DNA of 64,000 nucleotides from Candidatus Levybacteria bacterium RIFCSPHIGHO2_01_FULL_40_16 (GTDB lineage Bacteria; Patescibacteriota; Microgenomatia; Levybacterales; UBA12049), in contig MFNS01000001.1 of NCBI GenBank assembly GCA_001783805.1, positions 128,649 to 192,648 of the forward strand, in the 5' to 3' direction. The translations under genes were made by a program, and so were the position numbers. Within the stretch, counting starts at the first letter, position 1. Each line of letters starts with the position of its first letter. The notes under the pieces were generated by a model. It ran no database searches. It had not been told where the DNA came from and saw nothing but the letters and a program-made list of their open reading frames with translations. This document shows, piece after piece, positions 1 to 64,000 of the stretch.

Positions 1-395
1 CACTTGAACTTCCCAAAAACAAGATCACGCACCGTATCCGCAATCCTATAAATACTACGAAAAGGAAATATCCAAATGGGGGAATAAGGTTCCCGTAATA
101 GCTTTTGGTGCAGGCCCCACAGGCAGAAATGTTCTTTACAGACGCAAAGGAATGTCCACAAAAGAGTCTTTTGAGAGACTCAAAAAAGCGGCAGGATTAT
201 AGAATCCATTTTTGATTGACAAAATAAGGGCTTGGAATATTATTCGACTTATGGGAAAGCGAGGAGTAGAATTGGAAGATTTAGGAAGTAGTAAGCAAAA
301 AAATAAAAAAAAGCGGAAAAAGGAATGTTAGAATAATTTGACTTCTTGGGCGCGGGGAAAATGTTATCATATTTTTTTTGTGATATAGTTAGGTA

Positions 396-863
396 GTGAG
401 ATTAAATCTACCGAAATTAATTGTTTCAATTGCGCTTCCTCTTATTGTTGGTTTTTCAGGTTCTGTTTTTACTGTTTCCGCGGTTCCTACTTGGTATGCA
501 ACTTTGAATAAACCCTCTTTCAGTCCGCCAAACTATCTTTTTGGTCCTGTTTGGACGATTTTGTATATTCTTATGGGAATTTCATTGTATTTTCTCTGGA
601 CCGCCAAGAAAAAAGGAGAAGGAAAAGCAATAAAATTATTCCTAATTCAATTGGTGTTAAATTTTTTCTGGTCAATAATATTTTTTGGATGGCATAATCC
701 GCAAGCGGCTTTTCTCGAAATTATTTCTCTTTGGATTTTTATTTTTCTGACAATCCGCCAATCATTACTTATTTCCAAAACTTCGGCCTATCTTCTGTAT
801 CCTTACCTTGTCTGGGTAAGCTTTGCCTCAATCCTAAATCTTTCCATAGTCCTCCTTAACTAA
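396..863 (+). CDS. tspO: TspO/MBR family tryptophan-rich sensory protein (5-TM membrane protein)
   Basis: ORF translation has the TspO signature WYATLNKPSFSPPNYLFGPVWTILYILMGISLYFLW and multiple hydrophobic helices. The start is GTG at 396, with no in-frame ATG nearby. Confidence 0.8.
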   Translation: MRLNLPKLIVSIALPLIVGFSGSVFTVSAVPTWYATLNKPSFSPPNYLFGPVWTILYILMGISLYFLWTAKKKGEGKAIKLFLIQLVLNFFWSIIFFGWHNPQAAFLEIISLWIFIFLTIRQSLLISKTSAYLLYPYLVWVSFASILNLSIVLLN

Positions 864-915
864 TTTCCTATTGTTTTAGCTTGAATATTTGTTTTTTTAA
901 TGATACTCTACCATT

Positions 916-1194
916 ATGACAATAGAGATGATAGGGAAAAAAGGGCCATTTGGACTGATTAAAAGTCGAAAGGAGGTTTTTCCTTCAAAGCCGTATTCTT
1001 TTATTCCTCCACCCGGAATTTCAAAAAGAGCTATTGAGATTGTAACATCAGATGTAATAAGAGTATGTGACGTTTCAATCAATAACGGAAGTTTACGGGT
1101 CAAATGTTTAAGTGAAGAGCAAATCAATGAGGCAAAATTAACAATTCCCGGAAAAAATGGGAAATCTGTCAAGCTTAGATGGAGACAGGGTTGA
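916..1194 (+). CDS. hypothetical small protein (uncertain; overlaps an antisense ORF 897..1247)
   Basis: 92-aa ORF in the 360-bp gap between tspO and the DUF763 gene. No recognisable motif. Two mutually exclusive ORFs lie on opposite strands, so one or neither may be real. Confidence 0.25.
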   Translation: MTIEMIGKKGPFGLIKSRKEVFPSKPYSFIPPPGISKRAIEIVTSDVIRVCDVSINNGSLRVKCLSEEQINEAKLTIPGKNGKSVKLRWRQG

Positions 1195-1225
1195 TAAATT
1201 TCTTCTTTAGTGCTACCTTGATTGT

Positions 1226-2413
1226 ATGAGAAGAGGGGTAGCCACATTCACATTAGATAGCGGGCGTTGTCCTCCATGGCTTTTTCAAAGAATGGTGGCG
1301 TTGGGGCGGGAAATTATTTATGTCTTAATTGACGAATATGGTCCGGATGAATTCGTCAGAAGGATTGCCGATCCGGTCTGGTTTCAATCTTTGGGAACAA
1401 TTCTGGCTTTTGACTGGAATGCGTCCGGCTTAACGACTATTCTGACAGCCGCCCTGAAAGAAGCAATCCGCGGAGACGAACGAAATCTCGGGTTGTTTAT
1501 CTGCGGAGGAAAAGGCAAAACCTCGCTCAAAACTCCGGTCGAGATAGAAAATTGGGGACGAATACTTAATTTCGATATTGAACAAACTCGCGGCCTCAAA
1601 TTTAGTTCCAAAATGGCCGCCAAAGTAGATAGTTCTCTGATCCAAGACGGTTATTCAATCTATCATCACGCCTTTATTTTTTCCCGCAATGGAGCATGGG
1701 CCGTAGTTCAGCAGGGAATGAATACAGCAAGTTCATCGGCAAGGAGATATCATTGGGGTGATGAACTTGATCTCAAAACTCAAAGCTCAAAACTCAAAGC
1801 TAAGAATTTTACTGAAGAACCACATACGGGTATTGCCTCTCAAGTGTTTGAGAAAAATGTTTTAAACTTGGTGGCCAAGAAAAGCAGAAAGAATAAAGAT
1901 ATTGCCACGCAACTTATTTCCTCAAGTTATATGACGGTAATGAAAAATATTCAATTGCTAAGGTCGCATTTTTCAAGTCTTTCTCGGTCAATAACCCTGA
2001 GAAACGGGGCAGAACAACTAAGTATTTTGCAGTTGTCCGACGAACACTTCAGGACTCATCCGGTTATTCTTGAAGATTTTGGGAAAAGTAAATACCTGGA
2101 AAAAATAATTCAGAAAGTCTGCTTCGAAAAGCCTCAAAATTACGAGCAATTCCTCGCCACCGAGGGTGTCGGGCCCAAAACTGTCCGCGCTTTGTCTTTG
2201 GTATCGGAGGTAATCTATGGAGCGGATCCTTCCTATGAAGATCCGGCCAGATACAGTTTTGCCTTCGGCGGAAAGGACGCCATTCCGTATCCCGTGGACA
2301 AGCCTATCTATGACAAAACCATTTCTTTGCTGGAGCGGGCAATAAACCGATCGAAAATCAATCTTTTCGAAAAGCAGAAGGCTCTGCGCCGCTTAGACAA
2401 AGTTTACAAATAA
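1226..2413 (+). CDS. DUF763-family protein
   Basis: N-terminus RCPPWLFQRMVALGREIIYVLIDEYGPDEFVRRIADPVWFQSLGTILAFDWNASGLTT resembles the conserved DUF763 N-terminal block as I recall it. Carries an in-frame heptamer repeat at 1772-1799 encoding LKTQSSKLKAK. Confidence 0.55.
   Translation: MRRGVATFTLDSGRCPPWLFQRMVALGREIIYVLIDEYGPDEFVRRIADPVWFQSLGTILAFDWNASGLTTILTAALKEAIRGDERNLGLFICGGKGKTSLKTPVEIENWGRILNFDIEQTRGLKFSSKMAAKVDSSLIQDGYSIYHHAFIFSRNGAWAVVQQGMNTASSSARRYHWGDELDLKTQSSKLKAKNFTEEPHTGIASQVFEKNVLNLVAKKSRKNKDIATQLISSSYMTVMKNIQLLRSHFSSLSRSITLRNGAEQLSILQLSDEHFRTHPVILEDFGKSKYLEKIIQKVCFEKPQNYEQFLATEGVGPKTVRALSLVSEVIYGADPSYEDPARYSFAFGGKDAIPYPVDKPIYDKTISLLERAINRSKINLFEKQKALRRLDKVYK
1772..1799 (+). 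repeat. heptanucleotide tandem repeat (CTCAAAA/CTCAAAG)x4 inside the DUF763 CDS
   Basis: ctcaaaactcaaagctcaaaactcaaag, in-frame, encoding LKTQSSKLKA. Confidence 0.8.
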
Positions 2414-2428
2414 TAGTATAATATCCCA

Positions 2429-3436
2429 ATGGCACAGCTATTCGGATTAGTTCTTTTGTCTCTTTTTATAACCGGGACACTTCTCATTCCCTTTATTGAT
2501 TTTCTTTACAAGATGAAATTCCGCCGCGCCAAACAGAAAACTGTGGATATGTTCAATAAGCCCACGCCTACCTTTGACAAATTTAACAATTGGAAAGCCG
2601 GTACGCCATTCGGTGGAGGAATATTGATTATTGCCGTTGTTTGTGCGCTAACCTTCTGGGCATACGGGATACTTGGTACAAGCATTAATGGCTGGGAAGT
2701 AGCTACGATTATGCTGACTTTTATCGGTTTTGGAGCGTTGGGTTTCTACGATGATTTCAGGAAACTGGTTGACGGACACGGAGGGTTTTTTGGCCTGAAA
2801 TTCAGACATAAATTCGCAATTCAGTGGGCCTTGGCGCTTGGAGTAGCCGCAATCATGTATTTTCAGCTGGGATACTCTTACATTTTCATTAGAGGCTTTG
2901 GGTTGGTGGCTCTGGGATTGTTATTTATTCCTTTTGCCGCTTTTGTAATTGTGGCTTTTGCAAATGCTTTTAATATTGCAGACGGCTTGGACGGTTTGGC
3001 ATCGGGACTGTTGTTAATTTGTCTGGCGGCATTTTTAGCAATTACTTCCAATCAGCTGGATCAGCCTCTGGGAATATTCGTTGCGGTTCTGATGGGCTCG
3101 GTTGGAGCGTTCCTGTATTTCAATATTTATAAAGCCAGAATTTGGCTGGGAGATGTGGGGGCCTTATCTTTGGGAGCAGCCTTGGCGGTAATCGGACTGT
3201 TAACCGGCAAAGTTATTGCTTTAGCATTTATTGGAGGAGTATTTATTATCGAAATTGCCTCATCTCTAATTCAAATCATTTCAAAAAAGTTTTTCCACAG
3301 AAAAATTTTTTCGGTTTCCCCTTTTCATCTTCTTTTACGGCGAAAAGGTTGGGATGAGCCGAAAATAGTGATGCGGGCTTGGCTTTTGGGATTTCTTTTT
3401 GCTATTCTTGGATTATATATCGCTTTTATTCAGTAA
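2429..3436 (+). CDS. mraY: phospho-N-acetylmuramoyl-pentapeptide transferase MraY
   Basis: Polytopic membrane protein with the MraY motifs NAFNIADGLDGLASG and DVGALSLGAALA. Sits in a division/cell-wall gene cluster. Confidence 0.9.
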   Translation: MAQLFGLVLLSLFITGTLLIPFIDFLYKMKFRRAKQKTVDMFNKPTPTFDKFNNWKAGTPFGGGILIIAVVCALTFWAYGILGTSINGWEVATIMLTFIGFGALGFYDDFRKLVDGHGGFFGLKFRHKFAIQWALALGVAAIMYFQLGYSYIFIRGFGLVALGLLFIPFAAFVIVAFANAFNIADGLDGLASGLLLICLAAFLAITSNQLDQPLGIFVAVLMGSVGAFLYFNIYKARIWLGDVGALSLGAALAVIGLLTGKVIALAFIGGVFIIEIASSLIQIISKKFFHRKIFSVSPFHLLLRRKGWDEPKIVMRAWLLGFLFAILGLYIAFIQ

Positions 3437-3455
3437 TTCATCTTCGTAATTCGAT

Positions 3456-4523
3456 ATGAAAAAAAATGACATTTCTCTATTGATTTCCGTTGTAATTCTC
3501 ACTTTTTTCGGACTTTTTATGATTTATGATGCGTCGAGTTTTGTAGCTTTTAGGGATTTTGGAGATAAATATCATTATGTTAAAGATCAATTTATCTGGA
3601 TAGTGCTTGGGCTGGGGGCGTTAACTTTTTTTTCTTTTTTTGATTATCATAAATTACATGCTTTAGCACTGCCTATACTTTCGGGAGCTTTAGTGCTTTT
3701 AATTCTGGTTTTTGTTCCCGGCATTGGGGTTAATCTTTTAGGGGCCAACCGTTGGATCAATCTAGGGGCTTTTCTTTTACAGCCTGCGGAATTCGTCAAG
3801 CTTGCCTTAGCAATCTATCTGGCAGCCTGGTTCTCTCACAAAGAGAAGGGCAGGCTGCCCGCATTCTTACTCTTGATGGGATTGGTTTTGGGATTGGTGA
3901 TTAGCGAACCGGATATGGGAACAACGGCGGTAATTTTAGCTGAAGGACTAATAATCTATTTTTTGTCGGGAGCCAATATTTTTTATTTTTCCATCATAGT
4001 TCCCCTACTTGGGTTCTTGGGATTTTTATTTGTAAAATTCTCTTCTTATCGTGCAGAAAGACTGGAGTCATTCTTGAACATTGACTCAACCTTACAGTCT
4101 TCTTCTTATCACGTCAAGCAAATTCTAATTGCTTTCGGATCGGGCGGTTTATTGGGAGTAGGATTGGGAAATTCTTTGCAAAAATATGCCTATCTTCCCG
4201 AAAGCACAACGGATTCTATTTTTGCGATTGTTGCCGAGGAGTTGGGCTTTGTCGGGGCAGTCGCGCTAATTCTATTTTTCATTTTTATTATTTCCCGCTG
4301 TTTTAAAATTGCTGTTAATGCCAAAGATAATTTTGGGAAACTTTTGGCAGGAGGTATCACAACTTTTATAGCAATCCAAACAATTATTAATCTATCTGCC
4401 CAAACAGTACTGGTTCCTTTGACCGGCATTCCTTTACCCTTTATTTCCTATGGGGGCTCAAGCTTGATTGTTGATCTGACTGCAATCGGAATTCTTTTGA
4501 ATATTTCCAAACAAGGAAGCTGA
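3456..4523 (+). CDS. ftsW: SEDS family peptidoglycan polymerase FtsW
   Basis: SEDS motifs (MIYDASS N-terminus, PLPFISYGGSSLIV C-terminal block). Located between mraY and murG. Confidence 0.85.
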   Translation: MKKNDISLLISVVILTFFGLFMIYDASSFVAFRDFGDKYHYVKDQFIWIVLGLGALTFFSFFDYHKLHALALPILSGALVLLILVFVPGIGVNLLGANRWINLGAFLLQPAEFVKLALAIYLAAWFSHKEKGRLPAFLLLMGLVLGLVISEPDMGTTAVILAEGLIIYFLSGANIFYFSIIVPLLGFLGFLFVKFSSYRAERLESFLNIDSTLQSSSYHVKQILIAFGSGGLLGVGLGNSLQKYAYLPESTTDSIFAIVAEELGFVGAVALILFFIFIISRCFKIAVNAKDNFGKLLAGGITTFIAIQTIINLSAQTVLVPLTGIPLPFISYGGSSLIVDLTAIGILLNISKQGS

Positions 4524-4534
4524 CAGACCTTATT

Positions 4535-5665
4535 ATGAAGATTGTTATAATTGGCGGACATTTGGCGCCGGCCCTGTCTGTCTTGGAGGCATTGCCGAAA
4601 AATACGCAAATTCTTTTTATCGGCAGGAAATATGCCTTAGAAGGGGATAACACTTTATCTTTGGAATACGAGACAATTTCCGGCTTAGGCATTCCCTTTG
4701 TCGGTTTGAATACGGGAAGATGGCAGCGCAAACTTACCGAATTTACCATCCTTTCCTTATTGAAACTTCCTTTGGGAATTATTAAATCTTTTTTAATCTT
4801 AATTGATTTCAGGCCGGACGTTGTGTTGGGATTTGGAGGATATGTCTCTATTCCCGTAGCGTTTTGCGCTTTCTTACTTAGAATCCCGGTTGTGATCCAT
4901 GAGCAGACCATGGGGGCAGGTGTTGCCAACCGGCTGATTTCCCGGTTTGCTAAAAAAATTTGCATATCCTGGAATTCTTCAAGAAAATATTTTCCGAAGG
5001 ACAAAGTTGTAATGACCGGAAATCCCATACGTAAATTCTTAATCTTGGAATTGCCCTCGGGAAAGTTCTCAATTTTTGGCAACAAATTACCGACAATTTA
5101 TATTACGGGCGGCAGTTCCGGGTCGCATTTCATCAATGTCTTAATTGAAGAAATAATCAAAGAGCTTCTAGTTACCTACAATGTTGTTCATCAAGCCGGA
5201 GATACTCATGAATACCGTGATTTTGACCGTCTGAAAATCTTGAAAGAGAATTTGCCCGAGAGCCTGCGCGAAAACTATATCTTGGAAAAATTCATTAATC
5301 CGTCCGAGATTGGGGATTTGATAAATTTGTCGTCTCTAATTATTGCGCGCTCCGGCATGAATACTATTACGGAGTTAATCTATTTCGAAAAACCGGCTCT
5401 TTTAATTCCTCTGCCTTTTTCCCAAGGCGGAGAACAAACAAGGAATGCTAAATTTTTAGAAAAAATTGGACTGGGTATTGTTCTGCCCCAAGCAGGCTTA
5501 AATGGAAAAAAGCTCTTGCAGGCAATTGAGCTGATATTCCGCAATATAGATAAATATAAGATAAATAATAAAGAACGCAGAAGTTTTCCTGTAAAAAGCG
5601 CAGCGCACAATATAATTTCGGTAATAAATTATGCCTATGAATCCAAGACAGCAAAAAAATCTTAA
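4535..5665 (+). CDS. murG: undecaprenyldiphospho-muramoylpentapeptide beta-N-acetylglucosaminyltransferase MurG
   Basis: N-terminal GGHLAPALSV and the ITGGSSGS nucleotide-sugar binding block typical of MurG (GT28). Sits between ftsW and ftsA in the division cluster. Confidence 0.85.
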   Translation: MKIVIIGGHLAPALSVLEALPKNTQILFIGRKYALEGDNTLSLEYETISGLGIPFVGLNTGRWQRKLTEFTILSLLKLPLGIIKSFLILIDFRPDVVLGFGGYVSIPVAFCAFLLRIPVVIHEQTMGAGVANRLISRFAKKICISWNSSRKYFPKDKVVMTGNPIRKFLILELPSGKFSIFGNKLPTIYITGGSSGSHFINVLIEEIIKELLVTYNVVHQAGDTHEYRDFDRLKILKENLPESLRENYILEKFINPSEIGDLINLSSLIIARSGMNTITELIYFEKPALLIPLPFSQGGEQTRNAKFLEKIGLGIVLPQAGLNGKKLLQAIELIFRNIDKYKINNKERRSFPVKSAAHNIISVINYAYESKTAKKS

Positions 5666-6026
5666 GAGAAAATTTGCCGCGTATATTTTACTGTTAGGAA
5701 TATTAGGATTTATTGCGTTTTTTTTAAATACATTTTTTGTCTCAGGCAAGCCATTGTTCATCAGCCCAGTCGGCAAAATAAATATTAACCGAGCAGAGGT
5801 TGAAAAGATTCTCAAGAACAATCATGTATCATTTTCCAAAATAATTTCGGAGAATAATTCTTACTTGGTTGATATTTCCAATAACGGACAGGTTCGGCTT
5901 TCTTTGGATAAGGACATTGGACAGCAAATATCCTCTTTACAAAGAATACTCATTCAGCTTACAATAGAAGGTAAGCCATTCAAGAGCATAGATTTTAGGT
6001 TTGCAGAACCTATCATCTCCTTTTAA
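5631..6026 (+). CDS. ftsQ: short FtsQ/DivIB-like cell division protein (N-terminal TM plus POTRA-like segment)
   Basis: 131 aa with a basic N-terminus, one TM helix and then a small extracytoplasmic domain. Sits in the canonical ftsQ slot between murG and ftsA but is much shorter than typical FtsQ. Confidence 0.4.
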   Translation: MPMNPRQQKNLKRKFAAYILLLGILGFIAFFLNTFFVSGKPLFISPVGKININRAEVEKILKNNHVSFSKIISENNSYLVDISNNGQVRLSLDKDIGQQISSLQRILIQLTIEGKPFKSIDFRFAEPIISF

Positions 6027-6033
6027 TAAAAGT

Positions 6034-7326
6034 ATGAGTGAGGGTAAAATAATTGTAGGCGTTGATATCGGTACCTCAAAAATTGTCACCATCATTGCCA
6101 GGGTTGATGAAGAGTTCGTCAACGTCCTGGGAGTTTCCGAAGTTCCTTCCCGCGGAGTCAAAAAAGGCCAGATTGTCGACATTAAAGAAGCGGTAGAATC
6201 CATAAATAATTCGCTGGATGGGGCGGAAAGAATGGCGGGACATTCAGTAGGGAGTGTCGTGGCTTCAATCGGAGGAAGTCAAATCGAGTCACAAAATTCC
6301 AGGGGCGTTGTGGCTGTCTCTTCATCTGCAGGCGAAATCACAGAAAGTGATCTTGCCCGGGTAATTGATGCTGCCAAAGCTGTCTCTCTTCCCTCCAGCC
6401 GTCAAATTCTTCACGTTCTTCCCCGCAATTATGCGGTAGATGGACAAGAAGGAATAAAAGATCCCCTTGGTATGATTGGAATAAGACTGGAAGTTGATAC
6501 GCATATTATCTCGGCTGCTTCTCCGTCTTTGAGTAATTTGGAAAAAGTTTTTTCTCAAGTCGGCATTGATATCGACGGCGTTGCTTTCAGCGGATACGCG
6601 TCAAGTCTCGCGGTTTTATCCGAAACAGAGAAGGAGCTAGGGGTTGTGCTGGTAGATATTGGAGCGGGAACAACAGATATTTCCATTTATTCCGAAGGAT
6701 CGGTTGCTTATTCTTCTGTCCTGGCAATTGGGGCAAGGCATATTACCAATGATCTGGCAATAGGGCTTCGGATTTCTTTGGAATCCTCGGAAAAGATAAA
6801 GATCTATCTGTCTAATATGTCAAAAAGACCCAAAATTGAAAGATTAGGAGAGACTTTTGAAAGAGAGGCCAGGAATATTGATGAAATAGATTTAAGTTCT
6901 TTGGGACTTACCGAAGATTTGCGGAAAGTTTCCCATAAAACACTAACTGACGGAATAGTTAGACCGCGACTTAATGAGATTTTTACCATGATCGGAATGG
7001 AAATAAAAAGATCAGGATACGCGGGCCAGACTCCTGCGGGAATTGTAATAACCGGGGGAGGGGCATTAACGGTCGGGGCAGCGGATAGCGCGAAAAGAAC
7101 CTTGGCAATGCCGGTTCGAATTGGAACTCCAATTAACATCAAGGGGTTAATTGATGAAATACAGTATCCTTCTTTTGCCTCCGTTGTCGGATTGGCGGTT
7201 TTCGGGGCAACTCTGGATATTAAACCGTCTTTGCCTTTCGGACTAAGCCTGCCTTCGTTTGGAAATTTGGGTATTAATCGGATATTTTCCAAAGTTTTTA
7301 AATTTATAAAATCTTTTCTGCCCTAA
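6034..7326 (+). CDS. ftsA: cell division protein FtsA (actin-like ATPase)
   Basis: IVGVDIGTSKIVTII phosphate-1 motif, DIGAGTTDISIY and GIVITGGGAL actin-fold motifs. An alternative TTG start at 6001 is possible. Confidence 0.9.
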   Translation: MSEGKIIVGVDIGTSKIVTIIARVDEEFVNVLGVSEVPSRGVKKGQIVDIKEAVESINNSLDGAERMAGHSVGSVVASIGGSQIESQNSRGVVAVSSSAGEITESDLARVIDAAKAVSLPSSRQILHVLPRNYAVDGQEGIKDPLGMIGIRLEVDTHIISAASPSLSNLEKVFSQVGIDIDGVAFSGYASSLAVLSETEKELGVVLVDIGAGTTDISIYSEGSVAYSSVLAIGARHITNDLAIGLRISLESSEKIKIYLSNMSKRPKIERLGETFEREARNIDEIDLSSLGLTEDLRKVSHKTLTDGIVRPRLNEIFTMIGMEIKRSGYAGQTPAGIVITGGGALTVGAADSAKRTLAMPVRIGTPINIKGLIDEIQYPSFASVVGLAVFGATLDIKPSLPFGLSLPSFGNLGINRIFSKVFKFIKSFLP

Positions 7327-7382
7327 ATGGACTCATTGACTTTTGCGAAATTGGGTGTTAGGATAAGTTGAATCGATAACTT

Positions 7383-8501
7383 ATGTTAATCAAACCTCAA
7401 ACAACTAACTTTGCCAAAATCCGGGTTTTGGGTATAGGCGGAGGAGGAATGAATGCGCTCAATTCCATGATTAAAATTAGCGAGGTTAAAGGGGTTGATT
7501 TTATTTCCGTAAATACCGATGCGCAGGTTCTTCTGCTGTCGCAATCCCCAACCAAAATTCAAATTGGAGAAAATCTTACCAAGGGTTTGGGTAGCGGCGG
7601 AAATCCGGATATCGGACGTCAGGCCGCCGAGGAATCTTATGAAAAAATAAAAGAATTTATTGATGGGTCGGACATGGTTTTTATCACAGCCGGTATGGGA
7701 GGCGGAACCGGTACTGGAGCAAGTGCGGTAATTGCCAGAGCCGCAAAAGAAGTTGGCGCTTTGACTGTGGCAGTTGTGACCAAGCCTTTTGCTTTTGAAG
7801 GAACCAGAAGAATGGTCGTGGCAGAAGACGGGATCGAAACTCTCCGAGACAAAGTGGACACGCTCATAGTTATTCCCAACCAAAGAATTCTGGATGTAGT
7901 TGACAAAAAAGTATCCCTTCTTGAAGCCTTTAGAATTGCAGATTCCGTACTAACGCAAGGGGTGCAAGGAATCTCCGATTTAATTACAATTCCGGGACTA
8001 ATCAATGTTGATTTCGCAGATGTAAAAGTCATTATGAGTAATGCCGGGTCGGCTTTGATGGGAATTGGTACCGGAGTTGGAGAAAATAGAGCGCAAACCG
8101 CAGCCCGCAGCGCAATTGCGTCTCCGCTTTTAGAAATTTCCATGGATGGAGCCAGGGGAGTTCTGTTTAACATTACCGGCGGGCCTGATTTGACAATGAC
8201 GGAAGTTGATGAGGCTGCCAAAATTATCTCCTCTGCTGCTGATCCTGATGCAAATATTATTTTCGGCGCGACAATTGATGAGGCAATGCATGACCAGATA
8301 AAAATCGCGGTTATTGCAACAGGTTTTGATCACGCCAGACAAACTCTTAAAGAATTTGTCAAGCCCTTAATAAGTCCGGTTGAGCCAAAACAGGAGTTAG
8401 CAAATGATACTCCGCAAGCGCCAAAACCGCAGGAAACGCCTGTTGAAGACAATAGCGACGACGCCTGGGACATCCCCGCATTCCTAAGACAGAGAAATTA
8501 A
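7383..8501 (+). CDS. ftsZ: cell division GTPase FtsZ
   Basis: Tubulin signature GGGTGTG ([13 protein letters not shown]), the NTDAQ motif, and an acidic C-terminal tail ending [10 protein letters not shown]. Confidence 0.95.
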
Positions 8502-8505
8502 ATTT

Positions 8506-8817
8506 ATGGAAGCTGGAAGACCGATTTTAGATAAAGGTAAACTCTACGAATTGACAGGAAAAGAGCAGGTTTTATTTTCTCTGTCTATCGGCTATGAACG
8601 TACTAGCAAAAAAGAAATAGAAACCGATTTAAAACTCAAAGAACTTAGGAAAAAGATTTCAAGTATAGCTAAATTTATGAATGAGCAAGTCATGCCGGAG
8701 GATTCATCATCTCTTGGTGCTGGCGATTATTATCGTGACGTTAGAATTGTAGTTAGACGGGATCCAATTACTGGACGTATGACAAAGGGATTTACTCTGA
8801 TCGGTGTTGTAAGATAA
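8506..8817 (+). CDS. hypothetical protein (co-directional, 5 bp after ftsZ)
   Basis: 103-aa ORF tightly coupled to the ftsZ stop. No recognisable family. Confidence 0.45.
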   Translation: MEAGRPILDKGKLYELTGKEQVLFSLSIGYERTSKKEIETDLKLKELRKKISSIAKFMNEQVMPEDSSSLGAGDYYRDVRIVVRRDPITGRMTKGFTLIGVVR

Positions 8818-8849
8818 TATCTCTTAATATAATTTCTCCGCCGGAGGAA
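8818..8849. terminator. possible bidirectional terminator hairpin between convergent genes
   Basis: TCTCCGCCGGAGGA forms a short GC stem (CTCCG/CGGAG) flanked by A/T-rich sequence on both sides. Weak. Confidence 0.25.
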
Positions 8850-9290
8850 CTAACTATTATTTAAGCTTCTTAGGTCTGAGAAGTTTTTTAGATAAAACCA
8901 AACCGCAACCAGCACAGTCAGTACACTGATGATCCAGCCAAAATAGTCCCCATAGAAAATGTGGTAAAAAGTGGATGTGGAATCAAGGACGATCGGATAC
9001 CATGAATAAACAACATTAATTAAATTAAATAACGACAAAAGGCAATAAATAATTAAATAAGTTTTGGCTTGCTTACTTAAGCCTATTGCCACAGCCAGCA
9101 AGGGAAACACCGGATACATATATCTGTCATGCATGCCGGGAAGAAAAAGGAAAACCAGAAAAGCAAAAAAGAAAACAAGAATAAAGATAAGAGCAAATTT
9201 ATTTATTTTCCATTTCATTTTTAAATCATACATTAAGAAAATAGAAAAGTAAAAATAAGAAATGTTAATTCTTGACTTATCCCCATTCAA
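8850..9290 (-). CDS. hypothetical integral membrane protein
   Basis: 146 aa with several hydrophobic helices. Convergent with the previous gene. AT-rich. Confidence 0.45.
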   Translation of the reverse strand: MNGDKSRINISYFYFSIFLMYDLKMKWKINKFALIFILVFFFAFLVFLFLPGMHDRYMYPVFPLLAVAIGLSKQAKTYLIIYCLLSLFNLINVVYSWYPIVLDSTSTFYHIFYGDYFGWIISVLTVLVAVWFYLKNFSDLRSLNNS

Positions 9291-9326
9291 TTGCTAATCT
9301 TAAGACAGAGGAATCGGTTGTCTATA

Positions 9327-9640
9327 TGAATAAAGAATCTGAGAATAAAGATTCTGATGTTCCGGAAACATCTCTAAATTTAGAAGAGCTTCAAAGAAGA
9401 AAGGATCGATTTCCGCAAGCTTTAGTTGGTCTTTCTCTTGCAGAAAAGCTTGCCAAAGCAAGCGGGAGTACTCATATTTATGAAAAATCACGGAAAAAAG
9501 GCGATAATCTGGTAATACTTGCGGTTGATAAACAGACAATACGGGCGATAAATGGGGGAATTAAAAAAATGTATATGGGTTTGGTTCAAGCCGGGCAGAA
9601 AAAATTTGCAGATAAAATTCTCCAAGAGAATAAGAAATAA
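9327..9640 (+). CDS. hypothetical protein
   Basis: ORF 9272..9640; the ATG at 9327 (MNKESENK...) is the more plausible start. Charged, no TM helix, no recognisable motif. Confidence 0.4.
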
Positions 9641-9749
9641 CCCCAGCAAAAAGCATCTTTAGGACGGGTGATGTAATTATAGGTTAGGAAAATATTAGCC
9701 GCAACAAACGCATAAAACCAAAATTGAAAAGGAGTTAGACCAAAACCGG

Positions 9750-10646
9750 CTAGTCTCTTAATTTTTTATAAAAAATTACCGCAAATATGCTTATAATTAT
9801 CAGCCCGATTATTGTGAATATCCATAGCCACAGATGGGACGGTTCGGGTTCCTTGATGCTAACTCCGATGATCATTGTGCCATTGCTTCCTGCTACATTG
9901 ATAATTTCTTTTGAAAGTACAACGCCTTTTTGCGAGAGAGTCAAGACATGTACTCCTTGAGGAACTTTATCAAACTGAAAGCTGTCACTTGCTATCCTCG
10001 CCCCCTGAATATTGGAATCAAGAAAGGCATTGGCATCCGATAACGCAAGAGCCTTTGACGTAGAAACGTTGTAAATAATTGAATAAAGCATTTCCCCTTT
10101 AGGCCCGATAATTGGCGCTTGAATCGGAGTCGGCTGGCTTGACGATCCAACATTTGGACTTTGAATAATTATGTAGCTGGCATTTCCTAAAGAGCTTAAT
10201 ATGTCTGCAGCGCCCTTTTGGGACTTCAAAGAAGCATTGGAAAGAGCAATGGTGCCAACGCCTTCCGCAGCGGCTTTTAGCGCAAGAGTATATACGGTAC
10301 AGCCAGTTCTGGAACCTCCCAAAATGACTCCCGCAAAAGACTGATTTGTTGAGGTTGGTGTACGGACAAAAGCAAAGCCGCAGTCGCCGATAGTCAGAGA
10401 CTGTACAGTGAGAGACGGACTAATATTCACGGTTGATTTAGCAGCGTTAAATGCAATACCGCCGCCGTTAATATTGACAGCAACTTGAAATATATCTCCC
10501 TTTTTGTAGGTAGACGTATTGGGGGTAATATTGATACTTCCTCCGGCTGCCACCATTTTTGGCGTAGTTACGTGTATCGCAATTGCTGTAAATACGGCTA
10601 AAAACAAAATTAAAAATTTATACTTAGTTTCCATAAGCTTTTGCAA
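9750..10646 (-). CDS. cohesin-like domain surface protein with C-terminal TM anchor
   Basis: N-terminal signal/TM. The module NINGGGIAFNAAKSTVNISPSLTVQSLTIGDCGFAF...FAGVILGGSRTGCTVYTLAL is paralogous to the module in the adjacent gene. Hydrophobic C-terminal anchor WIFTIIGLIIISIFAVIFYKKLRD. Confidence 0.55.
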   Translation of the reverse strand: MQKLMETKYKFLILFLAVFTAIAIHVTTPKMVAAGGSINITPNTSTYKKGDIFQVAVNINGGGIAFNAAKSTVNISPSLTVQSLTIGDCGFAFVRTPTSTNQSFAGVILGGSRTGCTVYTLALKAAAEGVGTIALSNASLKSQKGAADILSSLGNASYIIIQSPNVGSSSQPTPIQAPIIGPKGEMLYSIIYNVSTSKALALSDANAFLDSNIQGARIASDSFQFDKVPQGVHVLTLSQKGVVLSKEIINVAGSNGTMIIGVSIKEPEPSHLWLWIFTIIGLIIISIFAVIFYKKLRD

Positions 10647-11808
10647 GAATTGAGAAATCGGTTAAATCAATAAGGCCATCGTTATTCATGTCGGACAAGG
10701 CATAATTAAGATTACCTATATTTTCCCAATCTGTTCCAAACATGGAAAGGTCTGTCAGATCTATAATGCTATCGCCGTTAATATCGCCGGGCCTATGAAC
10801 ATTAATAGTAATACTCACATTCGAACTTTTATTACCGAGATTATCCTGACCGTAGACAATAAATGTATTTGAAGCAAGTGTCAGGGTTGCCGGATATTGC
10901 CAGGTTGTTGAAGTTGGGTAAGTTGTAAGACTTGCATCACTATTTATGTAAACGCTTGCAACAATTATATCTTTAGCTCCCGTTAGGTTAAGTGAAATAG
11001 AATAGGTATCTAAGGGCTGTTGATCAATTGTCGGTGGAGGAACAACCGCAATTGTTGGGGCAGGAGTCGGAGTGTCGGTTGGGACAGACGTTGGAGTGGG
11101 GGTTGGGGCAGGTGTTGAAGTTGGGGTTGGGACAGGTGTTGAAGTTGGGGTTGGGGAAACAACAGGATTAATGGTGTACGAGCCGCTTTGCAGAGAAAGA
11201 AGTATTTCAGAGTTATTACTGTAGGCTTTTACGGAACCTTTGCTTAAAGTAATAGTACCGGTTCCCGCTCCATTTGCCGAAAGAGTAAGTGAGTAAAGAA
11301 TACATTGTGTTGAAGATCCATTTAAAATAGCCCCTGCGAAGGATGGATTACCGGGTGTAGGAGTTGCTTTTTGATTGGGAAAAGTGAAGTTGCATCCTCC
11401 GGAGGGTGCAGGCACAATATCGAGTGTCTGTACAGTGAGATTGCTAGAAACTGCAACTGCTGCTTGGGCCGCGTTAAATGCTTGTCCTCCCCCGGATATC
11501 ACAAGATTAACTATAAATTGCTGGCCGATTGAGTAAGACCCGGACGGCGGAGAAACACTAATAGTTGCAGTTTTATTTGCTGCAGCATTGGGAATAAAGA
11601 TCTGCTTGTTGGCTACAATAAAAGGAGTAGAAAAAGCAATAAGCAAAAAAATGACAATAGTAAATTTTAAAAATCTATCCAGCGATATAAATTCATCCCA
11701 AAGACTTTGTAGAATATTTTCTGTAGGTTCAGTGTCTTTGCCTTTGTACCTGGTTCTAACTGAAATAATCTTCGGCATATTTAGCCTATGTTTATAGTAT
11801 AGTGTCAA
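10624..11808 (-). CDS. secreted cohesin-like domain protein with Pro/Thr linker and C-terminal type-I dockerin
   Basis: Paralogous module VISGGGQAFNAAQAAVAVSSNLTVQTLDIV...FAGAILNGSSTQCILYSLTL. PT-rich linker PTPTSTPVPTPTSTPAPTPTPTSVPTDTPTPAPT. C-terminal duplicated Ca-binding dockerin repeats DINGDSIIDLTDLSMF and DMNNDGLIDLTDFSIL. Confidence 0.6.
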   Translation of the reverse strand: MTLYYKHRLNMPKIISVRTRYKGKDTEPTENILQSLWDEFISLDRFLKFTIVIFLLIAFSTPFIVANKQIFIPNAAANKTATISVSPPSGSYSIGQQFIVNLVISGGGQAFNAAQAAVAVSSNLTVQTLDIVPAPSGGCNFTFPNQKATPTPGNPSFAGAILNGSSTQCILYSLTLSANGAGTGTITLSKGSVKAYSNNSEILLSLQSGSYTINPVVSPTPTSTPVPTPTSTPAPTPTPTSVPTDTPTPAPTIAVVPPPTIDQQPLDTYSISLNLTGAKDIIVASVYINSDASLTTYPTSTTWQYPATLTLASNTFIVYGQDNLGNKSSNVSITINVHRPGDINGDSIIDLTDLSMFGTDWENIGNLNYALSDMNNDGLIDLTDFSILAKAYGN

Positions 11809-11866
11809 AAGTAGCAGTTTTTGTCAACTGGTTAACTCAAGGGATTTTATTTTGTGTGGAATTAGT

Positions 11867-12667
11867 TTATTTCTGGGCCAGGATGACGAAGGTGAAGAGC
11901 TTGTTTCCATTGCCAAAATCGCGTTCGTACAAGGCTATGTGTCCGTTGTTTCTTAATTCGCGGCCCCAATCGCTGCGGTTCTCAAAATCACCCTCCAAGA
12001 TTCCCAGGGAAACAGACAAGCCAAACGGCAATTTCTGGGTGCTACTTTGGAGAGTTGAAGAGGTATCAAGATGGGCGTAAATTATTTCCAGTTCCTCATA
12101 GTCGTGAGCATTGGGATGCTGGTTTGACTCCGGGCTGCTGGTATAATCCATGCATGTTCCCATGTTGGAATTACTAAAATTCTCATCCTGATGGTCCAAT
12201 CCTAAAGTATGTCCGACTTCCTGACACATGACCAGATTCTTCCAGGCAGTCGTGTTGTACGGTGCGTTATTAAAATAAGTATCATTAACTTTCGTCACAC
12301 CTTTACTAATGTGTACTCCGCTCACCCAAATTTGCGCTAAACCAAGCCAGCCGTTATTGCCGTATTTACTGTTGCAGACCTCTACGCGTCCGCTGGTTGC
12401 CCGGCAATTTCTAGGCTTGGTTAAGCCCGGGACAATATTCGTATCAAGAACGGATGAGATACTCCAGTCGGAAGATGTGCTTGCAAGATGCGGATCCCAG
12501 GTTGAGGAAAGGTTGTCTCCGAGATTCAGAGTGAAAGGATTGCCGGTGCGTGCCCAGTGGTAACCGCCCCACGAATGGTTTGCGGCAACGCCTTTGGCAA
12601 AAGTGGTCAGAAATAACACCGCGCTCAGAATAACTAAGAGAAGTAAACGCATTCTGATTTTTAACAT
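11867..12667 (-). CDS. secreted metzincin-like zinc metalloprotease (variant QExxHxxGxxH motif)
   Basis: Signal peptide MLKIRMRLLLLVILSAVLFL. Motif VMCQEVGHTLGLDHQDE aligns to the metzincin HExxHxxGxxH with Gln at the first His position. The cag codon was verified in the DNA. Confidence 0.55.
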   Translation of the reverse strand: MLKIRMRLLLLVILSAVLFLTTFAKGVAANHSWGGYHWARTGNPFTLNLGDNLSSTWDPHLASTSSDWSISSVLDTNIVPGLTKPRNCRATSGRVEVCNSKYGNNGWLGLAQIWVSGVHISKGVTKVNDTYFNNAPYNTTAWKNLVMCQEVGHTLGLDHQDENFSNSNMGTCMDYTSSPESNQHPNAHDYEELEIIYAHLDTSSTLQSSTQKLPFGLSVSLGILEGDFENRSDWGRELRNNGHIALYERDFGNGNKLFTFVILAQK

Positions 12668-12810
12668 TCTGTAAATATGCTAGCAAAGATTTTCACGTAA
12701 ATCAAGTCAGGAATTCAATAATTCAGCACTTTTTGTTAGAGAGGTTGACAACAAGCTTAGTTTGTGAAAATATTATTATAGGGTTAAAAAAAATTAGGAG
12801 GTGAAATAAA

Positions 12811-13362
12811 ATGGCAAAATCAGGAATAAAGAGAAGCCCGTATTTGTTATCTGCAATCTTGGGTTGGGCTATAGGAGTCTTTCTGCTTGTTTTTATTATT
12901 AATAATCAAACTAACAGCAACGTTAAGGGAGTAAGCACAGGATTTGATCAGTACGGCTACAACAGAACTGCAAGAAATTTTGTTGGTCCTGCCGATGGAG
13001 TAGATAGGGTGTTAGATGGCAAAGTTTGGGGAGATTCCACATATGCCAAAGATAGATTGGTCATGAAATGGAATGCAGAATGGGATAAGGGAAATGCTGA
13101 AGGTTGGAAGAAACCGCCATATAATGCCTGGACCGACAATGAGTGGAATGGAATGGTTCCAAACGGTAGCGGTGAAACCTGGCATTACAAGATAGTTTGG
13201 GTAGGTCCTTGTGGCGCAGCCGGAATACCAGTGTCAAGTGGTGGATATTGCATTTGGGGACAGTTTGCAGTCATTCTCTCTCAAGGAACATTTGCCGGTC
13301 AACATTTCTGGGATGTGTTGGCTAGACCTGCCGGTTACGGATCTTATTATTCTATTCCTTAA
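12811..13362 (+). CDS. secreted/anchored Trp-rich hypothetical protein
   Basis: Strong SD AGGAGGTGA eight nt upstream of the ATG. N-terminal TM/signal (LLSAILGWAIGVFLLVFII). Trp/Gly-rich body with no known family. Divergent from the protease gene. Confidence 0.5.
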   Translation: MAKSGIKRSPYLLSAILGWAIGVFLLVFIINNQTNSNVKGVSTGFDQYGYNRTARNFVGPADGVDRVLDGKVWGDSTYAKDRLVMKWNAEWDKGNAEGWKKPPYNAWTDNEWNGMVPNGSGETWHYKIVWVGPCGAAGIPVSSGGYCIWGQFAVILSQGTFAGQHFWDVLARPAGYGSYYSIP

Positions 13363-13451
13363 ACGGCATAATTTGTTCTAAACAAAATTTATTCTGGAAT
13401 AGAACAGTCCATCTGGGAAATCTGGTGGAGGTTTGTGTGGAAAAAAGAGAG

Positions 13452-14066
13452 TTAGAAGCCGAGTTTTTCCTTGACGAAGATTAAAGTTATCCGATTGGGA
13501 ACAATCTCTTTATTAATTATTAATAATTTGCTGACATTGCTTCTTTCCATGCCGTATGCTTTTTTCACTCTTTCCGATTCAAGAGGTAAAACATAATCAT
13601 AAATTCTCTTCATGCCCTCTTCCAAATTGGCAACAATTTTTTGTGTTCCGACCACCCAGAGCACATGGGAAGCTCCATAAACGTAGGCCGGCAATTGGCT
13701 GCCCGTATTTGAGGCAATTAATACTTTCCCGTCCCCTGTAACCGCGTGGACACTGCCAATGGCGTATTCCGGAGCTGCACCCATTTTCTGCATTTCCCTG
13801 CCTTGGGTTTTTCTATCCATTTTTTCCAGCTTTACTTTTACCGAATTATATTTTCCGGATTCGTTTATTTCCTTTGGAAGTTCCAGCGTATCAATTGTAG
13901 TTGAGGACATATTCATTACTTCAGCATTTTGAGGTAATAATTCCAGTACTTTTTTCTTAGCCTCCTGACCATTTTCGACAACTATTGCATTTATTCCGTT
14001 TGCTTTTAAAGCTTCAATTGTTTTTTGAATATCCTCCGGACTTGCCAATTCTCCCCAATCTTTCAT
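13452..14066 (-). CDS. LUD (lactate utilization C-like, DUF162) domain protein
   Basis: About 200 aa, with IGSVHAVTGDGKVLIASNTGSQL and YGASHVLWVVGTQKIV blocks resembling LUD-domain proteins. Confidence 0.5.
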   Translation of the reverse strand: MKDWGELASPEDIQKTIEALKANGINAIVVENGQEAKKKVLELLPQNAEVMNMSSTTIDTLELPKEINESGKYNSVKVKLEKMDRKTQGREMQKMGAAPEYAIGSVHAVTGDGKVLIASNTGSQLPAYVYGASHVLWVVGTQKIVANLEEGMKRIYDYVLPLESERVKKAYGMERSNVSKLLIINKEIVPNRITLIFVKEKLGF

Positions 14067-14122
14067 AGCTTAATCATACCACACTTCTTGATACGTCATT
14101 CCTTTTAAGCTACAATTAATCC

Positions 14123-17107
14123 ATGAAACCCGTAAAACAGAATATAAATTTTCCGGAATTAGAAAGAGAAATTCTAAATAGATGGCAGGAGAAAGGAATT
14201 GTAAGAAAGTATTTAGAAAAAAATAAAAACTCAAAAGAAAAATTTTCTTTCCTTGATGGTCCGATCACCGCAAATAATCCAATGGGAGTTCATCATGCTT
14301 GGGGAAGGACATATAAGGATTTGTGGCAGAGATTCTGGAATATGCGGGGAAAAGCTCAAAGATTTCAAAATGGGTTTGACGAACAAGGGCTTTGGGTTGA
14401 AGTGGAAGTGGAAAAAGAATTGGGGCTGAAAAATAAAAAAGACATTGAAAATCTTGTTCCGGGAGACAAATTTAAAAGTCTCGTAAAATTTATTAATCTT
14501 TGCAAGCAAAGGGTTAAAAAATTTTCGGGAGTCCAGACAGAACAAAGTAAGCGTTTGGGATACTTCATGGATTGGGACAAATCCTATCACACCTCCTCCG
14601 ATAAAAATAATTATGCGATCTGGAATTTCTTAAAAGTTGTCCACGAAAAAGGTTGGCTGTACAAAGGCCGTGACTCTGTTCCCTGGTGTCCGCGCTGCGG
14701 AACCGCAATTTCCCAGCACGAGATTTTGACAGAGGAATATAAAAATATAACCCACGATTCGATCTATGTTGAATATCCGATTAAAAACAGGAAAAACGAA
14801 TATTTAATTGCTTGGACAACAACGCCCTGGACTTTAATTGCCAATATAGCTCTTGCCGTAAATCCCAATTACGATTACGTAATTGCAACAGGGGAAGAAA
14901 AGGGAAATATATATTATCTGCTTAAAGAGAGCGCGGAAAAATTAGGTCTTAAAATCAAAAAAAATATTAAAGGAAAAGATTTGATCGGACTAAACTATTC
15001 TTCTCCTTTTGATAATTTACCAAAAGTGAAAAAAACACTGGGGAAATATCTGCATCAAGTTATTGCTACAGACGAATTAATTCTGCCAATCAGTAAAATT
15101 GAAGGAACAGGAATTATCCATATCGCCACCGGATCGGGAAGCGAAGATTTTCAGCTTGGTAAAAAAAACAATTTACCGGTAATTGAAGTTATTGACGAAG
15201 GAGGGAATTATCTGGATGGTTTTGGAGAATTTAGCCAAAAAAATGCCAAAAGGCATCCCGAATTAATCATTGACTTTCTTAAATCTTTCGAAAATGGCAA
15301 CTACTTTTTCCTAACGGAAAAATACACCCATAGGTATCCGACTTGCTGGAGATGTAAAACGGAATTGGTTTGGCGAGTGGTTGACGAATGGTATATTGCG
15401 ATGGATAAAAAACCCAGCTCAAAGTTCAAAGCTCAAAGCTCAAGGCCAGAGAATAAAACTTATAGGGAGCAAATGGTTGAGGTGGCAAAGAAGATTAATT
15501 GGATTCCCGATTGGGGTTTGGATCGCGAACTGGACTGGCTTAAAAATATGCATGATTGGTTGATTAGTAAAAAAAGATATTGGGGGTTGGCTTTGCCAAT
15601 TTGGGAATGTCATAAATGCGGAAATTTCGAAGTGATTGGCGGAAAAGAGGAGCTTAAAAAACGTGCAGTTAAAGGTTGGGGAGAATTTGACGGCAATAGC
15701 CCGCACCGGCCTTGGGTGGACTTGGTAAAAATTAAGTGCAGTAAGTGCGATGAAGTTGCTTCCCGAATTCCTGATGTGGGAAATCCCTGGCTGGATGCGG
15801 GAATTGTTCCGTTTTCCACCCTGCCGAAAGAATGGTTTCCGGCAGATTTCATAACGGAGAGTTTCCCCGGGCAGTTTAAAAATTGGTTTTATTCTCTGAT
15901 TGCAATGTCCACTGCGCTTAAAAAAATCAATTCCTTTAAAACGGTTTTGGGGTTCGCATCGGTCAGAGATGAAGCAGGCGAAGAAATGCACAAGAGTAAA
16001 GGAAATGCAATTGAATTTAATGAGGCAGCGGATAAAATCGGCGTTGATGTAATGCGCTGGATGTATTTAAGACAGGATCCCGAACAAAATCTCAATTTTG
16101 GAGTCAATGCCGCTGACAATGTCAGAAGACAATTTCATTTAATGTTGTGGAATGTATATAATTTCTTTATTTCCAATGCCATTGCCGACAGCTGGACGCC
16201 TCAGGGGATGGAAAAACAATCGGAAAACGTTCTGGACAAATGGATAATATCCAGGCTAAATAAATTAATTAAGGTTGTTACTGCGTCACTTGAAAAATAT
16301 AATTCCTTTTCTGCCGGGAATGCTATTGAAAATTTTCTCAGTGATTTGTCACTTTGGTATGTCCGCCGGTCACGCGAGAGAATCGGATTGTCTGCCGAAG
16401 ATGCAAAAGACAAAAATAATTGCTATCAAACTTTATGGGAGGTTTTAGCCAGCCTTTGCCAAATTCTAGCGCCTTTCACGCCATTTATGGCAGAAGAAAT
16501 GTATTTAAACTTAACGAATAAGGATTCGGTGCATTTAAGTGCTTGGCCGGAAGTCGGAGATATCGATGAAAAGCTGGAGCAGGAGATGGATTTTGCCAGA
16601 AAAATTTGTGAAATGGGGCATGCAAAAAGAAAAGAAGCGCTGATTAAAGTCAGACAACCCCTGGCACAATTAACAATTAATAATTCGCAATTAACAATTA
16701 ACGGCGAGATAGTTGAGCTGATTAAAGACGAATTGAATATTAAAAAAGTGGTTTTTGAAAAAGGAAAAGGAGAAATGTCAGTGTCCCTTGATGTAAATTT
16801 AACCAAGGAATTGAAAGAAGAGGGGAAAGCGCGGGATATTGTAAGAATGATTCAGGGCGAGCGGAAAAAAATAGGGACAGCATTGGATGAAAAAATAGAT
16901 GTTGTCCTCAAGGATTGGCCAAGAGAATTCGAAAATGAAATAAAAAAGAAAGCAATGGTTGCAACCTTAAAAAAGGGAAATAATTTTGAGGTTGTCCGCA
17001 AACCCCGCATCGACAGTCATGCATTAGAAACGCTTAACTTTTCACATCGCGCATCTTCGCTAAGTCCACGCTCAAATAAACGTGGCATTGTGGTGCGGGG
17101 TAAATGA
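14123..17107 (+). CDS. ileS: isoleucine--tRNA ligase (class I, type 2)
   Basis: HIGH-region variant PMGVHHAWGRTYKD, KMSKS variant MHKSKGN, four Cys knuckles (CPRCG, CWRCK, CHKCG, CSKCD) and a CP1 editing region. Contains in-frame heptamer repeats at 15419-15446 and 16686-16720. Confidence 0.95.
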   Translation: MKPVKQNINFPELEREILNRWQEKGIVRKYLEKNKNSKEKFSFLDGPITANNPMGVHHAWGRTYKDLWQRFWNMRGKAQRFQNGFDEQGLWVEVEVEKELGLKNKKDIENLVPGDKFKSLVKFINLCKQRVKKFSGVQTEQSKRLGYFMDWDKSYHTSSDKNNYAIWNFLKVVHEKGWLYKGRDSVPWCPRCGTAISQHEILTEEYKNITHDSIYVEYPIKNRKNEYLIAWTTTPWTLIANIALAVNPNYDYVIATGEEKGNIYYLLKESAEKLGLKIKKNIKGKDLIGLNYSSPFDNLPKVKKTLGKYLHQVIATDELILPISKIEGTGIIHIATGSGSEDFQLGKKNNLPVIEVIDEGGNYLDGFGEFSQKNAKRHPELIIDFLKSFENGNYFFLTEKYTHRYPTCWRCKTELVWRVVDEWYIAMDKKPSSKFKAQSSRPENKTYREQMVEVAKKINWIPDWGLDRELDWLKNMHDWLISKKRYWGLALPIWECHKCGNFEVIGGKEELKKRAVKGWGEFDGNSPHRPWVDLVKIKCSKCDEVASRIPDVGNPWLDAGIVPFSTLPKEWFPADFITESFPGQFKNWFYSLIAMSTALKKINSFKTVLGFASVRDEAGEEMHKSKGNAIEFNEAADKIGVDVMRWMYLRQDPEQNLNFGVNAADNVRRQFHLMLWNVYNFFISNAIADSWTPQGMEKQSENVLDKWIISRLNKLIKVVTASLEKYNSFSAGNAIENFLSDLSLWYVRRSRERIGLSAEDAKDKNNCYQTLWEVLASLCQILAPFTPFMAEEMYLNLTNKDSVHLSAWPEVGDIDEKLEQEMDFARKICEMGHAKRKEALIKVRQPLAQLTINNSQLTINGEIVELIKDELNIKKVVFEKGKGEMSVSLDVNLTKELKEEGKARDIVRMIQGERKKIGTALDEKIDVVLKDWPREFENEIKKKAMVATLKKGNNFEVVRKPRIDSHALETLNFSHRASSLSPRSNKRGIVVRGK
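15419..15446 (+). repeat. heptanucleotide tandem repeat (CTCAAAG-like)x4 inside ileS
   Basis: ctcaaagttcaaagctcaaagctcaagg, encoding SSKFKAQSSR in a segment of IleRS between WYIAMDK and REQMVEVAKKINWIPDWG. Confidence 0.8.
16686..16720 (+). repeat. heptanucleotide tandem repeat (CAATTAA)x5, one variant unit, inside ileS
   Basis: caattaacaattaataattcgcaattaacaattaa, encoding LAQLTINNSQLTING. Confidence 0.8.
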
Positions 17108-18180
17108 GACGCTCACTTTTTAATATTGACTGGGGATTGTTAGCTCCGGTAATTGTTTTGGTAATCCTAAGTTTAACCACTATTTTTTCCCTGGATCTAA
17201 ACTTATTCAAAAGCCAGTTTACTTTCTTTATTATCGGAATCTTCGCTTTTTTATTCTTTTCTCAAGCAAATTACAGGACCGTAAGACTCTACGGGTTACC
17301 GATTTACCTAATTTCTATTGTTTTGTTAATTATAGTTATAATTATTGGAGTTGAAGCCAGGGGGGCTGTCAGATGGTTCACGCTTTTTGGATTTAGAGTG
17401 CAATTTTCGGAGATTCTGAAACCCTTCCTGGCAATTTCTCTTTCCGGATATCTTTCTTCCAGGAATGATTATTCTTTAAAAACTTTATTTATGGTAATTT
17501 GTTTTTTGCTGCCGGTTGCTCTCTTGGTTTTTTGGCAGCCGGATCTGGGAAACACCCTAATCTATGTTTTGGTAACAATTATTGCGCTCATAGTTTTTGG
17601 TTTTCCTTTTAGATTCTTTTTTTTAGGATTAGTTTTTTTATCAATACTTTCTCCCATCTTTTGGAGATTTTTACATGATTATCAAAGACAGCGGATTTTG
17701 ACTTTTTTAAATCCCAGTGACCCTTTGGGATTGTCTTATAATGCCATTCAGTCGGTTATCGCTGTAGGATCAGGAATGCTTTTGGGCCGCGGATTAGGGT
17801 TGGGAACACAATCCGGCCTTAGGTTTCTGCCTGAACGGCATACTGATTTTATTTTCGCGACTTTATCCGAAGAATTAGGACTGATTGGCGCAGTTTTGCT
17901 GATTATAACTTTTACATTTTTGCTGTACAAAATTTTCGCAATTTTCCGTGGGCAGGATGAGTTATTCTCTAAAACATTTTCTGCAATTGCATTTTCCTTA
18001 ATTTTTCTCCAATTTTTTGTAAATATAGGTATGAATATCGGAATCCTTCCCATAGTTGGAATAACTCTCCCTTTCGTCTCCTATGGAGGAAGCTCTTTAC
18101 TTTCCAACTTTATTCTTCTTGGAGCACTCTCCGGCATGAATAGAGGAAATTCATCGCATAAAGTCCTGGAAATTAAGTAG
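17104..18180 (+). CDS. rodA: SEDS family protein (RodA-like peptidoglycan polymerase)
   Basis: Second SEDS paralogue with IDWGLL near the N-terminus and the C-terminal LPFVSYGGSSLLSNF block. Start overlaps the ileS stop (ATGA). Confidence 0.8.
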   Translation: MRRSLFNIDWGLLAPVIVLVILSLTTIFSLDLNLFKSQFTFFIIGIFAFLFFSQANYRTVRLYGLPIYLISIVLLIIVIIIGVEARGAVRWFTLFGFRVQFSEILKPFLAISLSGYLSSRNDYSLKTLFMVICFLLPVALLVFWQPDLGNTLIYVLVTIIALIVFGFPFRFFFLGLVFLSILSPIFWRFLHDYQRQRILTFLNPSDPLGLSYNAIQSVIAVGSGMLLGRGLGLGTQSGLRFLPERHTDFIFATLSEELGLIGAVLLIITFTFLLYKIFAIFRGQDELFSKTFSAIAFSLIFLQFFVNIGMNIGILPIVGITLPFVSYGGSSLLSNFILLGALSGMNRGNSSHKVLEIK

Positions 18181-18203
18181 ATTTTTTGGTATAATTAATT
18201 TTT

Positions 18204-18530
18204 ATGGAATACGCAATCGTAAAAATAGGCGGAAAACAATATAAAGTCTCCAGGGGCTTAGTAATTGAGGTTGAAAGACTTGACTATAAGCCCGGAGAGA
18301 AATTTTCTTTGGAAGAAGTCCTTTTATACGTTTCCGATGGCAAGGTCAGGTTAGGCAAGCCCAGAGTTAACGGCGCCACAGTTAAAGCGGAAGTTTTGGA
18401 GCATTTTAAGGGAGAGAAACTGCGGATTGCCAAATTCAAGGCAAAAGCCAAATACAGAAGAGTAACCGGGCACAGGCAATATTTAACGAAAATCAAAATT
18501 CTTGATATCTTGACAGCTGTAAAAAAGTAA
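18204..18530 (+). CDS. rplU: 50S ribosomal protein L21
   Basis: MEYAIVKIGGKQYKV N-terminus typical of bL21. Followed by rpmA as in the conserved rplU-rpmA pair. Confidence 0.9.
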   Translation: MEYAIVKIGGKQYKVSRGLVIEVERLDYKPGEKFSLEEVLLYVSDGKVRLGKPRVNGATVKAEVLEHFKGEKLRIAKFKAKAKYRRVTGHRQYLTKIKILDILTAVKK

Positions 18531-18567
18531 CGTAATATAGGATTAATTTTCACCGGAACTTAAATAT

Positions 18568-18816
18568 ATGGCACATACAAAAGCCCAGGGAGCAGTTAAA
18601 GGAAATAGAGATTCCAGATCAAAACGTTTGGGCGTTAAGCTCTATAGCGGACAAAAAATTATAGCCGGAAACATTATCGTCCGGCAAAAAGGAACGAAAA
18701 TCTTTGGAGGCAGTGGGGTTTCCATGGGGAATGATTTTACTCTTTTTGCGATAAAGGACGGAATTTTGAATTTTAAAACTTCTCGCGGAAAGAAAATTGC
18801 AGAAGTAAATCCGTAA
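18568..18816 (+). CDS. rpmA: 50S ribosomal protein L27
   Basis: MAHTKAQGAVKGNRDSRSKRLGVKLYSGQ is the canonical bL27 N-terminus. Confidence 0.9.
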   Translation: MAHTKAQGAVKGNRDSRSKRLGVKLYSGQKIIAGNIIVRQKGTKIFGGSGVSMGNDFTLFAIKDGILNFKTSRGKKIAEVNP

Positions 18817-18829
18817 TAGAAAATAATTT

Positions 18830-19657
18830 ATGGATAATACGAATACCCAGAGTGAGATCCATGAAATCGAAGTCAATCTGCTCCAATCCAATCCTCTTCA
18901 GCCCCGCGGAGCAATTACGCCTCAATCATTGAATGATTTAATTGATTCGATAAGAGAGCAGGGAATTCTCGAACCTTTGGTTATCGCCAAGACTCCGGCC
19001 GGATATCAAATTGTTGCAGGGGAAAGACGCTGGAGAGCGGCAAAACTACTTGGCCTTTCCAAAGTCCCGGTTGTAATTAAAGAAACTACGCCTCAAGGCA
19101 TGCTGGAAATGTCTATTGTCGAAAACGTACAAAGAGAAGACCTTAACCCGATTGAAAGGGCATTGGCATATAAAAGATTAATTGACGAATTCGGTCTTGG
19201 GACAAATGAAGTTGCCAGGAAAGTTGGAAAGTCCGCTCCAACAATTTCAAATACAATCAGACTTTTGTCTCTTCCGGATGCAATCAAGGATGCTCTTGTC
19301 GCCGGGGTAATTTCGGAAGGACATGTCCGTCCTTTGATCTCCTTGGGAGATCCGGCTCTGATGCTGGAATTGTTCCGAAAAATATTGCGCGAGAATAGCA
19401 CAGTCAGGCAGACCGAAGAAGAGGCTAGAAAAGCTAAAGGGGAAATCCAGAAGAAAGAACCGCGTACGGTTGAAGATAGATTATGGATTCCCGAGCTGGA
19501 CGGAATGGCAAAAAAAATTGCAGAAAAACATAACCTTGATAAGGTAACAATTTTTCAATCCAGCAAAAAAGCCAAAATATTAATCGAAATAAGAGGGGAC
19601 GTGGAGGTTACGGGGCCTAAGATAAAAACAATCAATAAACTTTTGCTTGGAACATAA
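18830..19657 (+). CDS. parB: ParB/Spo0J chromosome partitioning protein (no adjacent parA)
   Basis: ParB box GILEPLVIAKTPAGYQIVAGERRWRAAKLLGL and an HTH region. Stands alone after rpmA, with no ParA gene upstream. Confidence 0.85.
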   Translation: MDNTNTQSEIHEIEVNLLQSNPLQPRGAITPQSLNDLIDSIREQGILEPLVIAKTPAGYQIVAGERRWRAAKLLGLSKVPVVIKETTPQGMLEMSIVENVQREDLNPIERALAYKRLIDEFGLGTNEVARKVGKSAPTISNTIRLLSLPDAIKDALVAGVISEGHVRPLISLGDPALMLELFRKILRENSTVRQTEEEARKAKGEIQKKEPRTVEDRLWIPELDGMAKKIAEKHNLDKVTIFQSSKKAKILIEIRGDVEVTGPKIKTINKLLLGT

Positions 19658-20218
19658 TTAATTATGCGGGTTATTAACCACCCCCATCCTGTTTAGCGGC
19701 CAGTAAACGAAAAAAGATCTCCCAACAATAGATCTAAGCGGAACAAAGCCCCATTCTCTGGAGTCCGAACTGCCATTCCTATTATCACCCATAACAAAAT
19801 ATGAGTCCGCAGGCACCAGCACACTGGCATTCTCTTTAAGAAATGATCCTCCATAGGTTTTTACGGAAGAAGGTAGATACTCATTCTGGTTAAGAAGCTG
19901 TTCGTTTACATAAACATCTCCGTTTCTGACCATTATTCGATCTCCCGGAACCCCTATCACGCGTTTTATATAATCTTTTTCAGAGTCATTTGGCGCCTTA
20001 AATACGATAGTATCCCCATATTTCGGCTGACCGAATTTGAGAGCAATTATATTGGTTAAAACGTATTGTTTATCAAGGAAGGTTGGATACATGGAATTTC
20101 CACTGACTTGAAATGGACGGAATAAAAAAACATATATCACCAGAAAGACTGCAAAAACCAAAAGCAGGGTTTGAATTGTATCCAGTAAGAAACCATAAAT
20201 TTTTCTTAAAAATTCCAT
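19658..20218 (-). CDS. lepB: signal peptidase I
   Basis: SPase I boxes GNSMYPTF and GDNRNGSSDSREWGFVP. The ORF was trimmed to the internal ATG at 20218, because the longer ORF would read through the tRNA locus. Confidence 0.85.
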   Translation of the reverse strand: MEFLRKIYGFLLDTIQTLLLVFAVFLVIYVFLFRPFQVSGNSMYPTFLDKQYVLTNIIALKFGQPKYGDTIVFKAPNDSEKDYIKRVIGVPGDRIMVRNGDVYVNEQLLNQNEYLPSSVKTYGGSFLKENASVLVPADSYFVMGDNRNGSSDSREWGFVPLRSIVGRSFFVYWPLNRMGVVNNPHN

Positions 20219-20283
20219 AAAACTATTGTGCTTGATTTGCTTTCCTTTGTCAATGCGAAGCGGATGTTGTAAAATGGTGTTGA

Positions 20284-20467
20284 GGACCCGTGGTTCAGTG
20301 GTAGAACGCTTCATTCACACCTGCCCGACTTTGTGAATGGACTTGTAGTTCAGAGGTAGAACGCTCGCTTCACATGCGAGAGCTCGATGGTTCGAGTCCA
20401 TCCAAGTCCACACAAAGTCCAGTCAGGCGGGTTGAAGAGGTCAGAGGTTCGAATCCTCTCGGGTCCA
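20284..20467 (+). tRNA. interrupted outer tRNA-Val(CAC)-like gene with a 112-nt insertion at anticodon-loop position 37/38
   Basis: The two halves form a perfect cloverleaf, so both halves are clearly tRNA-derived. It is uncertain whether the outer gene is expressed or spliced.
- Acceptor GGACCCG/CGGGTCC.
- D-arm GTTC-AGTGGTA-GAAC.
- Anticodon stem CTTCA/TGAAG, loop TTCACA|T.
- T-arm AGAGG-TTCGAAT-CCTCT.
- 5' half 20284-20319, 3' half 20432-20467. Confidence 0.5.
20339..20410 (+). tRNA. tRNA-Val (anticodon CAC), complete, nested inside the insertion
   Basis: Manual cloverleaf: acceptor GGACTTG/CAAGTCC, D-arm GTTC-AGAGGTA-GAAC, anticodon stem CTCGC/GCGAG with loop TTCACAT (CAC), variable AGCTC, T-arm GATGG-TTCGAGT-CCATC, discriminator A. 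No encoded CCA. Confidence 0.85.
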
Positions 20468-20469
20468 CT

Positions 20470-21270
20470 GTGGATATATGCTTGATTTGTAAGACAGAAG
20501 ATAAATATCCTCTTTGTAGGAAATGCGCTAAAAAACCTTTTTTGGTTGAAAGAGCAAGGCAAATTCTCGCCAGCATAAGCGATCTTGATTCACTAAGGAA
20601 GATGTACGATTCAAAATATGCCGAAATCAAAAATTTAAATACGTCTTCTTTCTGGAACAGCAAGTTACAGGAATCAAAGCTGGGCAAACAGGACGGCATG
20701 ACTAAAGATAGGGTGAAAACAGCATTCGGATTTTTGCCAAGAAACGCCAAAAGGGTTTTAGATATTGGTGCGGGAAATGGATTTATTGAAGAATTGTTGA
20801 ACCGGAAGAATGTTAAAATCTTTGGCAATGATATCTCGGACGTTTCTATCAAAAATTTGAAAAATAGATTTAGGGGTCAATTCCGCAAGGAGTCAATCTA
20901 CAGAATGAGGTATTCAAAAAGATTTTTTGATGCTATTTTTGCTCTTGAGGTGTTGGAGCACGTTGCGCCAAGCAAGATCTTTAATTCTCTGAAGAAAATT
21001 AGAAAAATTTTAAGGATTAATGGATCGCTCATAATCTCGGTTCCCACAAATGAGGGTTTGGAGAAAATGAAAAACAATCCTAGCGGACACACCAGAACTT
21101 ATACGGAGAATCTAATAAGAGCCGAGTTAAAGATTGCAGGCTTCAAAATTCTCAAACTAAAAACATTATACGCTTTTAAGAGTTTTTATGGTTTTAAGAA
21201 AATTTCCTCAAAAATTCTGCGAAACAGGTGGAAGCCCAATGATATAGTTGTTTTGGCAAAAATTGCATGA
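20470..21270 (+). CDS. class I SAM-dependent methyltransferase with N-terminal Cys4 zinc ribbon
   Basis: The listed ORF 20374..21270 begins inside the tRNA locus, so it was trimmed to the GTG at 20470. N-terminal CLICK...CRKC. Methyltransferase motif I VLDIGAGNGFIEELL and motif block LIISVP. Confidence 0.65.
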   Translation: MDICLICKTEDKYPLCRKCAKKPFLVERARQILASISDLDSLRKMYDSKYAEIKNLNTSSFWNSKLQESKLGKQDGMTKDRVKTAFGFLPRNAKRVLDIGAGNGFIEELLNRKNVKIFGNDISDVSIKNLKNRFRGQFRKESIYRMRYSKRFFDAIFALEVLEHVAPSKIFNSLKKIRKILRINGSLIISVPTNEGLEKMKNNPSGHTRTYTENLIRAELKIAGFKILKLKTLYAFKSFYGFKKISSKILRNRWKPNDIVVLAKIA

Positions 21271-22292
21271 ATATTTTATTTTTTTCCCGTCGATTTTATC
21301 CCCATATAGGGGGAGTTGAGAAGCATGTTTTGGAAATTAGTCGGAACCTGATCAATAAAGGTCACAAAGTTATCGTTGTTACGGAACAGCATGCCCGTAA
21401 CTCTAAAATACAGGAAAATATTGAAGGAATTGATGTATTTAGGATTCCCAATCTAAGCGAGGGGTGGTTTAAGAAAATCCAGATTTGGAATTGGTTTTGG
21501 GCAAACAGAAAGCTTATAAAAAATGCAGACATTGTTCACTGCCATGACGTATTTTTTTGGTATTTACCGTTTAAATTTATATTTCCTTTTAAAAAAATAT
21601 TCACAACCTTTCATGGATATGAAGGTTACCCATTAACGTCAAAAGACATTTTAGTCCATAAAATATCGGAGAAATTATCAATGGGAAATATTTGCATTGG
21701 GGATTTTATTAAAAAATGGTACGGTACAAAACCAACTTTTGTTTCATACGGAGGAGTTAATAAAGTTAAAAGCGAAAAGTTAAAAGTTAAAAGTTCCGAA
21801 GGAGCGGTTTTTATCGGAAGACTTGACGAGCAAACGGGAATAATAACGTATGTTAAGGCGGTTGAGATAATCAAGAAGAAAATTCCAAATTTTGATTTTC
21901 TTATAATTGGAGATGGAAAACTTAAGACTGAAATTAGTGAAAAAATAAAAATATTGAAGCCCCGGAGCAATGCGGAAGAATACTTTAGAAAATATAGTTT
22001 TGCTTTTGTATCAAGATATCTCTCCATATTGGAAGCAATGGCTGCAAAAAGATTGGTCTTTGCAGTTTACGATAATCCTCTTAAGGAGGACTATTTAAGA
22101 ATGGCTCCTTTTTCGAAATATATTACAATTTCAAGTTCCCCATCCGAATTGGTTTCAAAAATTTCTTTTTATCTCGATAATCCTAGAGCTCAAGAGAAAA
22201 TGGTTAAAGAAGCAAATGCTTGGGTAAAAAAATATACTTGGGAAGAAATGACGGACATGTATTTAAAACTTTGGAAATCCGGAACGCATTAA
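21267..22292 (+). CDS. glycosyltransferase family 4 (GT-B)
   Basis: N-terminal MNILFFSRRFYPHIGGVEKHV typical of GT4/GT1 retaining transferases. Contains the heptamer repeat 21764-21791 (KVKSEKLKVKS). Confidence 0.75.
   Translation: MNILFFSRRFYPHIGGVEKHVLEISRNLINKGHKVIVVTEQHARNSKIQENIEGIDVFRIPNLSEGWFKKIQIWNWFWANRKLIKNADIVHCHDVFFWYLPFKFIFPFKKIFTTFHGYEGYPLTSKDILVHKISEKLSMGNICIGDFIKKWYGTKPTFVSYGGVNKVKSEKLKVKSSEGAVFIGRLDEQTGIITYVKAVEIIKKKIPNFDFLIIGDGKLKTEISEKIKILKPRSNAEEYFRKYSFAFVSRYLSILEAMAAKRLVFAVYDNPLKEDYLRMAPFSKYITISSSPSELVSKISFYLDNPRAQEKMVKEANAWVKKYTWEEMTDMYLKLWKSGTH
21764..21791 (+). repeat. heptanucleotide tandem repeat (AGTTAAA)x4, one variant unit, inside the GT4 gene
   Basis: agttaaaagcgaaaagttaaaagttaaa, encoding KVKSEKLKVK. 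Confidence 0.75.
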
Positions 22293-24038
22293 ACCAAATG
22301 CAAGCAGAATAATGAAAGAAGACAGACTAATTAATGATGATAATTTACGCACATTAGTATCCTGAAAAATCACTTCTACCCGATATAATCCCTTATCTAA
22401 ATTGAAAGTGATTACTCCCGGATAATTTGGATTCATAAAACTGAATGGATATAAATTGCCGTTTACTTTGACAATCCAATTTGGGAAGTATAATGTATTT
22501 TCTTTAAAGGCCGCATTTCCTGATGTTACGCGAATTGAATAGGCATGCTTATTGGGCCCCCTAAGCCCCTCAGTAATATTTGCTTTTCCTTGGAGAATAT
22601 CCATGTGCGGGACAACTCGCTGATTGATGTTAAATTTGTCAGAGTTAACCCATATCGTTGTTCCCGGGCCAATTTTAGCCATAGTTTGAGGTAAATCATG
22701 TAAAATAGCGGAATCCGTTAATAGGGGGAGCATTTTTCTATTGCCCCAGTTAAGCATGGTCGTTGTGACTGCAAGCAGACACAAAGCGATAAGGAATTGT
22801 TTATTGGGAATATTTTTTATCACAATGCCTGCAATTATCGACATAAAGAATGAAGTTAATAAAAGCAATCTAAATGAGAATTGGAAGGAGTTAATTAAAG
22901 GAACAGTTTTCCATATTGGGCTTGAAACGGATTGAGTTAGAAAAAGAAGAATCAGAAATGAAATGAGAGATATTAAGTATAGATTTTTTTCCTTAAATTT
23001 TTCTTTTAATTTTTTAAAAAATAAATAAATTGAAAACAAAATAATGGCCCATTCAACATAGCCTACGATAAAAGAGAGTTCTCCCTTGTGTCCTTGGAAT
23101 AGGAATCCCCATCCCCATGGTGAATAGAAGAGCTGATCCAGAGAAATAAATGAAACAACACCTTTTGTTAATAAATTTGTGTATTTTGCCTCTAAAATGG
23201 CAGGCAGCCAGTAAAAAGAAGACAGAATTATTCCGAATATTAAAGAAAAAATACTGTTAAATATAAAATAAAATTTTTTCTTATTTTTATTTAGGAAAAG
23301 ATACAGGCAATAAATTGCAATAAACGGCGTTGAAATAAGTGATATTGCCTGATGTGAAAGTATGAGAAGCGAAAAACTTACACTAGACAGAAAGAACCAT
23401 CGAAAAGTAAGGTTTTCTGACATTTTTTTTATTGTCAAAAAACAAAATGGCAGTATTGCAAACGCAATTACTTCTCCAATTGCCACTCTAAAATGTAAAT
23501 CCACAAGGTGGTAGGGAGAAAAAAGATAAAATAACGCGGCAATAAATGCGGAAAATTTATTCTTAATCTCCTCCTTTATGAAAAAATACATTGTAATTCC
23601 CGACGTAATAAATGAGAAAGCTAGAATAATTTTAAGACTATTAACAAAACTAAATCCTAGAAAATGAAAAAATGCGGTTAGGTAATAAGGCAAGGGGTAA
23701 GCGAAAAGAAAAAGCGGGTAACCGTAGCCGTAAATCATTTCGCTACTCCAGCGAGGAATGAAAACCCCTTCTTTTAAGGATTCATAAAACGACATCGCAA
23801 ATCCTGCATGCAAGCTTAGGTCTCCGCTTTCATATGACCCTTCTCTAAGAACGCTAATAAGAGGTAGGAAAGAGACGAGAATTAAAAGAAAAAATAGATT
23901 AATATTGCGTTTTGGGTAGACATATTTATAGGCTATTATCCCCAACAATAATAGCGTAGAAAATATTAAATTTACTACGATCATTCTGTAAGGGTCCGGC
24001 ATATGGATTATGGTATAGTATAAGAAATAAATAAGCAA
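22263..24038 (-). CDS. large polytopic membrane protein, probable GT-C fold glycosyltransferase
   Basis: 591 aa with more than 12 predicted TM helices, an N-terminal extracytoplasmic loop with acidic residues (EGSYESGDLSLH), and a long C-terminal soluble domain. Architecture resembles ArnT/PMT/YfhO-type enzymes. Confidence 0.5.
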   Translation of the reverse strand: MLIYFLYYTIIHMPDPYRMIVVNLIFSTLLLLGIIAYKYVYPKRNINLFFLLILVSFLPLISVLREGSYESGDLSLHAGFAMSFYESLKEGVFIPRWSSEMIYGYGYPLFLFAYPLPYYLTAFFHFLGFSFVNSLKIILAFSFITSGITMYFFIKEEIKNKFSAFIAALFYLFSPYHLVDLHFRVAIGEVIAFAILPFCFLTIKKMSENLTFRWFFLSSVSFSLLILSHQAISLISTPFIAIYCLYLFLNKNKKKFYFIFNSIFSLIFGIILSSFYWLPAILEAKYTNLLTKGVVSFISLDQLFYSPWGWGFLFQGHKGELSFIVGYVEWAIILFSIYLFFKKLKEKFKEKNLYLISLISFLILLFLTQSVSSPIWKTVPLINSFQFSFRLLLLTSFFMSIIAGIVIKNIPNKQFLIALCLLAVTTTMLNWGNRKMLPLLTDSAILHDLPQTMAKIGPGTTIWVNSDKFNINQRVVPHMDILQGKANITEGLRGPNKHAYSIRVTSGNAAFKENTLYFPNWIVKVNGNLYPFSFMNPNYPGVITFNLDKGLYRVEVIFQDTNVRKLSSLISLSSFIILLAFGLMRSGFPKF

Positions 24039-24039
24039 T

Positions 24040-24843
24040 ATGTTTCGAAAATTACTTCATGAAATAAGTGCAGAGAGAATGGATGCGGAAAATCCTTTAT
24101 TGCCGCCATTTTTTTATCAACAACAAAAAGCATATTCCTTTTGTATGAAATTTGCTAAAGATAAAGATGTTCTGGAAGTTGGAAGCGGGAGTGGATATGG
24201 TACTTATCGATTGGCAAAGGTTGCCAGTAATATTTTAGGAATAGATAGCAGTGAATTGGCTGTCAATAAAAGTAAGGAAAAATATAAAGCTGATAATCTC
24301 AATTTCATTTGGTCTAAAATAGAAGACTATAGAACAAAGCAGGAATTTGATGTTGTCATTGCTCTACAGGTACTAGAACATTTAGAAAAACCGGAATTAT
24401 TTTTGAGAAAAGTAGCAGCTATCTTAAAAAAGGAAGGTTTATTGTTAATAACCACTCCCAACAGCCAAACCCAATCATATAATGAAAATCCGTATCATTA
24501 TAAAGAATATTCTTTTGGAGAATTACGAAATTTTTTCTCAAAATACTTTAGAGAGGTAAATCTCTATGGAATTTCCGGAAACAGCGAGGTAAGAAACTTT
24601 GAGAGAGCGAGGAAAGACCATGTGCTTAGCCTATTGAGTGGGGATAGATTTAAGCTGAGAAGATTTCTTCCCAGAAAAATTAAACAGTTAGCTTTCGATT
24701 TAATTGCATATTTGAATAGATTTTTATATCAGCAAAGAGATAGAAGACTAAACCGAGAAATTTTAGAAGACGATTATAAGATTGCTAAAGAAAATGAACC
24801 CAACCCAATTGACATCATCGCTGTTTGTAGGCATTTAAGATAA
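24040..24843 (+). CDS. class I SAM-dependent methyltransferase
   Basis: Motif I VLEVGSGSGYGTYRLA, post-I DVVIALQVLEHL, LLLITTPN block. Confidence 0.7.
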   Translation: MFRKLLHEISAERMDAENPLLPPFFYQQQKAYSFCMKFAKDKDVLEVGSGSGYGTYRLAKVASNILGIDSSELAVNKSKEKYKADNLNFIWSKIEDYRTKQEFDVVIALQVLEHLEKPELFLRKVAAILKKEGLLLITTPNSQTQSYNENPYHYKEYSFGELRNFFSKYFREVNLYGISGNSEVRNFERARKDHVLSLLSGDRFKLRRFLPRKIKQLAFDLIAYLNRFLYQQRDRRLNREILEDDYKIAKENEPNPIDIIAVCRHLR

Positions 24844-25740
24844 CCCCTTGACCTGCTGAAATCTATTTTTTGCATAAAGAAATAATTCAAAAGTTGTAAA
24901 TAAAGAAAATCTTATCAAAATTCCCAAATATACAAGGAGATTTATCAGAAAAAATTTTCTTTGTGCGTGGTGTTTGTTGTAATACTGGAACATTCCTTTA
25001 TGAAAATTTAATAATGATTTGATTTTGAATTGCCTGGTTGTTCCTCCATGCATATGTTTTACTTTAATCTCTGGAAAATAATAAACGTTCCAACCTGCTT
25101 TTATTGCTCTATAGCAATAGTCGATGTCTTCACTATATATGAAGAATCTTTCGTCTAGATAGCCAATTTTTTTGGTTAGTTTTTTTCTTATGAGCATAAA
25201 GGCTCCCATTATACACTCGACTCTTGCAATTTCATCATCCGGCAAATGAGTAAGATAATAATTCAGGGATTTAATCTTTGGAAATATCTTATATAGTCCA
25301 ATTGTTTGAGAAAATACGTTTATTATTGTTGGTAAAGAGCGTTTGCAAGGTAAATCCAGAGACCCATCATGTTTTATTATTTTGCAACCGGAAATGCCTA
25401 TATTGGGATTTTTGTCCATAAATTTTATTATTAAATCCAAAGAAGAATCTTTCGTGAAGATAACGTCTGAGTTTAAGTGAAGAATATATCTGCTTTTAGA
25501 CAATTTGGTGCCGATATTATATGTTTTACTGTATCCTAAATTTTCTGTATTTTCTTTAATCTTAATTTTTGGAAACTTTTTCCTGACCATCTCTACGGAT
25601 TTATCAATTGACCCATCATCGACTACAATAATTTCAAAACTGATGTTCTTGGTATTTCGATATACGGAGGATAGAGTTCTTTTTAATAATTTTTCAGTGT
25701 TATAATTTCCGATAATTATTGATACGTCAAATTGTTTCAT
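24835..25740 (-). CDS. glycosyltransferase family 2
   Basis: VSIIIGNYNTEKLL...EIIVVDDGSIDKS GT-A/GT2 N-terminal fold with a DxD-type region (LHLNSDV). Confidence 0.8.
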   Translation of the reverse strand: MKQFDVSIIIGNYNTEKLLKRTLSSVYRNTKNISFEIIVVDDGSIDKSVEMVRKKFPKIKIKENTENLGYSKTYNIGTKLSKSRYILHLNSDVIFTKDSSLDLIIKFMDKNPNIGISGCKIIKHDGSLDLPCKRSLPTIINVFSQTIGLYKIFPKIKSLNYYLTHLPDDEIARVECIMGAFMLIRKKLTKKIGYLDERFFIYSEDIDYCYRAIKAGWNVYYFPEIKVKHMHGGTTRQFKIKSLLNFHKGMFQYYNKHHAQRKFFLINLLVYLGILIRFSLFTTFELFLYAKNRFQQVKGLS

Positions 25741-25826
25741 TTGTAATTATTGAATTTTATCATTTATTCTTTAGAAAAGTAAATTAGTTATTATTTGATG
25801 CTATAATATGAATTATTGTCCTAGAT

Positions 25827-26777
25827 TTGAGTATGAAAGTTTCATTTATCGCTACGGTTTATAATGAAGAAAAATCAGTACTGCTATTATTAAAATCTAT
25901 ATTCTCTCAGTCCAGACTTCCGGATGAAATTATTATTGTTGACGGCGGTAGTCGCGACCGGACGGTCGCTAAAATTAAGAATTTAAAATTAAAAATTAAA
26001 AATTATAATGGGAAGTTTAAAATTATTGTAAAAAAAGGGAATAGATCGGTTGGCAGGAATGAAGCGATAAAAAATTCGAGCAATGGAATTATTATTTGTT
26101 CGGATGCAGGATGCATACTCGACAAGAATTGGGTTAAGAACATCATAGAGCCTTTTATAAATCCAGGTGTGGATGTGGTTGCCGGATATTACAAAGGTAA
26201 CGCTAAAACAATTTTTCAAAAATGTTTAATTCCCTATGTTTTAGTGACGGAAGATAAAATTAATTCTCAAAACTTTCTTCCCGCCACCCGCTCAATGGCT
26301 TTTAAAAAGTCAATTTGGGAGAAAGTAGGTAGATTTCCTGAGGAATTTAGTAATAACGAAGATTATGTTTTCGCTAAAAAATTAAAAAAAATTTCCGCCA
26401 ACATTGTTTTTGAAAAAAGTGCAATAGCTTATTGGATGCCAAGGGACAACTTAAAAGATGCCTTTGCAATGTTCTACCGTTTTGCAAAAGGCGATTCCGA
26501 ATCCCGTATTTTTAGACCAAAGGTATTTCTAATTTTTCTCCGGTATATTCTCGGTTTGACTCTTTTGTCATTATTTTTTCTTTTAAAGTCAGACTTAATA
26601 CTTAATACTTTATACTTAATACTTATTATCTATGTCCTTTGGTCGATATTAAAAAATTATAAATACGTCAAGGATATCCGTGCAGTTTTATTTCTCCCTT
26701 TATTGCAAATTATTTCCGATATCGCCGTAATGCTGGGTACAATTGCAGGATTATTTTCTTTTGTAGACCTCGACTAG
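25827..26777 (+). CDS. glycosyltransferase family 2 with C-terminal TM helices
   Basis: VSFIATVYNEEKSV...EIIIVDGGSRDRT GT2 motifs and a C-terminal hydrophobic segment. Contains heptamer repeats at 25972-26006 and 26594-26628. Confidence 0.75.
   Translation: MSMKVSFIATVYNEEKSVLLLLKSIFSQSRLPDEIIIVDGGSRDRTVAKIKNLKLKIKNYNGKFKIIVKKGNRSVGRNEAIKNSSNGIIICSDAGCILDKNWVKNIIEPFINPGVDVVAGYYKGNAKTIFQKCLIPYVLVTEDKINSQNFLPATRSMAFKKSIWEKVGRFPEEFSNNEDYVFAKKLKKISANIVFEKSAIAYWMPRDNLKDAFAMFYRFAKGDSESRIFRPKVFLIFLRYILGLTLLSLFFLLKSDLILNTLYLILIIYVLWSILKNYKYVKDIRAVLFLPLLQIISDIAVMLGTIAGLFSFVDLD
25972..26006 (+). repeat. heptanucleotide tandem repeat (AAATTAA)x5 inside the GT2 gene
   Basis: aaattaagaatttaaaattaaaaattaaaaattat, encoding KNLKLKIKNY. 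Confidence 0.7.
26594..26628 (+). repeat. heptanucleotide tandem repeat (CTTAATA)x5 inside the same GT2 gene (TM region)
   Basis: cttaatacttaatactttatacttaatacttatta, encoding LILNTLYLILI. Confidence 0.75.
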
Positions 26778-28286
26778 ATGAGCGCCATCGGCTATAACCG
26801 AATAAATTACCTTATAATTTTTTCTAATCTTACTATCGTTAAAACCCTCTCTGATAATATTATAAAAATTTACCACAACAAAATCATAAGCTTTATCATC
26901 TTTATAGGGAATTAGCGTTCTTCCGTGAAGATCAGGGAGTATATGGTTTGGACTTGTGGCGATACCTACGGTTGCGTCAATTGGTGCATTAATATTCAAA
27001 TAATCAAATGACTCATTAATGCCTTCCCCCCACCACCCAAGCTGGAATAAGCGTTTTTCATAGACGTTTTTAGCTCCGCCAACGACAATATTAAAATAAT
27101 CTATGTAATAAGGCGTAATCCTTAAAAGGATGATAAATTGGTAGATAAATAACGGGATTAAAAATAATATTTTATAATTGATTTTTTTTACTAACTTTAT
27201 TACAACAGCTTCAAATCCCATTGCCGCAATTAACGCAAAGGGTATCATGATTTGAATAATATATCTGATTCCGTGTTCGCGTTTTGGGTAAAAGGACATG
27301 ATAAAAGGAATACAAAACCAAAGAATAAGCGAATACCAGATCCAATTCCTGGATCTATTAATCTTAATAGCGCCGATAAGCGCAAAAAGTAAAATTATCA
27401 AGGGGGTGGTAATAATAAAATAGACAAAGTAATACGGGATCGGGGTAAGCATAAGACGGCCGAAAAAAACTTCAGGAATTGATCTTGCCGCATTAACCCT
27501 TAAATTCATAAAGTAATTAAATTCCCATTCCAGGTGAAAAAAAGGCATTGGCCAAAAGAGAAAAAAGGTTAAAAAAGCTATACCAAAAGTCCCGAGTGTC
27601 TTATAAAAAACAGATTTTATATTCTTATCTTTCAGACTATGGTTTCTTATAAAAAGAATAATAAGCATCATTGGCGGAAGCATAATATGTGTTTCCCGCG
27701 CTAACAAAGCAAGTCCTAGGGTAATGCCCGAGAAAATCATTCTTTTTCTATTCGGTTTTTCAAGGAAAAGAAAGAACGCGAACATGCTGGCAGTAAAAAA
27801 GAACAGTCCAAGGGGTTCAAGCATGGCAATTTGGGAATGCCCTAACGGAATTGGCAGCATTGAAAAAATCATTCCCGCGGTAAAGCCGGAATATAAGGAA
27901 ATATATCTTGCGCCAATCAGGAAAACCAAAACCGCTGCAAAAGAGGTTAAAAAAACAGAAAGCATTCTGTCGTAAGTCAGATCATAGTTGTAAATCGGAA
28001 ATCCCTTATTATCCCAGCCTTTGATGTCCGGTATCGAGGCAATACCCCTTAAATATCTTGCAAGCGGAGGGTGATCGGGGGTGCCTTTCCACCAAAATTC
28101 ACTGCCAAAATCAAGATTTTTTGCGTCTCTGATATAATGCCACGCATAATCTACAAGCAGTGATTTCTCGTCCCACATTTGACCCGCTTTATTCAAATTC
28201 CAGACTCTTAGCGAAAAAGCCAAAAGAAAAATTAAAAGAGAAAGTAACGGTATAGCATATTTAATTAAAGTGTTTCTTAAATTCAT
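26751..28286 (-). CDS. GT-C glycosyltransferase, family 39/83 (PMT_2/ArnT-like)
   Basis: First periplasmic loop with the DE motif (QMWDEKSLL) and GTPDHPPLARYL. About 12 TM helices. Confidence 0.7.
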   Translation of the reverse strand: MNLRNTLIKYAIPLLSLLIFLLAFSLRVWNLNKAGQMWDEKSLLVDYAWHYIRDAKNLDFGSEFWWKGTPDHPPLARYLRGIASIPDIKGWDNKGFPIYNYDLTYDRMLSVFLTSFAAVLVFLIGARYISLYSGFTAGMIFSMLPIPLGHSQIAMLEPLGLFFFTASMFAFFLFLEKPNRKRMIFSGITLGLALLARETHIMLPPMMLIILFIRNHSLKDKNIKSVFYKTLGTFGIAFLTFFLFWPMPFFHLEWEFNYFMNLRVNAARSIPEVFFGRLMLTPIPYYFVYFIITTPLIILLFALIGAIKINRSRNWIWYSLILWFCIPFIMSFYPKREHGIRYIIQIMIPFALIAAMGFEAVVIKLVKKINYKILFLIPLFIYQFIILLRITPYYIDYFNIVVGGAKNVYEKRLFQLGWWGEGINESFDYLNINAPIDATVGIATSPNHILPDLHGRTLIPYKDDKAYDFVVVNFYNIIREGFNDSKIRKNYKVIYSVIADGAHLVEVYKRK

Positions 28287-28323
28287 TTAATCAATATCAA
28301 TATATCATACATTATATTTTTTA

Positions 28324-29121
28324 TTGATTTTCTCCACGGACTGCGCCTATAATAGACTTCATAAAGAAAGGATAATCGTGAGAAAGAAAAAAGAAAAAAA
28401 AACCTACTCTTTTAATGATGATATTGAAAGTAGCGGCCGTTATCAATATACAAATTTCAATAATTATTCAGCGTATATCGCCACAAAAAAACAATCCGAA
28501 GAACTGATAAAATTACTAAAAGATCATGCTTCAAAAAATATTAATATTTTGGATGTAGGATGCGGTGACGGCACATTTACATTTGAAATTTTAAAAGAAG
28601 TTAACCCTAAAAAAATAATCGGATTCGACTACGCTCAATCCGCGATACGCGTTGCGAATAAGTCGGTTGAGCCAAGAATGCAAGGTAAGATAGAATTTTT
28701 ACATAGAGATGTCTATAATGTGCATAAAATGTTTAAGAAAAATTCTTTCGACGTTATAGTAATTAGAGGTGTCTTACATCATCTAACTAGACCAGAACAG
28801 GCAATTAAATCACTCAGAAACCTTTCAAATAAAATTATAGTATTGGAACCAAACGGGTTCAATCCTATCTTAAAATTCATAGAGAATACATCTTCATACC
28901 ATCTACGCCGCGGAGAAAAATCGTATTGGCCTCCGACGATTAATAAATGGTTTGAGAATAATGGCTTTAGAACAAGAAAACAATTATTTTTCAGTATTGT
29001 TCCGTATTTCTGTCCCAAAAATGTTGTAAAAATATTAAAGTTTATAGAGCCGGTTATGGAGAAAGTGCCATTCTTAAAATTATTTTATTGCGGAACAAAC
29101 CTAATTTATTATGAAAAATAA
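28324..29121 (+). CDS. class I SAM-dependent methyltransferase
   Basis: Motif I ILDVGCGDGTFTFEIL, post-I FDVIVIRGVLHHL. Confidence 0.7.
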   Translation: MIFSTDCAYNRLHKERIIVRKKKEKKTYSFNDDIESSGRYQYTNFNNYSAYIATKKQSEELIKLLKDHASKNINILDVGCGDGTFTFEILKEVNPKKIIGFDYAQSAIRVANKSVEPRMQGKIEFLHRDVYNVHKMFKKNSFDVIVIRGVLHHLTRPEQAIKSLRNLSNKIIVLEPNGFNPILKFIENTSSYHLRRGEKSYWPPTINKWFENNGFRTRKQLFFSIVPYFCPKNVVKILKFIEPVMEKVPFLKLFYCGTNLIYYEK

Positions 29122-30724
29122 CATATTCTTAATTATTCTGATTGCATTGTATGGTGTCGTGATGTTTTCGGTTATTTCGTGGGGAGTGCCAACAGGAACG
29201 CGTCCGTTTACCTACAATATGGATGAGTGGCACCAGCTGGAAGCTGTGAGGGCTCTTTTTACTCGGGGTACTCCCAATGTTCCGGGCGCTGCGCATGGAT
29301 CAATTTTTCAATTTCTTGTATCCGGGATTTATCTGATTCCCTTTGTTTTTCTCGGACTTGTTAATCCTTTTACAATTCATTCATCAATCGATAATCCTGC
29401 AATGCAGGAGCGGTTATTTGTCATTTTGCGTTCAAACACTTTACTGTTTGGAGTTTTGTCAATAATTGTAGTTGCAATAACTGCAAAAAAATATCTTAAG
29501 ACCAATCCCGCTTTTGCCGCAATTCTAATGATGGGAACTCCCATTTGGCTGACACTAAGCAGTTATTTTAAGTATGATGTAGCATTGATTTTTTGGATTG
29601 CACTCTCCTTATTCTTCCTTTTGAGATATGCAAAAAAACCTACTTTAAGAAACTTTATTTATTCTGCGATTCCTTGCGCCTTATCGCTTGCGACGAAAGT
29701 CTCTGCCGTTCCAATGCTGATAATTTATTCTTTTAGTTTTTTTTGGTTTACTCCACATTGGCGTAAAAATTATAAATATCTAGTATTGGGAATTATTACT
29801 TTTCTAGGAATTTTCATAATCTTAGGGGTTCCTGATCTAATTTTTAGATGGAGTGATTATTCGGAATATTTGTCTTCAAATCTGATTACCGCCGTACAAA
29901 ACGATAACAATTATCTATTAGGAGTTTCAAATAAATGGATTTACATTCTCTTTACAATATTTCCAATGATTTTTGGTCACATTTTCTATGTATTATTTTT
30001 TATAACCTTCATATATTGGTTTATTAAAATAATAAAACTATTTCAAGTAAAAAAACATGTTAATTATAAAAGTGAGATTTTTTTATTTTTCTCGTTAAAA
30101 ATTTTTCTTTTATCTTTGGTCCCTTTGGGCTTGGGGGCAACGGGAAACAGATCGCTAGTTCTTCTCCCGTTTTTCGCATTGTTATCGGCAAAATTTATAG
30201 CTAATATTCTGAAGCTTAAGAAATATAAGCTGTATCTCGTTATCTCAATAAGTATTTTGATATTGCTGCAATTTCATGAATCGTCAGTAGTAATTACTGC
30301 AAAATACAATAAAAGTGCTCTACAAAGATCATCAGATTGGATAGTTAAAAATATACATAAGGACACAGTTGTTGGCATAGAAAATATACCAATTTATCAA
30401 ACGCTTCCGGACATCATGCTTAAAGAATATTATTTAAGTACATCAAACAAGCATGTAAAAACAAACTACGCGTATGAAATTGTAAATTCATTATCGGAAA
30501 AACTTCCCGAGGTTGTGATTATTACCAATAGATATATGCATGAGGAATTCGTAATAAAATCCCCAAAGAAAGATCTGTTAAAACGTCTTAAAAGAGAAAA
30601 TTATAAAGTTGTTGGTGAATTTATGCCAAACCCGCAATTGTACAAACTTTTCTATAACGATTTAGATTATTATCAATCAGGTTTAAATTTTGTATTCCCG
30701 GTGACAATATACGAGAAAGGCTAA
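29111..30724 (+). CDS. polytopic membrane protein, probable GT-C glycosyltransferase
   Basis: N-terminal TM helix followed by a loop with YNMDEWHQLEA (DE motif), then many TM helices and a C-terminal soluble domain. Confidence 0.55.
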   Translation: MKNNIFLIILIALYGVVMFSVISWGVPTGTRPFTYNMDEWHQLEAVRALFTRGTPNVPGAAHGSIFQFLVSGIYLIPFVFLGLVNPFTIHSSIDNPAMQERLFVILRSNTLLFGVLSIIVVAITAKKYLKTNPAFAAILMMGTPIWLTLSSYFKYDVALIFWIALSLFFLLRYAKKPTLRNFIYSAIPCALSLATKVSAVPMLIIYSFSFFWFTPHWRKNYKYLVLGIITFLGIFIILGVPDLIFRWSDYSEYLSSNLITAVQNDNNYLLGVSNKWIYILFTIFPMIFGHIFYVLFFITFIYWFIKIIKLFQVKKHVNYKSEIFLFFSLKIFLLSLVPLGLGATGNRSLVLLPFFALLSAKFIANILKLKKYKLYLVISISILILLQFHESSVVITAKYNKSALQRSSDWIVKNIHKDTVVGIENIPIYQTLPDIMLKEYYLSTSNKHVKTNYAYEIVNSLSEKLPEVVIITNRYMHEEFVIKSPKKDLLKRLKRENYKVVGEFMPNPQLYKLFYNDLDYYQSGLNFVFPVTIYEKG

Positions 30725-30741
30725 ATGGGCTATAATGCGGT

Positions 30742-31965
30742 ATGGGTTATTCGGGTAATGTTATAAAAGGAGCTTCTTGGATGAGCGGATTTAGGATCTT
30801 TACGAGAGCACTTTCTTTCTTGAAGATGGCAGTGCTAGCCAGAGTATTGACCCCTTCGCAATTTGGTATTTTCGGCATTGCAACACTTGTTTTAATGCTT
30901 CTTGAAATGCTTACGGAAACAGGTATAAATATTATTCTAATTCAATCAAAAAATAAAATTGACGAATATATCAGTTCAGCTTGGATAGTTTCTATTATCA
31001 GGGGTATATTTATTAGCTTGTGTATTATTCTGTCAACTTCTTTCATAACCTCTTTTTTTAATGCGCCCGAAGCATTTAACATTTTGCTTTTAATTAGCGC
31101 AATACCATTCATTCGGGGATTTATTAATCCCGCCGAAGTAAAATTGCAGAAAGATTTAAAATTTCATTATGAATTTTGGTTCAGGACTTCTATTTTTACT
31201 TTTGACGTAATCGTGACTCTAATTCTCGTAGTTTTAACTCGTTCCGTTTATGGTCTTGTGTGGGGATTGATGGCGGGAGCTTTGCTTGAAGTTGCAATTT
31301 CTTTTATTTTGATAAGACCGTTACCGAAGCTGAATGTCCGTAAAAATTACTTTAAGGAAATCTTTCACAAAGGAAAATGGGTAACGGCTTACGGTTTTTT
31401 TAATTATATTGCTCAACAAGGAGGCAATATCGTAGTTGGAAGGGTTATGGGGGCATCCGCATTGGGAATTTATGGAATTGCCTACAATATCTCGACTCTT
31501 CCGATATCTGAAATTACAGACGTAATCAGTAAGGTAGTTTTTCCTGTCTACGCGAAAATAGCGGGAGACATACAAAGATTAAAGTCTGCATTTATTAAGA
31601 GTACATTGGTCATTGCTTCATTAACAACAATAATGGGCGCAGTTCTTTTCTTATTCCCAAGTCAGATAATCACTATTGTTTTGGGAAGCAAATGGTTATC
31701 CGCTATTCCCGTTTTAAAAATACTCGTAGTCTATAGCGTACTTAGGGCGATATCGGGATCAGCATCGGCGTTATTTTTGGGAGTAGAAAAACAAAAATAT
31801 GTGACCAACATGACGTTTCTACGTTTTGCCGGACTTGCTATAACAATTTATCCTCTGGTTAAAATGTTTGGTTTAGTTGGTGCGGGATATTCCGCTTTAA
31901 TTTCCGTGATCGTTGAGATTCCTGTTATTGCGTATTACGTTGTTAAAGTTTTCAAAAATAAATAA
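30742..31965 (+). CDS. wzx: oligosaccharide/polysaccharide flippase (Wzx/MOP superfamily)
   Basis: About 12 TM helices, with a typical Wzx N-terminus (basic loop, ARVLTPSQFGIFGIATLV) and GKWVTAYGF...VVGRVMGASALGIY blocks. Confidence 0.7.
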   Translation: MGYSGNVIKGASWMSGFRIFTRALSFLKMAVLARVLTPSQFGIFGIATLVLMLLEMLTETGINIILIQSKNKIDEYISSAWIVSIIRGIFISLCIILSTSFITSFFNAPEAFNILLLISAIPFIRGFINPAEVKLQKDLKFHYEFWFRTSIFTFDVIVTLILVVLTRSVYGLVWGLMAGALLEVAISFILIRPLPKLNVRKNYFKEIFHKGKWVTAYGFFNYIAQQGGNIVVGRVMGASALGIYGIAYNISTLPISEITDVISKVVFPVYAKIAGDIQRLKSAFIKSTLVIASLTTIMGAVLFLFPSQIITIVLGSKWLSAIPVLKILVVYSVLRAISGSASALFLGVEKQKYVTNMTFLRFAGLAITIYPLVKMFGLVGAGYSALISVIVEIPVIAYYVVKVFKNK

Positions 31966-33090
31966 ATGAAAATTGCAGTATTTTATAATTTAAAATTCAG
32001 CGGAGCAAAGCGAACCGTACAAGAACACGTAAAAGGATTAAAGGCCCTTGGGCACACTGTTGATGTGTATACTACCGATGAAGAGCATGATATTTTTGAT
32101 CCAAGAAATGTTGCCAGTAATGAATATAGATATGAATACCGGCAAATAATAGTTTACATTCCGCTTTTGAAGCGTATTGTCAGAGATTTAAGTGATTTTG
32201 ACGTACTTAAATCGATTCACAGAAAAATTGCACTAGACATAGACAACAGAAATTATGACATTGTTCTTGTTCATACGGACAGAATGACGCAAGCTCCGTT
32301 TATTTTGCGTTTTTTGAAAACGAAAAATGTTTATTTCTGTATGGAACCGTTAAAAATGGTTTATGAATATGGCTTGAGGATTCCCGATAACCTTTCCGTT
32401 TTTAATAAGATATATGAAGCATGGAATCGATATATGCGTAAAAAGATTGACAGGAAGAATGCTAGAGCTTCCGATTTCTCAATGGCAATAAGTTATTTTG
32501 GAAGAGAATTGATGATTCAGGCTTTTGACCTATATCCAAAAATTTCTTATTTAGGGGTAGATACAGAAAAATTTAAAAATTTGAATATTCCTAAAAAAAA
32601 CCAAGTTCTTTTTGTTGGTCAAAAATTAAAACTTAACGGATATGAACAAGCGCTGGAAGCAATTAAGCTCATTCCTGAAAAAATCAGGCCGGAATTAAAA
32701 ATTCTCTCAATATCAAAAAACAGCCGTGAACGGTTGTCGGATGGAGAGATAATAAAATTATATAATGAATCTTTGATTACCTTATCATTAAGTAACCTTG
32801 ACACGTTTGGGCTTGTAGCACTTGAATCACTGGCATGTGAGGTTCCCGTGATTGCCTTTAATGTTGCAGGCTATCGGGAAACGATGATAAATGGGGAGAC
32901 CGGATATCTCGTTAATTTTTCGGCTCAAGAAATTGCCAATAAAATAACAAAACTTTTAAAAAATCCAAAACTTAGAACTGTGATGGGAAAAGCAGGAAGG
33001 AAATGGGTTGAAGAACAATGGACATGGAAAAAACAGATTAAAAATCTTGAAACATTACTTATTGAATATGCAGGCAATAAGAGAAGCTAA
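31966..33090 (+). CDS. glycosyltransferase family 4
   Basis: C-terminal GT-B motif LACEVPVIAFNVAGYRETMINGETGYLV (E-x7-E region). Confidence 0.8.
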   Translation: MKIAVFYNLKFSGAKRTVQEHVKGLKALGHTVDVYTTDEEHDIFDPRNVASNEYRYEYRQIIVYIPLLKRIVRDLSDFDVLKSIHRKIALDIDNRNYDIVLVHTDRMTQAPFILRFLKTKNVYFCMEPLKMVYEYGLRIPDNLSVFNKIYEAWNRYMRKKIDRKNARASDFSMAISYFGRELMIQAFDLYPKISYLGVDTEKFKNLNIPKKNQVLFVGQKLKLNGYEQALEAIKLIPEKIRPELKILSISKNSRERLSDGEIIKLYNESLITLSLSNLDTFGLVALESLACEVPVIAFNVAGYRETMINGETGYLVNFSAQEIANKITKLLKNPKLRTVMGKAGRKWVEEQWTWKKQIKNLETLLIEYAGNKRS

Positions 33091-33916
33091 AAATTATAAG
33101 GTAAAAGAAAGTTTTCTAATCCACTTTCTTGAGAAATATTGGTTTATCCCGTCTGACGTGTTGCAGCGGGGGGTAGAAGCAAACATTTGGGATTTGTGTA
33201 GTTTTAAAAAACCGATACTTGATATCGGAATTGGGAATGGACAAATGAGTAATTTTATTTTTAAGAATAGCCCGCAGATAGATGTCGGGATTGATTTGGA
33301 GGAAGGCGGTCTGGAAAGCGCTAGGAAAACAAACAAATACATAAAAGTGCTTCAAGCTAATGCAGAGAACATGCCTTTTAAAAACGCATCGTTTAATTCC
33401 GTTGTCAGCAATAGTACGTTTGAACACATCGTTAATGACCTTAAGGCGATATCAGAAGTATCACGTGTCTTAGAAAAGGGCGGCCTGTTTTTTACAACTA
33501 TACCAAGTGGATATTTGCAAAAATGGATCTTGGAATATGAAAAAGTGAAAAATAAAGCAAAATCGCAAGAAAATTTAAGGATTTTCAATAAAAGAGCAAA
33601 TCACCTGCATTATAGATCCCTAGCTAATTGGAAAAAGATCTTTAGAGACAATAGCCTTAAGCTTGTGTTCCATAAATATTATTTTCCAAAAAAAACCGCT
33701 TTATTTTGGTACAAACTTTTTAAAATATTTACCTATAAATTGCACGGTCGTGAAATGTGGTCAATTATTGTCAATTCTAGAATAACTAAATTTATTCCTA
33801 AAGATCTGGTGATAAAATATTTGAAAAATATGCTTTTGAAAAACGTTTATGAAAAAGGTTTTTTTGTCAATTCCGGTAATGGCGCTCAATTATTTATGAT
33901 AGTAAGAAAGATATAG
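33068..33916 (+). CDS. class I SAM-dependent methyltransferase
   Basis: Motif I ILDIGIGNGQMS, VLEKGGLFFTTIP block. The listed ORF starts at 33008; the internal ATG at 33068 reduces overlap with the upstream GT4. Confidence 0.65.
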   Translation: MQAIREAKNYKVKESFLIHFLEKYWFIPSDVLQRGVEANIWDLCSFKKPILDIGIGNGQMSNFIFKNSPQIDVGIDLEEGGLESARKTNKYIKVLQANAENMPFKNASFNSVVSNSTFEHIVNDLKAISEVSRVLEKGGLFFTTIPSGYLQKWILEYEKVKNKAKSQENLRIFNKRANHLHYRSLANWKKIFRDNSLKLVFHKYYFPKKTALFWYKLFKIFTYKLHGREMWSIIVNSRITKFIPKDLVIKYLKNMLLKNVYEKGFFVNSGNGAQLFMIVRKI

Positions 33917-33927
33917 TTGTTAAACTT

Positions 33928-36126
33928 ATGGTATCGATAATAATTGTCAATTATAGGGTTGAAAAAGAATTGACGGTTTGCATTTCTTCTATTTTAGAGT
34001 CAAAGCCGAAAGTAAAATTTGAAATAATTGTTGTTGATAATAGCTCAAGCGATAGGTTGAGGGAAGACTTAAGAAAAATCTCTCAAATAAAATATATAAG
34101 AAGCAAAAGAAATATTGGATTCGGAGCAGGAAACAATCTAGGCAATAAATTTGCATCAGGAAAATATCTATTTTTCTTAAATCCGGATACGATCGTAAAA
34201 AAAAGCGTTGTCGATGTCCTTTATAATTTTATGGATAATAATTCAAGCGCTGGCATGATTGCACCGCTTCTTCTTGATCCTTCTGGAAATACATATCCCA
34301 ATCAGGGAAGTAATGAGTATAATTTAGTAAGCGCTTTAGTTACGGAGTCTTTTATAAATAAACTTTTCCCCAATAATCCAATCTCAAAAAACTTTTTTCA
34401 CAAAAATTGGGCAAAAAATGAAACTGAGGAATTTGATGTTGTTCCGGGTACTGCGTTTATGATTTCTAAAGATCTTTTTGAAAAAATCGGAATGTTTGAT
34501 GAAAAATTCTTTTTATATTTTGAAGAATACGATTTGGCAAAAAGGATAAAAGAACTGGAATATAAAAATTATATTGTTCCGCAGGCAAAAGTAATACATG
34601 TATGGGAAGCGAGCGCTAAAAAAAGAAAAGATATAAATAATATTTTTTCTCAAAGCCGTCATTATTTTTTTAAAAAAAACTATGGAGCGCTTTTTGCCTC
34701 AATTGTCAACATTGTCTCAAGCATAGGTAAATTTGAGTTTATTTTAGGTTTCATTCTTGGTATCTCCGTCTTTTTGAGTTTATTCAGAATTAGAGAATTA
34801 ATGATTTTTATAGGTGATCAGGGGTGGTTTTATCTGTCGGCCAGAGACATGCTGATAAACGGCCAAATTCCGCTTGTGGGTATTGCTTCAAGCCATCCCT
34901 GGCTGCATCAAGGCCCATTCTGGACATACTTGCTGGCTTCTTTTCTTTGGATATTTCACTTTAATCCTGTTTCGGGAGCATATCTTACCGCTTTTCTAGG
35001 AGCTTTATCGGTTTTGATGATGTATTTAGTCGGATCAGCTCTTTTTTCAAAAAGAGTAGGTTTATTGGCGTCCTTATTTTATGCAACATCACCTTTGATA
35101 ATTTTCTATATGCGGTTGCCATATCACACGAGTCCAATTCCTTTTTTTGTTCTGATTTATATTTTTTTCCTAAATAAAGTCGTCCAGGGCAAATCAATTT
35201 ATCTGCCGATGACATTAACACTGTTAAGCATTCTTTATAATTTTGAAATCGCAACTTCTACTCTTGGAGTGGTTCTCGTCGGGGTGTTAATATGCAAAAT
35301 AATTAAAAAAAAGATTCTTATTAATAAAATTTTAAATAAAAAAATTGTAATATTGTCTGTAATTGCATTTATAACTCCCCTATTGCCTATGATATTGTAC
35401 GACGTGAAAAATGGATTTCCGCAAACTTTAAAATTTGCTGCCTGGAGCCTCTATAGATCGGTTTCGTTGTTTGGGGATAATCCGCAACAAACGTTTTCAA
35501 TAAATAAAATTATTATCATGTTTAATTTTTTATTTATTAATTTTACAAAAATAATTTTTGTTCAAAGTAATTTAGTTTCCTTAATAATTCTTTTATTCTT
35601 GATAGGTTGGGTTATCTATATGCGGTTGAAGAAAAAAAAAGCCGGCTCATTCAGTTTAGTTTTCCTTTTGGTTTTCATTCCACTTATGCTTGTTATTTTT
35701 AATCAAGTTCCGTCGGATGCATATCTTCCTATATTTTTTCCAACTATAATTCTCCTTTTATCCGCATTTATAGATTTTATTATGAATAAAAAAGCAATGT
35801 TTATTCCGGTATCTATCCTTATAATCATCTTAGCTGCGGGCAATATTAACTTTATGTTAAAAAATGATTTTGCGTTTGATAAACCAAGCAAGTTATTTAC
35901 CCTAGATAACCGTTTGCAGGCAGTACATCAAATATTGGATATAACAGGAAATAGAAACTATAATTTAAAAGGTAAAGGACAGGGAAGTCAATTTGAAAGT
36001 TTTACCATGAATTACGAATATCTGGCCTGGTGGTTAGGCCATGGGCCGTCAACGAATAACGAAAATCTTAGGATATATGTATCGGAATCCGTAAAAGGTA
36101 TAAAAATAGAGGAAGATAATAAATGA
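33928..36126 (+). CDS. bifunctional glycosyltransferase: N-terminal GT2 fused to C-terminal GT-C (PMT_2/ArnT-like) membrane domain
   Basis: N-terminus VSIIIVNYRVEKEL...EIIVVDNSSSDRL (GT2). After about residue 270, about 12 TM helices with the loop FIGDQGWFYLSARDML (DE-like motif). Confidence 0.7.
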   Translation: MVSIIIVNYRVEKELTVCISSILESKPKVKFEIIVVDNSSSDRLREDLRKISQIKYIRSKRNIGFGAGNNLGNKFASGKYLFFLNPDTIVKKSVVDVLYNFMDNNSSAGMIAPLLLDPSGNTYPNQGSNEYNLVSALVTESFINKLFPNNPISKNFFHKNWAKNETEEFDVVPGTAFMISKDLFEKIGMFDEKFFLYFEEYDLAKRIKELEYKNYIVPQAKVIHVWEASAKKRKDINNIFSQSRHYFFKKNYGALFASIVNIVSSIGKFEFILGFILGISVFLSLFRIRELMIFIGDQGWFYLSARDMLINGQIPLVGIASSHPWLHQGPFWTYLLASFLWIFHFNPVSGAYLTAFLGALSVLMMYLVGSALFSKRVGLLASLFYATSPLIIFYMRLPYHTSPIPFFVLIYIFFLNKVVQGKSIYLPMTLTLLSILYNFEIATSTLGVVLVGVLICKIIKKKILINKILNKKIVILSVIAFITPLLPMILYDVKNGFPQTLKFAAWSLYRSVSLFGDNPQQTFSINKIIIMFNFLFINFTKIIFVQSNLVSLIILLFLIGWVIYMRLKKKKAGSFSLVFLLVFIPLMLVIFNQVPSDAYLPIFFPTIILLLSAFIDFIMNKKAMFIPVSILIIILAAGNINFMLKNDFAFDKPSKLFTLDNRLQAVHQILDITGNRNYNLKGKGQGSQFESFTMNYEYLAWWLGHGPSTNNENLRIYVSESVKGIKIEEDNK

Positions 36127-36869
36127 TTAGCGTAGTAATTTTAACAAAAAATGAAGAAGAAAATATCGCAAGATGTCTGGAGTCAGTCAGATGGTGCAAT
36201 GAAATTATTATCGTTGATGATAATTCAACTGATAGAACTATTGAAATTGCTAAAAAATATAAAACAGCAATATACTCGCGTACATTAAATAATGATTTTT
36301 CGTCTCAACGCAATTTCGGATTATCCAAATGCAAAAACGAATGGATGCTTTTTCTCGATAGTGACGAGGTAATTTCGGATCCGTTAGTTTATGAGATGCA
36401 AAACGCAATTAGCCTTAAAGATCAAAATTTAAGAAACTTTAACGGATTTTATCTCAGAAGATCGGATTTTATGTGGGGAAAACGCCTAGAACACGGAGAA
36501 ACAAATATAAAATTATTAAGATTGGGAAGAAAAGGAACGGGCATTTGGAAAGGTATCGCTCATGAGAGATGGAATATTGAAGGTTTGGTTGGAAATTTGA
36601 TAAATCCCATACTTCATTACCCTCACAGAAATCTGGAAGAATTCCTTAGGGAAATAAATTTCTATACGGACATTAGGGCAAAGGAATTAAAAGATAAAAA
36701 CGTTAAGGTGTTTTTCTGGTCGATACTTTTATACCCCATAGGCAAATTCTTAGTTAATTATTTTATCAGAGGTGGATTTCTAGATGGAATTCATGGTTTG
36801 GTTATCGCAATAACTATGTCCTTCCATTCATTTTTGGTTAGGGGTAAGTTGTGGATAAGAAATGAATAA
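36123..36869 (+). CDS. glycosyltransferase family 2
   Basis: ISVVILTKNEEENIARCLESV...IIIVDDNSTDRT and the DSDE (DxD) motif. Confidence 0.8.
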   Translation: MISVVILTKNEEENIARCLESVRWCNEIIIVDDNSTDRTIEIAKKYKTAIYSRTLNNDFSSQRNFGLSKCKNEWMLFLDSDEVISDPLVYEMQNAISLKDQNLRNFNGFYLRRSDFMWGKRLEHGETNIKLLRLGRKGTGIWKGIAHERWNIEGLVGNLINPILHYPHRNLEEFLREINFYTDIRAKELKDKNVKVFFWSILLYPIGKFLVNYFIRGGFLDGIHGLVIAITMSFHSFLVRGKLWIRNE

Positions 36870-38085
36870 GAATAATGGGATAAAAAAATGCCGCTCCTGC
36901 TTATCTAAAAAATTAATAGACATTCTTTCTTTAGGGGAACAATGCTTATCGGATTTTCTGGTGGACGACAAAATGCCCAAGAAGTATCCCCTGGATTTAG
37001 TTTTATGTACCGAGTGTGACTTATTGCAGTTAAAAAACACCGTTCCGCAAAAATTTTTATATACCTCAAGGTATGGCTATAGATCAGGAATAAACAATAC
37101 GATGAAAAATGAATTAAAAAGAATTGTTGAAGTTTCGTTGAGCAAAATTAATACTAATAAAAAAATAGTAGCATTGGATATAGGCGCAAATGACGGAACA
37201 TTACTAAGCTTTTATCGTAAGAATATATTCAAGATTGCAGTTGAGCCAATTAAGAAATTTTCATCGGAATGCCGTAAGCATGCAGATGCTGTCATAAATG
37301 ATTTTTTTAATTATGAATCTTATAAAGCAAAGCTAAAGAATGTGAAGGCAGATATTGTTACGGCTATCTCCTGTTTTTATGACATAGATGATCCAAATAA
37401 ATTTGTGTCAGATGTAAGCAAAGTGCTGGACGAGAATGGATTATTTGTTATATCTCAGAACTATTTGGTTGGAATGCTGAAGAATAATGCGTTTGACAAT
37501 ATGGTACACGAACACCTTGAGTATTATTCTCTTTTATCTCTTGAAAAATTAATGGCAAGACACGGCTTAGAAGTTTTTAATGTAGAAAAAACGCAGATTA
37601 ACGGAGGAAGCTTTATAACCTTTATTTCTCATAAAAATATGAGAACGGTTGGCAAATCTGTAATTAAATTGAGAGAATACGAAAAAAATTTAAAACTTAA
37701 CGAATTAAAAATCTATAATGATTTTGCAAAAAGAGTTAGAGAAAATAGTAAAGATCTTTCTAATTTAATTACAAAATTAGCGAAAGATAAAAAGAAAATT
37801 TATGTATACGGCGCATCAACTAGGGGAAATACGTTGTTGCAATTTTACAATTTGGATAATAAACTGATTAAGGCTGCAGTTGAGCGTAATCCGGAAAAAT
37901 GGGGAAAGAGAATTTCGTCTTTGAATATTCCTATTATTTCCGAGCAAGAGGCAAGAAAACAAAAGCCTGACTATATGTTGGTTTTACCCTGGTTTTTCAA
38001 AGAAGAATTTTTACAAAGAGAGAAAAATTATTTAGATTCAGGAGGACATTTTATATTTCCATTACCTAAAATTCAAATAATCTAA
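36862..38085 (+). CDS. SAM-dependent C-methyltransferase-like protein (N-terminal Zn-binding domain)
   Basis: N-terminal CRSC...CTEC putative zinc-binding domain, methyltransferase core ALDIGANDGTL, and a C-terminal domain as in sugar C-methyltransferases (TylC3/NovU-like architecture). Confidence 0.65.
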   Translation: MNKNNGIKKCRSCLSKKLIDILSLGEQCLSDFLVDDKMPKKYPLDLVLCTECDLLQLKNTVPQKFLYTSRYGYRSGINNTMKNELKRIVEVSLSKINTNKKIVALDIGANDGTLLSFYRKNIFKIAVEPIKKFSSECRKHADAVINDFFNYESYKAKLKNVKADIVTAISCFYDIDDPNKFVSDVSKVLDENGLFVISQNYLVGMLKNNAFDNMVHEHLEYYSLLSLEKLMARHGLEVFNVEKTQINGGSFITFISHKNMRTVGKSVIKLREYEKNLKLNELKIYNDFAKRVRENSKDLSNLITKLAKDKKKIYVYGASTRGNTLLQFYNLDNKLIKAAVERNPEKWGKRISSLNIPIISEQEARKQKPDYMLVLPWFFKEEFLQREKNYLDSGGHFIFPLPKIQII

Positions 38086-39287
38086 TGAAAAAAATATTCA
38101 CTGCTATTCTATTTCTGTTTCCATTAGGGGAAATTTTACGCTTAGATTTTGCCAATGGGGTTTCTCTCAAGCCTTTAGACATTGGAGTGGGAATTATCGT
38201 AGTTTTGTGGGCAATATTTAAAATGGCAAAAAAAGAAAAAATAAAGCAAAAACGTGTTTATGTTCCGATCCTTCTATTTGCTGGATCGGGAGCGTTATCA
38301 TTATTGATTAATTATTCTAATTTGACAATTAACCAGTTTTTCATATCCTTAACGTATTTGGTAAGATGGGTTGCTTATGCAGGAATATTTTTTGTTGTCA
38401 GTGATTTCGATAAGGAGTTTAAGGAAAGAATATTAAAGTTATTAATTGTTATCGGTTCTTTAATTGTTGCTTCAGGATATTTGCAATATATTTTTTATCC
38501 CAACCTTAGAAATTTGTTTTATTTAGGGTGGGATGAGCATATGTACAGAATATTTTCCGTATTTCTTGATCCAAATTTTGCCGGAGCTTTTTTTGTTTTA
38601 TTTTTTTTGTTCTTAATAAATTTATTCCTGAAGCGAAAAAGTATTCCAATAGCTTTACTTTCATTCGTAACTTTAGGTGCGGTCTTCTTAACGTTTTCCA
38701 GAAGCGCGTTAATTATGCTTGTCGTAAGCTCGAGCCTATTATTTGTACTTATGAATAGAAAAATATTAATAGTTTTTTTGTTAGTAATTATTCTATCAGT
38801 ATTAGCAATATCATCAAGAAATTTCAATATTGAGAACATTAATTTATTCAGAGTTGCTTCATCAGAGGCCCGTATCGAAACAACAAGAAATGCCATAAAG
38901 ATAATACAAGATCATCCAATTCTCGGAGTTGGATTCAATGCCTATAGATATGCCCAGTTTCGATATGGGTTTCGTAATGAAGCAAACCCTATAAGTCACG
39001 CTGATGCCTCACCGGACAACAGTTTCTTATTTATTATGGCTACTACGGGGATTGTAGGTTTTATCTTATATTCGTTTTTGTGGCTTAGGTTACTCGAAAA
39101 TGCTTCTATTTTAGCTATTGCTTCAGTTGCGGGAGTATTCATAGACAGTCTGTTTATTAATGGCTTATTCTATCCTTTTATTGCGCTGTGGCTTTGGATA
39201 ATTTTAGCTCTTTCAATAAATCCAGCACCCTCCTCTCGAAGCGTTAAATTCAAACAGAAGAAATACAGACCTAAGCGTGCCGGTTAA
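38085..39287 (+). CDS. O-antigen ligase/polymerase family membrane protein (WaaL/Wzy-like)
   Basis: About 10 TM helices, the TFSRSALIMLVVSS block typical of the O-antigen ligase domain, and a periplasmic loop with HPILGVGFNAYRY. Confidence 0.7.
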   Translation: MKKIFTAILFLFPLGEILRLDFANGVSLKPLDIGVGIIVVLWAIFKMAKKEKIKQKRVYVPILLFAGSGALSLLINYSNLTINQFFISLTYLVRWVAYAGIFFVVSDFDKEFKERILKLLIVIGSLIVASGYLQYIFYPNLRNLFYLGWDEHMYRIFSVFLDPNFAGAFFVLFFLFLINLFLKRKSIPIALLSFVTLGAVFLTFSRSALIMLVVSSSLLFVLMNRKILIVFLLVIILSVLAISSRNFNIENINLFRVASSEARIETTRNAIKIIQDHPILGVGFNAYRYAQFRYGFRNEANPISHADASPDNSFLFIMATTGIVGFILYSFLWLRLLENASILAIASVAGVFIDSLFINGLFYPFIALWLWIILALSINPAPSSRSVKFKQKKYRPKRAG

Positions 39288-39291
39288 TCAC

Positions 39292-40839
39292 TTAGTTTTT
39301 AAAAGGTGTTGGATAAAAAAACAGCTGACTTAAAGGATCAAAATAATCGATTCGATGTCTGTTATATTTTAAGATCGGAATCTCCGGATATAACGATTTT
39401 TCTTTTGAAAGAATTTTATAAATCTGAATACCTGCGTCCTCGTCGATTACCGCATACTTTTTAATTGAGTATGAGGAAATTAAATCTTTTAATTCGTAGT
39501 TTTTCGCATACGAAAGAGATAATGGAAAAAGAAATGGTCCCGAATATATCCCATATGGGTCAGATAAAGCTTGAGATGTAATAAATATCGGTTTTTTATT
39601 TTGTAAATAAGTATCAATCATTTTCTCGAGCTTCTCATGGTTCCACCCGGGTTGATTTATAAATATAATTTCGTCTGAGTACTGGCCTTCAACCTGAGGA
39701 CGTGCAAAATGGCTTTCGATTAATAAACCCTTAGGAAGTGTTTTAACAAATTTGCCCATTTCAAGATAGGGTATGGGTTGAGTCAATAATGATAATGCAG
39801 ACATAGAAACGAAAAGTAAATATCCGATTACCATTAGTATCAACATTCCCCTTTTTTTTAAAAGTATTGCGACAAGCAGCGAGAAACCAAATCCAGCGAT
39901 TATCCCATGACGTCCAAAAAGAAGCGGATCAAACCATTGACTTGTAATAATCAATGGAAAAATCCATAAAAACGTAATAATAAATAAATTTATATTTTTT
40001 CTAAATATTCTTATGAGCGAAATAGTTCCTAAGATAAATATAAGAGAAGCATTATTTTGTAAAACAGAAATTAATACGTTTCTGATAAATCTAAGAATCG
40101 TTATTGAAGATGAGACATTTGGTATAAGCTTTATATCTTCTCTAAATAAATATTGATATATTCCATTTTGAATTGACTCATGGAGAGCGTAAGAGACAAA
40201 GAGGCCATTCGTTAGAATGACAAGGGTAATAGTTAAAAACATTGATAATATTATTACGGCAATCTTCTGTTTGTTTAGAAAATACACGATTGATAAAAAT
40301 AGCGGTGTCCATAAAATGACTAGCGGATTAGTAAGCAATGCTAATCCAAATAATAAGCAACCAATAAGAATACGGAAATTTGAACGAGTTTTATTTTTTA
40401 CATACGAAGCAGTAAGGTATAATGAAATAAGAAAAAAATAAACGTACGTTGACTCGGCCATTATGGAAACATTCGTTATCCAGTAAAGAGGCATTAACGA
40501 GCTAATAATTGTTGCAATTATTGCTATTTTCTTACTTGTAAGGATTTCAACCAACCGATAAAAACAGTAGAGAGAAATTGCCGAAAAAATTATTTGCGCA
40601 AAAATAACCGCAAAAGATGGATTAATGTTTAAAAATTCGGCAATGTGGAATACCGGCCAAAACAAAATAATATATCCTGCGTGGAAAGGTATGTGTCCGG
40701 AAGCAATTGCCTGAAAATAATTTGAATATGCAAATCTCTCTAAATATTCGGGTGAGTCAAAAAAAACAGGAAGAGAATTAATAAAAGTTATTCGGGATAA
40801 AACAAAGATACAAAGCAGAAAAAAAGTTTTTAACTTCAT
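39292..40839 (-). CDS. polytopic membrane protein, probable GT-C glycosyltransferase
   Basis: First loop FFDSPEYLERFAY (acidic DE-like motif) after TM1. More than 11 TM helices and a C-terminal soluble domain. Confidence 0.5.
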   Translation of the reverse strand: MKLKTFFLLCIFVLSRITFINSLPVFFDSPEYLERFAYSNYFQAIASGHIPFHAGYIILFWPVFHIAEFLNINPSFAVIFAQIIFSAISLYCFYRLVEILTSKKIAIIATIISSLMPLYWITNVSIMAESTYVYFFLISLYLTASYVKNKTRSNFRILIGCLLFGLALLTNPLVILWTPLFLSIVYFLNKQKIAVIILSMFLTITLVILTNGLFVSYALHESIQNGIYQYLFREDIKLIPNVSSSITILRFIRNVLISVLQNNASLIFILGTISLIRIFRKNINLFIITFLWIFPLIITSQWFDPLLFGRHGIIAGFGFSLLVAILLKKRGMLILMVIGYLLFVSMSALSLLTQPIPYLEMGKFVKTLPKGLLIESHFARPQVEGQYSDEIIFINQPGWNHEKLEKMIDTYLQNKKPIFITSQALSDPYGIYSGPFLFPLSLSYAKNYELKDLISSYSIKKYAVIDEDAGIQIYKILSKEKSLYPEIPILKYNRHRIDYFDPLSQLFFYPTPFKN

Positions 40840-41546
40840 TAAGGAGAATATGTCACTTTTAATTCCTTTTCATTCTTGTTTCCTGCCAGATCGGTTGCTG
40901 TAATTTTTATTTTATTTTCTCCGTTTTGAAGAGGAAGACTGTAGGAAAAATTGCCATTATCATCTGTTATTGCCCAGAAACCGTTAACGGTTACTTTTAC
41001 ATCCGTATCCGTTGTGCCCTTGATGTTTGCGCTATTCTGATCCTTGGAAAAAGATTGATTATCGGATGGAGAGCTAATATTAAGGAATGGAGGAGCTTTT
41101 TTGAGAATTATTGTTAGAGACTGAGAATAATCGCTTTCCTTGTCATTCTCAATTGCTTTTGTTTTTATTATATTTTCGCCGGTTGAGATTGCTTTCTTGA
41201 ATGAAAAACTTCCATCGTCTTTAGTTTTGGTTTCGTCAACCGGATTTCCATTTATGTATAAGCTTATGGTTTGATTTTTCGCAGAAAATCCAGAGATTAT
41301 AATGTTTGCACTTGCAGTTGCCTGAGGAAGTGAATTAAGTATCGGGGGAGCAATGAAAATTGGATTTTGATTCTGGAATTGCTCCTGATTAGTTCTTGAT
41401 CCCGAAAGAAAGAGGCTAAGATTAGCCAAGAAAGGAATTCCAAACTTAAATATCAAAAGAATTATGAGGACAATACCAAGAATACTTAATACAAGATTTT
41501 TCTTAGTTTTTTGCTCTAATCTTCGGGATAGTCTTGATCTGACCAT
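40839..41546 (-). CDS. membrane-anchored protein with extracytoplasmic Ig-like/beta-sandwich repeats
   Basis: Basic cytoplasmic N-terminus and a single TM helix (LVLSILGIVLIILLIF). Repeated segments rich in S/T/N/K with motifs such as NGNPVDETKTKDDGSFSF and DDNGNFSYSL, typical of Big-like domains. Confidence 0.5.
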   Translation of the reverse strand: MVRSRLSRRLEQKTKKNLVLSILGIVLIILLIFKFGIPFLANLSLFLSGSRTNQEQFQNQNPIFIAPPILNSLPQATASANIIISGFSAKNQTISLYINGNPVDETKTKDDGSFSFKKAISTGENIIKTKAIENDKESDYSQSLTIILKKAPPFLNISSPSDNQSFSKDQNSANIKGTTDTDVKVTVNGFWAITDDNGNFSYSLPLQNGENKIKITATDLAGNKNEKELKVTYSP

Positions 41547-41558
41547 AATTTACTCCAG

Positions 41559-41630
41559 AGCCGATGGTGGGAATCGAACTCACGACCTAGTGTTTACGAA
41601 ACACTTGCTCTACCACTGAGCCACATCGGC
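41559..41630 (-). tRNA. tRNA-Thr (anticodon CGU)
   Basis: Reverse complement folds as a tRNA with one A.C mismatch in the T-stem: acceptor GCCGATG/CATCGGC, D-arm GCTC-AGTGGTA-GAGC, anticodon stem AGTGT/ACACT with loop TTCGTAA (CGT), T-arm GTGAG-TTCGATT-CCCAC. Confidence 0.75.
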
Positions 41631-41676
41631 ACAAGGATATTCTACAATAAAATAGGGCTAAATTGGAAGTCATTGA

Positions 41677-42300
41677 TTATTGCTTCTTCTGAAGGAATTT
41701 CTTTCCGTGTCCGACAATAGTATTGATTGGTACATTTTTTTTACACAGAGGACATTTATTAGCGGGAAATGCTTCAGCTTTAAAAATACCCAGCTGTGAT
41801 AAGGGAGCCCCGATTGATTTTGAGATTACTTTTTCAGGGTTGCGATTTATCATCACACAAACCGCAATTACTTTCCCTCCGGCTTTTTTTACACTTTTTA
41901 CTACTTTTGCAACAGATCCTCCTGTAGCTGTAAGATCCTCAACAATCAATACTTTTTTATTTTTAACCAATTTGTCATAACCGCGTTTAAATATCTGGTC
42001 ACCTTCTTCATCTTTTTCTGTAAAAACCCCAAGAACATCTTTATTTTTTAATTTCGATAGGTGATATGCTGTCCATTGGGAGAGGATAATTCCGCCAACC
42101 GAAGGTCCGACAATAACATCAATATCTTTATTTTTAAATTTTTTCGCAAATAATTTGCAGACTTGGGAGGTCATCTTGGTATTGGGATAGAGCATGTCTT
42201 TACGAACATAGACACTGCCATGTTTTCCGGATGTGTATACGAAATGATCACCGGTTTCAATTGCCTGAATATCTTTTAAGATCTTAACAACATTTCTCAT
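41677..42300 (-). CDS. pyrE: type I phosphoribosyltransferase, likely orotate phosphoribosyltransferase
   Basis: PRPP-binding motif KKVLIVEDLTATGGSVAKVV. Translationally coupled (4-bp overlap) with pyrF. Unusual C-terminal CPLCKK extension. Confidence 0.6.
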   Translation of the reverse strand: MRNVVKILKDIQAIETGDHFVYTSGKHGSVYVRKDMLYPNTKMTSQVCKLFAKKFKNKDIDVIVGPSVGGIILSQWTAYHLSKLKNKDVLGVFTEKDEEGDQIFKRGYDKLVKNKKVLIVEDLTATGGSVAKVVKSVKKAGGKVIAVCVMINRNPEKVISKSIGAPLSQLGIFKAEAFPANKCPLCKKNVPINTIVGHGKKFLQKKQ

Positions 42301-43094
42301 CGATATTTATTTATTTCCTCAATCAGCTTTAAGGCTTCAAGCCTTGGATTAGCTGAAAAGATTATCTCACGGGAGGAGCTGATTATCAAGCCAGATTTGT
42401 TTTTAGTTAAGCCTACTTGAAGAGTTTTCTCTAAATCTCCCCCTTGCGCGCCGATACCGGGAATTAAAAAAAACATCTCCGGAGCAATTTTTCTAACTTT
42501 GCGCAATTGTTCCGGCCACGTTGCTCCGACAACCATTAAGCAATTTTTATAAATTTCATTCCAAACAGTTACTTTTTCTGCGACTTTTATGTAAAGAGGT
42601 TTCTTATTAATTATTAAATCTTGAAAATCTCCGGCTCCCGGATTGGAGGTTCTCGCCAAAATAATAATTCCCTTATCTTTACGTTCCAAAAATGGTTTTA
42701 GCGAGTCGAATCCCAAAAAAGGATTAACCGTTACCGCGTCTGCCAAATAAACATCAAATACCTCTTTAGCGTATTGGGTTGCTGTGGACCCGATATCTCC
42801 TCTTTTGGCATCCAAAATTACGGGGATGCTCGGATGCTTAAGGTGAATGTACTTAATTGTTCGGATTAGAGCCTTGATACCGGGTATGCCATGTGATGCG
42901 TAAAACGCAAATTGAGTCTTATAACAGCAGACCAAATCGGAAGTTTCATCAATAATCTTTTTGTTGAATTCAAAAATCGGATTTTTCTTTTTTAAAATAT
43001 GCTTGGGAATCTTATCTAAATCCGGATCCAATCCAATGCACAAAAGTGAATTATTTTTTCTAATAATATTTGCTAACTTCTGTTTGAAAGTCAT
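42297..43094 (-). CDS. pyrF: orotidine 5'-phosphate decarboxylase (type 2)
   Basis: LCIGLDPDLDKIP and VILDAKRGDIGSTA catalytic Lys/Asp blocks. Confidence 0.85.
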   Translation of the reverse strand: MTFKQKLANIIRKNNSLLCIGLDPDLDKIPKHILKKKNPIFEFNKKIIDETSDLVCCYKTQFAFYASHGIPGIKALIRTIKYIHLKHPSIPVILDAKRGDIGSTATQYAKEVFDVYLADAVTVNPFLGFDSLKPFLERKDKGIIILARTSNPGAGDFQDLIINKKPLYIKVAEKVTVWNEIYKNCLMVVGATWPEQLRKVRKIAPEMFFLIPGIGAQGGDLEKTLQVGLTKNKSGLIISSSREIIFSANPRLEALKLIEEINKYR

Positions 43095-43196
43095 ATAAAT
43101 TCATTCTTGTATTTCATATAGTTTACTAACTTGTGCTTGTTAATGCAACAGGTTACTTGCTTTGCGTCTAACGGATTTGAGATAATAACCAACATT

Positions 43197-44306
43197 ATGT
43201 TCAAGAGGATAGTCAGTCCCATTCTTGACAGACTTGATTCGGAAACATGGCATAATCGGGCGCGCGAACTTCTTCATTTGTCTGAGATTTCTCCTTTTAC
43301 ACTTAAACTATTAGAACTATTTGCCTATAAAGGGAAAAGGATTTTCAATGAAAGGCTAAAAGTTAAGATAGAGGATATAGAATTTGATAATCCGCTTGTT
43401 GTCGGAGCGGGCTGGGATAAGGTAGGCCGCGCAGTTAAAGCTCTTTATAGATTGGGATTCGCAGGTGTTGAGGTAGGTACGGTTCTTCAATATCCCCAGC
43501 CTGGAAACGCTAAGCCAAGACAATTCGTGCTCGCACCGGGAGTGGCCTTGAATAGATTGGGGTTTAATAGTCCGGGAATGAATATTGTTGCCAATAATTT
43601 AAAAAGATATAAAAACGGCAGCGCCGTTGTCGGAGTAAGTATCGGGAAAAATAAAAATGTGCCGAAGAAAGATGCTCCGAAAGCCCACAGCGCAGTTATT
43701 AAAAAATTATATAAATATGCAGCTTTTTTCGTGATAAACGTCTCTTCCCCCAATACTCCGGGGCTTCGTCAATTACAGGATAAGGCTCCTCTCGCTAAGA
43801 TTGTTAAAGCTATAAACAGGGCGATGGATAAAGTTGGGAAAAGAAAACCCCTATTCGTTAAAATCGCACCTGATTTAACAAATAGTGCCGTAGACGATGT
43901 TATAGAAGTAGTGATTGAAAATAAATTAACAGGAATAGTAGCTACTAACACTACAAACAATTCCGACATAAAAGCAAAATATGGTGAAAAATGGAGGAAT
44001 CAAATGGTCGGAATAAGCGGAAACGATAAAGATTTTAGACAAATGGCTACCGATAAAATCGCCTACATCTACAAAAAAACAAGGGGAAGAATTAAAATAA
44101 TCGGCGTAGGCGGAGTCAACGATACAAAATCAGCACTGGAAAAAATTATGTCAGGAGCAAGCCTTCTTCAAATTGTTACCGGCATTCGAGGTGAAGGCAC
44201 TTCTTTGCCCGGAAAAATTAATCAAGGAATTTTAGATTATCTGGATAAAAAAGGGATTGAAAATGTTGAGAGAATTGTGGGAATACGCGCCAAAAAATTA
44301 CATTAA
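43197..44306 (+). CDS. pyrD: dihydroorotate dehydrogenase (Ser-base, class 2-like)
   Basis: N-terminus MFKRIVSPILDRLDSETWHNRARELL parallels the PyrD N-terminus. Has NSPGMN and INVSSPNTPGLR (catalytic Ser) motifs. Start placed at the internal ATG 43197; the listed ORF starts at 43131. Confidence 0.8.
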   Translation: MFKRIVSPILDRLDSETWHNRARELLHLSEISPFTLKLLELFAYKGKRIFNERLKVKIEDIEFDNPLVVGAGWDKVGRAVKALYRLGFAGVEVGTVLQYPQPGNAKPRQFVLAPGVALNRLGFNSPGMNIVANNLKRYKNGSAVVGVSIGKNKNVPKKDAPKAHSAVIKKLYKYAAFFVINVSSPNTPGLRQLQDKAPLAKIVKAINRAMDKVGKRKPLFVKIAPDLTNSAVDDVIEVVIENKLTGIVATNTTNNSDIKAKYGEKWRNQMVGISGNDKDFRQMATDKIAYIYKKTRGRIKIIGVGGVNDTKSALEKIMSGASLLQIVTGIRGEGTSLPGKINQGILDYLDKKGIENVERIVGIRAKKLH

Positions 44307-44710
44307 ACGTTTTTTGTGCCTTGTGGCAACTCTGAGTTCCAAAATTGCCTTGATCATTTCCGCCTGCGCAATTCTCAATTCATTGTCGGTTGATTTCTCA
44401 CTCATTACTTTCTCCGCGCGTTTTTTTGCTTCCATTGCCCGAGCTACTTGAATGTCTTGGGCTTTTACCGCGTATTCTGCAAGAATACTTATTTTGTTAT
44501 GCTGAACTTCCAAAAATCCGCCTGTGATTGCCAGATATTCTTGTTTAGCTCCTTTTTTTATGATTAGTTCTCCCGGATTCACTTGGGTGAGGAGATTGAT
44601 GTGGTTGGGAAGAATTGCAATTTCTCCATTTTCGGTCGGAACAACAACTTCATCAACTTCATCTTTGTAGATTACTTTCTCGGGCGTGATTATTTCAAAA
44701 AGAAGATTCA

Positions 44711-44711
<1 letters not shown>
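44298..44711 (-). CDS. atpC: F0F1 ATP synthase subunit epsilon
   Basis: MNLLFEIITPEKVIYKDEVDEVVVPTENGEIAILPNHINLLT matches the F1-epsilon N-terminal beta-sandwich. Last gene of the atp operon. Confidence 0.85.
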
Positions 44712-46967
<2,256 letters not shown>

Positions 46968-46969
46968 AG

Positions 46970-48478
46970 CTATTCAAATCTTTTCTTAAATTCTTCTACT
47001 GCTTTAGATACCTGCTTTAAGGTTTGTTCGGTTGGTTTTTCGCCTGTTGATAAGAGTTCTAGCACTTTTGGATGATTTTTCTTAACAAAGTCATGCATTT
47101 CCTTCTCAAATCTTTGAAAAGAGTCGATTGGGACATCGTCCATCAAGCCGCCTGTTACAGCGTAAATACTTAATACCTCTAAATTTTCCGTAAGCGGGAA
47201 ATATTGAGGCTGTTTGAGAATTTCAGTTAATCTTTTTCCCCGGTCAAGTTGTTTTTGAGTGGCGGCATCTAATTCGCTTCCAAATTGCGCAAAAGCCGCC
47301 AATGAATTATATTGAGCAAGTTCCAGTCTTAATTTGCCGGATACGGATTTAATCGTTGGTGTTTGAGCTGCTCCTCCAACCCTGGATACAGACTGCCCGA
47401 CGTTAATAGCCGGTCTTATCCCCGCATAAAAAAGATCGGTTTGCAGGTATATCTGGCCGTCGGTAATAGAAATAACATTGGTCGGAATATAGGCGGAAAT
47501 ATCATTGGCCTGTGTTTCGATGATGGGAAGCGCAGTGATTGAGCCATTTCCGTTTTCCTTATTCAATTTAACTGATCTTTCCAAAAGCTTACTGTGGAGG
47601 TAAAATATATCTCCGGGATACGCTTCTCTTCCGGCGGGCCGGCGTAAAACCAGGGAAATTTGCCGATATGCCCAAGCATGTTTAGTAAGATCATCAAAGA
47701 CAACCAGAACGTCTTTTCCTTTTTCCAGAAAGTATTCCGCTATTGCTATTCCTGCATAGGGAGCAAGATATTGCAAAGCGGCCGGGTCGGAAGCGCTTGC
47801 GGATACGATTATGCTATAACCCATTGCATCCTCAGAGCTTAACTTGTCAAGAATTTGGGCAATTGTACTTCTCTTCTGTCCGATCGCGACATAAACGCAG
47901 ATAACCGGTTTTTTATTAAATTTTTGATTTATTATGGTATCAATTGCGATGGCGGTTTTTCCTGTTTGCCTGTCTCCAATGATTAGTTCCCTTTGTCCCC
48001 GGCCGATCGGAATCATGGAATCAATTGCCTTAACCCCCGTTTTAAGAGGGACAGAAACGGGTTCCCGATCAACAACACCGGCTGCAATTTTTTCCAAAGG
48101 CATATCTTTACCTTTTTTTATCTTGGGTTTATTGTCCAGAGGGTTTCCTAGGGGATCGATTACTCTTCCCAATAATTCTTCGGATACTTCAATTGAAAGC
48201 ATTTCTCCGGTTGTTTTCAGAGTGTCTCCCTCCCTTATGCTTGATGCCTCTCCCAGCAGTATTATAGAAGCGTTGTCTTCATCCAGATTTAAGATAGTGC
48301 CATTGTTTCCATTCTCAAAGATTACTTTTTCCCCCATAATTGCGCGGGAAAGTCCGGTTGCAACCACTACTCCATCGGTATTTTTGATAACCGTTCCTAC
48401 ATTTTGCGTTTTGACATCACCGCCAAATGTCATTAGCTTTTTTTCTAATGTTTCGATAATTTTGTTATTGTCAATCAT
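46970..48478 (-). CDS. atpA: F0F1 ATP synthase subunit alpha
   Basis: P-loop GDRQTGKTAIAIDTIINQ. Conserved alpha-subunit length and order. Confidence 0.95.
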   Translation of the reverse strand: MIDNNKIIETLEKKLMTFGGDVKTQNVGTVIKNTDGVVVATGLSRAIMGEKVIFENGNNGTILNLDEDNASIILLGEASSIREGDTLKTTGEMLSIEVSEELLGRVIDPLGNPLDNKPKIKKGKDMPLEKIAAGVVDREPVSVPLKTGVKAIDSMIPIGRGQRELIIGDRQTGKTAIAIDTIINQKFNKKPVICVYVAIGQKRSTIAQILDKLSSEDAMGYSIIVSASASDPAALQYLAPYAGIAIAEYFLEKGKDVLVVFDDLTKHAWAYRQISLVLRRPAGREAYPGDIFYLHSKLLERSVKLNKENGNGSITALPIIETQANDISAYIPTNVISITDGQIYLQTDLFYAGIRPAINVGQSVSRVGGAAQTPTIKSVSGKLRLELAQYNSLAAFAQFGSELDAATQKQLDRGKRLTEILKQPQYFPLTENLEVLSIYAVTGGLMDDVPIDSFQRFEKEMHDFVKKNHPKVLELLSTGEKPTEQTLKQVSKAVEEFKKRFE

Positions 48479-48821
48479 AATTTTGTTCGATGTAGTTTAC
48501 GATTTTATCAAGAGAATTCTTTAATGTGAATTCGTAAACAATGTCATTATCAATAATTTGTACGCCTAGCATAAGGGATGGGTCTTTTTTAAGAACAATT
48601 TTTTTATGGGGAAAAAGGTTTTCAAATTTTTTTAAGCTTTGACTGCTAATCGGGGCTGAAATAGTAAGGTTTTTTTTCTTTTCTGCCAACTTCAATCCAT
48701 TGATGTATTTTTTTAAATCTGACCGGCTAATCAAGGAAGCAATTTTATTAACTTTTTTTTGGTCCAAATTGCTATTTCTATAACTTGCTAAAATTAAATT
48801 TTTTATATTCTTAGAATTCAT
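48471..48821 (-). CDS. atpH: F0F1 ATP synthase subunit delta (short form)
   Basis: Sits in the operon between atpF and atpA. C-terminal OSCP-like block LMLGVQIIDNDIVYEFTLKNSL. Only 116 aa versus about 180 typical. Confidence 0.55.
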   Translation of the reverse strand: MNSKNIKNLILASYRNSNLDQKKVNKIASLISRSDLKKYINGLKLAEKKKNLTISAPISSQSLKKFENLFPHKKIVLKKDPSLMLGVQIIDNDIVYEFTLKNSLDKIVNYIEQNYD

Positions 48822-48823
48822 AT

Positions 48824-49327
48824 TTAATTAGCCTTTTTGATTTTTTTTAAGGCTTGTGAAATTACCTGTTCCTGCTCTTTGGATGAGAAAAATTGCCTCA
48901 AGGCCTTTTCTAGAAAAGCCACTGCCAATTTGCTGGTGCTTAACGCAAGTCTTTTTTCTGTTTCTATAGTCTCCTTGGCTATTTGTTCTCTGGTATCATT
49001 TAATAATTTCTCTGTTTGTTTTTTAGCTATCTCACTCATTCCCCTAGCTATTTCTAACGATTCCTGCTTTGCATCTTCGATAATTTTTTTGGATTGAAGT
49101 TGTGCTGTTCTTAAGATATTTTTTTCTTCAATAACTACTTTCTCAAGTTTGATTCTCGCATCTTCCGCCTGTTTCAAGCCTTCCCTAATCGTGATTTGTC
49201 TTTTTTTTAATACCTCAAGAATCGGTTTGTAAAGAAACTTTTTTAGTATAAACAATACAATCAAAAAATTAAATATCTGAGCGCCCAAAAGAACAGGATT
49301 TAACCCAAATTTTTCTACTATTTCCAT
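48824..49327 (-). CDS. atpF: F0F1 ATP synthase subunit b
   Basis: N-terminal TM helix (LGAQIFNFLIVLFILKKFLYKPI) followed by a long charged helix. Confidence 0.8.
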   Translation of the reverse strand: MEIVEKFGLNPVLLGAQIFNFLIVLFILKKFLYKPILEVLKKRQITIREGLKQAEDARIKLEKVVIEEKNILRTAQLQSKKIIEDAKQESLEIARGMSEIAKKQTEKLLNDTREQIAKETIETEKRLALSTSKLAVAFLEKALRQFFSSKEQEQVISQALKKIKKAN

Positions 49328-49340
49328 AAATTAATTATTA

Positions 49341-49418
49341 TCATTCTGAGCAAAACAAAGAATCCCATAAGATCCTTCTCAAACTTTGCCTGATCAGGAT
49401 GATTCCCTTAAAGCGGAA

Positions 49419-49420
<2 letters not shown>
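49341..49420. repeat. degenerate related palindromic element, copy C (atpF-atpE intergenic)
   Basis: TCATTCTGAGC...GAATCCC...GATCC...CCTGATCAGGATGATTCCC plus an extra GATTCC/GGAATC hairpin. Shares the TCATTCTGA and CAGGATGA cores with copies A and B. Confidence 0.45.
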
Positions 49421-49628
<208 letters not shown>

Positions 49629-49688
49629 TCACCTCCTTTATCGTTAATTAGTTTATTCTACACCATCAAATATACTCACGCAACCATC

Positions 49689-50414
49689 TTAATGGGCTTT
49701 ATTATGTGATGTTGTCAGAATCGCCATGAAAGCCATAGTTAACATTGAAAAAACAAGCGCTTGAACAATTCCGACAATCACTTCTAGCATTAGGAATGGT
49801 AAAGGAAATGCGAAAGCAAAGATTGAAGATACTGTTATCAGCACGACTTCTCCTGCGTAAATATTACCGAATAACCTGAAAGAAAGAGAGACAACTTTGG
49901 TTATTTCGGAGATAATTTCAAGAACTCCGATAAAAAGATTAATGGGATTGAAAGAAAAATACCGACTAAGGTAATCCTTTATTCCGATTGTTCTGATGCT
50001 TAACACGTGAGTAGCAGCTACAGAGACAAGCGCCAAACCAAGAGTGGTGTTTAGATCACTGGTTGCACCCCTAAAAAGCGGTACCAGTTCATGTCCATGA
50101 AAAAAACCGATCGTTCCGACTCCTGGGATAAGTGCGCTCCAATTAATGAATAATATGAATAGGAAGAACGTTATGAAATAGGGGAAAATTTTAGAAGCAG
50201 CATTCTGGCTGACTGATTCTGTTAGGCTGTAGAATGTTTCAACTACCCATTCGGAGATATTTTGAACGGGATTGCTGGGGATAGAAGTTATTTTTTTGCC
50301 CACATAGAGAGCTCCTCCGATCAAAATTATATCTACCAGAAGCGTGTCCAAAAGAGTATTGGAAACTGGAAACTTTCCTATTTTAAAGATTATCTCCGGC
50401 GCAAAAGACAGCAT
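49689..50414 (-). CDS. atpB: F0F1 ATP synthase subunit a
   Basis: Contains the essential Arg region LSFRLFGNIYAGEVVL. Confidence 0.9.
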   Translation of the reverse strand: MLSFAPEIIFKIGKFPVSNTLLDTLLVDIILIGGALYVGKKITSIPSNPVQNISEWVVETFYSLTESVSQNAASKIFPYFITFFLFILFINWSALIPGVGTIGFFHGHELVPLFRGATSDLNTTLGLALVSVAATHVLSIRTIGIKDYLSRYFSFNPINLFIGVLEIISEITKVVSLSFRLFGNIYAGEVVLITVSSIFAFAFPLPFLMLEVIVGIVQALVFSMLTMAFMAILTTSHNKAH

Positions 50415-50448
50415 TCAGATTAAATTTTAAAGGTAATGTTTGCGTATG

Positions 50449-53400
50449 TCAAGAATCTAAATGGTTAACCGACGAGATTTTTTCGGCAATAATCGAAGGG
50501 AGATCGTTTTTTGTGTCCAAGTGCCCCTCGACGATTATCACGGAATCTCTAACCAGCAAACTTTTATATTGTTCAAATGTCCGCGGGAAAACTACGCATT
50601 CCACTGAAATACCCTTTTCATTCGCTATTACCAAAAAAGCCATTTCACTATTATTTTTTTTCGTAAATATTCTCCTTATGGACTCAATTATTCCGCCAAT
50701 TTTTATTTTGGCACCTTCTTTCTCTTCCGGAAGGTGTTCAATTTCATGGGAGATTGCGGATTTGACGTAAATAAGATTATCCAGCTGCGGATGTGATGTC
50801 AAATAAAGACCAAGAAATTCTTTTTCAAAAGCCAATTTTTCATTTGGGGAAAAATCATCAACGGAGTTATCAAAACTTTTATCTTCCGTTTTTACGCCAT
50901 CTTTTTCATTAAAGAGGCTGGTTTGACCTTCTTTTTCTTGTTTTCTTTTCTTGTGCGCTTTATCAACAATTTCAGGGTAATACATTAATAGGCTGGCTCT
51001 GTTTCCAAAAGTGTCCATTGCACCAGCCTTGATCAAGCTTTCAATTGTTTTTTTATTTACAGGCCCAAGATCAACTCTAAAACAAAAATCACCGAACGAT
51101 TTAAATTTCTCATCCTTACGGGCATCCAAAATGCTTTTTATGGCCGCTACCCCAACATTTTTAATAGCGGTTAGTCCAAATCTGATATTTATTTTATTTT
51201 CAATGGAAAAATCACTATGCGATTTATTGATATCTGGAGGAAGTATAGTAACCTTTAAGCGCCTGCATTCGGCAACTGCCTGAGCAATTTTTTCATTTTT
51301 TACAGGTCCAGTTGTGCCGCGGGACTCCGCGGTTAAGAGCGCTGTCATAAATTCAACCGGATAGTGAGCTTTAAGATAAGCAGTTCGAAAGGCAATTGTT
51401 GCGTATCCTGCGGCATGAGCTTTATTGAAGCCGTATCCCGCAAACGGTTCAAAGAGAATCCAAAACTCTTCAGCTTTTTTTCTTACCATTCCGTTGGCAA
51501 TGCACCCTTCTACAAATTTGTCGTGTTGCTTTTTCATGTCAGCGGTAATTTTTTTGCCAATCGCTTTCCTAAGCTTATCTGCCTCAAGCCAGGAGTAACC
51601 CGCCACTTTTATAGCGGTTAAAAGTACGTCGTCCTGGAATGTAATAACCCCATAAGACTCTTTTAAGATGTCCGAAAGACGGGGATCTGGATATTTTATT
51701 AGAGAAGGATTGTGTTTTCTTCTGATAAATTCCGGAATGTTTGCCATAGGGCCCGGCCGATACAGCGCAACCATGGCTTGAAGATCAAAGATACTCGTTG
51801 GTTTTAGATCTTTAATGTATCTACGCATCCCCGAAGATTCGAGCTGAAAAATTCCGGTTGTTTCACCGGAGGAAAGCAATTCATACGTTTTTTTATCTTC
51901 GTAGGTAACCGTTGATAAGTCTATATTTTTTTGTTGGTTTTCCTTTATGAAACGAAGTGATTCCTGGATGATGGTTAAGTTTCGTAGCCCTAAAAAGTCG
52001 ATCTTCAACAGCCCAACCCCATCTTCTCCGACAGTATACATATCATACTGAGTGATGATTTTTTCCCCATTCGTTTCTTTTTGAAGAGGCGTATACTCGG
52101 TTAAGGGTTTATCCGCAATGACTACTCCTGCGGCATGCATGGAAGCATGTCTGGCGACTCCTTCCAGTCTTTTTGCCAAATCGAGAAGTTTTCTTGTTTC
52201 TGGCTCGGATTGGTAAGCTATTTTTAACTCAGGGCTTTGGTCTAAAGCTTTTTCAATAGTCATAGCGCGTCCCTGCCAACCCGGAGGAATCATTTTTGAA
52301 ATTCTGTCAGGACCCGAATAAGGCATGCCTAGCGCGCGTCCCGTGTCTCTGACTGATCCTCTGGCTTCCATAGTTCCAAAAGTAATTATTTGCGCAACTT
52401 TATCCCGGCCGTATTTTTCCGTCACGTATTCGATGACTTCATCACGTCTATTATCAGCAAAATCCAAATCTATATCTGGCGGTGATGGACGCATTGGGTT
52501 AAGGAATCTTTCAAATGGCAGCTTAAAAAATAAGGGATCAACGTCGGAAATTTCTAAAGCATATGAGACAATTGATCCTGCATTTGATCCTCTTCCTGGT
52601 CCAACCGTTATGCCGTGAGACTTAGCCCAATTAACAAAATCCGCTACAATTAAAATATATGTTTCATAGCCCTTTTTAAGGATGACCGAAAGCTCGTATT
52701 CAGTTCTCTCCTTTATTTGTTCTGTAATTTTTTTATATCTTTTCTTGAGCCCTTCTTTGACTTGCTCTTGAATGTATTCAGCGGGGGATTTGGAGTTGGG
52801 AACGTCGAAAACAGGCATGATCCATTTGCCTAGAGTTATCTCAATGTTGCACATATCGGCGATTTTTACGGTATTTTCGATTGCAGCGGGCGTTTGAATA
52901 AAAAGTCCGGTCATTTCTTCCTGAGATTTTATATAAAAATCCGGAGAAGAAATCATCGAAAGTTTTCTGTTTTTTGTGTCAATGGTCGTTTGAGTTTGTA
53001 TGCAAAGAAGAATTTCTTGAGCCTGCGCATCGGACGGGCTAACGTAGTGATTGTCATTAGTTGCAACCAGAGGTATCCCCAATTTTTGAGAAAGGTTAAT
53101 TAGCTTTTCGTTTAAGGCGTCCTGATCTTTAACGTCGATATGTTTTTGAATCTCCAAGTAAAAGTTATCCTTACCGAAAATTTCCGAAAGAGTTTGGGCT
53201 CTTTTTTTTGCAGTTTCCTCTTGATTCTGCAGTAACGGTTCTGAGACGAACCCATTCACGCAGGAGCTTAGACAAATTAATCCTTCATGGTGTGTTTTCA
53301 GAAGTTCCATGTCTGTTCTAGGTCTGTAATAATATCCCTCAAGATTGGCAATTGAGATTATTTTCATTAAATTTTTATAACCCACATTGTTTTTTGCCAG

Positions 53401-53673
53401 AAGGATTAAATGGTTGGAGTCTGTGTCCAATCCGGCTTCTTTGTCGTGGCGTGATCTCCGTGACACATAAATTTCGCAGCCAATAATCGGCTTTATGCCT
53501 TCGTCAATGCAGATTTTGTAAAACTTTATTGCCCCGTACATATTGCCATGGTCAGTTATGGCAATTGCCTTCATTCCTAGCTCTTTGGCGCGGCCTACCA
53601 TATCTTTTATTTTTGAAAGCCCGTCCAAAAGTGAAAATTCACTATGATTATGAAGATGTACGAAGTCTGCCAT
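50449..53673 (-). CDS. dnaE: DNA polymerase III subunit alpha
   Basis: PHP domain N-terminus MADFVHLHNHSEFSLLDG, polymerase core, and an OB-fold C-terminus. 1074 aa. Confidence 0.95.
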   Translation of the reverse strand: MADFVHLHNHSEFSLLDGLSKIKDMVGRAKELGMKAIAITDHGNMYGAIKFYKICIDEGIKPIIGCEIYVSRRSRHDKEAGLDTDSNHLILLAKNNVGYKNLMKIISIANLEGYYYRPRTDMELLKTHHEGLICLSSCVNGFVSEPLLQNQEETAKKRAQTLSEIFGKDNFYLEIQKHIDVKDQDALNEKLINLSQKLGIPLVATNDNHYVSPSDAQAQEILLCIQTQTTIDTKNRKLSMISSPDFYIKSQEEMTGLFIQTPAAIENTVKIADMCNIEITLGKWIMPVFDVPNSKSPAEYIQEQVKEGLKKRYKKITEQIKERTEYELSVILKKGYETYILIVADFVNWAKSHGITVGPGRGSNAGSIVSYALEISDVDPLFFKLPFERFLNPMRPSPPDIDLDFADNRRDEVIEYVTEKYGRDKVAQIITFGTMEARGSVRDTGRALGMPYSGPDRISKMIPPGWQGRAMTIEKALDQSPELKIAYQSEPETRKLLDLAKRLEGVARHASMHAAGVVIADKPLTEYTPLQKETNGEKIITQYDMYTVGEDGVGLLKIDFLGLRNLTIIQESLRFIKENQQKNIDLSTVTYEDKKTYELLSSGETTGIFQLESSGMRRYIKDLKPTSIFDLQAMVALYRPGPMANIPEFIRRKHNPSLIKYPDPRLSDILKESYGVITFQDDVLLTAIKVAGYSWLEADKLRKAIGKKITADMKKQHDKFVEGCIANGMVRKKAEEFWILFEPFAGYGFNKAHAAGYATIAFRTAYLKAHYPVEFMTALLTAESRGTTGPVKNEKIAQAVAECRRLKVTILPPDINKSHSDFSIENKINIRFGLTAIKNVGVAAIKSILDARKDEKFKSFGDFCFRVDLGPVNKKTIESLIKAGAMDTFGNRASLLMYYPEIVDKAHKKRKQEKEGQTSLFNEKDGVKTEDKSFDNSVDDFSPNEKLAFEKEFLGLYLTSHPQLDNLIYVKSAISHEIEHLPEEKEGAKIKIGGIIESIRRIFTKKNNSEMAFLVIANEKGISVECVVFPRTFEQYKSLLVRDSVIIVEGHLDTKNDLPSIIAEKISSVNHLDS

Positions 53674-53691
53674 ATCGTATTAAGTATAGAG

Positions 53692-55014
53692 TTATTTCAA
53701 TTTCATTTCCAGAGCAATTTTTATCTGATTGGCGTCTCCCTTGGGGAAATGTTGTTTTGCTTTTCCGAGTAAAAATCCAATAGCTTGAACTTTACCTGTT
53801 TTGTAGTCATTGACCGCTTTGGGGTTTTCATTGATGACTTTATTGATAATTTCACTTAGTTTCTTATTGTCAAGGATATTTATTTTTTTAGAAATTACAA
53901 TACATTTAATTAATTCTGCCGGCATTATGTTCTCAATATCGATTTTTTTGTTTATGATTACATTGGTAATTTGCTTTGCGTTTACTTCAAAAGTTTTCCC
54001 AGCTCTTACAGCTTCTTCAAAATAATTAGACAATTCCTTTTCTCGGGTCAAAATTTCCGCGTCATACCTTGGTAAACCATAATTTTTTGTAAATCTTACA
54101 AGTTTTAAGTCCGGCAATTCCGGCATTTGAGATTTGAAATTTGAGATTTGAAATTCCGATAATCGTATCGGCGGGATGTCCGGTTCCGGAAAGTAACGGT
54201 AATCATTCGCTTCTTCTTTGATTCTTTGGGAAACGGTTTTTTGTTTATCTTCATTCCATCCGCGCGTTTCCTGAACTGGCGTTTTTCCCACATTCAAAAT
54301 CTCCGTTTGTCTTTTAATTTCATATTCAATTGCCTTTTCTACAAATCGAAATGAATTAATGTTTTTAACTTCAACTTTATAATTTGGCAATTCGCTTTTG
54401 AGTTTTGAGTTTTGAGTTTTGAGTTCGCGAAGTGATATGTTGGGTTCAAGGCGCATGTTGCCTTCCTCCATGTCTGCGTTGGAAACGCCAAGATAGCGGA
54501 CGATTTGCTGAAGTTTTTTCAGGTATTCCACAACTTCTTTGGCGGTTTCAAAATCCGGTTCTGTCACAATTTCAACCAAAGGCACTCCGGAGCGATTAAA
54601 ATCTATCAATGAATCATCGCCTTGATGAGTCAATTTGGCAGTGTCTTCTTCCATGTGTACACGGGTAATGCCAATCTTTTTGCCGTTTGATAGGGCAATA
54701 ACCCCTTTTTGGCAAAAGGGCTGATCGTACTGACTTATTTGGTAGCCTTTGGGTAAATCGGGATAGAAATAGTTTTTCCGGTCAAATTTTGAAAAATTGG
54801 CAATTTTACAATTTAACGCCAGTCCAATCATGATGCACCAGTCAATAGCTGTTTTATTCGGGACAGGCAAAGCGCCGGGAAGACCTAAGCAAACGGGGCA
54901 GGTGTGAGCGTTAGGTTTCTTACCAAAATAATCCGCGGAACAACCGCAAAACATTTTAGATTTTGTTTTTAATTCAACATGAACTTCCAGTCCGATTACC
55001 GTTTTATAGATCAT
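53692..55014 (-). CDS. gatB: Asp-tRNA(Asn)/Glu-tRNA(Gln) amidotransferase subunit B
   Basis: MIYKTVIGLEVHVELKTKSKMFCGC N-terminus, NRSGVPLVEIVTEPD, and a C-terminal YqeY-like tail. Two in-frame heptamer repeats, at 54127-54154 and 54396-54423. Confidence 0.95.
   Translation of the reverse strand: MIYKTVIGLEVHVELKTKSKMFCGCSADYFGKKPNAHTCPVCLGLPGALPVPNKTAIDWCIMIGLALNCKIANFSKFDRKNYFYPDLPKGYQISQYDQPFCQKGVIALSNGKKIGITRVHMEEDTAKLTHQGDDSLIDFNRSGVPLVEIVTEPDFETAKEVVEYLKKLQQIVRYLGVSNADMEEGNMRLEPNISLRELKTQNSKLKSELPNYKVEVKNINSFRFVEKAIEYEIKRQTEILNVGKTPVQETRGWNEDKQKTVSQRIKEEANDYRYFPEPDIPPIRLSEFQISNFKSQMPELPDLKLVRFTKNYGLPRYDAEILTREKELSNYFEEAVRAGKTFEVNAKQITNVIINKKIDIENIMPAELIKCIVISKKINILDNKKLSEIINKVINENPKAVNDYKTGKVQAIGFLLGKAKQHFPKGDANQIKIALEMKLK
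54127..54154 (-). repeat. heptanucleotide tandem repeat (TTTCAAA/TCTCAAA)x4 inside gatB
   Basis: Plus strand tttgagatttgaaatttgagatttgaaa. Coding strand encodes EFQISNFKSQ. Confidence 0.8.
54396..54423 (-). repeat. heptanucleotide tandem repeat (CTCAAAA)x4 inside gatB
   Basis: Plus strand ttttgagttttgagttttgagttttgag. Coding strand ctcaaaactcaaaactcaaaactcaaaa encodes LKTQNSKLKS between conserved GatB blocks (SLREL...ELPNYKVEVKNINSFR). Confidence 0.85.
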
Positions 55015-55026
55015 AATTTTCTCCTT

Positions 55027-55092
55027 GTCATGCTGAATTTAGTTCAGCATCTCCCTTTTTGGGTAGATCCTGAAACGAGTTCAGGATGACAC
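55027..55092. repeat. double-hairpin palindromic element, copy A (gatA-gatB intergenic)
   Basis: GTCATGCTGAA-tttag-TTCAGCATC ... GATCCTGAA-acgag-TTCAGGATGACAC. About 80 percent identical to copy B. Ends at the gatA stop codon and lies just upstream of the gatB SD. Confidence 0.7.
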
Positions 55093-56507
55093 TAGAGTAT
55101 GGGTTTCATTTTGTGCCATTCCGTTGTCTGTTCGTATGCATGTCCGATTTGAAATAATTTAGCTTCTGAAAACTGCTGACCCAGAATTTGCATTCCAACG
55201 GGAAGGCCTTTTGAGAATCCAATTGGAACGGAAAGTCCCGGAATTCCTGCCAAATTAGCAGTGACAGTAAGAATATCTGATAAATACATTTTCAATGGGT
55301 CATTAATTTTTTCTCCCAATTTCCAGGGAAGGGTTGGGGAAACAGGAGAAATAATTGCATCAACTTGCTTGAAAGCATTTTCAAAATCCTGTTTTATTAA
55401 AGTCCTGACCTGCATTGCTTTTCTATAATATGCATCATAATATCCCGCAGAAAGCGTAAATGTTCCCAACATAATTCTTCTTTTAGCTTCTTCACCGAAA
55501 TTCTGCCTTACAGAACCAAAACGAACCCCATCGTATCTTGCTAAATTTGAGGATACTTCTGACGGCTGGATAATATAATAACAGGCGATCGCGTAATCGG
55601 AATATTTTAAATTAATATCTATAATCTCTGCTCCCAAATCTTTTAATTGTTTTTCAGCGAAAAGAAAAGGCTTTTTTACTTCATCATCAACATTCTCCAA
55701 ATCTTTTCTGCTTATTCCGAGTTTTAATCCTCTTATTCCCTTTTTTAAATCTTTAAGATAGTCTGGAACAGGTTTACTTGAAGTTGTTGCGTCGTTTGCG
55801 TCTTTACCTGCAGTAACATTTAAGAATAATGCGGAATCTTCAACTGTCTTTGTAATATGTCCAATAGAATCAAGGGAAGACGCCATTGAAATAATTCCGT
55901 ACCTGCTGACTCTTCCGTAAGTTGGTTTTAGTCCGACAATATTGCAAAAGCTGGCCGGTTGCCTGCTAGAACCGCCAGTGTCGGTACCTGTAGCGGCGAT
56001 ACACATGTCAGACGCTACAGATACAGCTGAACCGCTTGAAGATCCTCCAGGCACGTACTCTTTATTCCACGGATTTTTAGTCGGACCAAAATCAGAATTT
56101 TCCCCAGATGCACCGTGTCCCCATGCGTCATGGTTTAATTTTCCAAGAATTATTGCGCCCGCATCTTTTAATTTCTTAACAACAGTCGCATCATATTCGG
56201 GAACATAATCTTTTAAAACATTTGATGCTGCAGTTGTTTTCATTCCCTTGGTTGAAAATAAATCTTTCAAAGCAATGGGAATTCCGAGCAGCGGCTTAGT
56301 CTCCCAGGCCTGGCCTTGCGAAGCTAAATTGTCAGCTTTTTTCGCTTGCTCCAACGCATCTTCTTCAGTGATAGTGATAAATGCATTTAATTCTCGATTG
56401 TGCTTTTTTATTTGCTCAAGACAAGCCTTCGTCAATTCAACCGATGAAAATTTTTTTGCTTTCAATCCCCCTTTTGCATTTTTAATTGTAAGTTGGTTTA
56501 GCTCCAT
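55092..56507 (-). CDS. gatA: Asp-tRNA(Asn)/Glu-tRNA(Gln) amidotransferase subunit A
   Basis: Amidase signature GGSSSGSAVSVAS with the catalytic Ser-cisSer-Lys context. Confidence 0.95.
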   Translation of the reverse strand: MELNQLTIKNAKGGLKAKKFSSVELTKACLEQIKKHNRELNAFITITEEDALEQAKKADNLASQGQAWETKPLLGIPIALKDLFSTKGMKTTAASNVLKDYVPEYDATVVKKLKDAGAIILGKLNHDAWGHGASGENSDFGPTKNPWNKEYVPGGSSSGSAVSVASDMCIAATGTDTGGSSRQPASFCNIVGLKPTYGRVSRYGIISMASSLDSIGHITKTVEDSALFLNVTAGKDANDATTSSKPVPDYLKDLKKGIRGLKLGISRKDLENVDDEVKKPFLFAEKQLKDLGAEIIDINLKYSDYAIACYYIIQPSEVSSNLARYDGVRFGSVRQNFGEEAKRRIMLGTFTLSAGYYDAYYRKAMQVRTLIKQDFENAFKQVDAIISPVSPTLPWKLGEKINDPLKMYLSDILTVTANLAGIPGLSVPIGFSKGLPVGMQILGQQFSEAKLFQIGHAYEQTTEWHKMKPIL

Positions 56508-56539
56508 AACAATTTAACAATTTATCAATTTAACAATGA

Positions 56540-56821
56540 TTAGTCTTCGAGTATTGCTTTTACTTTAAAAAATCCATTATGTTGGGACTTTGTGTTTGAT
56601 AAAGCTTCTTCTTGGGTTAAGGAGTTGATTGCCTTATCTTCTCTTGTGACATTTTCCAGTCCAGTCACTTGGGAGGTTGTTTCGACGTTTTTTGTATCTA
56701 CTTCTTTTAATTTCTCAAAGTAGTTGAGGATTTCGGAGAGTTGTTTTTCAAACTTTCTTTCTTCTTCGGGTTTTAAAGGTAAATTTGCCAGTTTTGCAAC
56801 ATGAGGAACATTTATTTTCAT
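56540..56821 (-). CDS. gatC: Asp-tRNA(Asn)/Glu-tRNA(Gln) amidotransferase subunit C
   Basis: MKINVPHVAKLANLPLKPEEERKFEKQLSEILNYFEKL is the canonical GatC N-terminus. First gene of the gatCAB operon. Confidence 0.85.
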   Translation of the reverse strand: MKINVPHVAKLANLPLKPEEERKFEKQLSEILNYFEKLKEVDTKNVETTSQVTGLENVTREDKAINSLTQEEALSNTKSQHNGFFKVKAILED

Positions 56822-56883
56822 AGAACCATTATATTTACTTCTTTCGTAATCCGCAAGCCATATTAAGCAGAATATGGTAAAAT

Positions 56884-57627
56884 ATGAATTGCGAATTAGC
56901 CAATAAAGCTTATATGGAAGACAAAACTATTCTAAAGGAGACGACTAAGCCTGAAGTATTATCATATTATGAGGTAAAACAGGAACTTAGAAAAACGCTG
57001 CTTGTTGACTTTGATAATGCCTTAGTTGATCTTTTTGGTCTGCAAAATCGTTTTTTTCATAAAACCGTCGATCAAGAAAATCAAAAAACTGTCTTTGTAA
57101 CCGAATCTGAAGTTGAAGAAGAAAAAACGTTAATTGAACTTTATAAATATAAGCACGAAGGTCATTGGAACTATTCCTTAATGGTCAAGGGCGTTGAAGA
57201 GAGCACCCGTAGGCGGTTGGAGTTAAAATTTGAACGTTCTGTCATGCGTTTACGTTCTTCTGGACAAGAAAAAGACGAGATTTTCGATTCATTATGGTTC
57301 CTCAATGAAGGAAGTATCGCCATGGATAATGAGGACATAAAAGCAATACCGGAGAAATTCCTAAATAGCACGAAAAACTCTCCCAAAATTTATTTCTCAA
57401 GTACGCTGGGCCCTGACGGCAATAGATTCGGATCATTACAATTATCTATAGCTGGGACTTTAGGAAGCAGCTGGGGATTTGATATACACAGGGGAAGCAA
57501 TAATATTTTATCTAAAATAGGCCGTGAGAGGGCTTGGGAAATTAAATTACCTAACTATTTACGGACGTTTGGGGCCAAGGGGGAAGAGACTAATTTATCT
57601 AGATCCGTTTTTAGACCAGTCTCCTAA
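56884..57627 (+). CDS. hypothetical soluble protein
   Basis: 247-aa ORF with no TM helix and no recognisable motif. The ATG follows immediately after a TGGTAAAAT extended -10-like element, so it may be leaderless. An alternative ATG lies at 56914. Confidence 0.45.
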   Translation: MNCELANKAYMEDKTILKETTKPEVLSYYEVKQELRKTLLVDFDNALVDLFGLQNRFFHKTVDQENQKTVFVTESEVEEEKTLIELYKYKHEGHWNYSLMVKGVEESTRRRLELKFERSVMRLRSSGQEKDEIFDSLWFLNEGSIAMDNEDIKAIPEKFLNSTKNSPKIYFSSTLGPDGNRFGSLQLSIAGTLGSSWGFDIHRGSNNILSKIGRERAWEIKLPNYLRTFGAKGEETNLSRSVFRPVS

Positions 57628-57648
57628 TTATCTCATCGCGAGCTTTTG

Positions 57649-57663
57649 TTTCTAGAGAATCGT
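57649..57663 (+). repeat. 15-bp direct repeat TTTCTAGAGAATCGT (left copy) flanking ORF 57728..58060
   Basis: Matches 58097-58111 (TTTCTAGAGAATCAT) at 14 of 15 positions. Contains the TCTAGA palindromic core. Confidence 0.6.
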
Positions 57664-57727
57664 TAAGATAGGTGCATAATGGTGATTAGGAAAGTTATAG
57701 TTGACGGGAGAATTTTAAAGTGGCAGA

Positions 57728-58060
57728 ATGGAACTTATGTTAACAAAAAAAGATATTAAGCAAATAATGCAGGGAGCTTTGAGAGAGTTCTTTGAGACCT
57801 TAGTCTTACAATATTTCGAGCATAACGAAAAGGAACATGGGGAAATGAAGACAATTCTTAAGTCGCACGATAAACGCTTTGATGATCTCGATAGTCGTTT
57901 TGACAGTCACGACAGGGACATTGATCTGATTCAGAGGAAATTGGAAAAGAGTGAGGATGATCATGAAGAAATTTTCAATAAACTTGAAAAAATTGACGGA
58001 CACGTCCAGGGTCAAGAAATAAGAATTTCAAAATTGGAAGACGTAGCCAGCATTATTTGA
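57728..58060 (+). CDS. hypothetical acidic coiled-coil protein
   Basis: 110 aa, highly charged, with a heptad-like pattern (KLEKSEDDHEEIFNKLEKIDGH). Flanked by 15-bp direct repeats TTTCTAGAGAATC(G/A)T at 57649-57663 and 58097-58111. Confidence 0.45.
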   Translation: MELMLTKKDIKQIMQGALREFFETLVLQYFEHNEKEHGEMKTILKSHDKRFDDLDSRFDSHDRDIDLIQRKLEKSEDDHEEIFNKLEKIDGHVQGQEIRISKLEDVASII

Positions 58061-58907
58061 TTTTCATCTTCTGAAGAATACTTTTTTTGGCGCATTTTTC
58101 TAGAGAATCATCGAGGGGATTTGGTACAATATTTTTATTGTATTTTTTTTCAAGGGCAATTTTAATTAATAAATCCGTGAACTGCGGATTTTTTGGCAGA
58201 ATTGGGCCGTGTAAATACGTTCCGAAGCTGTTTTTATAAACCGCACCTTCGGTTTCGTCCCCCGCCTGCCACGACTTGCCGTCTGGTATGGCGGGCAGGT
58301 CTCCATTATTTCCGTATCCCTTAATCACTTTTCCGAGTGGTTTAACCGATTTCCCCAAGTAAGTTCTTCCTCCATGATTTTCGAAACCCACCAGCGCTTG
58401 CTCATTGTCATTCTGACGAAGGTCAGAATCTCCTTTTGTATGAGATCCTGAAACAAGTTCAGGATGACACGGACTAATGGCGATGTTGCCAATTAAGCGG
58501 GGTTCATCGGGACCCGGGTTTTCGGTATATAGATCGAGAATATTTAAGCCTTTAATAATTTTTCCATCTGCTTCTCTATAATATTTTCCCAGGAATTGGT
58601 ACGCGCCGCAGATATAGAGTCCGGGGATTCCATCTTCAATCATCTCTTTTAATGCTTCACGCTTTTTTAATAAATCATAAGCGACAATTTTTTGCTGTTG
58701 ATCCTGTGCCCCGCCCATAAATATCAAATCGCACATTTTCAACTCATTAATCTTAAATTCTAAATCAAGCAATTTAATTTCAACTTTAATCCCGCGCCAT
58801 TCGCAGCGTTTTTGCAAAACAATAATATTTCCCCGGTCTCCGTATGTTGACATTAACTCCGGGTATAACCAGCCGATTACTAAATTGTATTTTGTATTAT
58901 GTATCAT
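58053..58907 (-). CDS. gatD: lipid II isoglutaminyl synthase glutaminase subunit GatD (CobB/CobQ-like GATase)
   Basis: Collinear with GatD: LYPELMSTYGDRGN, catalytic Cys context GLYICGAYQFLGK, VGFENHGGRTY, GTYLHGPILPKN. Carries a 26-aa in-frame insertion (SPCHPELVSGSHTKGDSDLRQNDNEQ) encoded by the palindromic element at 58407-58470. Confidence 0.8.
   Translation of the reverse strand: MIHNTKYNLVIGWLYPELMSTYGDRGNIIVLQKRCEWRGIKVEIKLLDLEFKINELKMCDLIFMGGAQDQQQKIVAYDLLKKREALKEMIEDGIPGLYICGAYQFLGKYYREADGKIIKGLNILDLYTENPGPDEPRLIGNIAISPCHPELVSGSHTKGDSDLRQNDNEQALVGFENHGGRTYLGKSVKPLGKVIKGYGNNGDLPAIPDGKSWQAGDETEGAVYKNSFGTYLHGPILPKNPQFTDLLIKIALEKKYNKNIVPNPLDDSLEKCAKKSILQKMKIK
58097..58111 (+). repeat. 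15-bp direct repeat TTTCTAGAGAATCAT (right copy)
   Basis: Right partner of the 57649-57663 repeat (same TTTCTAGAGAATC motif with the TCTAGA core). Lies 37 bp downstream of the 57728..58060 stop and inside the 3' end region of gatD. Confidence 0.6.
58407..58470. repeat. double-hairpin palindromic element, copy B (in-frame inside gatD)
   Basis: GTCATTCTGAcgaagGTCAGAATC ... GATCCTGAAacaAGTTCAGGATGACAC. Translated in the gatD frame with no stop codon. Confidence 0.7.
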
Positions 58908-58927
58908 GTATCATGTATCATGTATTA
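58886..58927 (-). repeat. heptanucleotide microsatellite (TGTATCA/TGTATTA)x6 spanning the gatD start codon and its 5' region
   Basis: tgtattttgtattatgtatcatgtatcatgtatcatgtatta. The gatD ATG (58907) and first seven codons (MIHNTKY) are encoded by the repeat. Confidence 0.8.
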
Positions 58928-58936
58928 AGTATAAAA

Positions 58937-60265
58937 TTATAGAATCTTCTTTCCTGTCAGAATTTTTCTTACGTCAAGCATGGCTGAATAGGTCGGTAAA
59001 ATATATAAAATCTCGTCTTTTAGTGTTGCGATTAAGGCATCGAAAACAGCCTCTTCAAGATTTTCTATAATTTTAAATTTTGAACTGTAATTTTGACTTT
59101 TGACGTTTGAATTTTGAGCTTTAGAAGAATATTTTAAACGTAAAGCCATATCAAAAGCCCGATCACCGGAAATCAAAATATTTTTAAATTTAGAAATGTA
59201 TTCCTCTGTGTCAGCATCCCAGATCCAGGAAACGTCTCTTCCGTCAGGAATGCGGTCATTCAAAACCAACAATAAATTCTTGGCATTTAACCTGACAATT
59301 GTTTTTAAAGATTCGTTAAGGCTTGTGGGATTTTTTGACAGGAAAATCTGTATTTTTTTTCCATAAACATTCAATATTTCCTGTCTGCCAAAAGCCGGCT
59401 TAAAGTCTTTCAAAGAGGATATAATTTTTTCATTGCTAAAGCCAATCTCTTTTGCCAAAAGAACAGCAGCATTAGTATTGTATTTATTGTAGTCTCCGAA
59501 CAAAGGATAAATCGGCGAAGAAGTAAATGTTTTTTGCGGATGTTTAAGTCCACAGTTATCGCAATGCCAATTACCAAGATGTGAGAAATATGCAGAGTCG
59601 TAAGCTAATTTTCGGCCGCAATTCGGACAATAAGTTGAATCAGAAGCATGTTGGGCTTTATTAATACCATTTGCCGGATTAATTCCAAAGTATTTTACAG
59701 TTGCACCTTTAAGGTGTAAGCCTAAATAAGTTATTTGCGGATCATCAGCATTCAATATTAGGGTTGTTGCGCTATTTAATTTCTTCAAAGCTTCGCGCCA
59801 TTTACTGGCGATAGTATTTATTTCTCCATATCGATCCAATTGATCGCGGAATAAATTTAAAAGAATTATAAAATTAGGATCGGCTATTTCCTTCAAAATC
59901 AACGGAAGCGTATTTTCGTCAATTTCAAAAATCGTATAATCATAATTTAATGTACAAAGTACGTTGCTATGTAGCAGCATACTTGAAGCAATGCCGTTGA
60001 GAAGGTTTGCGCCACCTTCATTTTGGAAGACGCGGTAATTATTTTTTTTCAAAATAGTTCTTATCAGTTTGGCAGTAGTTGTTTTTCCGTTAGTTCCGGC
60101 AATCAAGATAATTTTTAATTTTGGATTATGCTTTAAAATTTGCTTGATAAAGTTTGGATTTATGGATAAGGCAATATGCCCCGGCCAAGTTGACCCCGAT
60201 CCGAGATTAAGTAAGCGACTAAAGGCTGAGAGTAATTTACCAAGCAGGATCAATAATAAATTCAT
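58937..60265 (-). CDS. murT: lipid II isoglutaminyl synthase MurT (Mur ligase family with zinc ribbon)
   Basis: N-terminus LILLGKLLSAFSRLLNLGSGSTWPGHIAL, Mur ligase P-loop IAGTNGKTTTAKLI, and the Cys4 ribbon CPNCGRK...CDNCGLK characteristic of MurT. Start trimmed to ATG 60265 from the listed 60364. Confidence 0.8.
   Translation of the reverse strand: MNLLLILLGKLLSAFSRLLNLGSGSTWPGHIALSINPNFIKQILKHNPKLKIILIAGTNGKTTTAKLIRTILKKNNYRVFQNEGGANLLNGIASSMLLHSNVLCTLNYDYTIFEIDENTLPLILKEIADPNFIILLNLFRDQLDRYGEINTIASKWREALKKLNSATTLILNADDPQITYLGLHLKGATVKYFGINPANGINKAQHASDSTYCPNCGRKLAYDSAYFSHLGNWHCDNCGLKHPQKTFTSSPIYPLFGDYNKYNTNAAVLLAKEIGFSNEKIISSLKDFKPAFGRQEILNVYGKKIQIFLSKNPTSLNESLKTIVRLNAKNLLLVLNDRIPDGRDVSWIWDADTEEYISKFKNILISGDRAFDMALRLKYSSKAQNSNVKSQNYSSKFKIIENLEEAVFDALIATLKDEILYILPTYSAMLDVRKILTGKKIL
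59078..59119 (-). repeat. heptanucleotide tandem repeat (NNTCAAA)x6 inside murT
   Basis: Plus strand ttttgaactgtaattttgacttttgacgtttgaattttgagc. Coding strand encodes SSKAQNSNVKSQNYSSKFK near the MurT C-terminus. Confidence 0.7.
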
Positions 60266-60294
60266 TGATATATTATATCCTATGACATTGAAGA

Positions 60295-61194
60295 TTACAT
60301 TGAGCGGAGGATCTTGATGCGTTCTGCGATTGGCGGATGAGTATTGAAAAGACTTGTGAACCAATGCTTGGAATTAGCGTGAAGCTTAAAGGGATTTGAG
60401 ATGTATAGGTGTGCGGTAGCATTATTGGCAGCTTCAAGAGGTTCTTTGTCTCTGGAAATTTTTTCCAGAGCAGACGCCAAACCTTCGGGATAACGTGTTA
60501 AAAGAGCTCCTGATGCATCGGCGAGAAACTCTCTTTTTCGGGAAACTGCAAGTTGAATTAAGGTTGCAATAATAGGAGATAAAATCGCAAACGCGATTCC
60601 AATTAATAAGAATATGCTTTGAGAGCTACCCCTGTCATCTCTTCTTCTTCCACCCCCGTACCATAAGCTACGCATGAAAAAATCAGCCAGAAGTGCCACT
60701 AAACCCACCAAAATTACGACAATCGCCATAAGTCTGATATCGTAATTTCTTACATGGGAAAGCTCATGGGCAATAACTCCCTCAAGTTCAACCCTATTTA
60801 ATCTTCCTAGAATCCCTGTTGTTACGCAGACAACGGAATGCTTTGGATCTCGTCCCGTAGCAAATGCATTAATAGCCGAATCCTCGATAATGTAGATTTT
60901 AGGCAACGGAGTTCCTGCGCCAATGCAAAGATTTTCGACTATCCTGAAAAGTTGAGGATTATCAGCTTTTTTAATTTGTTTGGCTCCGGACATTCCCAGA
61001 ATCATTTTGTCTGAGTAATAATAACTTGAAAAAACCATGATTCCTGAAAAAATAAGTCCTATTCCCGCGTACGATAAGCCGTAACCTGATGCTTTACCAT
61101 AGACAAAAAGAATAGTGGTTATGAAAATAACAAACAAAAACATTATTAACCAGGTCTTCGTTTTGTTTGAAGATATCTGAGAGTAAATGTTCAT
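60295..61194 (-). CDS. htpX: zinc metalloprotease HtpX (M48)
   Basis: HELSHVRN zinc-binding motif and four TM helices. Confidence 0.9.
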   Translation of the reverse strand: MNIYSQISSNKTKTWLIMFLFVIFITTILFVYGKASGYGLSYAGIGLIFSGIMVFSSYYYSDKMILGMSGAKQIKKADNPQLFRIVENLCIGAGTPLPKIYIIEDSAINAFATGRDPKHSVVCVTTGILGRLNRVELEGVIAHELSHVRNYDIRLMAIVVILVGLVALLADFFMRSLWYGGGRRRDDRGSSQSIFLLIGIAFAILSPIIATLIQLAVSRKREFLADASGALLTRYPEGLASALEKISRDKEPLEAANNATAHLYISNPFKLHANSKHWFTSLFNTHPPIAERIKILRSM

Positions 61195-61197
61195 ACT

Positions 61198-61749
61198 TTA
61201 GAACGAAACTTTAACAGATTTTCTTTCAGATTCAGTTGCCGCAAAGAATTCCTCTTGTCTAAATCCAAACATATTCCCAACTATGTTTCCTGGAAAATTT
61301 ACCAAGATTGAGTTGAAGCTTGCGACGTTGGTATTGAAAAATTGTCTTGCGTAGGCAATTTTTGCCTCAATATCTGAAAGTTCTTCCTGTAATGCTAGAA
61401 AATTTTTACTTGCTTTGAGATCCGGATATGCTTCCGAGATTGCAATCAAACTTTTCAAAGCCTGAGACAGCATATTGTCCGATTGCGCTTTTTCCGCAGT
61501 TCCTTTGGCATGCATCAGAGATGCTCTTGCTTTAGTAACATTTTCCAGTAATTCTTTTTCGTGTTTGGCATAACCCTTAACAGTTGAAACAAGATTCGGA
61601 ACTAAATCAATTCTGCGTTTTAGTTGAACATCTATTCCGCTTAGTGACTCTTTAATTCTAACTTTTCCAGTTACTAGGGAATTATACGTAGTCCAAACGA
61701 ACAATGCTATTAAAACAACTGCAATAATTATAATTAAATTAAAATCCAT
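61198..61749 (-). CDS. lemA: LemA family protein
   Basis: N-terminal TM helix then a conserved LemA body (YNSLV...IDVQLKRRIDLVPNLV). The LemA-HtpX pairing is common. Confidence 0.85.
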   Translation of the reverse strand: MDFNLIIIIAVVLIALFVWTTYNSLVTGKVRIKESLSGIDVQLKRRIDLVPNLVSTVKGYAKHEKELLENVTKARASLMHAKGTAEKAQSDNMLSQALKSLIAISEAYPDLKASKNFLALQEELSDIEAKIAYARQFFNTNVASFNSILVNFPGNIVGNMFGFRQEEFFAATESERKSVKVSF

Positions 61750-61764
61750 TATTTATTCACCTCC

Positions 61765-63531
61765 TTACATTTTTATCCATTTTATAAAATCTTCAAATTC
61801 CAAGGTATTAATTATATCACTTTTTGTTGCCCAACCCCGTCTTGCCATTGCTACACCATATTTCATGAGATTCATTTGGCGAACTTCATGGCTGTCGGTG
61901 TCGATTATAAGTTTAACTCCATTCTTAACTGCTTCCATAATTAAGGGATCGGGTAAGTCAAGTCTATTCGGCCAGCTGTTAATTTCCAAGGCTTTATTAT
62001 TTTTTTTGCAAAAATCAAAAATTTGGTCAAAATCCAATTCATATCCAGGACGTTCGTTAAGCATTCTTCCCGTAGGATGCGCAAGGATTTTTGCTTTTGG
62101 GTGACTTAATCCTGCCAAAACTCTCTTCGTCATCTCTTGCTTATTCGTTGAAAACGAACTATGAATCGAGACAATTGCGCCATCAAGAAGCTCCAGTGAT
62201 TTATCGTCAACAGCAAGTTTTCCCGAGCTCAAAATATCTATTTCGAGTAATTTAAATATTTGAACATTTTTAATACTCGAAGAAATGTGTTCAATATATT
62301 CATTTCTTCTTGCAATTAGAGAGTATATTTCATCTTTACTATGCATAGAAATGCTCGGATTATGCTCGGAAAAACCAAGATATTCGTATTTTAGTTTTTT
62401 TGCGTATTCAGCCATTTCCTTGATGTCTGTTTGGCCAAGATCATGGCTTGGCTCAATAGGAAAGTTGGAATGAATATGCAAATCCCCCTTGATATCCGAC
62501 AACTCAACTAATTTGGGAAGCTTGTGTTGAATGGCAAGCTCAATTTCGCCTTTGTTTTCCCTCATTTCCGGCGGAATCCAACTCATCTCCAGAAAATTAT
62601 AAAATTTCTCTTCAGTAGCGTATTTCATGAGCTTTCCATTTTTTTTCAGGTCTTTTATTCCTCGTTCCGAAAGCGAAAGGCCTTGCTTTAAAGCATACTC
62701 ACGCAGGCGCACATTATGGTCTTTGCTGCCCGTGAAGTGTTGTAAAAGTGCTCCAAAGCCTGCGGGAAACGCAACCATGAGATCGATTTGCCTGCCGCCG
62801 GATGTTAATATTGAAGCTGTTTCAGAACCTTGTTCAACAACTCTTTCTTTGTAGGGATAGGCAACAAAATGCGCTATGGCTTCCTTGGGACTGCTTGTTG
62901 TCACAGCGATGTCAATATCACCGATTGTAGGCATCATTCGCCTAATGCTACCTAAAGGAATAGCCTCAATTATTGCAGGAGATTGTTTTAGATAGGAAAT
63001 AATTTTTTCTGCGATTTCAGTTGCAAACGGAAGGATCATTCTGGTGGTTTTTCCTTTGCCTTCTTTATATTCAAAAAGAGCCCTAAGTATATCCTGTTCC
63101 GATTTTTCCCCAAAAGTTGGAATTTTGGCAATTTGGTGATTTTTAGCCTTGATAATTAGGTCTTCGATAGCGGTTTCGGGATTATTCAGTGACAATTTCT
63201 TAGCCAATTTGTAGGCTTTTTTGGGACCGATGGAAGGAACGTACATTAAGACAAAAACAGATTTTGGTATTCCCCTTAGAACAGCATTGAAGTGGGAAAC
63301 TGATCCTTTTTTGAATAATTCTTCCAGCCTTGATTGGATGGTCGCGCCTATGCCTGGAAGAGTTTGTAATTTTCCTTCTCTATATATGTCCTTAATCTCG
63401 GTCGTAGAGGACGCAATTGCCTCCGAAGCTTTTTGATAAGCTAAGATTTGAAAATAAAATTTCTTACTGTCTTTGATTGAATAGGCCGCGGCAACCTGCC
63501 TGAAAAGGCGAGTTATTTCCTGATTACTCAT
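61765..63531 (-). CDS. polX: family X DNA polymerase with C-terminal PHP domain (PolX)
   Basis: N-terminal HhH/pol-beta-like region (GIGATIQSRLEE, GSIRRMMPTIGDIDI nucleotidyltransferase Asp pair). C-terminal PHP motifs GDLHIHSNFP, FSEHNPS, IDTDSH. Confidence 0.85.
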   Translation of the reverse strand: MSNQEITRLFRQVAAAYSIKDSKKFYFQILAYQKASEAIASSTTEIKDIYREGKLQTLPGIGATIQSRLEELFKKGSVSHFNAVLRGIPKSVFVLMYVPSIGPKKAYKLAKKLSLNNPETAIEDLIIKAKNHQIAKIPTFGEKSEQDILRALFEYKEGKGKTTRMILPFATEIAEKIISYLKQSPAIIEAIPLGSIRRMMPTIGDIDIAVTTSSPKEAIAHFVAYPYKERVVEQGSETASILTSGGRQIDLMVAFPAGFGALLQHFTGSKDHNVRLREYALKQGLSLSERGIKDLKKNGKLMKYATEEKFYNFLEMSWIPPEMRENKGEIELAIQHKLPKLVELSDIKGDLHIHSNFPIEPSHDLGQTDIKEMAEYAKKLKYEYLGFSEHNPSISMHSKDEIYSLIARRNEYIEHISSSIKNVQIFKLLEIDILSSGKLAVDDKSLELLDGAIVSIHSSFSTNKQEMTKRVLAGLSHPKAKILAHPTGRMLNERPGYELDFDQIFDFCKKNNKALEINSWPNRLDLPDPLIMEAVKNGVKLIIDTDSHEVRQMNLMKYGVAMARRGWATKSDIINTLEFEDFIKWIKM

Positions 63532-63594
63532 AAACCCATTCTAAGTTATTGTTGTATAGAATTCAATTATTTGTTAAAATAGGTAAGGAAGCGA

Positions 63595-63806
63595 GGGGCC
63601 GTAGCGCAATTGGTTAGAGCGGAACGTAAAACGTTCCAGGCCTCCCTGCTTGCCCCGTAAGATTGCGGGGAAATGGGCTCGTAGTGAAGTTGGTCTATCA
63701 CGTCTCCCTGTCACGGAGAAGATCGCCGGTTCGAATCCGGTCGAGCCCGCAATCTGTGGGGTCACGGAGGAGGTTGCGGGTTCGAGTCCCGCCGATCCCG
63801 CAGCGT
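63595..63806 (+). pseudogene. degenerate outer tRNA-Asp-like gene split by an insertion that carries the functional tRNA-Asp
   Basis: The 5' part GGGGCCG-TA-GCGC-AATTGGTTA-GAGC-G then an extra hairpin GGAACGTAAAACGTTCC, then CCTCC-CTG. The 3' part (G)TCAC-GGAGG-AGGTT-GCGGG-TTCGAGT-CCCGC-CGATCCC-G parallels the inner tRNA-Asp 3' half. The acceptor halves are imperfectly complementary. The inner tRNA is bracketed by inverted repeats CCCC..GATTGCG and CGCAATC..GGGG. Confidence 0.35.
63675..63749 (+). tRNA. tRNA-Asp (anticodon GUC), complete, nested inside a degenerate tRNA-Asp-like gene
   Basis: Manual cloverleaf: acceptor GGGCTCG/CGAGCCC, D-arm GTGA-AGTTGGTCTA-TCAC, anticodon stem TCTCC/GGAGA with loop CTGTCAC (GTC), variable AGATC, T-arm GCCGG-TTCGAAT-CCGGT, discriminator G. 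Confidence 0.85.
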
Positions 63807-63829
63807 AATACCTCAAAATATTTCAGCTA

Positions 63830-63858
63830 TTGCCTTTTTAAAATAATAGTTGTATAAT
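63830..63858 (+). promoter_or_regulatory. near-consensus sigma70-type promoter (TTGCCT-N17-TGnTATAAT)
   Basis: -35 TTGCCT at 63830-63835, a 17-nt spacer, and an extended -10 TGTTATAAT with TATAAT at 63853-63858. Lies upstream of the ATG at 63896. Confidence 0.45.
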
Positions 63859-63895
63859 CCTGCCACAAGAACTGCCTCGAATAAAAATGCTTCTA

Positions 63896-64000
63896 TGCCA
63901 AAAATAAATAAAAAGTCCAGGAGAAAAACTGTAAAGGCAAAAATACAGAAAGATATACAAAAAGGAATTGTAAGTCGCTTGAGGTTTACAGAATCATACA
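63896..64000 (+). CDS. partial CDS (5' end only), basic N-terminus MPKINKKSRRKTVKAKIQKD...
   Basis: ATG at 63896, about 37 nt downstream of the predicted promoter. Lys/Arg-rich N-terminus, possibly a small ribosomal or nucleic-acid-binding protein. Runs off the window end. Confidence 0.3.

Follow-up and report, generated by a model that had tools for sequence, protein, structure and literature searches.

A conserved genomic site with variable genes for a putative cell-envelope glycan in Candidatus Levybacteria

Results

Genes and boundaries of the locus

The analysed window, a 64-kb stretch of DNA, originated from Candidatus Levybacteria, an uncultured ultra-small bacterium (Patescibacteria/CPR). 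It contained a 21-kb block of 18 ORFs, i1 to i18, between tRNA-Val(CAC) and tRNA-Thr(CGT), with all intergenic gaps below 90 nt (Table 1). This agreed with the gene count of a preliminary description made from the sequence alone, and its assignment to enzyme classes was reproduced with Pfam. The block comprised five methyltransferases (i1, i4, i8, i12 and i15, the last of the Zn-ribbon C-methyltransferase type), two GT4 (i2 and i11), three stand-alone GT2 (i5, i6 and i14) and five GT-C enzymes (i3, i7, i9, i17 and i13), of which i13 carries a further GT2 as its N-terminal domain. The other members were a Wzx flippase (i10), a Wzy_C protein (i16), previously described as ligase- or polymerase-like, and a membrane-anchored Ig-like protein (i18). 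The class tally given earlier came to 18 only if the GT2-GT-C fusion was counted twice. Based on its gene content, the block is predicted to be a real surface glycan (sugar-coat) gene cluster.

Table 1. Features of the locus with coordinates in the window, strand and supporting evidence.
Feature	Position	Strand	Evidence
Left boundary, split ancestral tRNA-Val(CAC)	20284..20468	+	112-nt insert 20320-20431 at position 37/38
Inner tRNA-Val(CAC)	20339-20411	+	ARAGORN
i1, class I SAM methyltransferase	20470..21270	+	Methyltransf_23/11/25, 1e-14 to 2e-11
i2, GT4, cytoplasmic	21267..22292	+	Glyco_transf_4 5e-15; Glycos_transf_1 9e-11
i3, polytopic GT-C-type	22263..24038	-	PTPS_related PF10131, 55.8 bits (cut-off 26.4)
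i4, SAM methyltransferase, accessory	24040..24843	+	Methyltransf_31 1e-18
i5, GT2, accessory	24835..25740	-	Glycos_transf_2 7e-24; C-terminal TM 263-281
i6, membrane-anchored GT2	25827..26777	+	Glycos_transf_2 2e-21; C-terminal TM hairpin, TMs 235-304
i7, GT-C, accessory or type-specific	26751..28286	-	PMT_2 31.7 bits (cut-off 26.1)
i8, SAM methyltransferase, accessory	28324..29121	+	Methyltransf_31 8e-20
i9, GT-C	29111..30724	+	PMT_2 37.9 bits; PMT 29.0 bits; 10 hydrophobic segments
i10, Wzx/MOP-family flippase	30742..31965	+	Polysacc_synt_3 2e-65; 12 hydrophobic segments
i11, GT4, type-specific	31966..33090	+	Glycos_transf_1 4e-28
i12, SAM methyltransferase, accessory	33008..33916	+	Methyltransf_11 5e-18
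i13, bifunctional GT2-GT-C	33928..36126	+	Glycos_transf_2 3e-23; PMT_2
i14, soluble GT2	36123..36869	+	Glycos_transf_2 3e-24
i15, sugar C-methyltransferase-type	36862..38085	+	Methyltransf_14 3e-47; N-terminal Zn-binding Methyltransf_13 2e-11
i16, Wzy_C-domain polytopic protein	38085..39287	+	Wzy_C 6e-21; 13 hydrophobic segments
i17, GT-C, accessory or type-specific	39292..40839	-	PMT_2 31.7 bits; 11 hydrophobic segments
i18, bitopic membrane protein	40839..41546	-	Glucodextran_B 3e-19; TM 19-37; two extracytoplasmic Ig-like domains
Right boundary tRNA-Thr(CGT)	41558..41630	-	tRNA search

The nested tRNA-Val described earlier was recovered: the insert in the outer gene holds a complete second tRNA-Val(CAC). 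Removal of the insert yielded a perfect 73-nt tRNA-Val that differed by one base, in the T-loop, from the intact orthologue of the relative L007. On the other side, tRNA-Thr was kept in every relative whose right end was visible, and it lay in the same place past the i18 orthologue in L030, L044, L053, L076 and L093.

The start position of i1 (266 aa) followed the gene calls, gene callers placed the start of i3 at 24002, and the true start of i12 is probably downstream of 33008. Orthologues of i1 showed 63-71% identity in L007, L087, L090 and L093, and i15 showed 59-77% identity across many relatives. No orthologue of i4 was present in L087, L090, L091 and L093, and none of i5 was found in the relatives compared. 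Orthologues of i8 (67%) and i12 (62%, 288 aa) were detected only in L091. No TM segment was predicted by hydropathy for i2, the gene with the widest conservation, which had homologues at the site in 31 of 39 species. The membrane-anchored i6, present in 20 of 39 species, also matched Glyco_transf_21, PgaC and HpnI-like profiles weakly over about 280 residues. Judged by E-value, i6 appeared no closer to known polyprenyl-phosphate sugar synthases specifically (DPMS 1e-7, GtrB 2e-5, ArnC 1e-3) than to ordinary GT2 (chondroitin synthase 5e-13). It is a candidate for a lipid-directed or initiating transferase.

The flippase i10 matched the NCBIfam MOP flippase model with 2e-52, which is under that model's cut-off. 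i16 is probably of the polymerase or of the ligase/oligosaccharyltransferase type, functions that the sequence tools used do not split within the Wzy_C family; a weak match to the NCBIfam 'putative O-glycosylation ligase' was obtained. i16 always adjoined i18, the conserved anchor gene that closes the locus on the right; tRNA-Thr and the atp operon invariably came next. Among the best 120 sequence clusters listed for i18, identities were 64-74%.

Conservation of the site and base composition

The locus is situated between a ParB-LepB-tRNA-Val block and a tRNA-Thr/atp-operon block. Homologues of the glycan genes were located directly downstream of LepB in 36 of 39 other Levybacteria species, and LepB was followed by tRNA-Val in about 60 related species. 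The common gene order was IleRS-FtsW-L21-L27-ParB-LepB-tRNA-Val on the left and Ig protein-tRNA-Thr-(pyrE)/atp operon on the right. A single 22-kb stretch of L093 spanned the two flanks with their tRNAs, together with the locus in a 17-kb form. The Roizmanbacteria locus L092 kept i6, i3 and the right-hand module i13-i14-PMT_2-Wzy_C-Ig beside the atp operon. The genes i2, i6, i10, i13, i14, i16 and i18 are assigned to the conserved backbone.

The GC content of the block was 0.331 (33%) versus 0.401 in the left and 0.384 in the right flank, in line with the AT-richness noted earlier. The shift extended to codon positions, with GC1 of 0.378 in the block versus 0.457 in the flanks (p=4e-7) and GC3 of 0.309 versus 0.360 (p=3e-4).

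A tRNA gene at each end, an insertion interrupting the left tRNA-Val and a GC content under that of the flanks are features of a horizontally acquired mobile genomic island, integrated beside a tRNA gene in this genome. However, Pfam searches detected no integrase or other mobility gene among the 18 products, att-like direct repeats were not found at the block ends, and the tRNA-Val insertion of just 112 nt lies entirely left of the glycan genes. Backbone genes were 65-74% identical to their counterparts in relatives, within the range of the flanking core genes (LepB 68-70%, FtsW 75%). The GC dip was common to 39 of 40 species and is therefore no mark of recent import here. Such an integration is considered very improbable. 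Of the earlier designation as an island, the GC dip stood, and the accessory content proved variable. The designation did not hold for synteny, as bounding tRNAs, flanking core genes and backbone were in the same arrangement across Levybacteria, and the right-hand module was also present in Roizmanbacteria.

Variable content and mosaic identities

Short loci of 7-9 kb were observed in L030, L044, L053 and L076; these retained Wzx/Wzy_C and held no GT-C. Long loci measured 17-22 kb and contained up to about seven GT-C; in the long loci of relatives, 6-7 GT-C were counted, including YfhO and GT87 types. The accessory genes i4, i5, i7, i8, i9, i12 and i17 differed among relatives, as did the allele type of Wzx, Wzy_C and glycosyltransferases. 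Relative to L091, identities were 83% for i7, 80% for Wzx, 78% for i11 and 71% for Wzy_C, yet just 52% for i13. Relative to L087/L090, they were 45-49% for i7, which there occupied another place in the locus, 51% for Wzx, 36-38% for i11 and 47% for Wzy_C, yet 65-68% for i13. The i11 identity to L093 was 75%. The backbone genes i6, i14 and i18 showed 67-74% identity to L087, L090 and L091 alike. Because the identities to different relatives were discordant, an exchange of cassettes is suggested. This comparison, which covered four relatives and was made without a species tree, indicates that type-specific alleles of Wzx, Wzy_C and glycosyltransferases were exchanged by recombination.

Membrane-integral glycosyltransferases

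Each GT-C candidate had 7-14 hydrophobic segments by hydropathy, and the PMT_2/PMT matches of i7, i9 and i17 exceeded the Pfam gathering cut-offs. i3, with 11 hydrophobic segments, was present in 20 of 39 species and in Roizmanbacteria, and its orthologues also matched PMT_2. The two DE-motif loops reported before were located past TM1, as MWDEK in the first loop of i7 and as NMDEWH in i9, where the motif was unchanged in seven orthologues. An orthologue of i17 was found only in L091 (65%). PDB sequence searches with i3, i9 and their family profiles yielded no matches.

In the fusion protein i13, linker helices joined a GT2 domain of GT-A fold (residues 1-235) to a GT-C domain (about 268-732). 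Its AF2 model had a pLDDT of 86.7, and the GT-C domain modelled alone reached 86.3. The best PDB match of this domain in Foldseek was ArnT 5F15 with a TM of 0.61. At probabilities of 0.9-1.0, the matches were the GT-C enzymes ArnT, AglB/STT3/PglB, ALG9/12, PMT, DPY19, AftA and Emb, and further PIG-U, a related subunit of the GPI transamidase, as well as RNA-modifying enzymes in two matches that were short and partial. Chains of transporters and receptors matched only at probabilities below 0.1. The GT-C calls hence withstood a reassignment to transporters, with the structural check covering i13 and Pfam (31.7-55.8 bits) the other four. The model predicts a GT-C fold for the C-terminal domain of i13.

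The fusion was represented by at least 120 full-length sequence clusters from Levybacteria, Roizmanbacteria and other Patescibacteria, and the loop FIGDQGW..SARD was unchanged across the homologues compared. Its GT2 half was closer to glycan-elongating GT-A enzymes than to GtrB. i14 always followed directly and adjoined the fusion gene in L087, L090, L091, L092 and L093 with 56-73% identity. In one relative, a GT2-PMT_2 fusion of 863 aa filled the i6 slot between an i3-type gene and wzx, which, like the conserved i13 fusion, speaks for a coupling of GT2 with GT-C.

Discussion

In Pfam and NCBIfam searches, an initiating phosphoglycosyltransferase, nucleotide-sugar enzymes and Wzz had no match among the 18 products, and a GtrA-type flippase, an LCP ligase and a chain-length regulator were not present within the locus. 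Since initiating, donor and ligase genes are missing, key steps would rely on genes outside the window. The flanks carry MurT/GatD and MraY-FtsW-MurG. MurT/GatD accompany Gram-positive-type walls, and these flanking genes point to a peptidoglycan wall of this type.

A classical Wzx/Wzy-dependent LPS O-antigen cluster, in which the Wzy_C protein would act as WaaL ligase, would match the combination of Wzx and a Wzy_C domain, the many glycosyltransferases, the low GC and the fixed site. It also fits the general description of such clusters, which are known for low GC and are located between fixed housekeeping genes with exchange via flanking recombination (PMC7685785). The absence of initiating, Wzz and sugar-nucleotide genes argues against it, as do the MurT/GatD genes, the absence from the 64-kb window of genes for lipid A or an outer membrane, and the five GT-C enzymes, which are atypical for such clusters. 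A classical O-antigen function is very unlikely, and the preliminary description had likewise seen no resemblance to such a pathway.

The preliminary description had proposed protein glycosylation as an example. In a dedicated O-glycosylation system, the PMT-like i7 and i9 would use polyprenyl-phosphate donors to attach single sugars to Ser/Thr residues of pilins, S-layer proteins or secreted proteins, and the Wzy_C protein would be a PglL/PilO-type oligosaccharyltransferase for the Wzx-flipped oligosaccharide. The loop-1 DE motif of i7 and i9 is typical of PMT/GT39, the Wzy_C domain is common to O-oligosaccharyltransferases, and glycosylation of membrane-associated proteins by GT-C plus GtrB-type systems is a precedent reported for streptococci (PMC12041528). 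However, the locus held no evident acceptor, as i18, the sole non-enzyme, lacks a Ser/Thr-rich stretch. PMT C-terminal and MIR domains were not found by Pfam in the 18 products, the short loci dispense with GT-C enzymes, and the match of i16 is shared by polymerases and ligases of its family. A role dedicated to proteins is possible but rather doubtful.

We favour, with a probability of roughly 0.6, a cell-envelope glycan locus that is resident in Levybacteria and related Microgenomates, with a fixed site, a conserved backbone, a recombining variable part and assembly on a lipid carrier. From the gene set, we infer the carrier lipid, step order, donor synthase and acceptor as follows. The cytoplasmic GT4 and GT2 enzymes would build an oligosaccharide on polyprenyl-phosphate, and the SAM methyltransferases and the C-methyltransferase would provide methylated sugars, the latter acting on a nucleotide-sugar supplied from elsewhere in the genome. 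The lipid-linked unit would be flipped by Wzx and then polymerised by the Wzy_C protein or passed to an acceptor. On the external side of the membrane, the five GT-C enzymes may attach further residues from polyprenyl-phosphate-monosaccharides, which could be products of the membrane-anchored GT2s i6 or i5 or of the GT2 domain of i13. The product would be either a glycopolymer, of the secondary wall or anchored in the membrane, or a coat of glycoproteins; the cell that carries it would have peptidoglycan of the Gram-positive type. With its fixed site and exchanged accessory genes, the Levybacteria locus behaves like the serotype loci for O-antigen or capsule, and it appears to be ancient and fixed, with accessory genes swapped among lineages.

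Gene content of the glycan block

Eighteen open reading frames, i1 to i18, were located between the two bounding tRNA genes, and with intergenic gaps of less than 90 nt there was no room for further genes. The preliminary description had counted two GT4, four GT2, five polytopic membrane glycosyltransferases of the GT-C class and five methyltransferases besides a Wzx flippase, a ligase- or polymerase-like protein and an Ig-like protein. This inventory was correct, and its totals are reached when the fusion protein i13 is counted as both GT2 and GT-C. All five GT-C candidates exceeded the Pfam gathering cut-offs and showed 7-14 hydrophobic segments each in hydropathy analysis. None of the 18 proteins scored above any curated NCBIfam cut-off, so specific enzyme names could not be assigned. 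Wzx (i10) reached 179 bits with the NCBIfam MOP flippase model, which has a cut-off of 273 bits. The NCBIfam matches of i16 were all below cut-off, and its sequence makes it a candidate polymerase, ligase or oligosaccharyltransferase.

Features of the glycan block and its surroundings, in window positions
Feature	Position	Strand	Assignment and basis
Three adjacent genes	9750-12667	-	Little or no annotation; one with C-terminal dockerin domain
Ancestral tRNA-Val(CAC), 5' half	20284-20319		
Insert in ancestral tRNA-Val	20320-20431		112 nt
tRNA-Val(CAC), complete	20339-20411	+	ARAGORN
Ancestral tRNA-Val(CAC), 3' half	20432-20468		
i1	20470-21270		SAM methyltransferase (Pfam)
i2	21267-22292		GT4 (Pfam)
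i3	22263-24038		Polytopic GT-C candidate; PTPS_related, 55.8 bits (Pfam)
i4	24040-24843		SAM methyltransferase (Pfam)
i5	24835-25740		Stand-alone GT2 (Pfam); single C-terminal TM (hydropathy)
i6	25827-26777		Stand-alone GT2 (Pfam); C-terminal TM hairpin (hydropathy)
i7	26751-28286		Polytopic GT-C candidate; PMT_2/PMT (Pfam)
i8	28324-29121		SAM methyltransferase (Pfam)
i9	29111-30724		Polytopic GT-C candidate; PMT_2/PMT (Pfam)
i10	30742-31965		Wzx flippase; Polysacc_synt_3, 2e-65; 12 hydrophobic segments
i11	31966-33090		GT4 (Pfam)
i12	33008-33916		SAM methyltransferase (Pfam)
i13	33928-36126		GT2 fused to PMT_2 domain (Pfam)
i14	36123-36869		Stand-alone GT2 (Pfam)
i15	36862-38085		SAM methyltransferase, C-methyltransferase type; Methyltransf_14, 3e-47, and Zn-binding Methyltransf_13 domain (Pfam)
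i16	38085-39287		Wzy_C protein, 6e-21; 13 hydrophobic segments
i17	39292-40839		Polytopic GT-C candidate; PMT_2/PMT (Pfam)
i18	40839-41546		One-TM protein with Ig-like domains
tRNA-Thr(CGT)	41558-41630	-	ARAGORN
pyrE-pyrF-pyrD	41677-44306		Between tRNA-Thr and atpC
MurT/GatD pair	58053-60364	-	Mur ligase with MurT_C domain; CobB/CobQ-type glutamine amidotransferase

No sugar-nucleotide enzyme, Wzz or initiating phosphoglycosyltransferase was found among the 18 products with Pfam and NCBIfam. The block held no Pfam match to Bac_transf or Glycos_transf_4 (PF00953), and the sole PF00953 protein of the window was encoded by the MraY gene of the mraY-ftsW-murG block. An initiating phosphoglycosyltransferase could be encoded in the genome outside the window. 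The sugar-nucleotide genes serving the block must be located elsewhere; in the related Roizmanbacteria locus L092, some of them lie inside the locus. A Wzz match as chain-length regulator was absent from the block, i18 being a bitopic Ig-domain protein that does not have the Wzz fold by Pfam. GtrA/SMR flippase genes were not present in the block by Pfam either, leaving Wzx as the one flippase candidate.

Recent duplication within the locus, as an origin of its many GT-C enzymes and methyltransferases, was ruled out by paralogue comparison. The GT-C paralogues of the window had no BLASTP similarity to one another and are hence not recent duplicates. The methyltransferases of the block were just 23-30% identical to each other.

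A conserved site

The block had been described as an AT-rich island bounded by tRNA genes, and its synteny was compared across related species. A ParB-seeded scan with one genome per species yielded 80 loci, nearly all labelled Levybacteria or Patescibacteria, and all window proteins were mapped onto them by tblastn. The upstream block IleRS-FtsW-L21-(L27)-ParB-LepB was kept in essentially all 80 loci. Homologues of the block's genes were found downstream of LepB in 36 of the 39 species whose sequence extended 8 kb or more past LepB. The GT4 i2 had a homologue there in at least 31 species, the GT-C candidate i3 and the GT2 i6 in at least 20 each and Wzx in at least 11, these counts being minima from a view spanning 10 kb. 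The tRNA-Val(CAC) gene followed LepB in about 60 species, and tRNA-Thr(CGT) followed the i18 orthologue wherever the right end was in view (L030, L044, L053, L076 and L093). In L093, with ParB 89% and AtpD 87% identical, a single 22-kb stretch comprised L21-L27-ParB-LepB-tRNA-Val, a 17-kb version of the locus and tRNA-Thr-atpC-atpD, with a GC content of 0.35 inside versus 0.40 and 0.43 outside. The Roizmanbacteria contig L092 retained i6, i3 and the run i13-i14-PMT_2-Wzy_C-Ig-atpC.

One of the three exceptions, L067, had other genes first and a methyltransferase at the edge of view. It represents the complete Levybacteria chromosome CP066685, in which tRNA-Val is followed by a thiamine-related ABC transporter, thiamine pyrophosphokinase and a 1062-aa surface protein with Peptidase_C39_2, fn3 and CHB_HEX_C domains (16809-19997, minus strand). 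Glycan-type genes begin there only after these non-glycan genes, so the site also accepts non-glycan cargo.

No integrase, recombinase or other mobility gene was detected among the 18 products (Pfam, NCBIfam), and no att-like direct repeats paired the left end of the block with its right end. The att sites of tRNA-integrated islands are usually a duplicated tRNA 3' end. The sole tRNA-derived repeat here was a local duplication of the 5' half, at 20284 and 20339.

The GC content was 0.331 inside the block, compared with 0.401 to the left and 0.384 to the right, and it was lower at every codon position (GC1 0.378 vs 0.457, p=4e-7; GC3 0.309 vs 0.360, p=3e-4). The block is thus more AT-rich than its flanks, as had been noted by eye. 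Of 40 species, 39 showed a dip at the locus, averaging 4.2 points, so the low GC gives no indication of recent import. Taken together, the conserved flanks, tRNAs and homologues, the recurrent GC dip and the lack of integrase and att repeats show that the block has long been resident at this site and did not arrive there recently as a mobile island. Both bounding tRNAs belong to the ancestral arrangement.

Flanking genes and the split tRNA-Val

Core genes lay on both sides of the block: mraY-ftsW-murG-ftsA-ftsZ, ileS, a second ftsW/rodA, L21, L27, parB and lepB to the left, and pyrE, pyrF, pyrD, the F-type ATP synthase operon, dnaE, gatB/gatA and murT/gatD to the right. Identical copies of ParB with the same neighbours were found on long Rifle aquifer metagenome contigs. 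Amidation of lipid II isoglutamine by MurT/GatD is typical of Gram-positive walls, which makes the pair relevant to the kind of envelope that this CPR bacterium has. At least pyrE was placed in L087 and L090 as in the window. The pyrE-pyrF-pyrD genes were missing there in L091, L092 and L093, where the Ig-protein gene (with tRNA-Thr, in the loci scanned for it) came shortly before atpC. Between tRNA-Val and i1, L007 and L093 carried a distant PyrD-like gene with 28-30% identity. Homologues of two of the three genes of the dockerin group adjoin glycan genes after LepB in L072 (9819-11517) and L075 (13285-14938), and in other species the genes of this group may be locus-associated surface proteins.

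At the left boundary, a tRNA was found within a tRNA. An ancestral tRNA-Val(CAC) was cut at the canonical intron position 37/38 by an insert that contains a complete, different tRNA-Val(CAC). The ends of the insert were complementary (CCTGCCCGACTTTGTG and ACAAAGT..CAGGCGGG). Its removal in silico restored a perfect tRNA-Val cloverleaf, which was one base, in the T-loop, apart from the intact gene of the closest species, L007. Two further loci, L011 (about 11500-11760) and L019 (about 12170-12340), carried tRNA fragments on either side of tRNA-Val. The two junctions in L011 matched those of the window, one with CCTGCCCG and the opposite one with CAGGCGGG; in L019 there was only a CCTG-initiated junction. 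L011 also had a second hairpin-like insert after a TTCACAC anticodon loop. These observations suggest that tRNA genes of this group are the target of a small element or intervening sequence. The split tRNA-Val is independent of the glycan genes.

Variable content and probable exchange between lineages

Four species had loci of 7-9 kb with only GT4, GT2 (i6), Wzx, GT2 (i14), Wzy_C and Ig genes and without GT-C. The long loci, L087, L090, L091 and an ENA contig, comprised the backbone and differing accessory genes, with 6-7 GT-C in all. Their accessory genes included YfhO-type and GT87 GT-C enzymes, extra PMT_2 proteins, Methyltransf_21 and other methyltransferases. Among the five relatives compared, i4 and i5 had no orthologue, and i8, i12 and i17 had one only in L091. 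Both i7 and i9 were missing from L093, and i7 was at a different position in L087 and L090.

Sequence identities were discordant along the locus. With L091 versus L087/L090, they were 83% versus 45-49% for i7, 80% versus 51-52% for Wzx, 78% versus 36-38% for i11, 71% versus 47% for Wzy_C (i16) and 68% versus 45-46% for i9. For i13 the order was reversed, with 52% versus 65-68%, and i6, i14 and i18 were 67-74% identical to all three. No single history fits both sets, which argues that segments of the locus have probably been exchanged between lineages, as in O-antigen and capsule loci. Such loci have a fixed site, low GC and type-specific wzx, wzy and GT genes and are replaced by recombination in the flanks (PMC7685785). 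In enterobacteria, the galF-gnd type lies between housekeeping genes with a GC below that of the genome, and its type-specific wzx/wzy/GT alleles are replaced by recombination (PMC7685785), a pattern repeated here. Unlike galF-gnd loci, the present one has no sugar-nucleotide genes, phosphoglycosyltransferase or Wzz and is dominated by GT-C enzymes and methyltransferases; a classical O-antigen cluster was rejected on the absence of these three components. The host also differs, being a CPR bacterium that has a peptidoglycan wall and shows no evidence of LPS.

GT-C enzymes and the GT2-GT-C fusion

Searches of PDB sequences with i3 and i9 singly, and with family profiles of i3, i9 and i13, returned no GT-C match. 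Comparison of the i3 and i9 families with E. coli ArnT in hhalign gave probabilities below 1%, from shallow profiles against a single-sequence target. The candidates are too divergent for PDB sequence searches, so fold comparison was needed. The i13 family was large, its full-length sequences from Levybacteria, Roizmanbacteria and other Patescibacteria forming at least 120 clusters with identities of 43-79%. A full-length AlphaFold2 model of i13 from 31 family sequences had a pLDDT of 86.7 and a pTM of 0.82, and its top 50 Foldseek matches were GT-A only. The C-terminal domain modelled alone (pLDDT 86.3, pTM 0.88) had ArnT 5F15 as its best match, with a TM of 0.61 and a probability of 1.0. Further matches were AglB, STT3, PglB, ALG9, ALG12, ALG3, Pmt1/2/4, DPY19, AftA, EmbA/B/C and PimE. 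A reassignment of the GT-C candidates to transporter families had been named as a possible refutation, and transporters matched this domain only at probabilities below 0.1. The C-terminal domain of i13 is predicted to adopt a GT-C fold.

In this domain the first TM is followed by an invariant loop, FIGDQGW...SARD (residues 294-307), which agrees with what a GT-C active-site loop should show. In precomputed Pfam annotation, i3 orthologues matched both PTPS_related and PMT_2, which ties the i3 family to the same superfamily. An Asp-Glu motif was present in the first extracytoplasmic loop after TM1 of i7 (MWDEK) and i9 (NMDEWH) and was invariant in i9 orthologues.

On the ENA contig of P0003, an 863-aa GT2-PMT_2 (GT-C) fusion occupied the i6 slot (locus 2791-5382). 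This fusion is independent of i13 and is the second of the GT2-GT-C kind at this locus. A GT2-GT-C fusion was not found described in the searchable literature. Together, i13 and the 863-aa protein support a functional coupling of GT2 and GT-C.

Proposed pathway and comparison with known systems

The block would encode a lipid-carrier pathway working on both faces of the membrane, and every part is compatible with this. The minimal conserved set of GT4, membrane GT2, Wzx, GT2 and Wzy_C resembles a Wzx/Wzy-type assembly line, with no phosphoglycosyltransferase in any of the loci examined. By its architecture, a GT2 with a C-terminal TM hairpin, i6 is the candidate lipid-directed GT2. Its Glyco_transf_21/HpnI-like matches were weak, the hhalign alignment to E. 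coli ArnC covered only the generic N-terminal 125 residues, and with the i6 family profile DPMS, GtrB and ArnC scored below ordinary GT2s. Since i6 has no specific similarity to GtrB, ArnC or DPMS, the lipid-charging step is one that we infer. The product sugars are predicted to be methylated and branched, based on the C-methyltransferase type of i15 and four O/N-methyltransferase-like enzymes. C-methyltransferases of this type (TylC3/TcaB9 family) normally act on NDP-4-keto-6-deoxyhexoses. The acceptor of the finished glycan may be peptidoglycan, a lipid or proteins.

The i18 protein was much more conserved than the enzymes of the block, the best 120 clusters listed being 64-74% identical, and had two Ig-like domains. 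A role as glycosylation substrate had no support, as no Ser/Thr-rich stretch was found. That i18 acts together with the neighbouring Wzy_C protein, or is an envelope protein unrelated to it, is more likely than that it serves as a glycosylation target.

The closest documented precedents are the four-component pathways of lactococci and streptococci. In these, undecaprenyl phosphate is charged by a membrane GT2 and the unit may be extended by cytoplasmic GTs; after export through a Wzx-type flippase, GT-C enzymes carry out its polymerisation or transfer (PMC10821137). In the GacK/WpsG systems, Wzx-type flippases move the lipid-linked monosaccharide (PMC10821137). As in the rhamnose-polysaccharide side-chain pathways (WpsA/B-WpsG-WpsH/I-WpsJ; GacI/J/K/L), no Und-PP phosphoglycosyltransferase would be needed for that branch, and gene content varies by strain there as well (PMC10821137). 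The present locus differs in lacking a GacJ/WpsB-type small activator, rhamnan genes and TagO, in having up to 5-7 GT-C enzymes instead of 1-2, in its GT2-GT-C fusion and Wzy_C protein, and in that i6 has no specific GacI/GtrB-type match.

Three-component decoration systems are also close; GtrA/GtrB/Gtr*, ArnC/ArnE-F/ArnT, CsbB/GtcA/YfhO and GT136 pentofuranose systems were compared. Their GT-C enzymes use lipid-phosphate-sugar donors outside the membrane (PMC11127046). Shared features are the GT-C domain model of i13, nearest to ArnT, and the YfhO-type GT-C genes in the loci of relatives. Unlike these systems, the locus has no GtrA/SMR/MATE flippase, and i6 is only a candidate donor synthase. 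Three-component systems decorate a polymer made elsewhere, whereas the GT-Cs here sit within the main assembly locus.

Several non-redundant GT-Cs also take part in mycobacterial arabinogalactan/LAM/PIM assembly (Emb, Aft, PimE, Mpt), where the battery uses polyprenyl-phosphate sugars to make a wall glycan outside the membrane. A GT87-family gene in L091, and AftA and Emb among the structural matches of i13, add to this likeness. In contrast to mycobacterial assembly, no DPA/PPM pathway genes were seen, Wzx and Wzy_C components are present, and the enzymes are much smaller and without carbohydrate-binding modules. Actinobacterial and fungal PMT (GT39) share the PMT_2/PMT Pfam matches and the DE motif of i7 and i9. 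Unlike PMT, the scores were low (29-38 bits), PMT C-terminal 4TM or MIR domains were absent, and coverage was restricted to PMT_2 or a partial PMT match (i9 residues 86-245). No solved PMT structure was matched in sequence by i9 or its family profile.

The locus combines serotype-type Wzx/Wzy features with a GT-C battery of the sort described elsewhere for the assembly of mycobacterial walls and the decoration of Gram-positive wall polysaccharides. Like multi-component extracytoplasmic glycosylation systems, it contains GT-C enzymes; for their donor synthase it offers i6 as a candidate. Every part falls into a known enzyme class, and no new principle is involved.

Implications for the CPR cell surface

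Life in attachment to other cells is assumed for CPR/Patescibacteria, and to our knowledge their surface chemistry is essentially undescribed. No GT-C or glycan loci were found for CPR, Patescibacteria, Levybacteria or Microgenomates in the searchable literature. About 2.7% of the genome, taken as roughly 0.78 Mb after the longest contig of this organism, is devoted to this one glycan locus; a related complete Levybacteria chromosome has 0.76 Mb. The locus is conserved across a phylum-level group and yet shows serotype-like diversity, which speaks for a surface glycan that the cells cannot do without and that is subject to diversifying selection, for instance by phage, host recognition or grazing.

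The locus is chiefly of use for typing and as a way into the surface chemistry of CPR bacteria. Concrete, tractable experimental targets are the conserved GT2-GT-C fusion and the Wzy_C/Ig-protein pair, and the fixed flanks allow simple typing of Levybacteria glycan-locus variants in metagenomes. As a broader and tentative reading, to which we give a chance of roughly one in four, an envelope glycopolymer common to the whole lineage may exist in the Microgenomates (Levybacteria, Roizmanbacteria and kin), with most of its assembly carried out outside the membrane by a GT-C battery. In this reading, the conserved bifunctional i13 would couple a cytoplasmic and an extracytoplasmic step within one polypeptide, and lineage-swapped cassettes of Wzx, Wzy_C, GT-C and methyltransferases would set phage or host specificity. 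If true, such a GT-C-built glycopolymer would represent wall chemistry in the style of mycobacterial arabinogalactan or the lactococcal pellicle in ultra-small CPR bacteria.

Follow-up and report, generated by a model that had tools for sequence, protein, structure and literature searches.

We consider it likely that the palindromic element inside gatD of this Levybacteria genome consists of two different CGTC-tagged REP hairpins joined head-to-head, tags outward, as a heterodimer, i.e., a small non-autonomous palindromic repeat that is most likely translated in GatD and probably handled as single-stranded DNA (ssDNA). The family itself is known from many bacteria; new here are the Levybacteria/CPR host and a recurrent landing site in a loop of GatD. 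The window, by which we mean the entire 64-kb stretch of DNA that was analyzed, contains three copies of the element (A, B, and C), with the following features.

58407-58470, minus strand: copy B, likely head-to-head heterodimer of two CGTC-type REP hairpins, inside gatD
58442-58470, minus strand: copy B unit 1; in gene sense, G-TGTC tag, stem ATCCTGAA/TTCAGGAT, loop CTTGT, tail CTC
58407-58432, plus strand: copy B unit 2; (T)GTC tag, stem ATTCTGAC/GTCAGAAT, 4-nt loop GAAG, tail CTC
58433-58441: inter-unit spacer of copy B, A-rich on the gene strand
55027-55092, minus strand: copy A, head-to-head REP dimer in the gatA-gatB gap
55027-55050 (plus strand) and 55067-55090 (minus strand): the two units of copy A
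49341-49420, minus strand: copy C, eroded REP dimer in the atpE-atpF gap
58053-58907, minus strand: gatD, 284 aa, glutaminase subunit of lipid II isoglutaminyl synthase, host of copy B
58937-60364, minus strand: murT (Mur_ligase_M plus MurT_C), directly upstream of gatD
58261-58298, minus strand: second gatD palindrome, in frame, GC-rich, not of the CGTC type
49419-49625: atpE, on one side of copy C
48824-49327: atpF, on the other side of copy C

The window contains exactly two instances of the second hairpin, the 27-nt sequence GATCCTGAAACNAGTTCAGGATGACAC, at 55066-55092 and 58444-58470, with no occurrence expected from 100 shuffles. A looser two-hairpin pattern recovered A and B and nothing else in the window, and a generic scan (GTC followed by an 8-bp stem with an AT start) returned exactly four units, those of both dimers, compared to 0.6 expected. 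The exact match and the pattern scans thus confirm the positions of A and B given in the original prediction. Its further proposal, that the copies form one related family with intergenic members, also withstood alignment: A and B align end to end over their whole length, and C shares with them, in the same order, the blocks TCATTCTGA, GAATC, AGATCCT, and TCAGGATGA. Compensating changes distinguish the hairpin 1 stem of A (ATGCTGAA/TTCAGCAT) from that of B (ATTCTGAC/GTCAGAAT), and single-strand folding gave z-scores of -5.2 to -5.8 for A and -3.0 to -3.2 for B. In all four intact units, TGTC stands immediately before a mismatch-free 8-bp stem with an AT start, and a C directly 3' of the stem is conserved in a tail of CTC or CTA; the stems seen are ATCCTGAA, ATTCTGAC, and ATGCTGAA, with loops of 5, 4, 5, and 5 nt. 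The tags point outward in A, B, and C, and the two stems differ from each other within A and within B. Copy C is an eroded relative of the other two, with mutated tags (ATC/GAT), stems of 5 bp, enlarged loops, and a fold that is not significant (z = -1.4). The flanks of A and B show no direct repeat or target-site duplication.

The gatD ORF belongs to PF07685 and matches Staphylococcus aureus GatD (5N9M/6GS2) with E = 3e-44; its residues C100, R137, and H233 correspond to the essential C94, R128, and H189 of the S. aureus protein and are invariant. The gatA stop codon TAG uses the last base of copy A (55092), the gatB ribosome-binding site AAGGAG at 55015-55026 adjoins the copy, and A ends 12 nt before the gatB start. 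The coordinates also bear out the assignment of A to the gatA-gatB gap and of C to the atpF-atpE gap, and both are ordinary operon-internal REPs just past a stop codon.

By definition, a CGTC-tagged REP carries an unpaired CGTC tag at its end, an 8-9-bp stem that opens with an A-T and then a T-A pair, a loop of 4-5 nt, and a short unpaired tail of consensus CCA (Di Nocera 2013, BMC Genomics 14:522). The tag, the 8-bp AT-start stem, the 4-5-nt loop, and the outward tag orientation were all found in the four intact units, whereas the tail here is CTC or CTA. Within the family, head-to-head dimers predominate, heterodimers are frequent, and TGTC and CCTC tag variants occur (Di Nocera, De Gregorio & Rocco 2013, BMC Genomics 14:522), and the repeats typically adjoin the 3' end of the upstream ORF (Di Nocera 2013). 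The present units share with the CGTC-2 REPs their tag, stem, loop, head-to-head heterodimers, and position after ORFs; unlike in the CGTC-2 description, the two units of copy B have loops of different length, 5 and 4 nt. A CGTC-2 unit in Sulfurovum SUN_0512 encodes RHSELVSGS (Di Nocera 2013), and the CHPELVSGS encoded by B unit 1 in the gatD frame differs from it only at residue 1 (C/R) and residue 3 (P/S). CGTC REPs also include occasional in-frame intragenic dimers that encode 20-30 residues, as does copy B. The Levybacteria/CPR host is absent from the five phyla reported by Di Nocera 2013, and neither a dedicated enzyme nor a recurrent insertion site like the GatD loop was reported there.

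The element had been likened to the RPEs of Rickettsia for occupying both intergenic space and, in frame, an ORF. This behavior is confirmed, and the relationship is closer than an analogy: the CGTC superfamily includes Neisseria dRS3 as well as Rickettsia RPE-4 and RPE-6, with R. conorii RPE-4 being CGTC-4 and RPE-6 being CGTC-1 (Di Nocera 2013). RPEs are likewise palindromes found between genes and in frame within essential genes of a small genome, a comparison drawn through the 2013 classification, and the present units, in which the stem has 8 bp and the core reads CTGAA, constitute a different subfamily. REPIN/RAYT systems similarly have two inverted short hairpins as the repeat unit, many copies, one associated enzyme gene, and hairpins thought to act as ssDNA; however, the REPIN tag is GTAG rather than (C/T)GTC, RAYT is a Y1/HUH transposase whereas a GIY-YIG nuclease is found near the present units elsewhere, and the two halves of the present dimer, unlike those of a REPIN, differ in stem sequence. 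Inverted units are also shared with MITEs, but the target-site duplication of a MITE is missing at A and at B. The classic RPE-1, at ∼100-150 bp, is much longer than the present units. Literature searches using peptide strings of the element yielded no papers, and those using its DNA strings yielded primers only.

A scan of species-representative genomes, in which the pattern fixed only unit 1 plus GGAGAT, revealed at least 119 loci in Bacteroidota, Treponema, Ignavibacteria/Chlorobiota, Chloroflexi, Proteobacteria, Campylobacterota, Nitrospirae, Planctomycetota, and many CPR lineages. Among the matches listed, the second unit, which the pattern left unspecified, was present in 76 of 128 with 18 different stems, and five of eight stem pairs covaried. 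Long ORFs enclosed 13 of the 126 dimers among these listed matches, including CPR genes for MurD, a FemAB-family protein, and a Wzy_C-domain (O-antigen-ligase-like) protein; the same dimers were also present in other Levybacteria genomes (L014, L051, L068, L101, L109, and L114 among the matches listed). Units in unrelated phyla share the 24-nt tag plus stem-loop core of B unit 1 without a mismatch. A scan of viral contigs gave one match, which was unlike the element. The family is not peculiar to the CPR: it was already known and is spread over many phyla, so the novelty originally claimed for a CPR-like genome is weaker than first stated.

CGTC hairpins are bound and cleaved by Ssn nucleases in the form of ssDNA, not RNA; cleavage depends on the three nucleotides (GTC) that precede the stem, and binding depends on the C that follows it (Nat Commun 2025, 16:2388). 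Both the GTC and the C are present in four of four units. In Neisseria, the NTS (CGTCATTCCCGCG...CGGGAATC) is paired with the GIY-YIG protein SsnA, and a role in limiting natural transformation was shown in that genus only (Nat Commun 2025, 16:2388). The NTS/dRS3-SsnA system has the same CGTC tag, AT-start hairpin, and C after the stem, and its repeat-gene-repeat layout around a ∼95-aa GIY-YIG gene is like that of three genomes containing units identical to B unit 1. L069 possesses two GIY-YIG genes, each between inverted GTCATCCTGAACTTGTTTCAGGATCT units and flanked by a unit identical to B unit 1, and in the Parcubacteria L063 and L076 a dimer lies 16-30 nt downstream of a GIY-YIG gene. These neighboring proteins resemble Ssn (cd10448) by size, single-domain architecture, and gene context rather than by a family model, and searches of PDB and NCBIfam with them gave no match or nothing informative. 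A profile derived from 120 Ssn-like GIY-YIG proteins detected no such gene within the 64-kb window. The published Ssn-related-motif pattern, HGTCWYN(0-2)YYVSBRHN(0-5)WNVSBRGN(0-2)RNCYNB, had no match in the window; owing to their AT-richer stems, all four units here fall outside it. It is probable that the hairpins work as ssDNA, and an Ssn-type GIY-YIG nuclease may mobilize or handle them in the Levybacteria host. Since units identical to B unit 1 bracket Ssn-like genes elsewhere, the short dimers look like gene-less derivatives of a REP-ssn-REP unit.

The same hairpins could serve instead at the RNA level, with A and C as operon-internal stem-loops that set relative mRNA stability, translation termination, or processing, B as a structure in the gatD message, and the DNA element as only the vehicle. 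This is possible, though we do not favor it. It fits the placement of A between the gatA stop and the gatB start and of C between atpE and atpF (a typical REP position), the covariation of the stems, the conservation of the gatD units at synonymous sites while their spacer drifts, and the terminator-like look, in A as well as in B, of one unit together with the T-rich spacer on the antisense strand. On the other hand, Rfam yielded no match to the element (at the gathering threshold the whole window gave three tRNAs, and a permissive scan around copy A gave sub-threshold chance matches only), and the region shows no enrichment of terminator-like sites. Conservation extends beyond the pairing to the loop sequence, tag, and tail, which points to protein recognition and not to a bare stem; Ssn acts on ssDNA, not RNA (Nat Commun 2025, 16:2388); and the in-place decay of copy C speaks against any required function at that site. 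A role in mRNA processing or stability, as first suggested for A and C, is plausible given the analogy to other REPs, and an RNA function is compatible with, not exclusive of, the REP/ssDNA explanation.

Copy B lies in frame within the gatD ORF, where it would be translated as ...SP-CHPELVSGSHTKGDSDLRQND-NEQ... (the gene-strand reading of unit 2 being DSDLRQND), and one predicted GatD peptide across the insert junction is LIGNIAISPCHPELVSGSHTK. The HMMER alignment to solved GatD splits at query residues 144|165, corresponding to S. aureus 135|136, and the insert site spans 11-12 residues in orthologs in which it is empty versus 32 in the window GatD. By these comparisons the extra segment comprises about 20-21 residues. 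The predicted in-frame insertion thus holds, but the earlier figure of 26 residues was too long because native loop residues had been counted in. As had been proposed, the insert interrupts blocks that are contiguous in characterized GatD, which lacks the segment, as do nine of the 120 nearest orthologs; the ortholog comparison thus fails to refute the insertion. Copy B is at the tip of a loop joining two β-strands. An AlphaFold model of GatD (33-sequence alignment, mean pLDDT 62) is good for strand positions only, not for exposure. The reading frame is kept in 80 of 80 orthologous gatD loci, and from this frame conservation only we infer that copy B is most likely translated. Splicing out of the insert is unlikely, given intact reading frames at all 80 loci and no sign of a ribozyme or an intein. 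A hammerhead ribozyme, considered on account of CTGACGA and GAAAC strings in B, was dropped since copy A lacks these strings and Rfam gave no match. The second gatD palindrome encodes ∼13 additional residues, LPAIPDGKSWQAG, between GNNG and DETEG; it recurs at this position, where the usual segment is five residues, in six of the 74 orthologous loci with a locatable site (75 sequences when the window's own copy is counted).

Apart from the nine empty cases, the 120 nearest orthologs carry varied, often palindromic inserts at the site of copy B, and most close orthologs have at this GatD loop either the same dimer as copy B, a REP of another type, or some other palindrome. Inserts folded at z < -2 in 19 of 53 cases, compared to 4 of 106 control segments. 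This loop is thus a recurrent landing site, or hot spot, for palindromes, which is a new result. Across five gatD orthologs the hairpin units are 96-100% identical (the 23-nt core of B unit 2 being 100% identical) versus ∼72% for the flanking coding DNA, and the spacer of copy B shows 54% identity with a length of 4-13 nt. CHPELVSGS...DSDLRQND was found in the same frame and orientation in 22 of the 120 nearest orthologs, a same-dimer count that is inflated because a shared insert raises the search score. The CGTC tag also occurs among orthologs, as in P0011 (NRHPELVSGS), and in yet others the same unit is read in a different frame, giving VILNLFQDL. Orthologs that contain a REP are dispersed over the tree, with nearest relatives carrying other inserts or none. 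One ancient insertion followed by plain vertical descent was therefore rejected as the whole story. P0004 and P0107, which are 94% identical outside the site, contain different dimers between the same TGTCAT...AATGAC tags.

One speculative extension of the REP interpretation, which we regard as rather unlikely, is that the β-hairpin loop of Microgenomates GatD serves as a fixed docking site in which palindromic cassettes are swapped time and again between conserved TGTCAT...ATGAC tags through Ssn-type (or similar) cutting of an extruded ssDNA hairpin and repair from other copies. Such swapping would explain units that remain 96-100% identical while the surrounding essential gene drifted to 72%, as well as 94%-identical proteins with different cassettes. 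If true, coding segments of an essential enzyme would be exchanged at a specific site by way of hairpins.

We find it improbable that the palindromes arose in place, by template switching or hairpin-templated repair that makes or corrects them at a fragile loop-coding site with no mobile arrival. Such an origin would suit the presence at the GatD site of unrelated palindromes (RFKI/NHKS, TDLRG..TSEV, and SSLF..MNH types) besides REPs, the different GC-rich palindrome at the second gatD site, and the lack of target-site duplication at A and B. Local template switching cannot, however, produce the identity of the 24-nt core of B unit 1 across unrelated phyla and beside GIY-YIG genes. Moreover, the tag and tail lie outside the palindrome and are still conserved, and close orthologs exhibit whole-unit replacement between fixed tags with no gradual change. 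It is very improbable that the segment belongs to native GatD as a lineage-specific loop, retained for its amino-acid sequence and resembling copy A only incidentally. The peptide recurs in the same frame and orientation in at least 22 of the 120 nearest orthologs (subject to the inflation described above), and the catalytic residues are intact, but the data already contradict this reading: the nucleotides of the segment recur in copy A, which is non-coding, and at no fewer than 119 loci of other phyla, synonymous positions in the units are invariant versus flanks 72% identical, the orthologs most similar outside the site have a different insert or lack one, and VILNLFQDL is the same unit in another frame. 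An assembly or sequencing artifact, in which a repeat was wrongly joined into gatD of this metagenome-assembled genome (repeats can mislead assemblers), is almost certainly not the explanation, given the identical protein recorded from 21 contigs and from several sources, an independent JGI contig (L125) with the same insert, and orthologs of unrelated samples with this insert at the same site.

Recognition of the element as a CGTC-type REP dimer, likely as noted above, names a repeat that is common in metagenome-assembled genomes and provides a candidate enzyme partner for it. For annotation, the repeat accounts for spurious short ORFs (VILNLFQDL, DPETSSG*) and for unexplained loops in real proteins, and the published Ssn-related-motif pattern misses a large AT-richer subfamily. 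The host range of CGTC-type REPs reaches the reduced genomes of the CPR, in which cell-wall enzymes are in-frame hosts, namely GatD in this genome and, in relatives, MurD and a FemAB-family protein. The GatD loop represents a natural experiment in the tolerance of an essential enzyme for palindromic DNA and a test case for whether hairpins are kept by selection, conversion, or re-insertion.

The original prediction had placed two intact double-hairpin copies and a degenerate third in the window. Its 27-nt second hairpin occurred exactly twice (0 expected by chance), and a relaxed two-hairpin pattern returned the same two places only, confirming copies A and B. The copies and the host gene are as follows.

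55027-55092: copy A, intact two-hairpin dimer
58407-58470: copy B, intact two-hairpin dimer
49341-49420: copy C, eroded copy
58053-58907 (-): gatD, host ORF of B; PF07685; E = 3e-44 to the S. aureus GatD structures 5N9M/6GS2

On the gene strand, B reads G-TGTC-ATCCTGAA-CTTGT-TTCAGGAT-CTC in its first half and, after a 9-nt spacer, GAG-ATTCTGAC-CTTC-GTCAGAAT-GACA in its second, so that its two hairpin units are inverted relative to each other and their GTC tags face outward. A generic scan of the window for GTC preceding an 8-bp stem that begins with AT and is perfect or nearly so yielded exactly four units (0.6 expected), namely those of dimers A and B. Their variable hairpins differ by paired changes, and both copies have more stable folds than shuffled controls do (z = -3 to -5.8). 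Copy C retains four sequence blocks in the right order, but it is an eroded copy that has lost its tags and most of its stems, and its fold is not significant. Antisense to A and B (+ strand, 55030-55060 and 58410-58439), one unit plus the T-rich spacer scores as intrinsic-terminator-like; such sites are not enriched overall in the region.

This architecture is that of the CGTC-tagged REPs defined by Di Nocera, De Gregorio and Rocco (BMC Genomics 2013, PMC3733652), which possess a terminal CGTC (often TGTC) tag, an 8- or 9-bp stem whose first pairs are nearly always A-T and T-A, a 4- or 5-nt loop, and a short tail. According to the same study, head-head dimers with tags outside and two often different units predominate, the elements lie just after ORFs, occasional in-frame intragenic dimers code for 20-30 residues, and there is no dedicated transposase. 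All four intact window units share the tag, stem, loop, and dimer features, the sole departure being a CTC/CTA tail versus the CCA consensus. The window element belongs to this family. The RPE-like reading is likewise supported. In the published classification, CGTC-1 includes Neisseria dRS3 and R. conorii RPE-6, and CGTC-4 includes RPE-4 (PMC3733652). An intragenic CGTC-2 unit in Sulfurovum SUN_0512 encodes RHSELVSGS (PMC3733652, table), compared with CHPELVSGS in the window GatD.

We scanned one genome per species with a pattern in which only unit 1 and the initial six bases of unit 2 were specified, and obtained at least 119 loci in many bacterial phyla. The matches listed include cultured Bacteroidota (Tamlana, Pedobacter, Kordia, Gillisia), Treponema, Ignavibacteria/Chlorobiota, Dehalococcoidia, Alpha- and Gammaproteobacteria, Rickettsiales, Campylobacterota, Nitrospiraceae, Planctomycetota, KSB1, Elusimicrobia, Gastranaerophilales, and Coriobacteriales, along with at least 18 CPR loci, of which Levybacteria genomes account for six. 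The element is thus not confined to CPR bacteria, which, for a family already described in 2013, weakens the claim of novelty. The unspecified remainder formed a second unit ending in ATGAC in 76 of the 128 matches listed, with 18 different stems; this is the informative figure, since the 39 distinct versions with a 5-nt loop (pairing in 97.8% of cells; both sides change in 5 of 8 pairs) had been selected for pairing. About one dimer in ten (13/126 among the matches listed) lies within a long ORF that reads through it, CPR hosts including MurD (locus L086), a FemAB-family protein of Levybacteria (L114), and a Wzy_C-domain O-antigen-ligase-like protein (L101). Some genomes carry longer tandem or clustered arrays of window-type units rather than isolated dimers, as in Pedobacter psychrodurus (L016, ∼1397-1500). 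Treponema sp. UBA4232 contributed seven separate loci among the matches listed (L007, L010, L031, L039, L040, L077, and L107), which suggests a very high copy number in this MAG.

Copy B lies in frame in gatD, directly downstream of murT, and leaves the catalytic residues intact: C100, R137, and H233 correspond to C94, R128, and H189, which are essential in S. aureus GatD (PMC5871853), and are invariant across the ortholog alignment. Alignment to S. aureus GatD is split at the insert (query residues 144|165 against chain residues 135|136), and the interval from RLIGN to GFENHGG spans 32 residues versus 11-12 in empty-site orthologs. The predicted extra segment is therefore real, but it comprises ∼20-21 residues rather than 26. 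The site is not among the parts reported to contact MurT (helices α2 and α7 and loop β13-α6; PMC6113224), and a poor structure model (mean pLDDT 62) places the insert between strands 140-146 and 172-176. B would be translated as a tolerated extension of a β-hairpin. A second palindrome in gatD (58261-58298, -), in frame, GC-rich, and unrelated to CGTC units, adds ∼13 residues (LPAIPDGKSWQAG) between GNNG and DETEG; similar LPA...QAG-like inserts occupy this site in 6 of 74 orthologous loci where it could be located (75 sequences including the window copy), and a C-terminal site in some orthologs.

The loop of GatD that carries B is a recurrent landing site. Only 9 of the 120 GatD proteins nearest to that of the window have the empty 11-12-residue loop. 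CHPELVSGS, usually with DSDLRQND, occurs in at least 22 of the 120, a figure inflated because a shared insert raises the search score. In others the same unit stands in a different frame (VILNLFQDL), or the loop has further CGTC-type units (VIANKVKQS, VILVSEAHPES...DSGQARMT), unrelated palindromes, or a 7-nt tandem repeat run (ILNTKYLIHNT). Across 80 orthologous metagenome DNA loci all inserts keep the reading frame, and 19 of 53 GatD-site inserts had fold z < -2, compared with 4 of 106 control segments of the same genes. Five gatD loci with the same dimer as B revealed conservation of the hairpins at the nucleotide level.

Nucleotide identity among five gatD loci with the same dimer as B
Flanking gatD DNA: 71-72%
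Unit 1: 96%
Unit 2 core: 100%
Spacer: 54%

In a poorly resolved tree built without the insert site, REP-bearing orthologs are scattered, and their nearest relatives usually hold something else there. Two close orthologs, P0004 and P0107, share 94.4% identity apart from the site and possess different dimers within the same TGTCAT...AATGAC tags. Insertion more than once, or exchange of the interior while the tags stay fixed, fits this pattern better; it may stem, in no order of preference, from conversion from other copies, re-insertion, or recombination between lineages. One old insertion followed by plain vertical descent fails to explain the scattered REP orthologs and the unlike inserts in relatives.

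Many short tandem arrays of 7-nt period are present across the window. One of them, (ATACATG/ATACAWA)n, extends across the murT-gatD junction, including the gatD start codon, and is the source of the recurrent GatD N-terminus MIHNTKY; a related array is the ILNTKYLIHNT filling of the loop in other orthologs.

58886-58932: (ATACATG/ATACAWA)n
54125-54155, 54396-54425: in frame in gatB
59091-59122: in frame in murT
1772-1798, 15416-15443, 16666-16702, 21762-21795, 25971-26005, 26593-26625: further 7-nt arrays

Just upstream of tRNA-Val (20339-20411), 20284-20338 holds a copy of its first ∼36 nt (81% identical) and then an 8-bp hairpin without mismatches. This copy is not called as a tRNA by ARAGORN or Rfam, and could be what remains of an element that inserted into the tRNA gene. 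A 24-nt-period repeat, GTTGGGGCAGGAGTCGGAGTGxxG (∼4.3 copies, 11054-11173), is G-rich compared with the 37% genome GC.

A plausible candidate enzyme partner is the Ssn-type nuclease. SsnA is a 94-residue single-domain GIY-YIG nuclease that binds and cuts the Neisseria repeat CGTCATTCCCGCG...CGGGAATC as single-stranded DNA only; cutting needs three bases before the stem, binding needs a C after it, and ssn genes are commonly repeat-flanked (Nat Commun 16:2388, PMC11893778, 2025). The window units share the GTC before the stem and the trailing C, whereas their AT-richer stems fall outside the published degenerate "Ssn-related motif" pattern. A profile from 120 small GIY-YIG proteins detected such genes in 5 of the at least 119 scan loci, among the matches listed, and none in the 64-kb window. 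At L069, inverted GTCATCCTGAACTTGTTTCAGGATCT units with outward tags flank each of two GIY-YIG genes and match B unit 1 exactly across the 24-nt tag-plus-stem-loop core; these two cassettes lie in tandem (5056-6286), the second apparently split by a stop codon. In two Parcubacteria loci, L063 (5082-5480) and L076 (1-525), a dimer lies 16-30 nt downstream of the GIY-YIG gene, and its CGTC-2 units are identical to those of the window. In the neighboring proteins, putative members of the Ssn family cd10448, Pfam recognized only the GIY-YIG domain. Given these arrangements, the short dimers resemble gene-less versions of a repeat-nuclease-repeat unit, and in this lineage an Ssn-type nuclease would probably handle the hairpins in single-stranded DNA form.

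Copies A and C occupy operon gaps. A begins at the gatA stop codon, which uses the last base of the element, and stops 12 nt short of the gatB start, with an AAGGAG site following directly; C occupies the gap separating atpE from atpF. By analogy, both may influence the gatCAB and atp messages at the RNA level, a role that is typical for REPs and suits the position of A right at a stop codon, although at C the element has decayed.

The observation is confirmed, and what is new here is the phylum and the host gene of CGTC-tagged REPs. Two features merit follow-up: a single GatD loop is used again and again, and the hairpins are better conserved than the essential gene around them.

Follow-up and report, generated by a model that had tools for sequence, protein, structure and literature searches.

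A tRNA-Asp gene nested within the anticodon loop of a resident tRNA-Asp gene in a Levybacteria genome, with counterparts at tRNA-Val and tRNA-Gly genes

We describe a bacterial tRNA gene that carries a second, complete tRNA gene with the same anticodon inside its anticodon loop. In the window, a stretch of 64,000 nt from contig MFNS01000001.1 of Candidatus Levybacteria bacterium RIFCSPHIGHO2_01_FULL_40_16, the tRNA-Asp(GTC) gene at 63595-63800 has its anticodon loop interrupted by a 113-nt insert composed of a 26-nt arm, a complete tRNA-Asp(GTC) gene and a 12-nt arm complementary to the first. The insertion is precise and without target duplication, nesting recurs at Asp, Val and Gly(CCC) genes, and the outer genes decay in some lineages. 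We consider it probable, though far from settled, that a cassette bearing a cognate tRNA displaced the resident gene, with the inner gene expressed from the resident promoter and the outer one persisting as a relic. Few genes are as conserved and as vertically inherited as those for tRNAs, and in Patescibacteria each is usually present as a single copy.

The host belongs to the Levybacteria, has a small genome and comes from groundwater. The locus is neighbored by genes for PolX and a LysM protein. The bacterial, Patescibacteria/Levybacteria character of the window shows in its DnaE, GatCAB, LepB and MurT and in PolX homologues that bear the name Levybacteria. The elements of the locus, all on the forward strand, are as follows.

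63571..63580, + strand: TG-extended -10 box (TTGTTAAAAT), promoter-like, 14 nt upstream of the outer gene; function inferred
63595..63621, + strand: outer (resident) tRNA-Asp nucleotides 1-26/27 (acceptor 5′ strand, D-arm, nucleotide 26), syntenic with uninterrupted genes
63622..63640, + strand: secondary insert (GAACGTAAAACGTTCCAGG), 19 nt; its hairpin is perfect (7 bp, loop AAA), and CAGG comes after it
63641..63648, + strand: outer anticodon-stem 5′ strand CCTCC with C32, U33 and G34, placed by alignment to intact orthologues and by the ARAGORN fold of the joined halves
63649..63674, + strand: insert left arm (CTTGCCCCGTAAGATTGCGGGGAAAT), pairing with the right arm, its final AT directly before the inner +1
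63675..63749, + strand: inner tRNA-Asp(GTC), foreign 'type B' and presumed working gene
63750..63761, + strand: insert right arm (CAATCTGTGGGG), defined by its pairing with the left arm
63762..63800, + strand: outer tRNA-Asp nucleotides 35-73 (remainder of the anticodon loop, anticodon-stem 3′ strand, variable loop, T-arm, acceptor 3′ strand, discriminator G)
Outer exon joints, if spliced (RNA letters): CCTCCCUG to UCACGGAGG; GAGCG to CCUCC; whole, GAGCG to CCUCCCUG to UCACGGAGG

The initial annotation of this stretch had placed a clean tRNA-Asp(GTC) at 63675-63749 between tRNA-derived flanks, with the insertion in the anticodon loop near positions 33-35, an extra perfect hairpin on the 5′ side and a long-range stem enclosing the inner gene, and each of these elements withstood further analysis. 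ARAGORN and Rfam return a single tRNA-Asp(GTC) call at 63675-63749/50, with 67.4 bits against an Rfam gathering score of 29. Comparison with empty sites sets the insertion point at 33/34 or 34/35, the ambiguity amounting to one G; filled and empty sites differ by a clean insertion (ambiguity ≤1 nt), and no target-site duplication was found. The second, 19-nt insert lies at outer position 26/27. By repeat search, its hairpin (GGAACGT/ACGTTCC, 7 bp) is perfect, the long-range stem joins 63645-63669 to 63746-63770 (25 nt, 76% complementary), and the outer 3′ part (63762..63800) forms an 81% direct repeat with the inner gene. The nested unit folds better than its shuffled counterparts (z = -2.6). 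The insert arms are mutually complementary and GC-rich but imperfect as terminal inverted repeats, and the cassette has the same orientation as the resident gene. No further copy of the 19-nt hairpin was found in the 64-kb window or in 375 loci, and the arm words are neither enriched as a dispersed repeat in the window nor present in further copies there or in the 375 loci.

The inner gene meets the criteria for a functional tRNA-Asp (cloverleaf score, anticodon and identity elements) by sequence, its expression being inferred. It carries the anticodon GUC together with G73, C38 and G10, which are identity elements of bacterial tRNA-Asp. Identity to the outer gene is only 73%, the stems differing through paired changes, and reaches 89% with the resident tRNA-Asp of L157, a distant lineage (PolX 48% identical); the inner gene's type matches the tRNA-Asp of more distant lineages. 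Judged from these comparisons, the inner gene is of a foreign type. A viral or phage source was rejected, no inner-gene or junction copy adjoining tRNAs having been found in viral and phage collections: exact matches to inner 3′ ends gave 0 hits there, junction words occurred only at chance sites with no tRNA nearby, and blastn against INPHARED returned generic tRNA matches only.

The flanks, in turn, match real tRNA-Asp genes. With blastn-short, the 5′ flank (63595-63621) is identical at 27/27 positions to nucleotides 1-27 of the uninterrupted tRNA-Asp of L128, and the 3′ flank at 39/41 positions to nucleotides 35-75 of those of L153 and L146 (E values of 4e-11 and 1e-14). Once 63622-63640 and 63649-63761 are removed, ARAGORN folds the joined halves as tRNA-Asp(GTC) with one C5xA68 and one G12xA23 mismatch; masking the inner gene lets ARAGORN -i recognize an intron-containing tRNA at exactly 63595-63801. 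Masking is needed for the outer gene to be seen, since on native sequence ARAGORN with intron options finds inner genes only; applied as a scan to tRNA-dense phage loci, it produced heterologous false positives, so only same-anticodon calls were trusted. A tRNA-Asp gene lies directly upstream of PolX in about 30 related loci and is uninterrupted at this syntenic spot in L127, L128, L159, L209, L210 and L212. L128 and L212, intact orthologues in which the 19-nt hairpin is missing, each share 93% identity with the joined halves. Alignment and synteny thus identify the outer halves as the ancestral, orthologous resident tRNA-Asp.

The outer gene had been taken for a decaying copy, and this reading stands only in part. 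Uninterrupted genes of relatives share the D-stem mismatch (GCGC/GAGC), the AATTGG D-loop and the G4.U69 pair, which are therefore lineage features, not decay; only the hairpin insert and C5xA68 are peculiar to the outer gene. Most of its apparent defects are thus shared with intact orthologues, and together with the arms it is 98% conserved in two species, although decay of the outer gene is clear at four related loci (L129, L150, L170 and L202).

An assembly chimera, or flanks that merely resemble tRNA by chance, can for practical purposes be dismissed. Six independent assemblies (NCBI, ENA, JGI) agree in every one of the 280 nt surrounding the locus, and the same nested unit occurs in a second species (L208, GCA_015661365.1; PolX 81% identical), which rules out the uniqueness to one assembly that had been named in advance as a refutation. 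The flank matches (27/27 and 39/41) and the ARAGORN call on the joined halves speak against an artefact as well; repeat collapse in assemblies of metagenomic origin is possible in principle, and no support for it was found. Between the window and L208, the nested unit (outer halves, hairpin, arms) is 98% identical, while the sequence just outside it is about 45% diverged or unalignable. The inner gene (75/75) and the 19-nt hairpin are identical, the left arm differs at one position (25/26), and the right arm of L208 has a 3-nt insertion (ACT) that lengthens its pairing with the left arm. The L208 outer gene has T5-A68 at pair 5-68, giving a perfect acceptor stem; it is 96% identical to L212 and looks mosaic, L212-like outside nucleotides 12-47 and window-like inside. 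Such conservation amid diverged flanks calls for selection on the outer parts or for a lateral spread that was recent, alternatives that this comparison is unable to tell apart for the outer gene. It counts against a neutral relic, which under vertical inheritance would be expected to have accumulated differences.

The window contains a sister locus with the same organization.

20284..20467, + strand: outer tRNA-Val(CAC), in halves 20284-20319 and 20432-20467
20320..20431, + strand: Val insert, 112 nt, made of an arm (20320-20338), an inner tRNA-Val(CAC) (20339-20410) and an arm (20411-20431)
Outer Val exon joint, if spliced (RNA letters): UUCACA to UUGAAG

Here the outer gene is split exactly at 37/38. 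Its joined halves form a flawless tRNA-Val according to ARAGORN, which recovers the outer gene with -i after the inner one is masked, and they are identical at 71/73 positions to an empty site in L213. The differences between inner and outer stems are again paired changes, and 8 nt separate the outer +1 from an upstream promoter (TTGTCA-17-TAAAAT). The nested Val unit also folds better than its shuffles (z = -5.3). Three copies of AGTCCA extend over the inner 3′ end and right arm, and an 8-bp perfect complement joins the outer exon end to the left-arm end. Standard annotation gives the inner gene alone at nested loci, and ORF callers extend protein genes over the outer halves, as at the Val locus.

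Relatives were collected by a PolX scan of a genome collection, which gave one, and by a metagenome scan with PolX alignment, which was far more productive. Among about 85 tRNAs in relatives' loci we found four further nested or relic cases, three at tRNA-Gly(CCC) and one at tRNA-Asp. In L129, a Gly gene of type X lies within one of type Y whose sequence carries C34T and two stem mismatches; in L170, type X lies within a type Z gene with a deletion in the T-stem and an 18-nt hairpin inserted in the D-loop; in L150, the cargo is type Y and the host type X, truncated in its 3′ half; and in L202, a type B tRNA-Asp is accompanied by an 11-bp inverted repeat, the sole remnant of type A being a 3′ relic. 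The outer gene is thus mutated or truncated in all four and the inner gene intact in every case, and the reverse, decay of the inner gene beside an intact outer one, was not found in relatives' loci. Leader-trailer complementarity of at least 8 bp is confined to nested tRNAs. The initial annotation had argued from the Asp and Val loci to a specific process, and had proposed a survey of relatives and a search for sequence conserved between the insertions. The argument is supported by filled and empty sites at both loci and by the recurrence in relatives, and the Asp, Val and Gly inserts have in common a CYTGC at the 5′ junction and an RGG at the 3′ end. The three Gly loci moreover have homologous arms despite swapped cargo and host types. 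Together, these shared motifs and homologous arms suggest, as far as sequence comparison can, a sequence-specific function of the arms that we cannot name. The insertion positions vary (33-35, 35-37, 37/38 and 26/27), no target sequence common to the inserts was found, and syntenic tRNA types switch between close relatives (Asp A/B; Gly X/Y/Z). A generic signature of two T-loops 30-55 nt apart proved unspecific, with more than 120 hits in viral contigs that we presume, without verification, to be mostly att-type duplications; none of these hits was a same-anticodon nested case.

Several established processes were weighed as sources of the nesting. Tandem or segmental duplication was rejected on identity (inner to outer 73%, outer to orthologues 93-96%, inner to L157 89%), as was a derivation from three tandem genes with deletions, the retained halves being complementary to the nucleotide at five loci. 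Integrase-type att duplication was likewise discarded: there is no kilobase element, no recombinase in the window or its flanks and no duplicated core. Phages, ICEs and archaeal plasmids and viruses that integrate into tRNA genes do resemble the present case, in that incoming DNA disrupts a tRNA gene and supplies a functional substitute, with tRNA fragments left behind (PMC3293823); theirs are kilobases long, with an integrase, a hybrid gene and a displaced fragment, whereas here 113 bp bring a whole tRNA and leave both halves in place. We accordingly judge it very improbable that the locus is the footprint of a prophage or ICE with a replacement tRNA segment, or of a tandem tRNA duplication followed by deletions. 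Elements of this kind are generally known to target the anticodon loop, reportedly recognized as an integration sublocation since the work of Williams in 2002, and to leave partial tRNA copies. Pairs of T-loops spaced by 30-55 nt are also frequent in viral contigs, and an archaeal example of element-driven tRNA disruption exists (PMC3293823). None of this accounts for an insert of only 113 bp with no integrase nearby, for resident halves that are both kept and abut the insert exactly, or for the lack of inner-gene or junction copies adjoining tRNAs in viral and phage collections. Duplication is further opposed by an inner gene that is complete and of a different type, and halves that complement each other exactly at five loci are not what two independent deletions would produce.

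A new kind of bacterial intron would make the outer tRNA-Asp functional, its 19-nt and 113-nt pieces being removed by unknown protein or RNA machinery that recognizes arm structure or motifs, and one transcript would then yield two tRNA-Asp. The arms do bring the exon ends together, the Val insert lies precisely at 37/38, where archaeal and eukaryotic introns canonically sit, and the CYTGC and RGG junction motifs are common to independent inserts, small hairpins included. The perfect Val outer gene, the perfect acceptor stem of L208 and the 98% conservation of outer gene, hairpin and arms across two species with diverged flanks point the same way, and tRNA-gene introns are unusually common in Patescibacteria (PMC13011429). 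We nevertheless find this reading quite unlikely. Splicing of the nested inserts is doubtful because outer genes decay in relatives (L129, L150, L170, L202) beside inner genes that are all intact, the reverse never being found; the non-tRNA sequence is only 37-40 nt and the insertion positions differ; and neither a BHB motif, at any of the five inserts tested, nor a group I or other ribozyme family could be detected, Rfam at E≤10 giving tRNA only.

The comparison with protein-spliced introns rests on the definition of the BHB motif as a 4-bp helix between two 3-nt bulges holding the splice sites, with the relaxed forms hBH and HBh′ (PMC4090602). Both topologies and both junction readings were tried on five inserts, the placement of the cut within the bulge being our own inference, and 0/5 combined 4/4 central pairs with both flanking helices. 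Minimum free energy folds of the inserts give continuous stems or internal loops rather than a BHB, and no splicing endonuclease (EndA/TSEN) or RNA ligase was found within 64 kb plus 10 kb of genome. Archaeal tRNA introns span 11-129 nt, can number more than one per gene, occupy non-canonical positions such as 25/26 and have ends that pair (PMC4090602). The inserts resemble archaeal and eukaryotic introns in lying in the anticodon loop (Val at 37/38), in a length of 112-113 nt that falls within the archaeal range, in paired ends that unite the exons and in numbering more than one per gene, and they share with the Haloferax-type tRNA-Trp intron a functional small RNA nested inside, there a box C/D RNA (PMC4090602). 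They differ from archaeal introns in having a bacterial host, no BHB, hBH or HBh′ at any junction, and a complete same-anticodon tRNA as cargo. In split and permuted tRNA genes (Nanoarchaeum, Caldivirga, Cyanidioschyzon), halves separated in the DNA are reunited by complementary flanks. The likeness to the separated outer halves is plain, but those genes, of archaea and algae, need BHB cleavage and ligation. Bacterial 23S rRNA intervening sequences, long stems excised by RNase III from a stable RNA without religation, offer a bacterial precedent, although a tRNA cut in its anticodon loop and not religated would not decode.

Group I introns were excluded for want of a core, the Rfam search at 63400-64000 (E≤10) and at seven related loci (gathering threshold) giving tRNA only. 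A group I core (P3-P8) typically takes at least 200 nt, and 75 of the 113 nt of the Asp insert are tRNA. Read as 33/34 (CCCU/G...GGG/G), the Asp junction would fit the group I 5′ exon U, paired as U.G in P1, and the terminal G of such introns; the last nucleotide of the 5′ exon is A37 in Val and C in the Gly genes, and all inserts end in G. Group I introns are known from anticodon loops of Patescibacteria, at 35/36 in tRNA-Asp and tRNA-Asn, and also from Cyanobacteria (PMC13011429). They share with the present inserts the phylum, tRNA-Asp and the loop, and both hide the host gene from annotation tools (PMC13011429); unlike them, the Asp insert lies at 33-35 rather than 35/36, the Val 5′ exon ends in A rather than U, the cargo is a tRNA and only 37-40 nt are not tRNA. 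A hammerhead-like reading was also dropped, no CUGANGA/GAAA core being visible by eye. Of the three mechanisms originally put forward, duplication thus fails (73% identity, different types) and so does gain of an intron of known type (no group I core or BHB), leaving cassette insertion or homing as the best description.

Among mobile elements, MITEs and REP/RPE-like sequences come closest in being short, non-coding, terminally complementary in inverted orientation and inserted inside RNA genes. They differ in that the present inserts show no target duplication, no common target, no further copies (window, 375 loci) and a cognate tRNA as cargo; the lack of a target-site duplication and the imperfect complementarity of the arms speak against a MITE- or IS-type element. 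Dada transposons target tRNA and snRNA genes (PMC8869645), but they are eukaryotic and encode a transposase.

No dedicated element need be involved if the nesting arose incidentally, through recombination or repair involving the resident gene and a homologous tRNA gene acquired from a related species, for instance by template switching or illegitimate joining at the anticodon hairpin, with arms made of tRNA-end, leader and trailer scraps and subsequent spread by homologous recombination through the tRNA halves. We hold this to be unlikely, yet still to be reckoned with. It agrees with syntenic type switching between close relatives, with the mosaic look of the L208 outer gene, with the AGTCCA repeats and the 8-bp complement at the Val locus, and with the failure to find a mobility gene in the 64-kb window. 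At L170, the right arm ATTGCGGG is identical to the outer leader joined to the 5′ start (p=0.003), and the left arm is similar to the outer 3′ end with its trailer (p=0.024). The test reached significance at L170 alone and not at the other five loci, so that as a general account of the arms this origin is no more than a possibility. Every junction is nucleotide-precise, too, and at least five independent events with the same architecture, orientation and junction motifs are hard to obtain from unguided repair errors.

Displacement of the resident gene by a cassette remains the explanation we favor. A cassette of about 113 bp, made of a foreign-type tRNA-Asp(GTC) and two complementary arms, would enter the anticodon loop of the resident gene, which we describe as single-locus with the rest of the genome unchecked. 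The resident promoter would then drive a single long precursor that includes the inner tRNA: the insert itself supplies no promoter, no promoter-like site having been found inside the Asp or Val inserts, and the -10 box, whose function is inferred, is the sole promoter-like element available to the inner Asp tRNA. This box is kept upstream of nested and uninterrupted tRNA-Asp genes in L208, L209 and L210. In the precursor, the paired arms would isolate the inner cloverleaf from the outer halves, and RNase P and RNase Z, with CCA addition, would free an inner tRNA that takes over decoding. The split outer gene would become a relic, near-intact here and decaying until it vanishes in related lineages, while nested alleles may pass between species via recombination inside the tRNA halves; the net outcome would be one tRNA gene type swapped for another at a fixed chromosomal site. 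Co-transcription, release by RNase P/Z, non-function of the outer gene and interspecies spread are inferred in the absence of RNA data, and no transposase, integrase, reverse transcriptase or homing endonuclease was found in the 64-kb window. The flawless Val outer gene, the perfect acceptor stem of L208, the 98% conservation of the nested unit between the window and L208 and the arm motifs shared across inserts tell against this cassette displacement, as does the failure to find mobility machinery in the window, a target-site duplication or a common target sequence.

In the literature on nested and intron-encoded tRNAs, on tRNAs of Patescibacteria and Levybacteria and on disrupted bacterial tRNA genes, we found no description of a tRNA gene within a tRNA gene, and the nested arrangement matches no described intron or mobile element. 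More tentatively, and as a possibility rather than an expectation, the inserts may represent an unknown class of tRNA-gene-specific element in Levybacteria and related Microgenomates, a cassette of about 110 bp with complementary arms (CYTGC ... RGG) and tRNA cargo that inserts precisely into the cognate anticodon loop, acts either as a two-tRNA intron or as a homing or replacement unit, and drives lateral turnover of tRNA types, with tRNA-targeting nucleases as a possible selective pressure. At Asp, Val and Gly genes and in several lineages, the anticodon loop appears to have been invaded repeatedly by a cassette with another version of the same tRNA. As a mobile or homing unit, this cassette would be a new and extremely small selfish or replacement element and a route by which core translation genes turn over laterally. 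Splicing of the outer gene would instead make it a new type of bacterial intron and the first tRNA-within-tRNA operon. In both cases, these loci would provide living intermediates for the origin of tRNA introns, split tRNAs and tRNA gene replacement.

In the native sequence of the nested tRNA-Asp locus, only the inner gene, the complete tRNA carried by the insert, is recognised (67.4 bits; ARAGORN, Rfam). When this gene is masked, ARAGORN (option -i) predicts an intron-containing tRNA over exactly the 63595-63800 span, and when both inserts are cut out by hand the two halves of the outer gene fold as tRNA-Asp(GTC), with mismatches C5xA68 and G12xA23 (ARAGORN). Both results support the proposal of the initial annotation that a working-type tRNA-Asp lies inside the anticodon loop of a second one. 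The complementary arms said to bracket the inner gene were recovered by a repeat search, which detected the hairpin of the small insert plus a 25-nt long-range stem, and folding of the whole unit is more stable than that of shuffled sequences (z = -2.6). The locus comprises the following elements:

63595-63800, + strand: nested tRNA-Asp unit, whole span
63595-63621, + strand: outer tRNA-Asp acceptor 5' strand, D-arm and nt 26
63622-63640, + strand: small insert GAACGTAAAACGTTCCAGG, 19 nt, a perfect 7-bp hairpin with AAA loop
63641-63648, + strand: outer anticodon-stem 5' strand CCTCC, then C32 U33 G34
63649-63674, + strand: left arm, 26 nt
63675-63749, + strand: inner tRNA-Asp(GTC), complete
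63750-63761, + strand: right arm, 12 nt
63762-63800, + strand: outer U35 C36 A37 C38, anticodon-stem 3' strand, variable loop, T-arm, acceptor 3' strand and G73

As had been suggested, the tRNA-Val locus is built in the same manner, with a split outer tRNA, arms and a complete inner tRNA:

20284-20467, + strand: outer tRNA-Val(CAC), split exactly at 37/38 by 112 nt
20339-20410, + strand: inner tRNA-Val(CAC), which together with a 19-nt arm before it and a 21-nt arm after it forms the insert

The joined Val outer halves make a perfect tRNA (ARAGORN) and are identical at 71/73 positions to the uninterrupted gene (empty site) of L213, a related locus with LepB 79% identical; paired changes in three stems distinguish inner from outer tRNA-Val. 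The outer exon end CATTCACA can pair over 8 bp, without mismatch, with TGTGAATG, the left-arm end plus inner G1, and AGTCCA occurs three times in succession, in the inner T-arm, acceptor end and right arm (regions 20312-20339 and 20395-20425), providing an alternative pairing partner for the inner acceptor 5' strand. The longest signal peptidase ORF (19658-20314, - strand) and methyltransferase ORF (20374-21270, + strand) cross the outer tRNA-Val halves, and the protein collection holds a 218-aa form of LepB (P0121, 98% identical over the query) versus 186 aa in relatives; the nested locus thus causes over-long gene calls. Between this locus and tRNA-Thr(CGT), window positions ~20470-41550 have a low GC content (0.325-0.35, versus about 0.40 elsewhere) and encode many glycosyltransferases, methyltransferases, a flippase and a Wzy-like ligase; in L213 tRNA-Val is followed by a single 400-aa gene and then the dihydroorotate dehydrogenase gene (43131-44306 in the window). 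The region looks like a variable surface-polysaccharide island with tRNA genes as borders; no integrase was found in it.

Comparison with related loci fetched through PolX places a tRNA-Asp directly upstream of PolX, in divergent orientation, in about 30 of them, and six (L127, L128, L159, L209, L210 and L212; PolX 73-80% identical) carry an uninterrupted gene at the same spot. Once joined, the outer halves share 93% identity with the L128 gene and also with that of L212. The 5' flank matches L128 at 27/27 positions and the 3' flank matches L153 and L146 at 39/41, which establishes the flanks as tRNA-derived. Identity between the inner and the outer gene (type A) is only 73%, and the inner one belongs to a second sequence type, B, with a GTGx...xCAC D-arm and the 3' part GATCGCCGGTTCGAATCCGGTCGAGCCCG. 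Type B is the resident tRNA-Asp at the syntenic site in distant loci (L145, L149, L157, L158, L170 and L202; PolX 46-53%), the closest match being L157 (89%). Judged from these sequence comparisons, the outer gene is the resident and the inner gene is foreign. The earlier view of the outer gene as a decaying copy stands only in part: its D-stem GCGC/GAGC 'mismatch', AATTGG D-loop and G4.U69 are also found in intact relatives and are therefore lineage traits, but outer genes have indeed decayed in L129, L150, L170 and L202. An origin by duplication, also put forward initially, is excluded by the low identity and distinct types of the two genes, and an integrase footprint was rejected since the insert measures 113 bp, no recombinase was found in the window or flanks, and both resident halves are kept; we regard either origin as highly improbable. 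In several lineages (L139, 6802-6899; L211, ~1380-1454; L140, L151 and L370) tRNA-Asp points the other way with respect to PolX, and in L139 the gene appears truncated past the T-loop, directly ahead of where PolX starts; rearrangements evidently occur readily at the PolX/tRNA-Asp junction.

A survey restricted to relatives' loci (about 85 tRNAs), combining BLAST of flanks against tRNAs with inspection by eye, recovered four further nested or relic cases, three of them involving sequence types X, Y and Z of tRNA-Gly(CCC):

L129, 8750-8970, - strand: nested tRNA-Gly(CCC), X within Y; outer gene with C34T and two stem mismatches
L170, 8850-9095, - strand: nested tRNA-Gly(CCC), X within Z; outer gene with an 18-nt D-loop hairpin insert and a 1-nt T-stem deletion
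L150, 6160-6385, - strand: nested tRNA-Gly(CCC), Y within X; outer 3' half truncated
L202, 9830-10000, - strand: type-B tRNA-Asp with a perfect 11-bp inverted repeat, CCCGCACAAAA/TTTTGTGCGGG, on both sides

In L202 the 3' part of a relic type-A tRNA-Asp (AGGTCGAGGGTTCGAATCCCTTCGGTCCCGCC) follows the type-B gene, the 5' half is gone, and the PolX start codon lies 45 nt upstream. The inner gene is in every case intact and shares anticodon and orientation with the outer one; the reverse, decay of the inner gene within an intact outer one, was not encountered in the relatives' loci examined. The tRNA-Gly(CCC) lies two genes downstream of tRNA-Asp, and its types alternate between close relatives; uninterrupted genes of type Z (L370) or X (L375) in close relatives of L129 indicate rapid type turnover at this site. 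The arms are homologous across the three Gly loci although cargo and host types are swapped. That nesting is a by-product of recombination or repair between incoming and resident homologous tRNA genes receives support from L170, where the arms are similar in sequence to the leader and trailer of the outer gene itself (p = 0.003, 0.024). No such likeness was detected at five other loci, and we find this origin rather unlikely.

The inserts, 107-113 nt long, share left and right arms that pair together, an AT at the end of the left arm directly before inner +1, and a CYTGC word 1-6 nt from the 5' junction (ACA|CCTGC in Val, CTG|CTTGC in Asp, CCC|CCGCCTGC or CCGCTTGC in Gly). Their 3' ends are G-rich (CGGG, GGGG, CAGG, AAGG; RGG motif); both small hairpin inserts also terminate in CAGG, and each of the two older nested loci holds a second hairpin insert. 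Insertion positions vary (33-35, 35-37, 37/38), and the compared inserts revealed neither target duplication nor a common target sequence. No promoter-like site was found inside the inserts; conserved promoters, whose function is inferred, precede the outer genes by 8-14 nt. These junction motifs, together with the flawless Val outer gene, the Val insertion point at 37/38 and a unit conserved as a whole in two species (the window species and L208), would suit a new kind of bacterial intron, with the outer gene functional and spliced. We nevertheless deem this unlikely, because outer genes are decayed elsewhere and no known splicing signal is present. A group I intron was rejected (Rfam matches tRNA only, and just 37-40 nt lie outside the cargo), as was a bulge-helix-bulge intron, as defined in PMC4090602, which failed an explicit test of both topologies at 5/5 inserts. 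Neither a dispersed MITE (no further copies in the window or 375 loci) nor a phage-borne insert (no matching copies next to tRNAs in viral/phage collections) found support. The CYTGCC word that starts the tRNA-bearing inserts also occurs in the leader of the LysM-domain gene after tRNA-Asp (63860-63885), as a tandem pair of CTGCC(C) boxes with a spacing of 5-12 nt (e.g. cCTGCCacaagaaCTGCCtcgaataaaaATG) directly before the RBS/ATG. The arrangement occurs once in the window, is conserved across many Levybacteria, being found downstream of tRNA-Asp also in L127, L133, L134, L142, L145, L147, L150, L157, L163, L209, L210 and L212, and could be an operator or RNA-binding site.

The window carries bacterial genes (DnaE, GatCAB, LepB, MurT, FtsZ/FtsA, ATP synthase), and its nearest PolX homologues carry the name Candidatus Levybacteria (Patescibacteria). 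The contig with the locus is present in NCBI assembly GCA_001782335.1, and the 280 nt around the Asp locus recur without change in six assemblies drawn from three sources. The locus is therefore no assembly artefact, and we practically discount any explanation of that kind. The same nested Asp unit is found in L208 (GCA_015661365.1, PolX 81%), so that the pattern is not limited to one assembly. Between L208 and the window the inner gene (75/75), hairpin insert (19/19) and left arm (25/26) are identical or nearly so; an insertion of 3 nt in the L208 right arm gives the arms a longer pairing, and two positions of the L208 outer gene differ, nt 49 and nt 5, the latter being a T that forms a perfect pair with A68 (T5-A68). 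Divergence rises abruptly at the outer-gene edges, directly beyond which the two sequences are about 45% diverged or cannot be aligned, and comparison of PolX places the window, L208 and the uninterrupted L209 in a trichotomy (81/80/81% identity). Over four informative sites, the L208 outer gene equals the intact L212 gene outside nt 12-47 and the window within them, a mosaic that, on sequence evidence alone, agrees with the nested allele having spread laterally through recombination inside the tRNA halves; strong selection acting on the entire nested unit stays a possibility. Directly downstream of its outer tRNA-Asp, L208 holds ~200 nt missing from the window (~2510-2730, - strand), rich in CCAGGC/GCCTGG palindromic words (CCAGGCACAAGTCTGCGCCTGGCTTCGCCAGGTACCGTATGGCGCCTGGCTACGC...) and with no Rfam match at gathering threshold.

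A full-text literature search turned up no description of one tRNA gene lying within another. The closest published counterparts are group I introns that interrupt Patescibacteria tRNA-Asp and tRNA-Asn at position 35/36 (PMC13011429), archaeal introns nesting C/D box RNA (PMC4090602) and element-driven tRNA disruption in Caldiarchaeum (PMC3293823). We class the nested tRNA as a new form of intervening sequence in a tRNA gene; that the inserts make up a distinct class of element is a genuine possibility, though the less likely one. The explanation we favour, with some reserve, is a cognate tRNA cassette in the resident anticodon loop. A cassette carrying a cognate tRNA would enter the loop, by a route unknown for the first insertion, and the resident promoter would drive the inner tRNA by co-transcription. 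The arm stem would isolate it from the two flanking halves; its release would fall to RNase P, RNase Z and CCA addition. Selection alone may account for the cognate identity and the shared orientation: where each tRNA has a single gene, an insert is viable only if it supplies a working substitute under the resident promoter. The outer gene would then be a relic decaying over time, as in L129, L150, L170 and L202, and at a fixed locus one tRNA type would have been exchanged for another.
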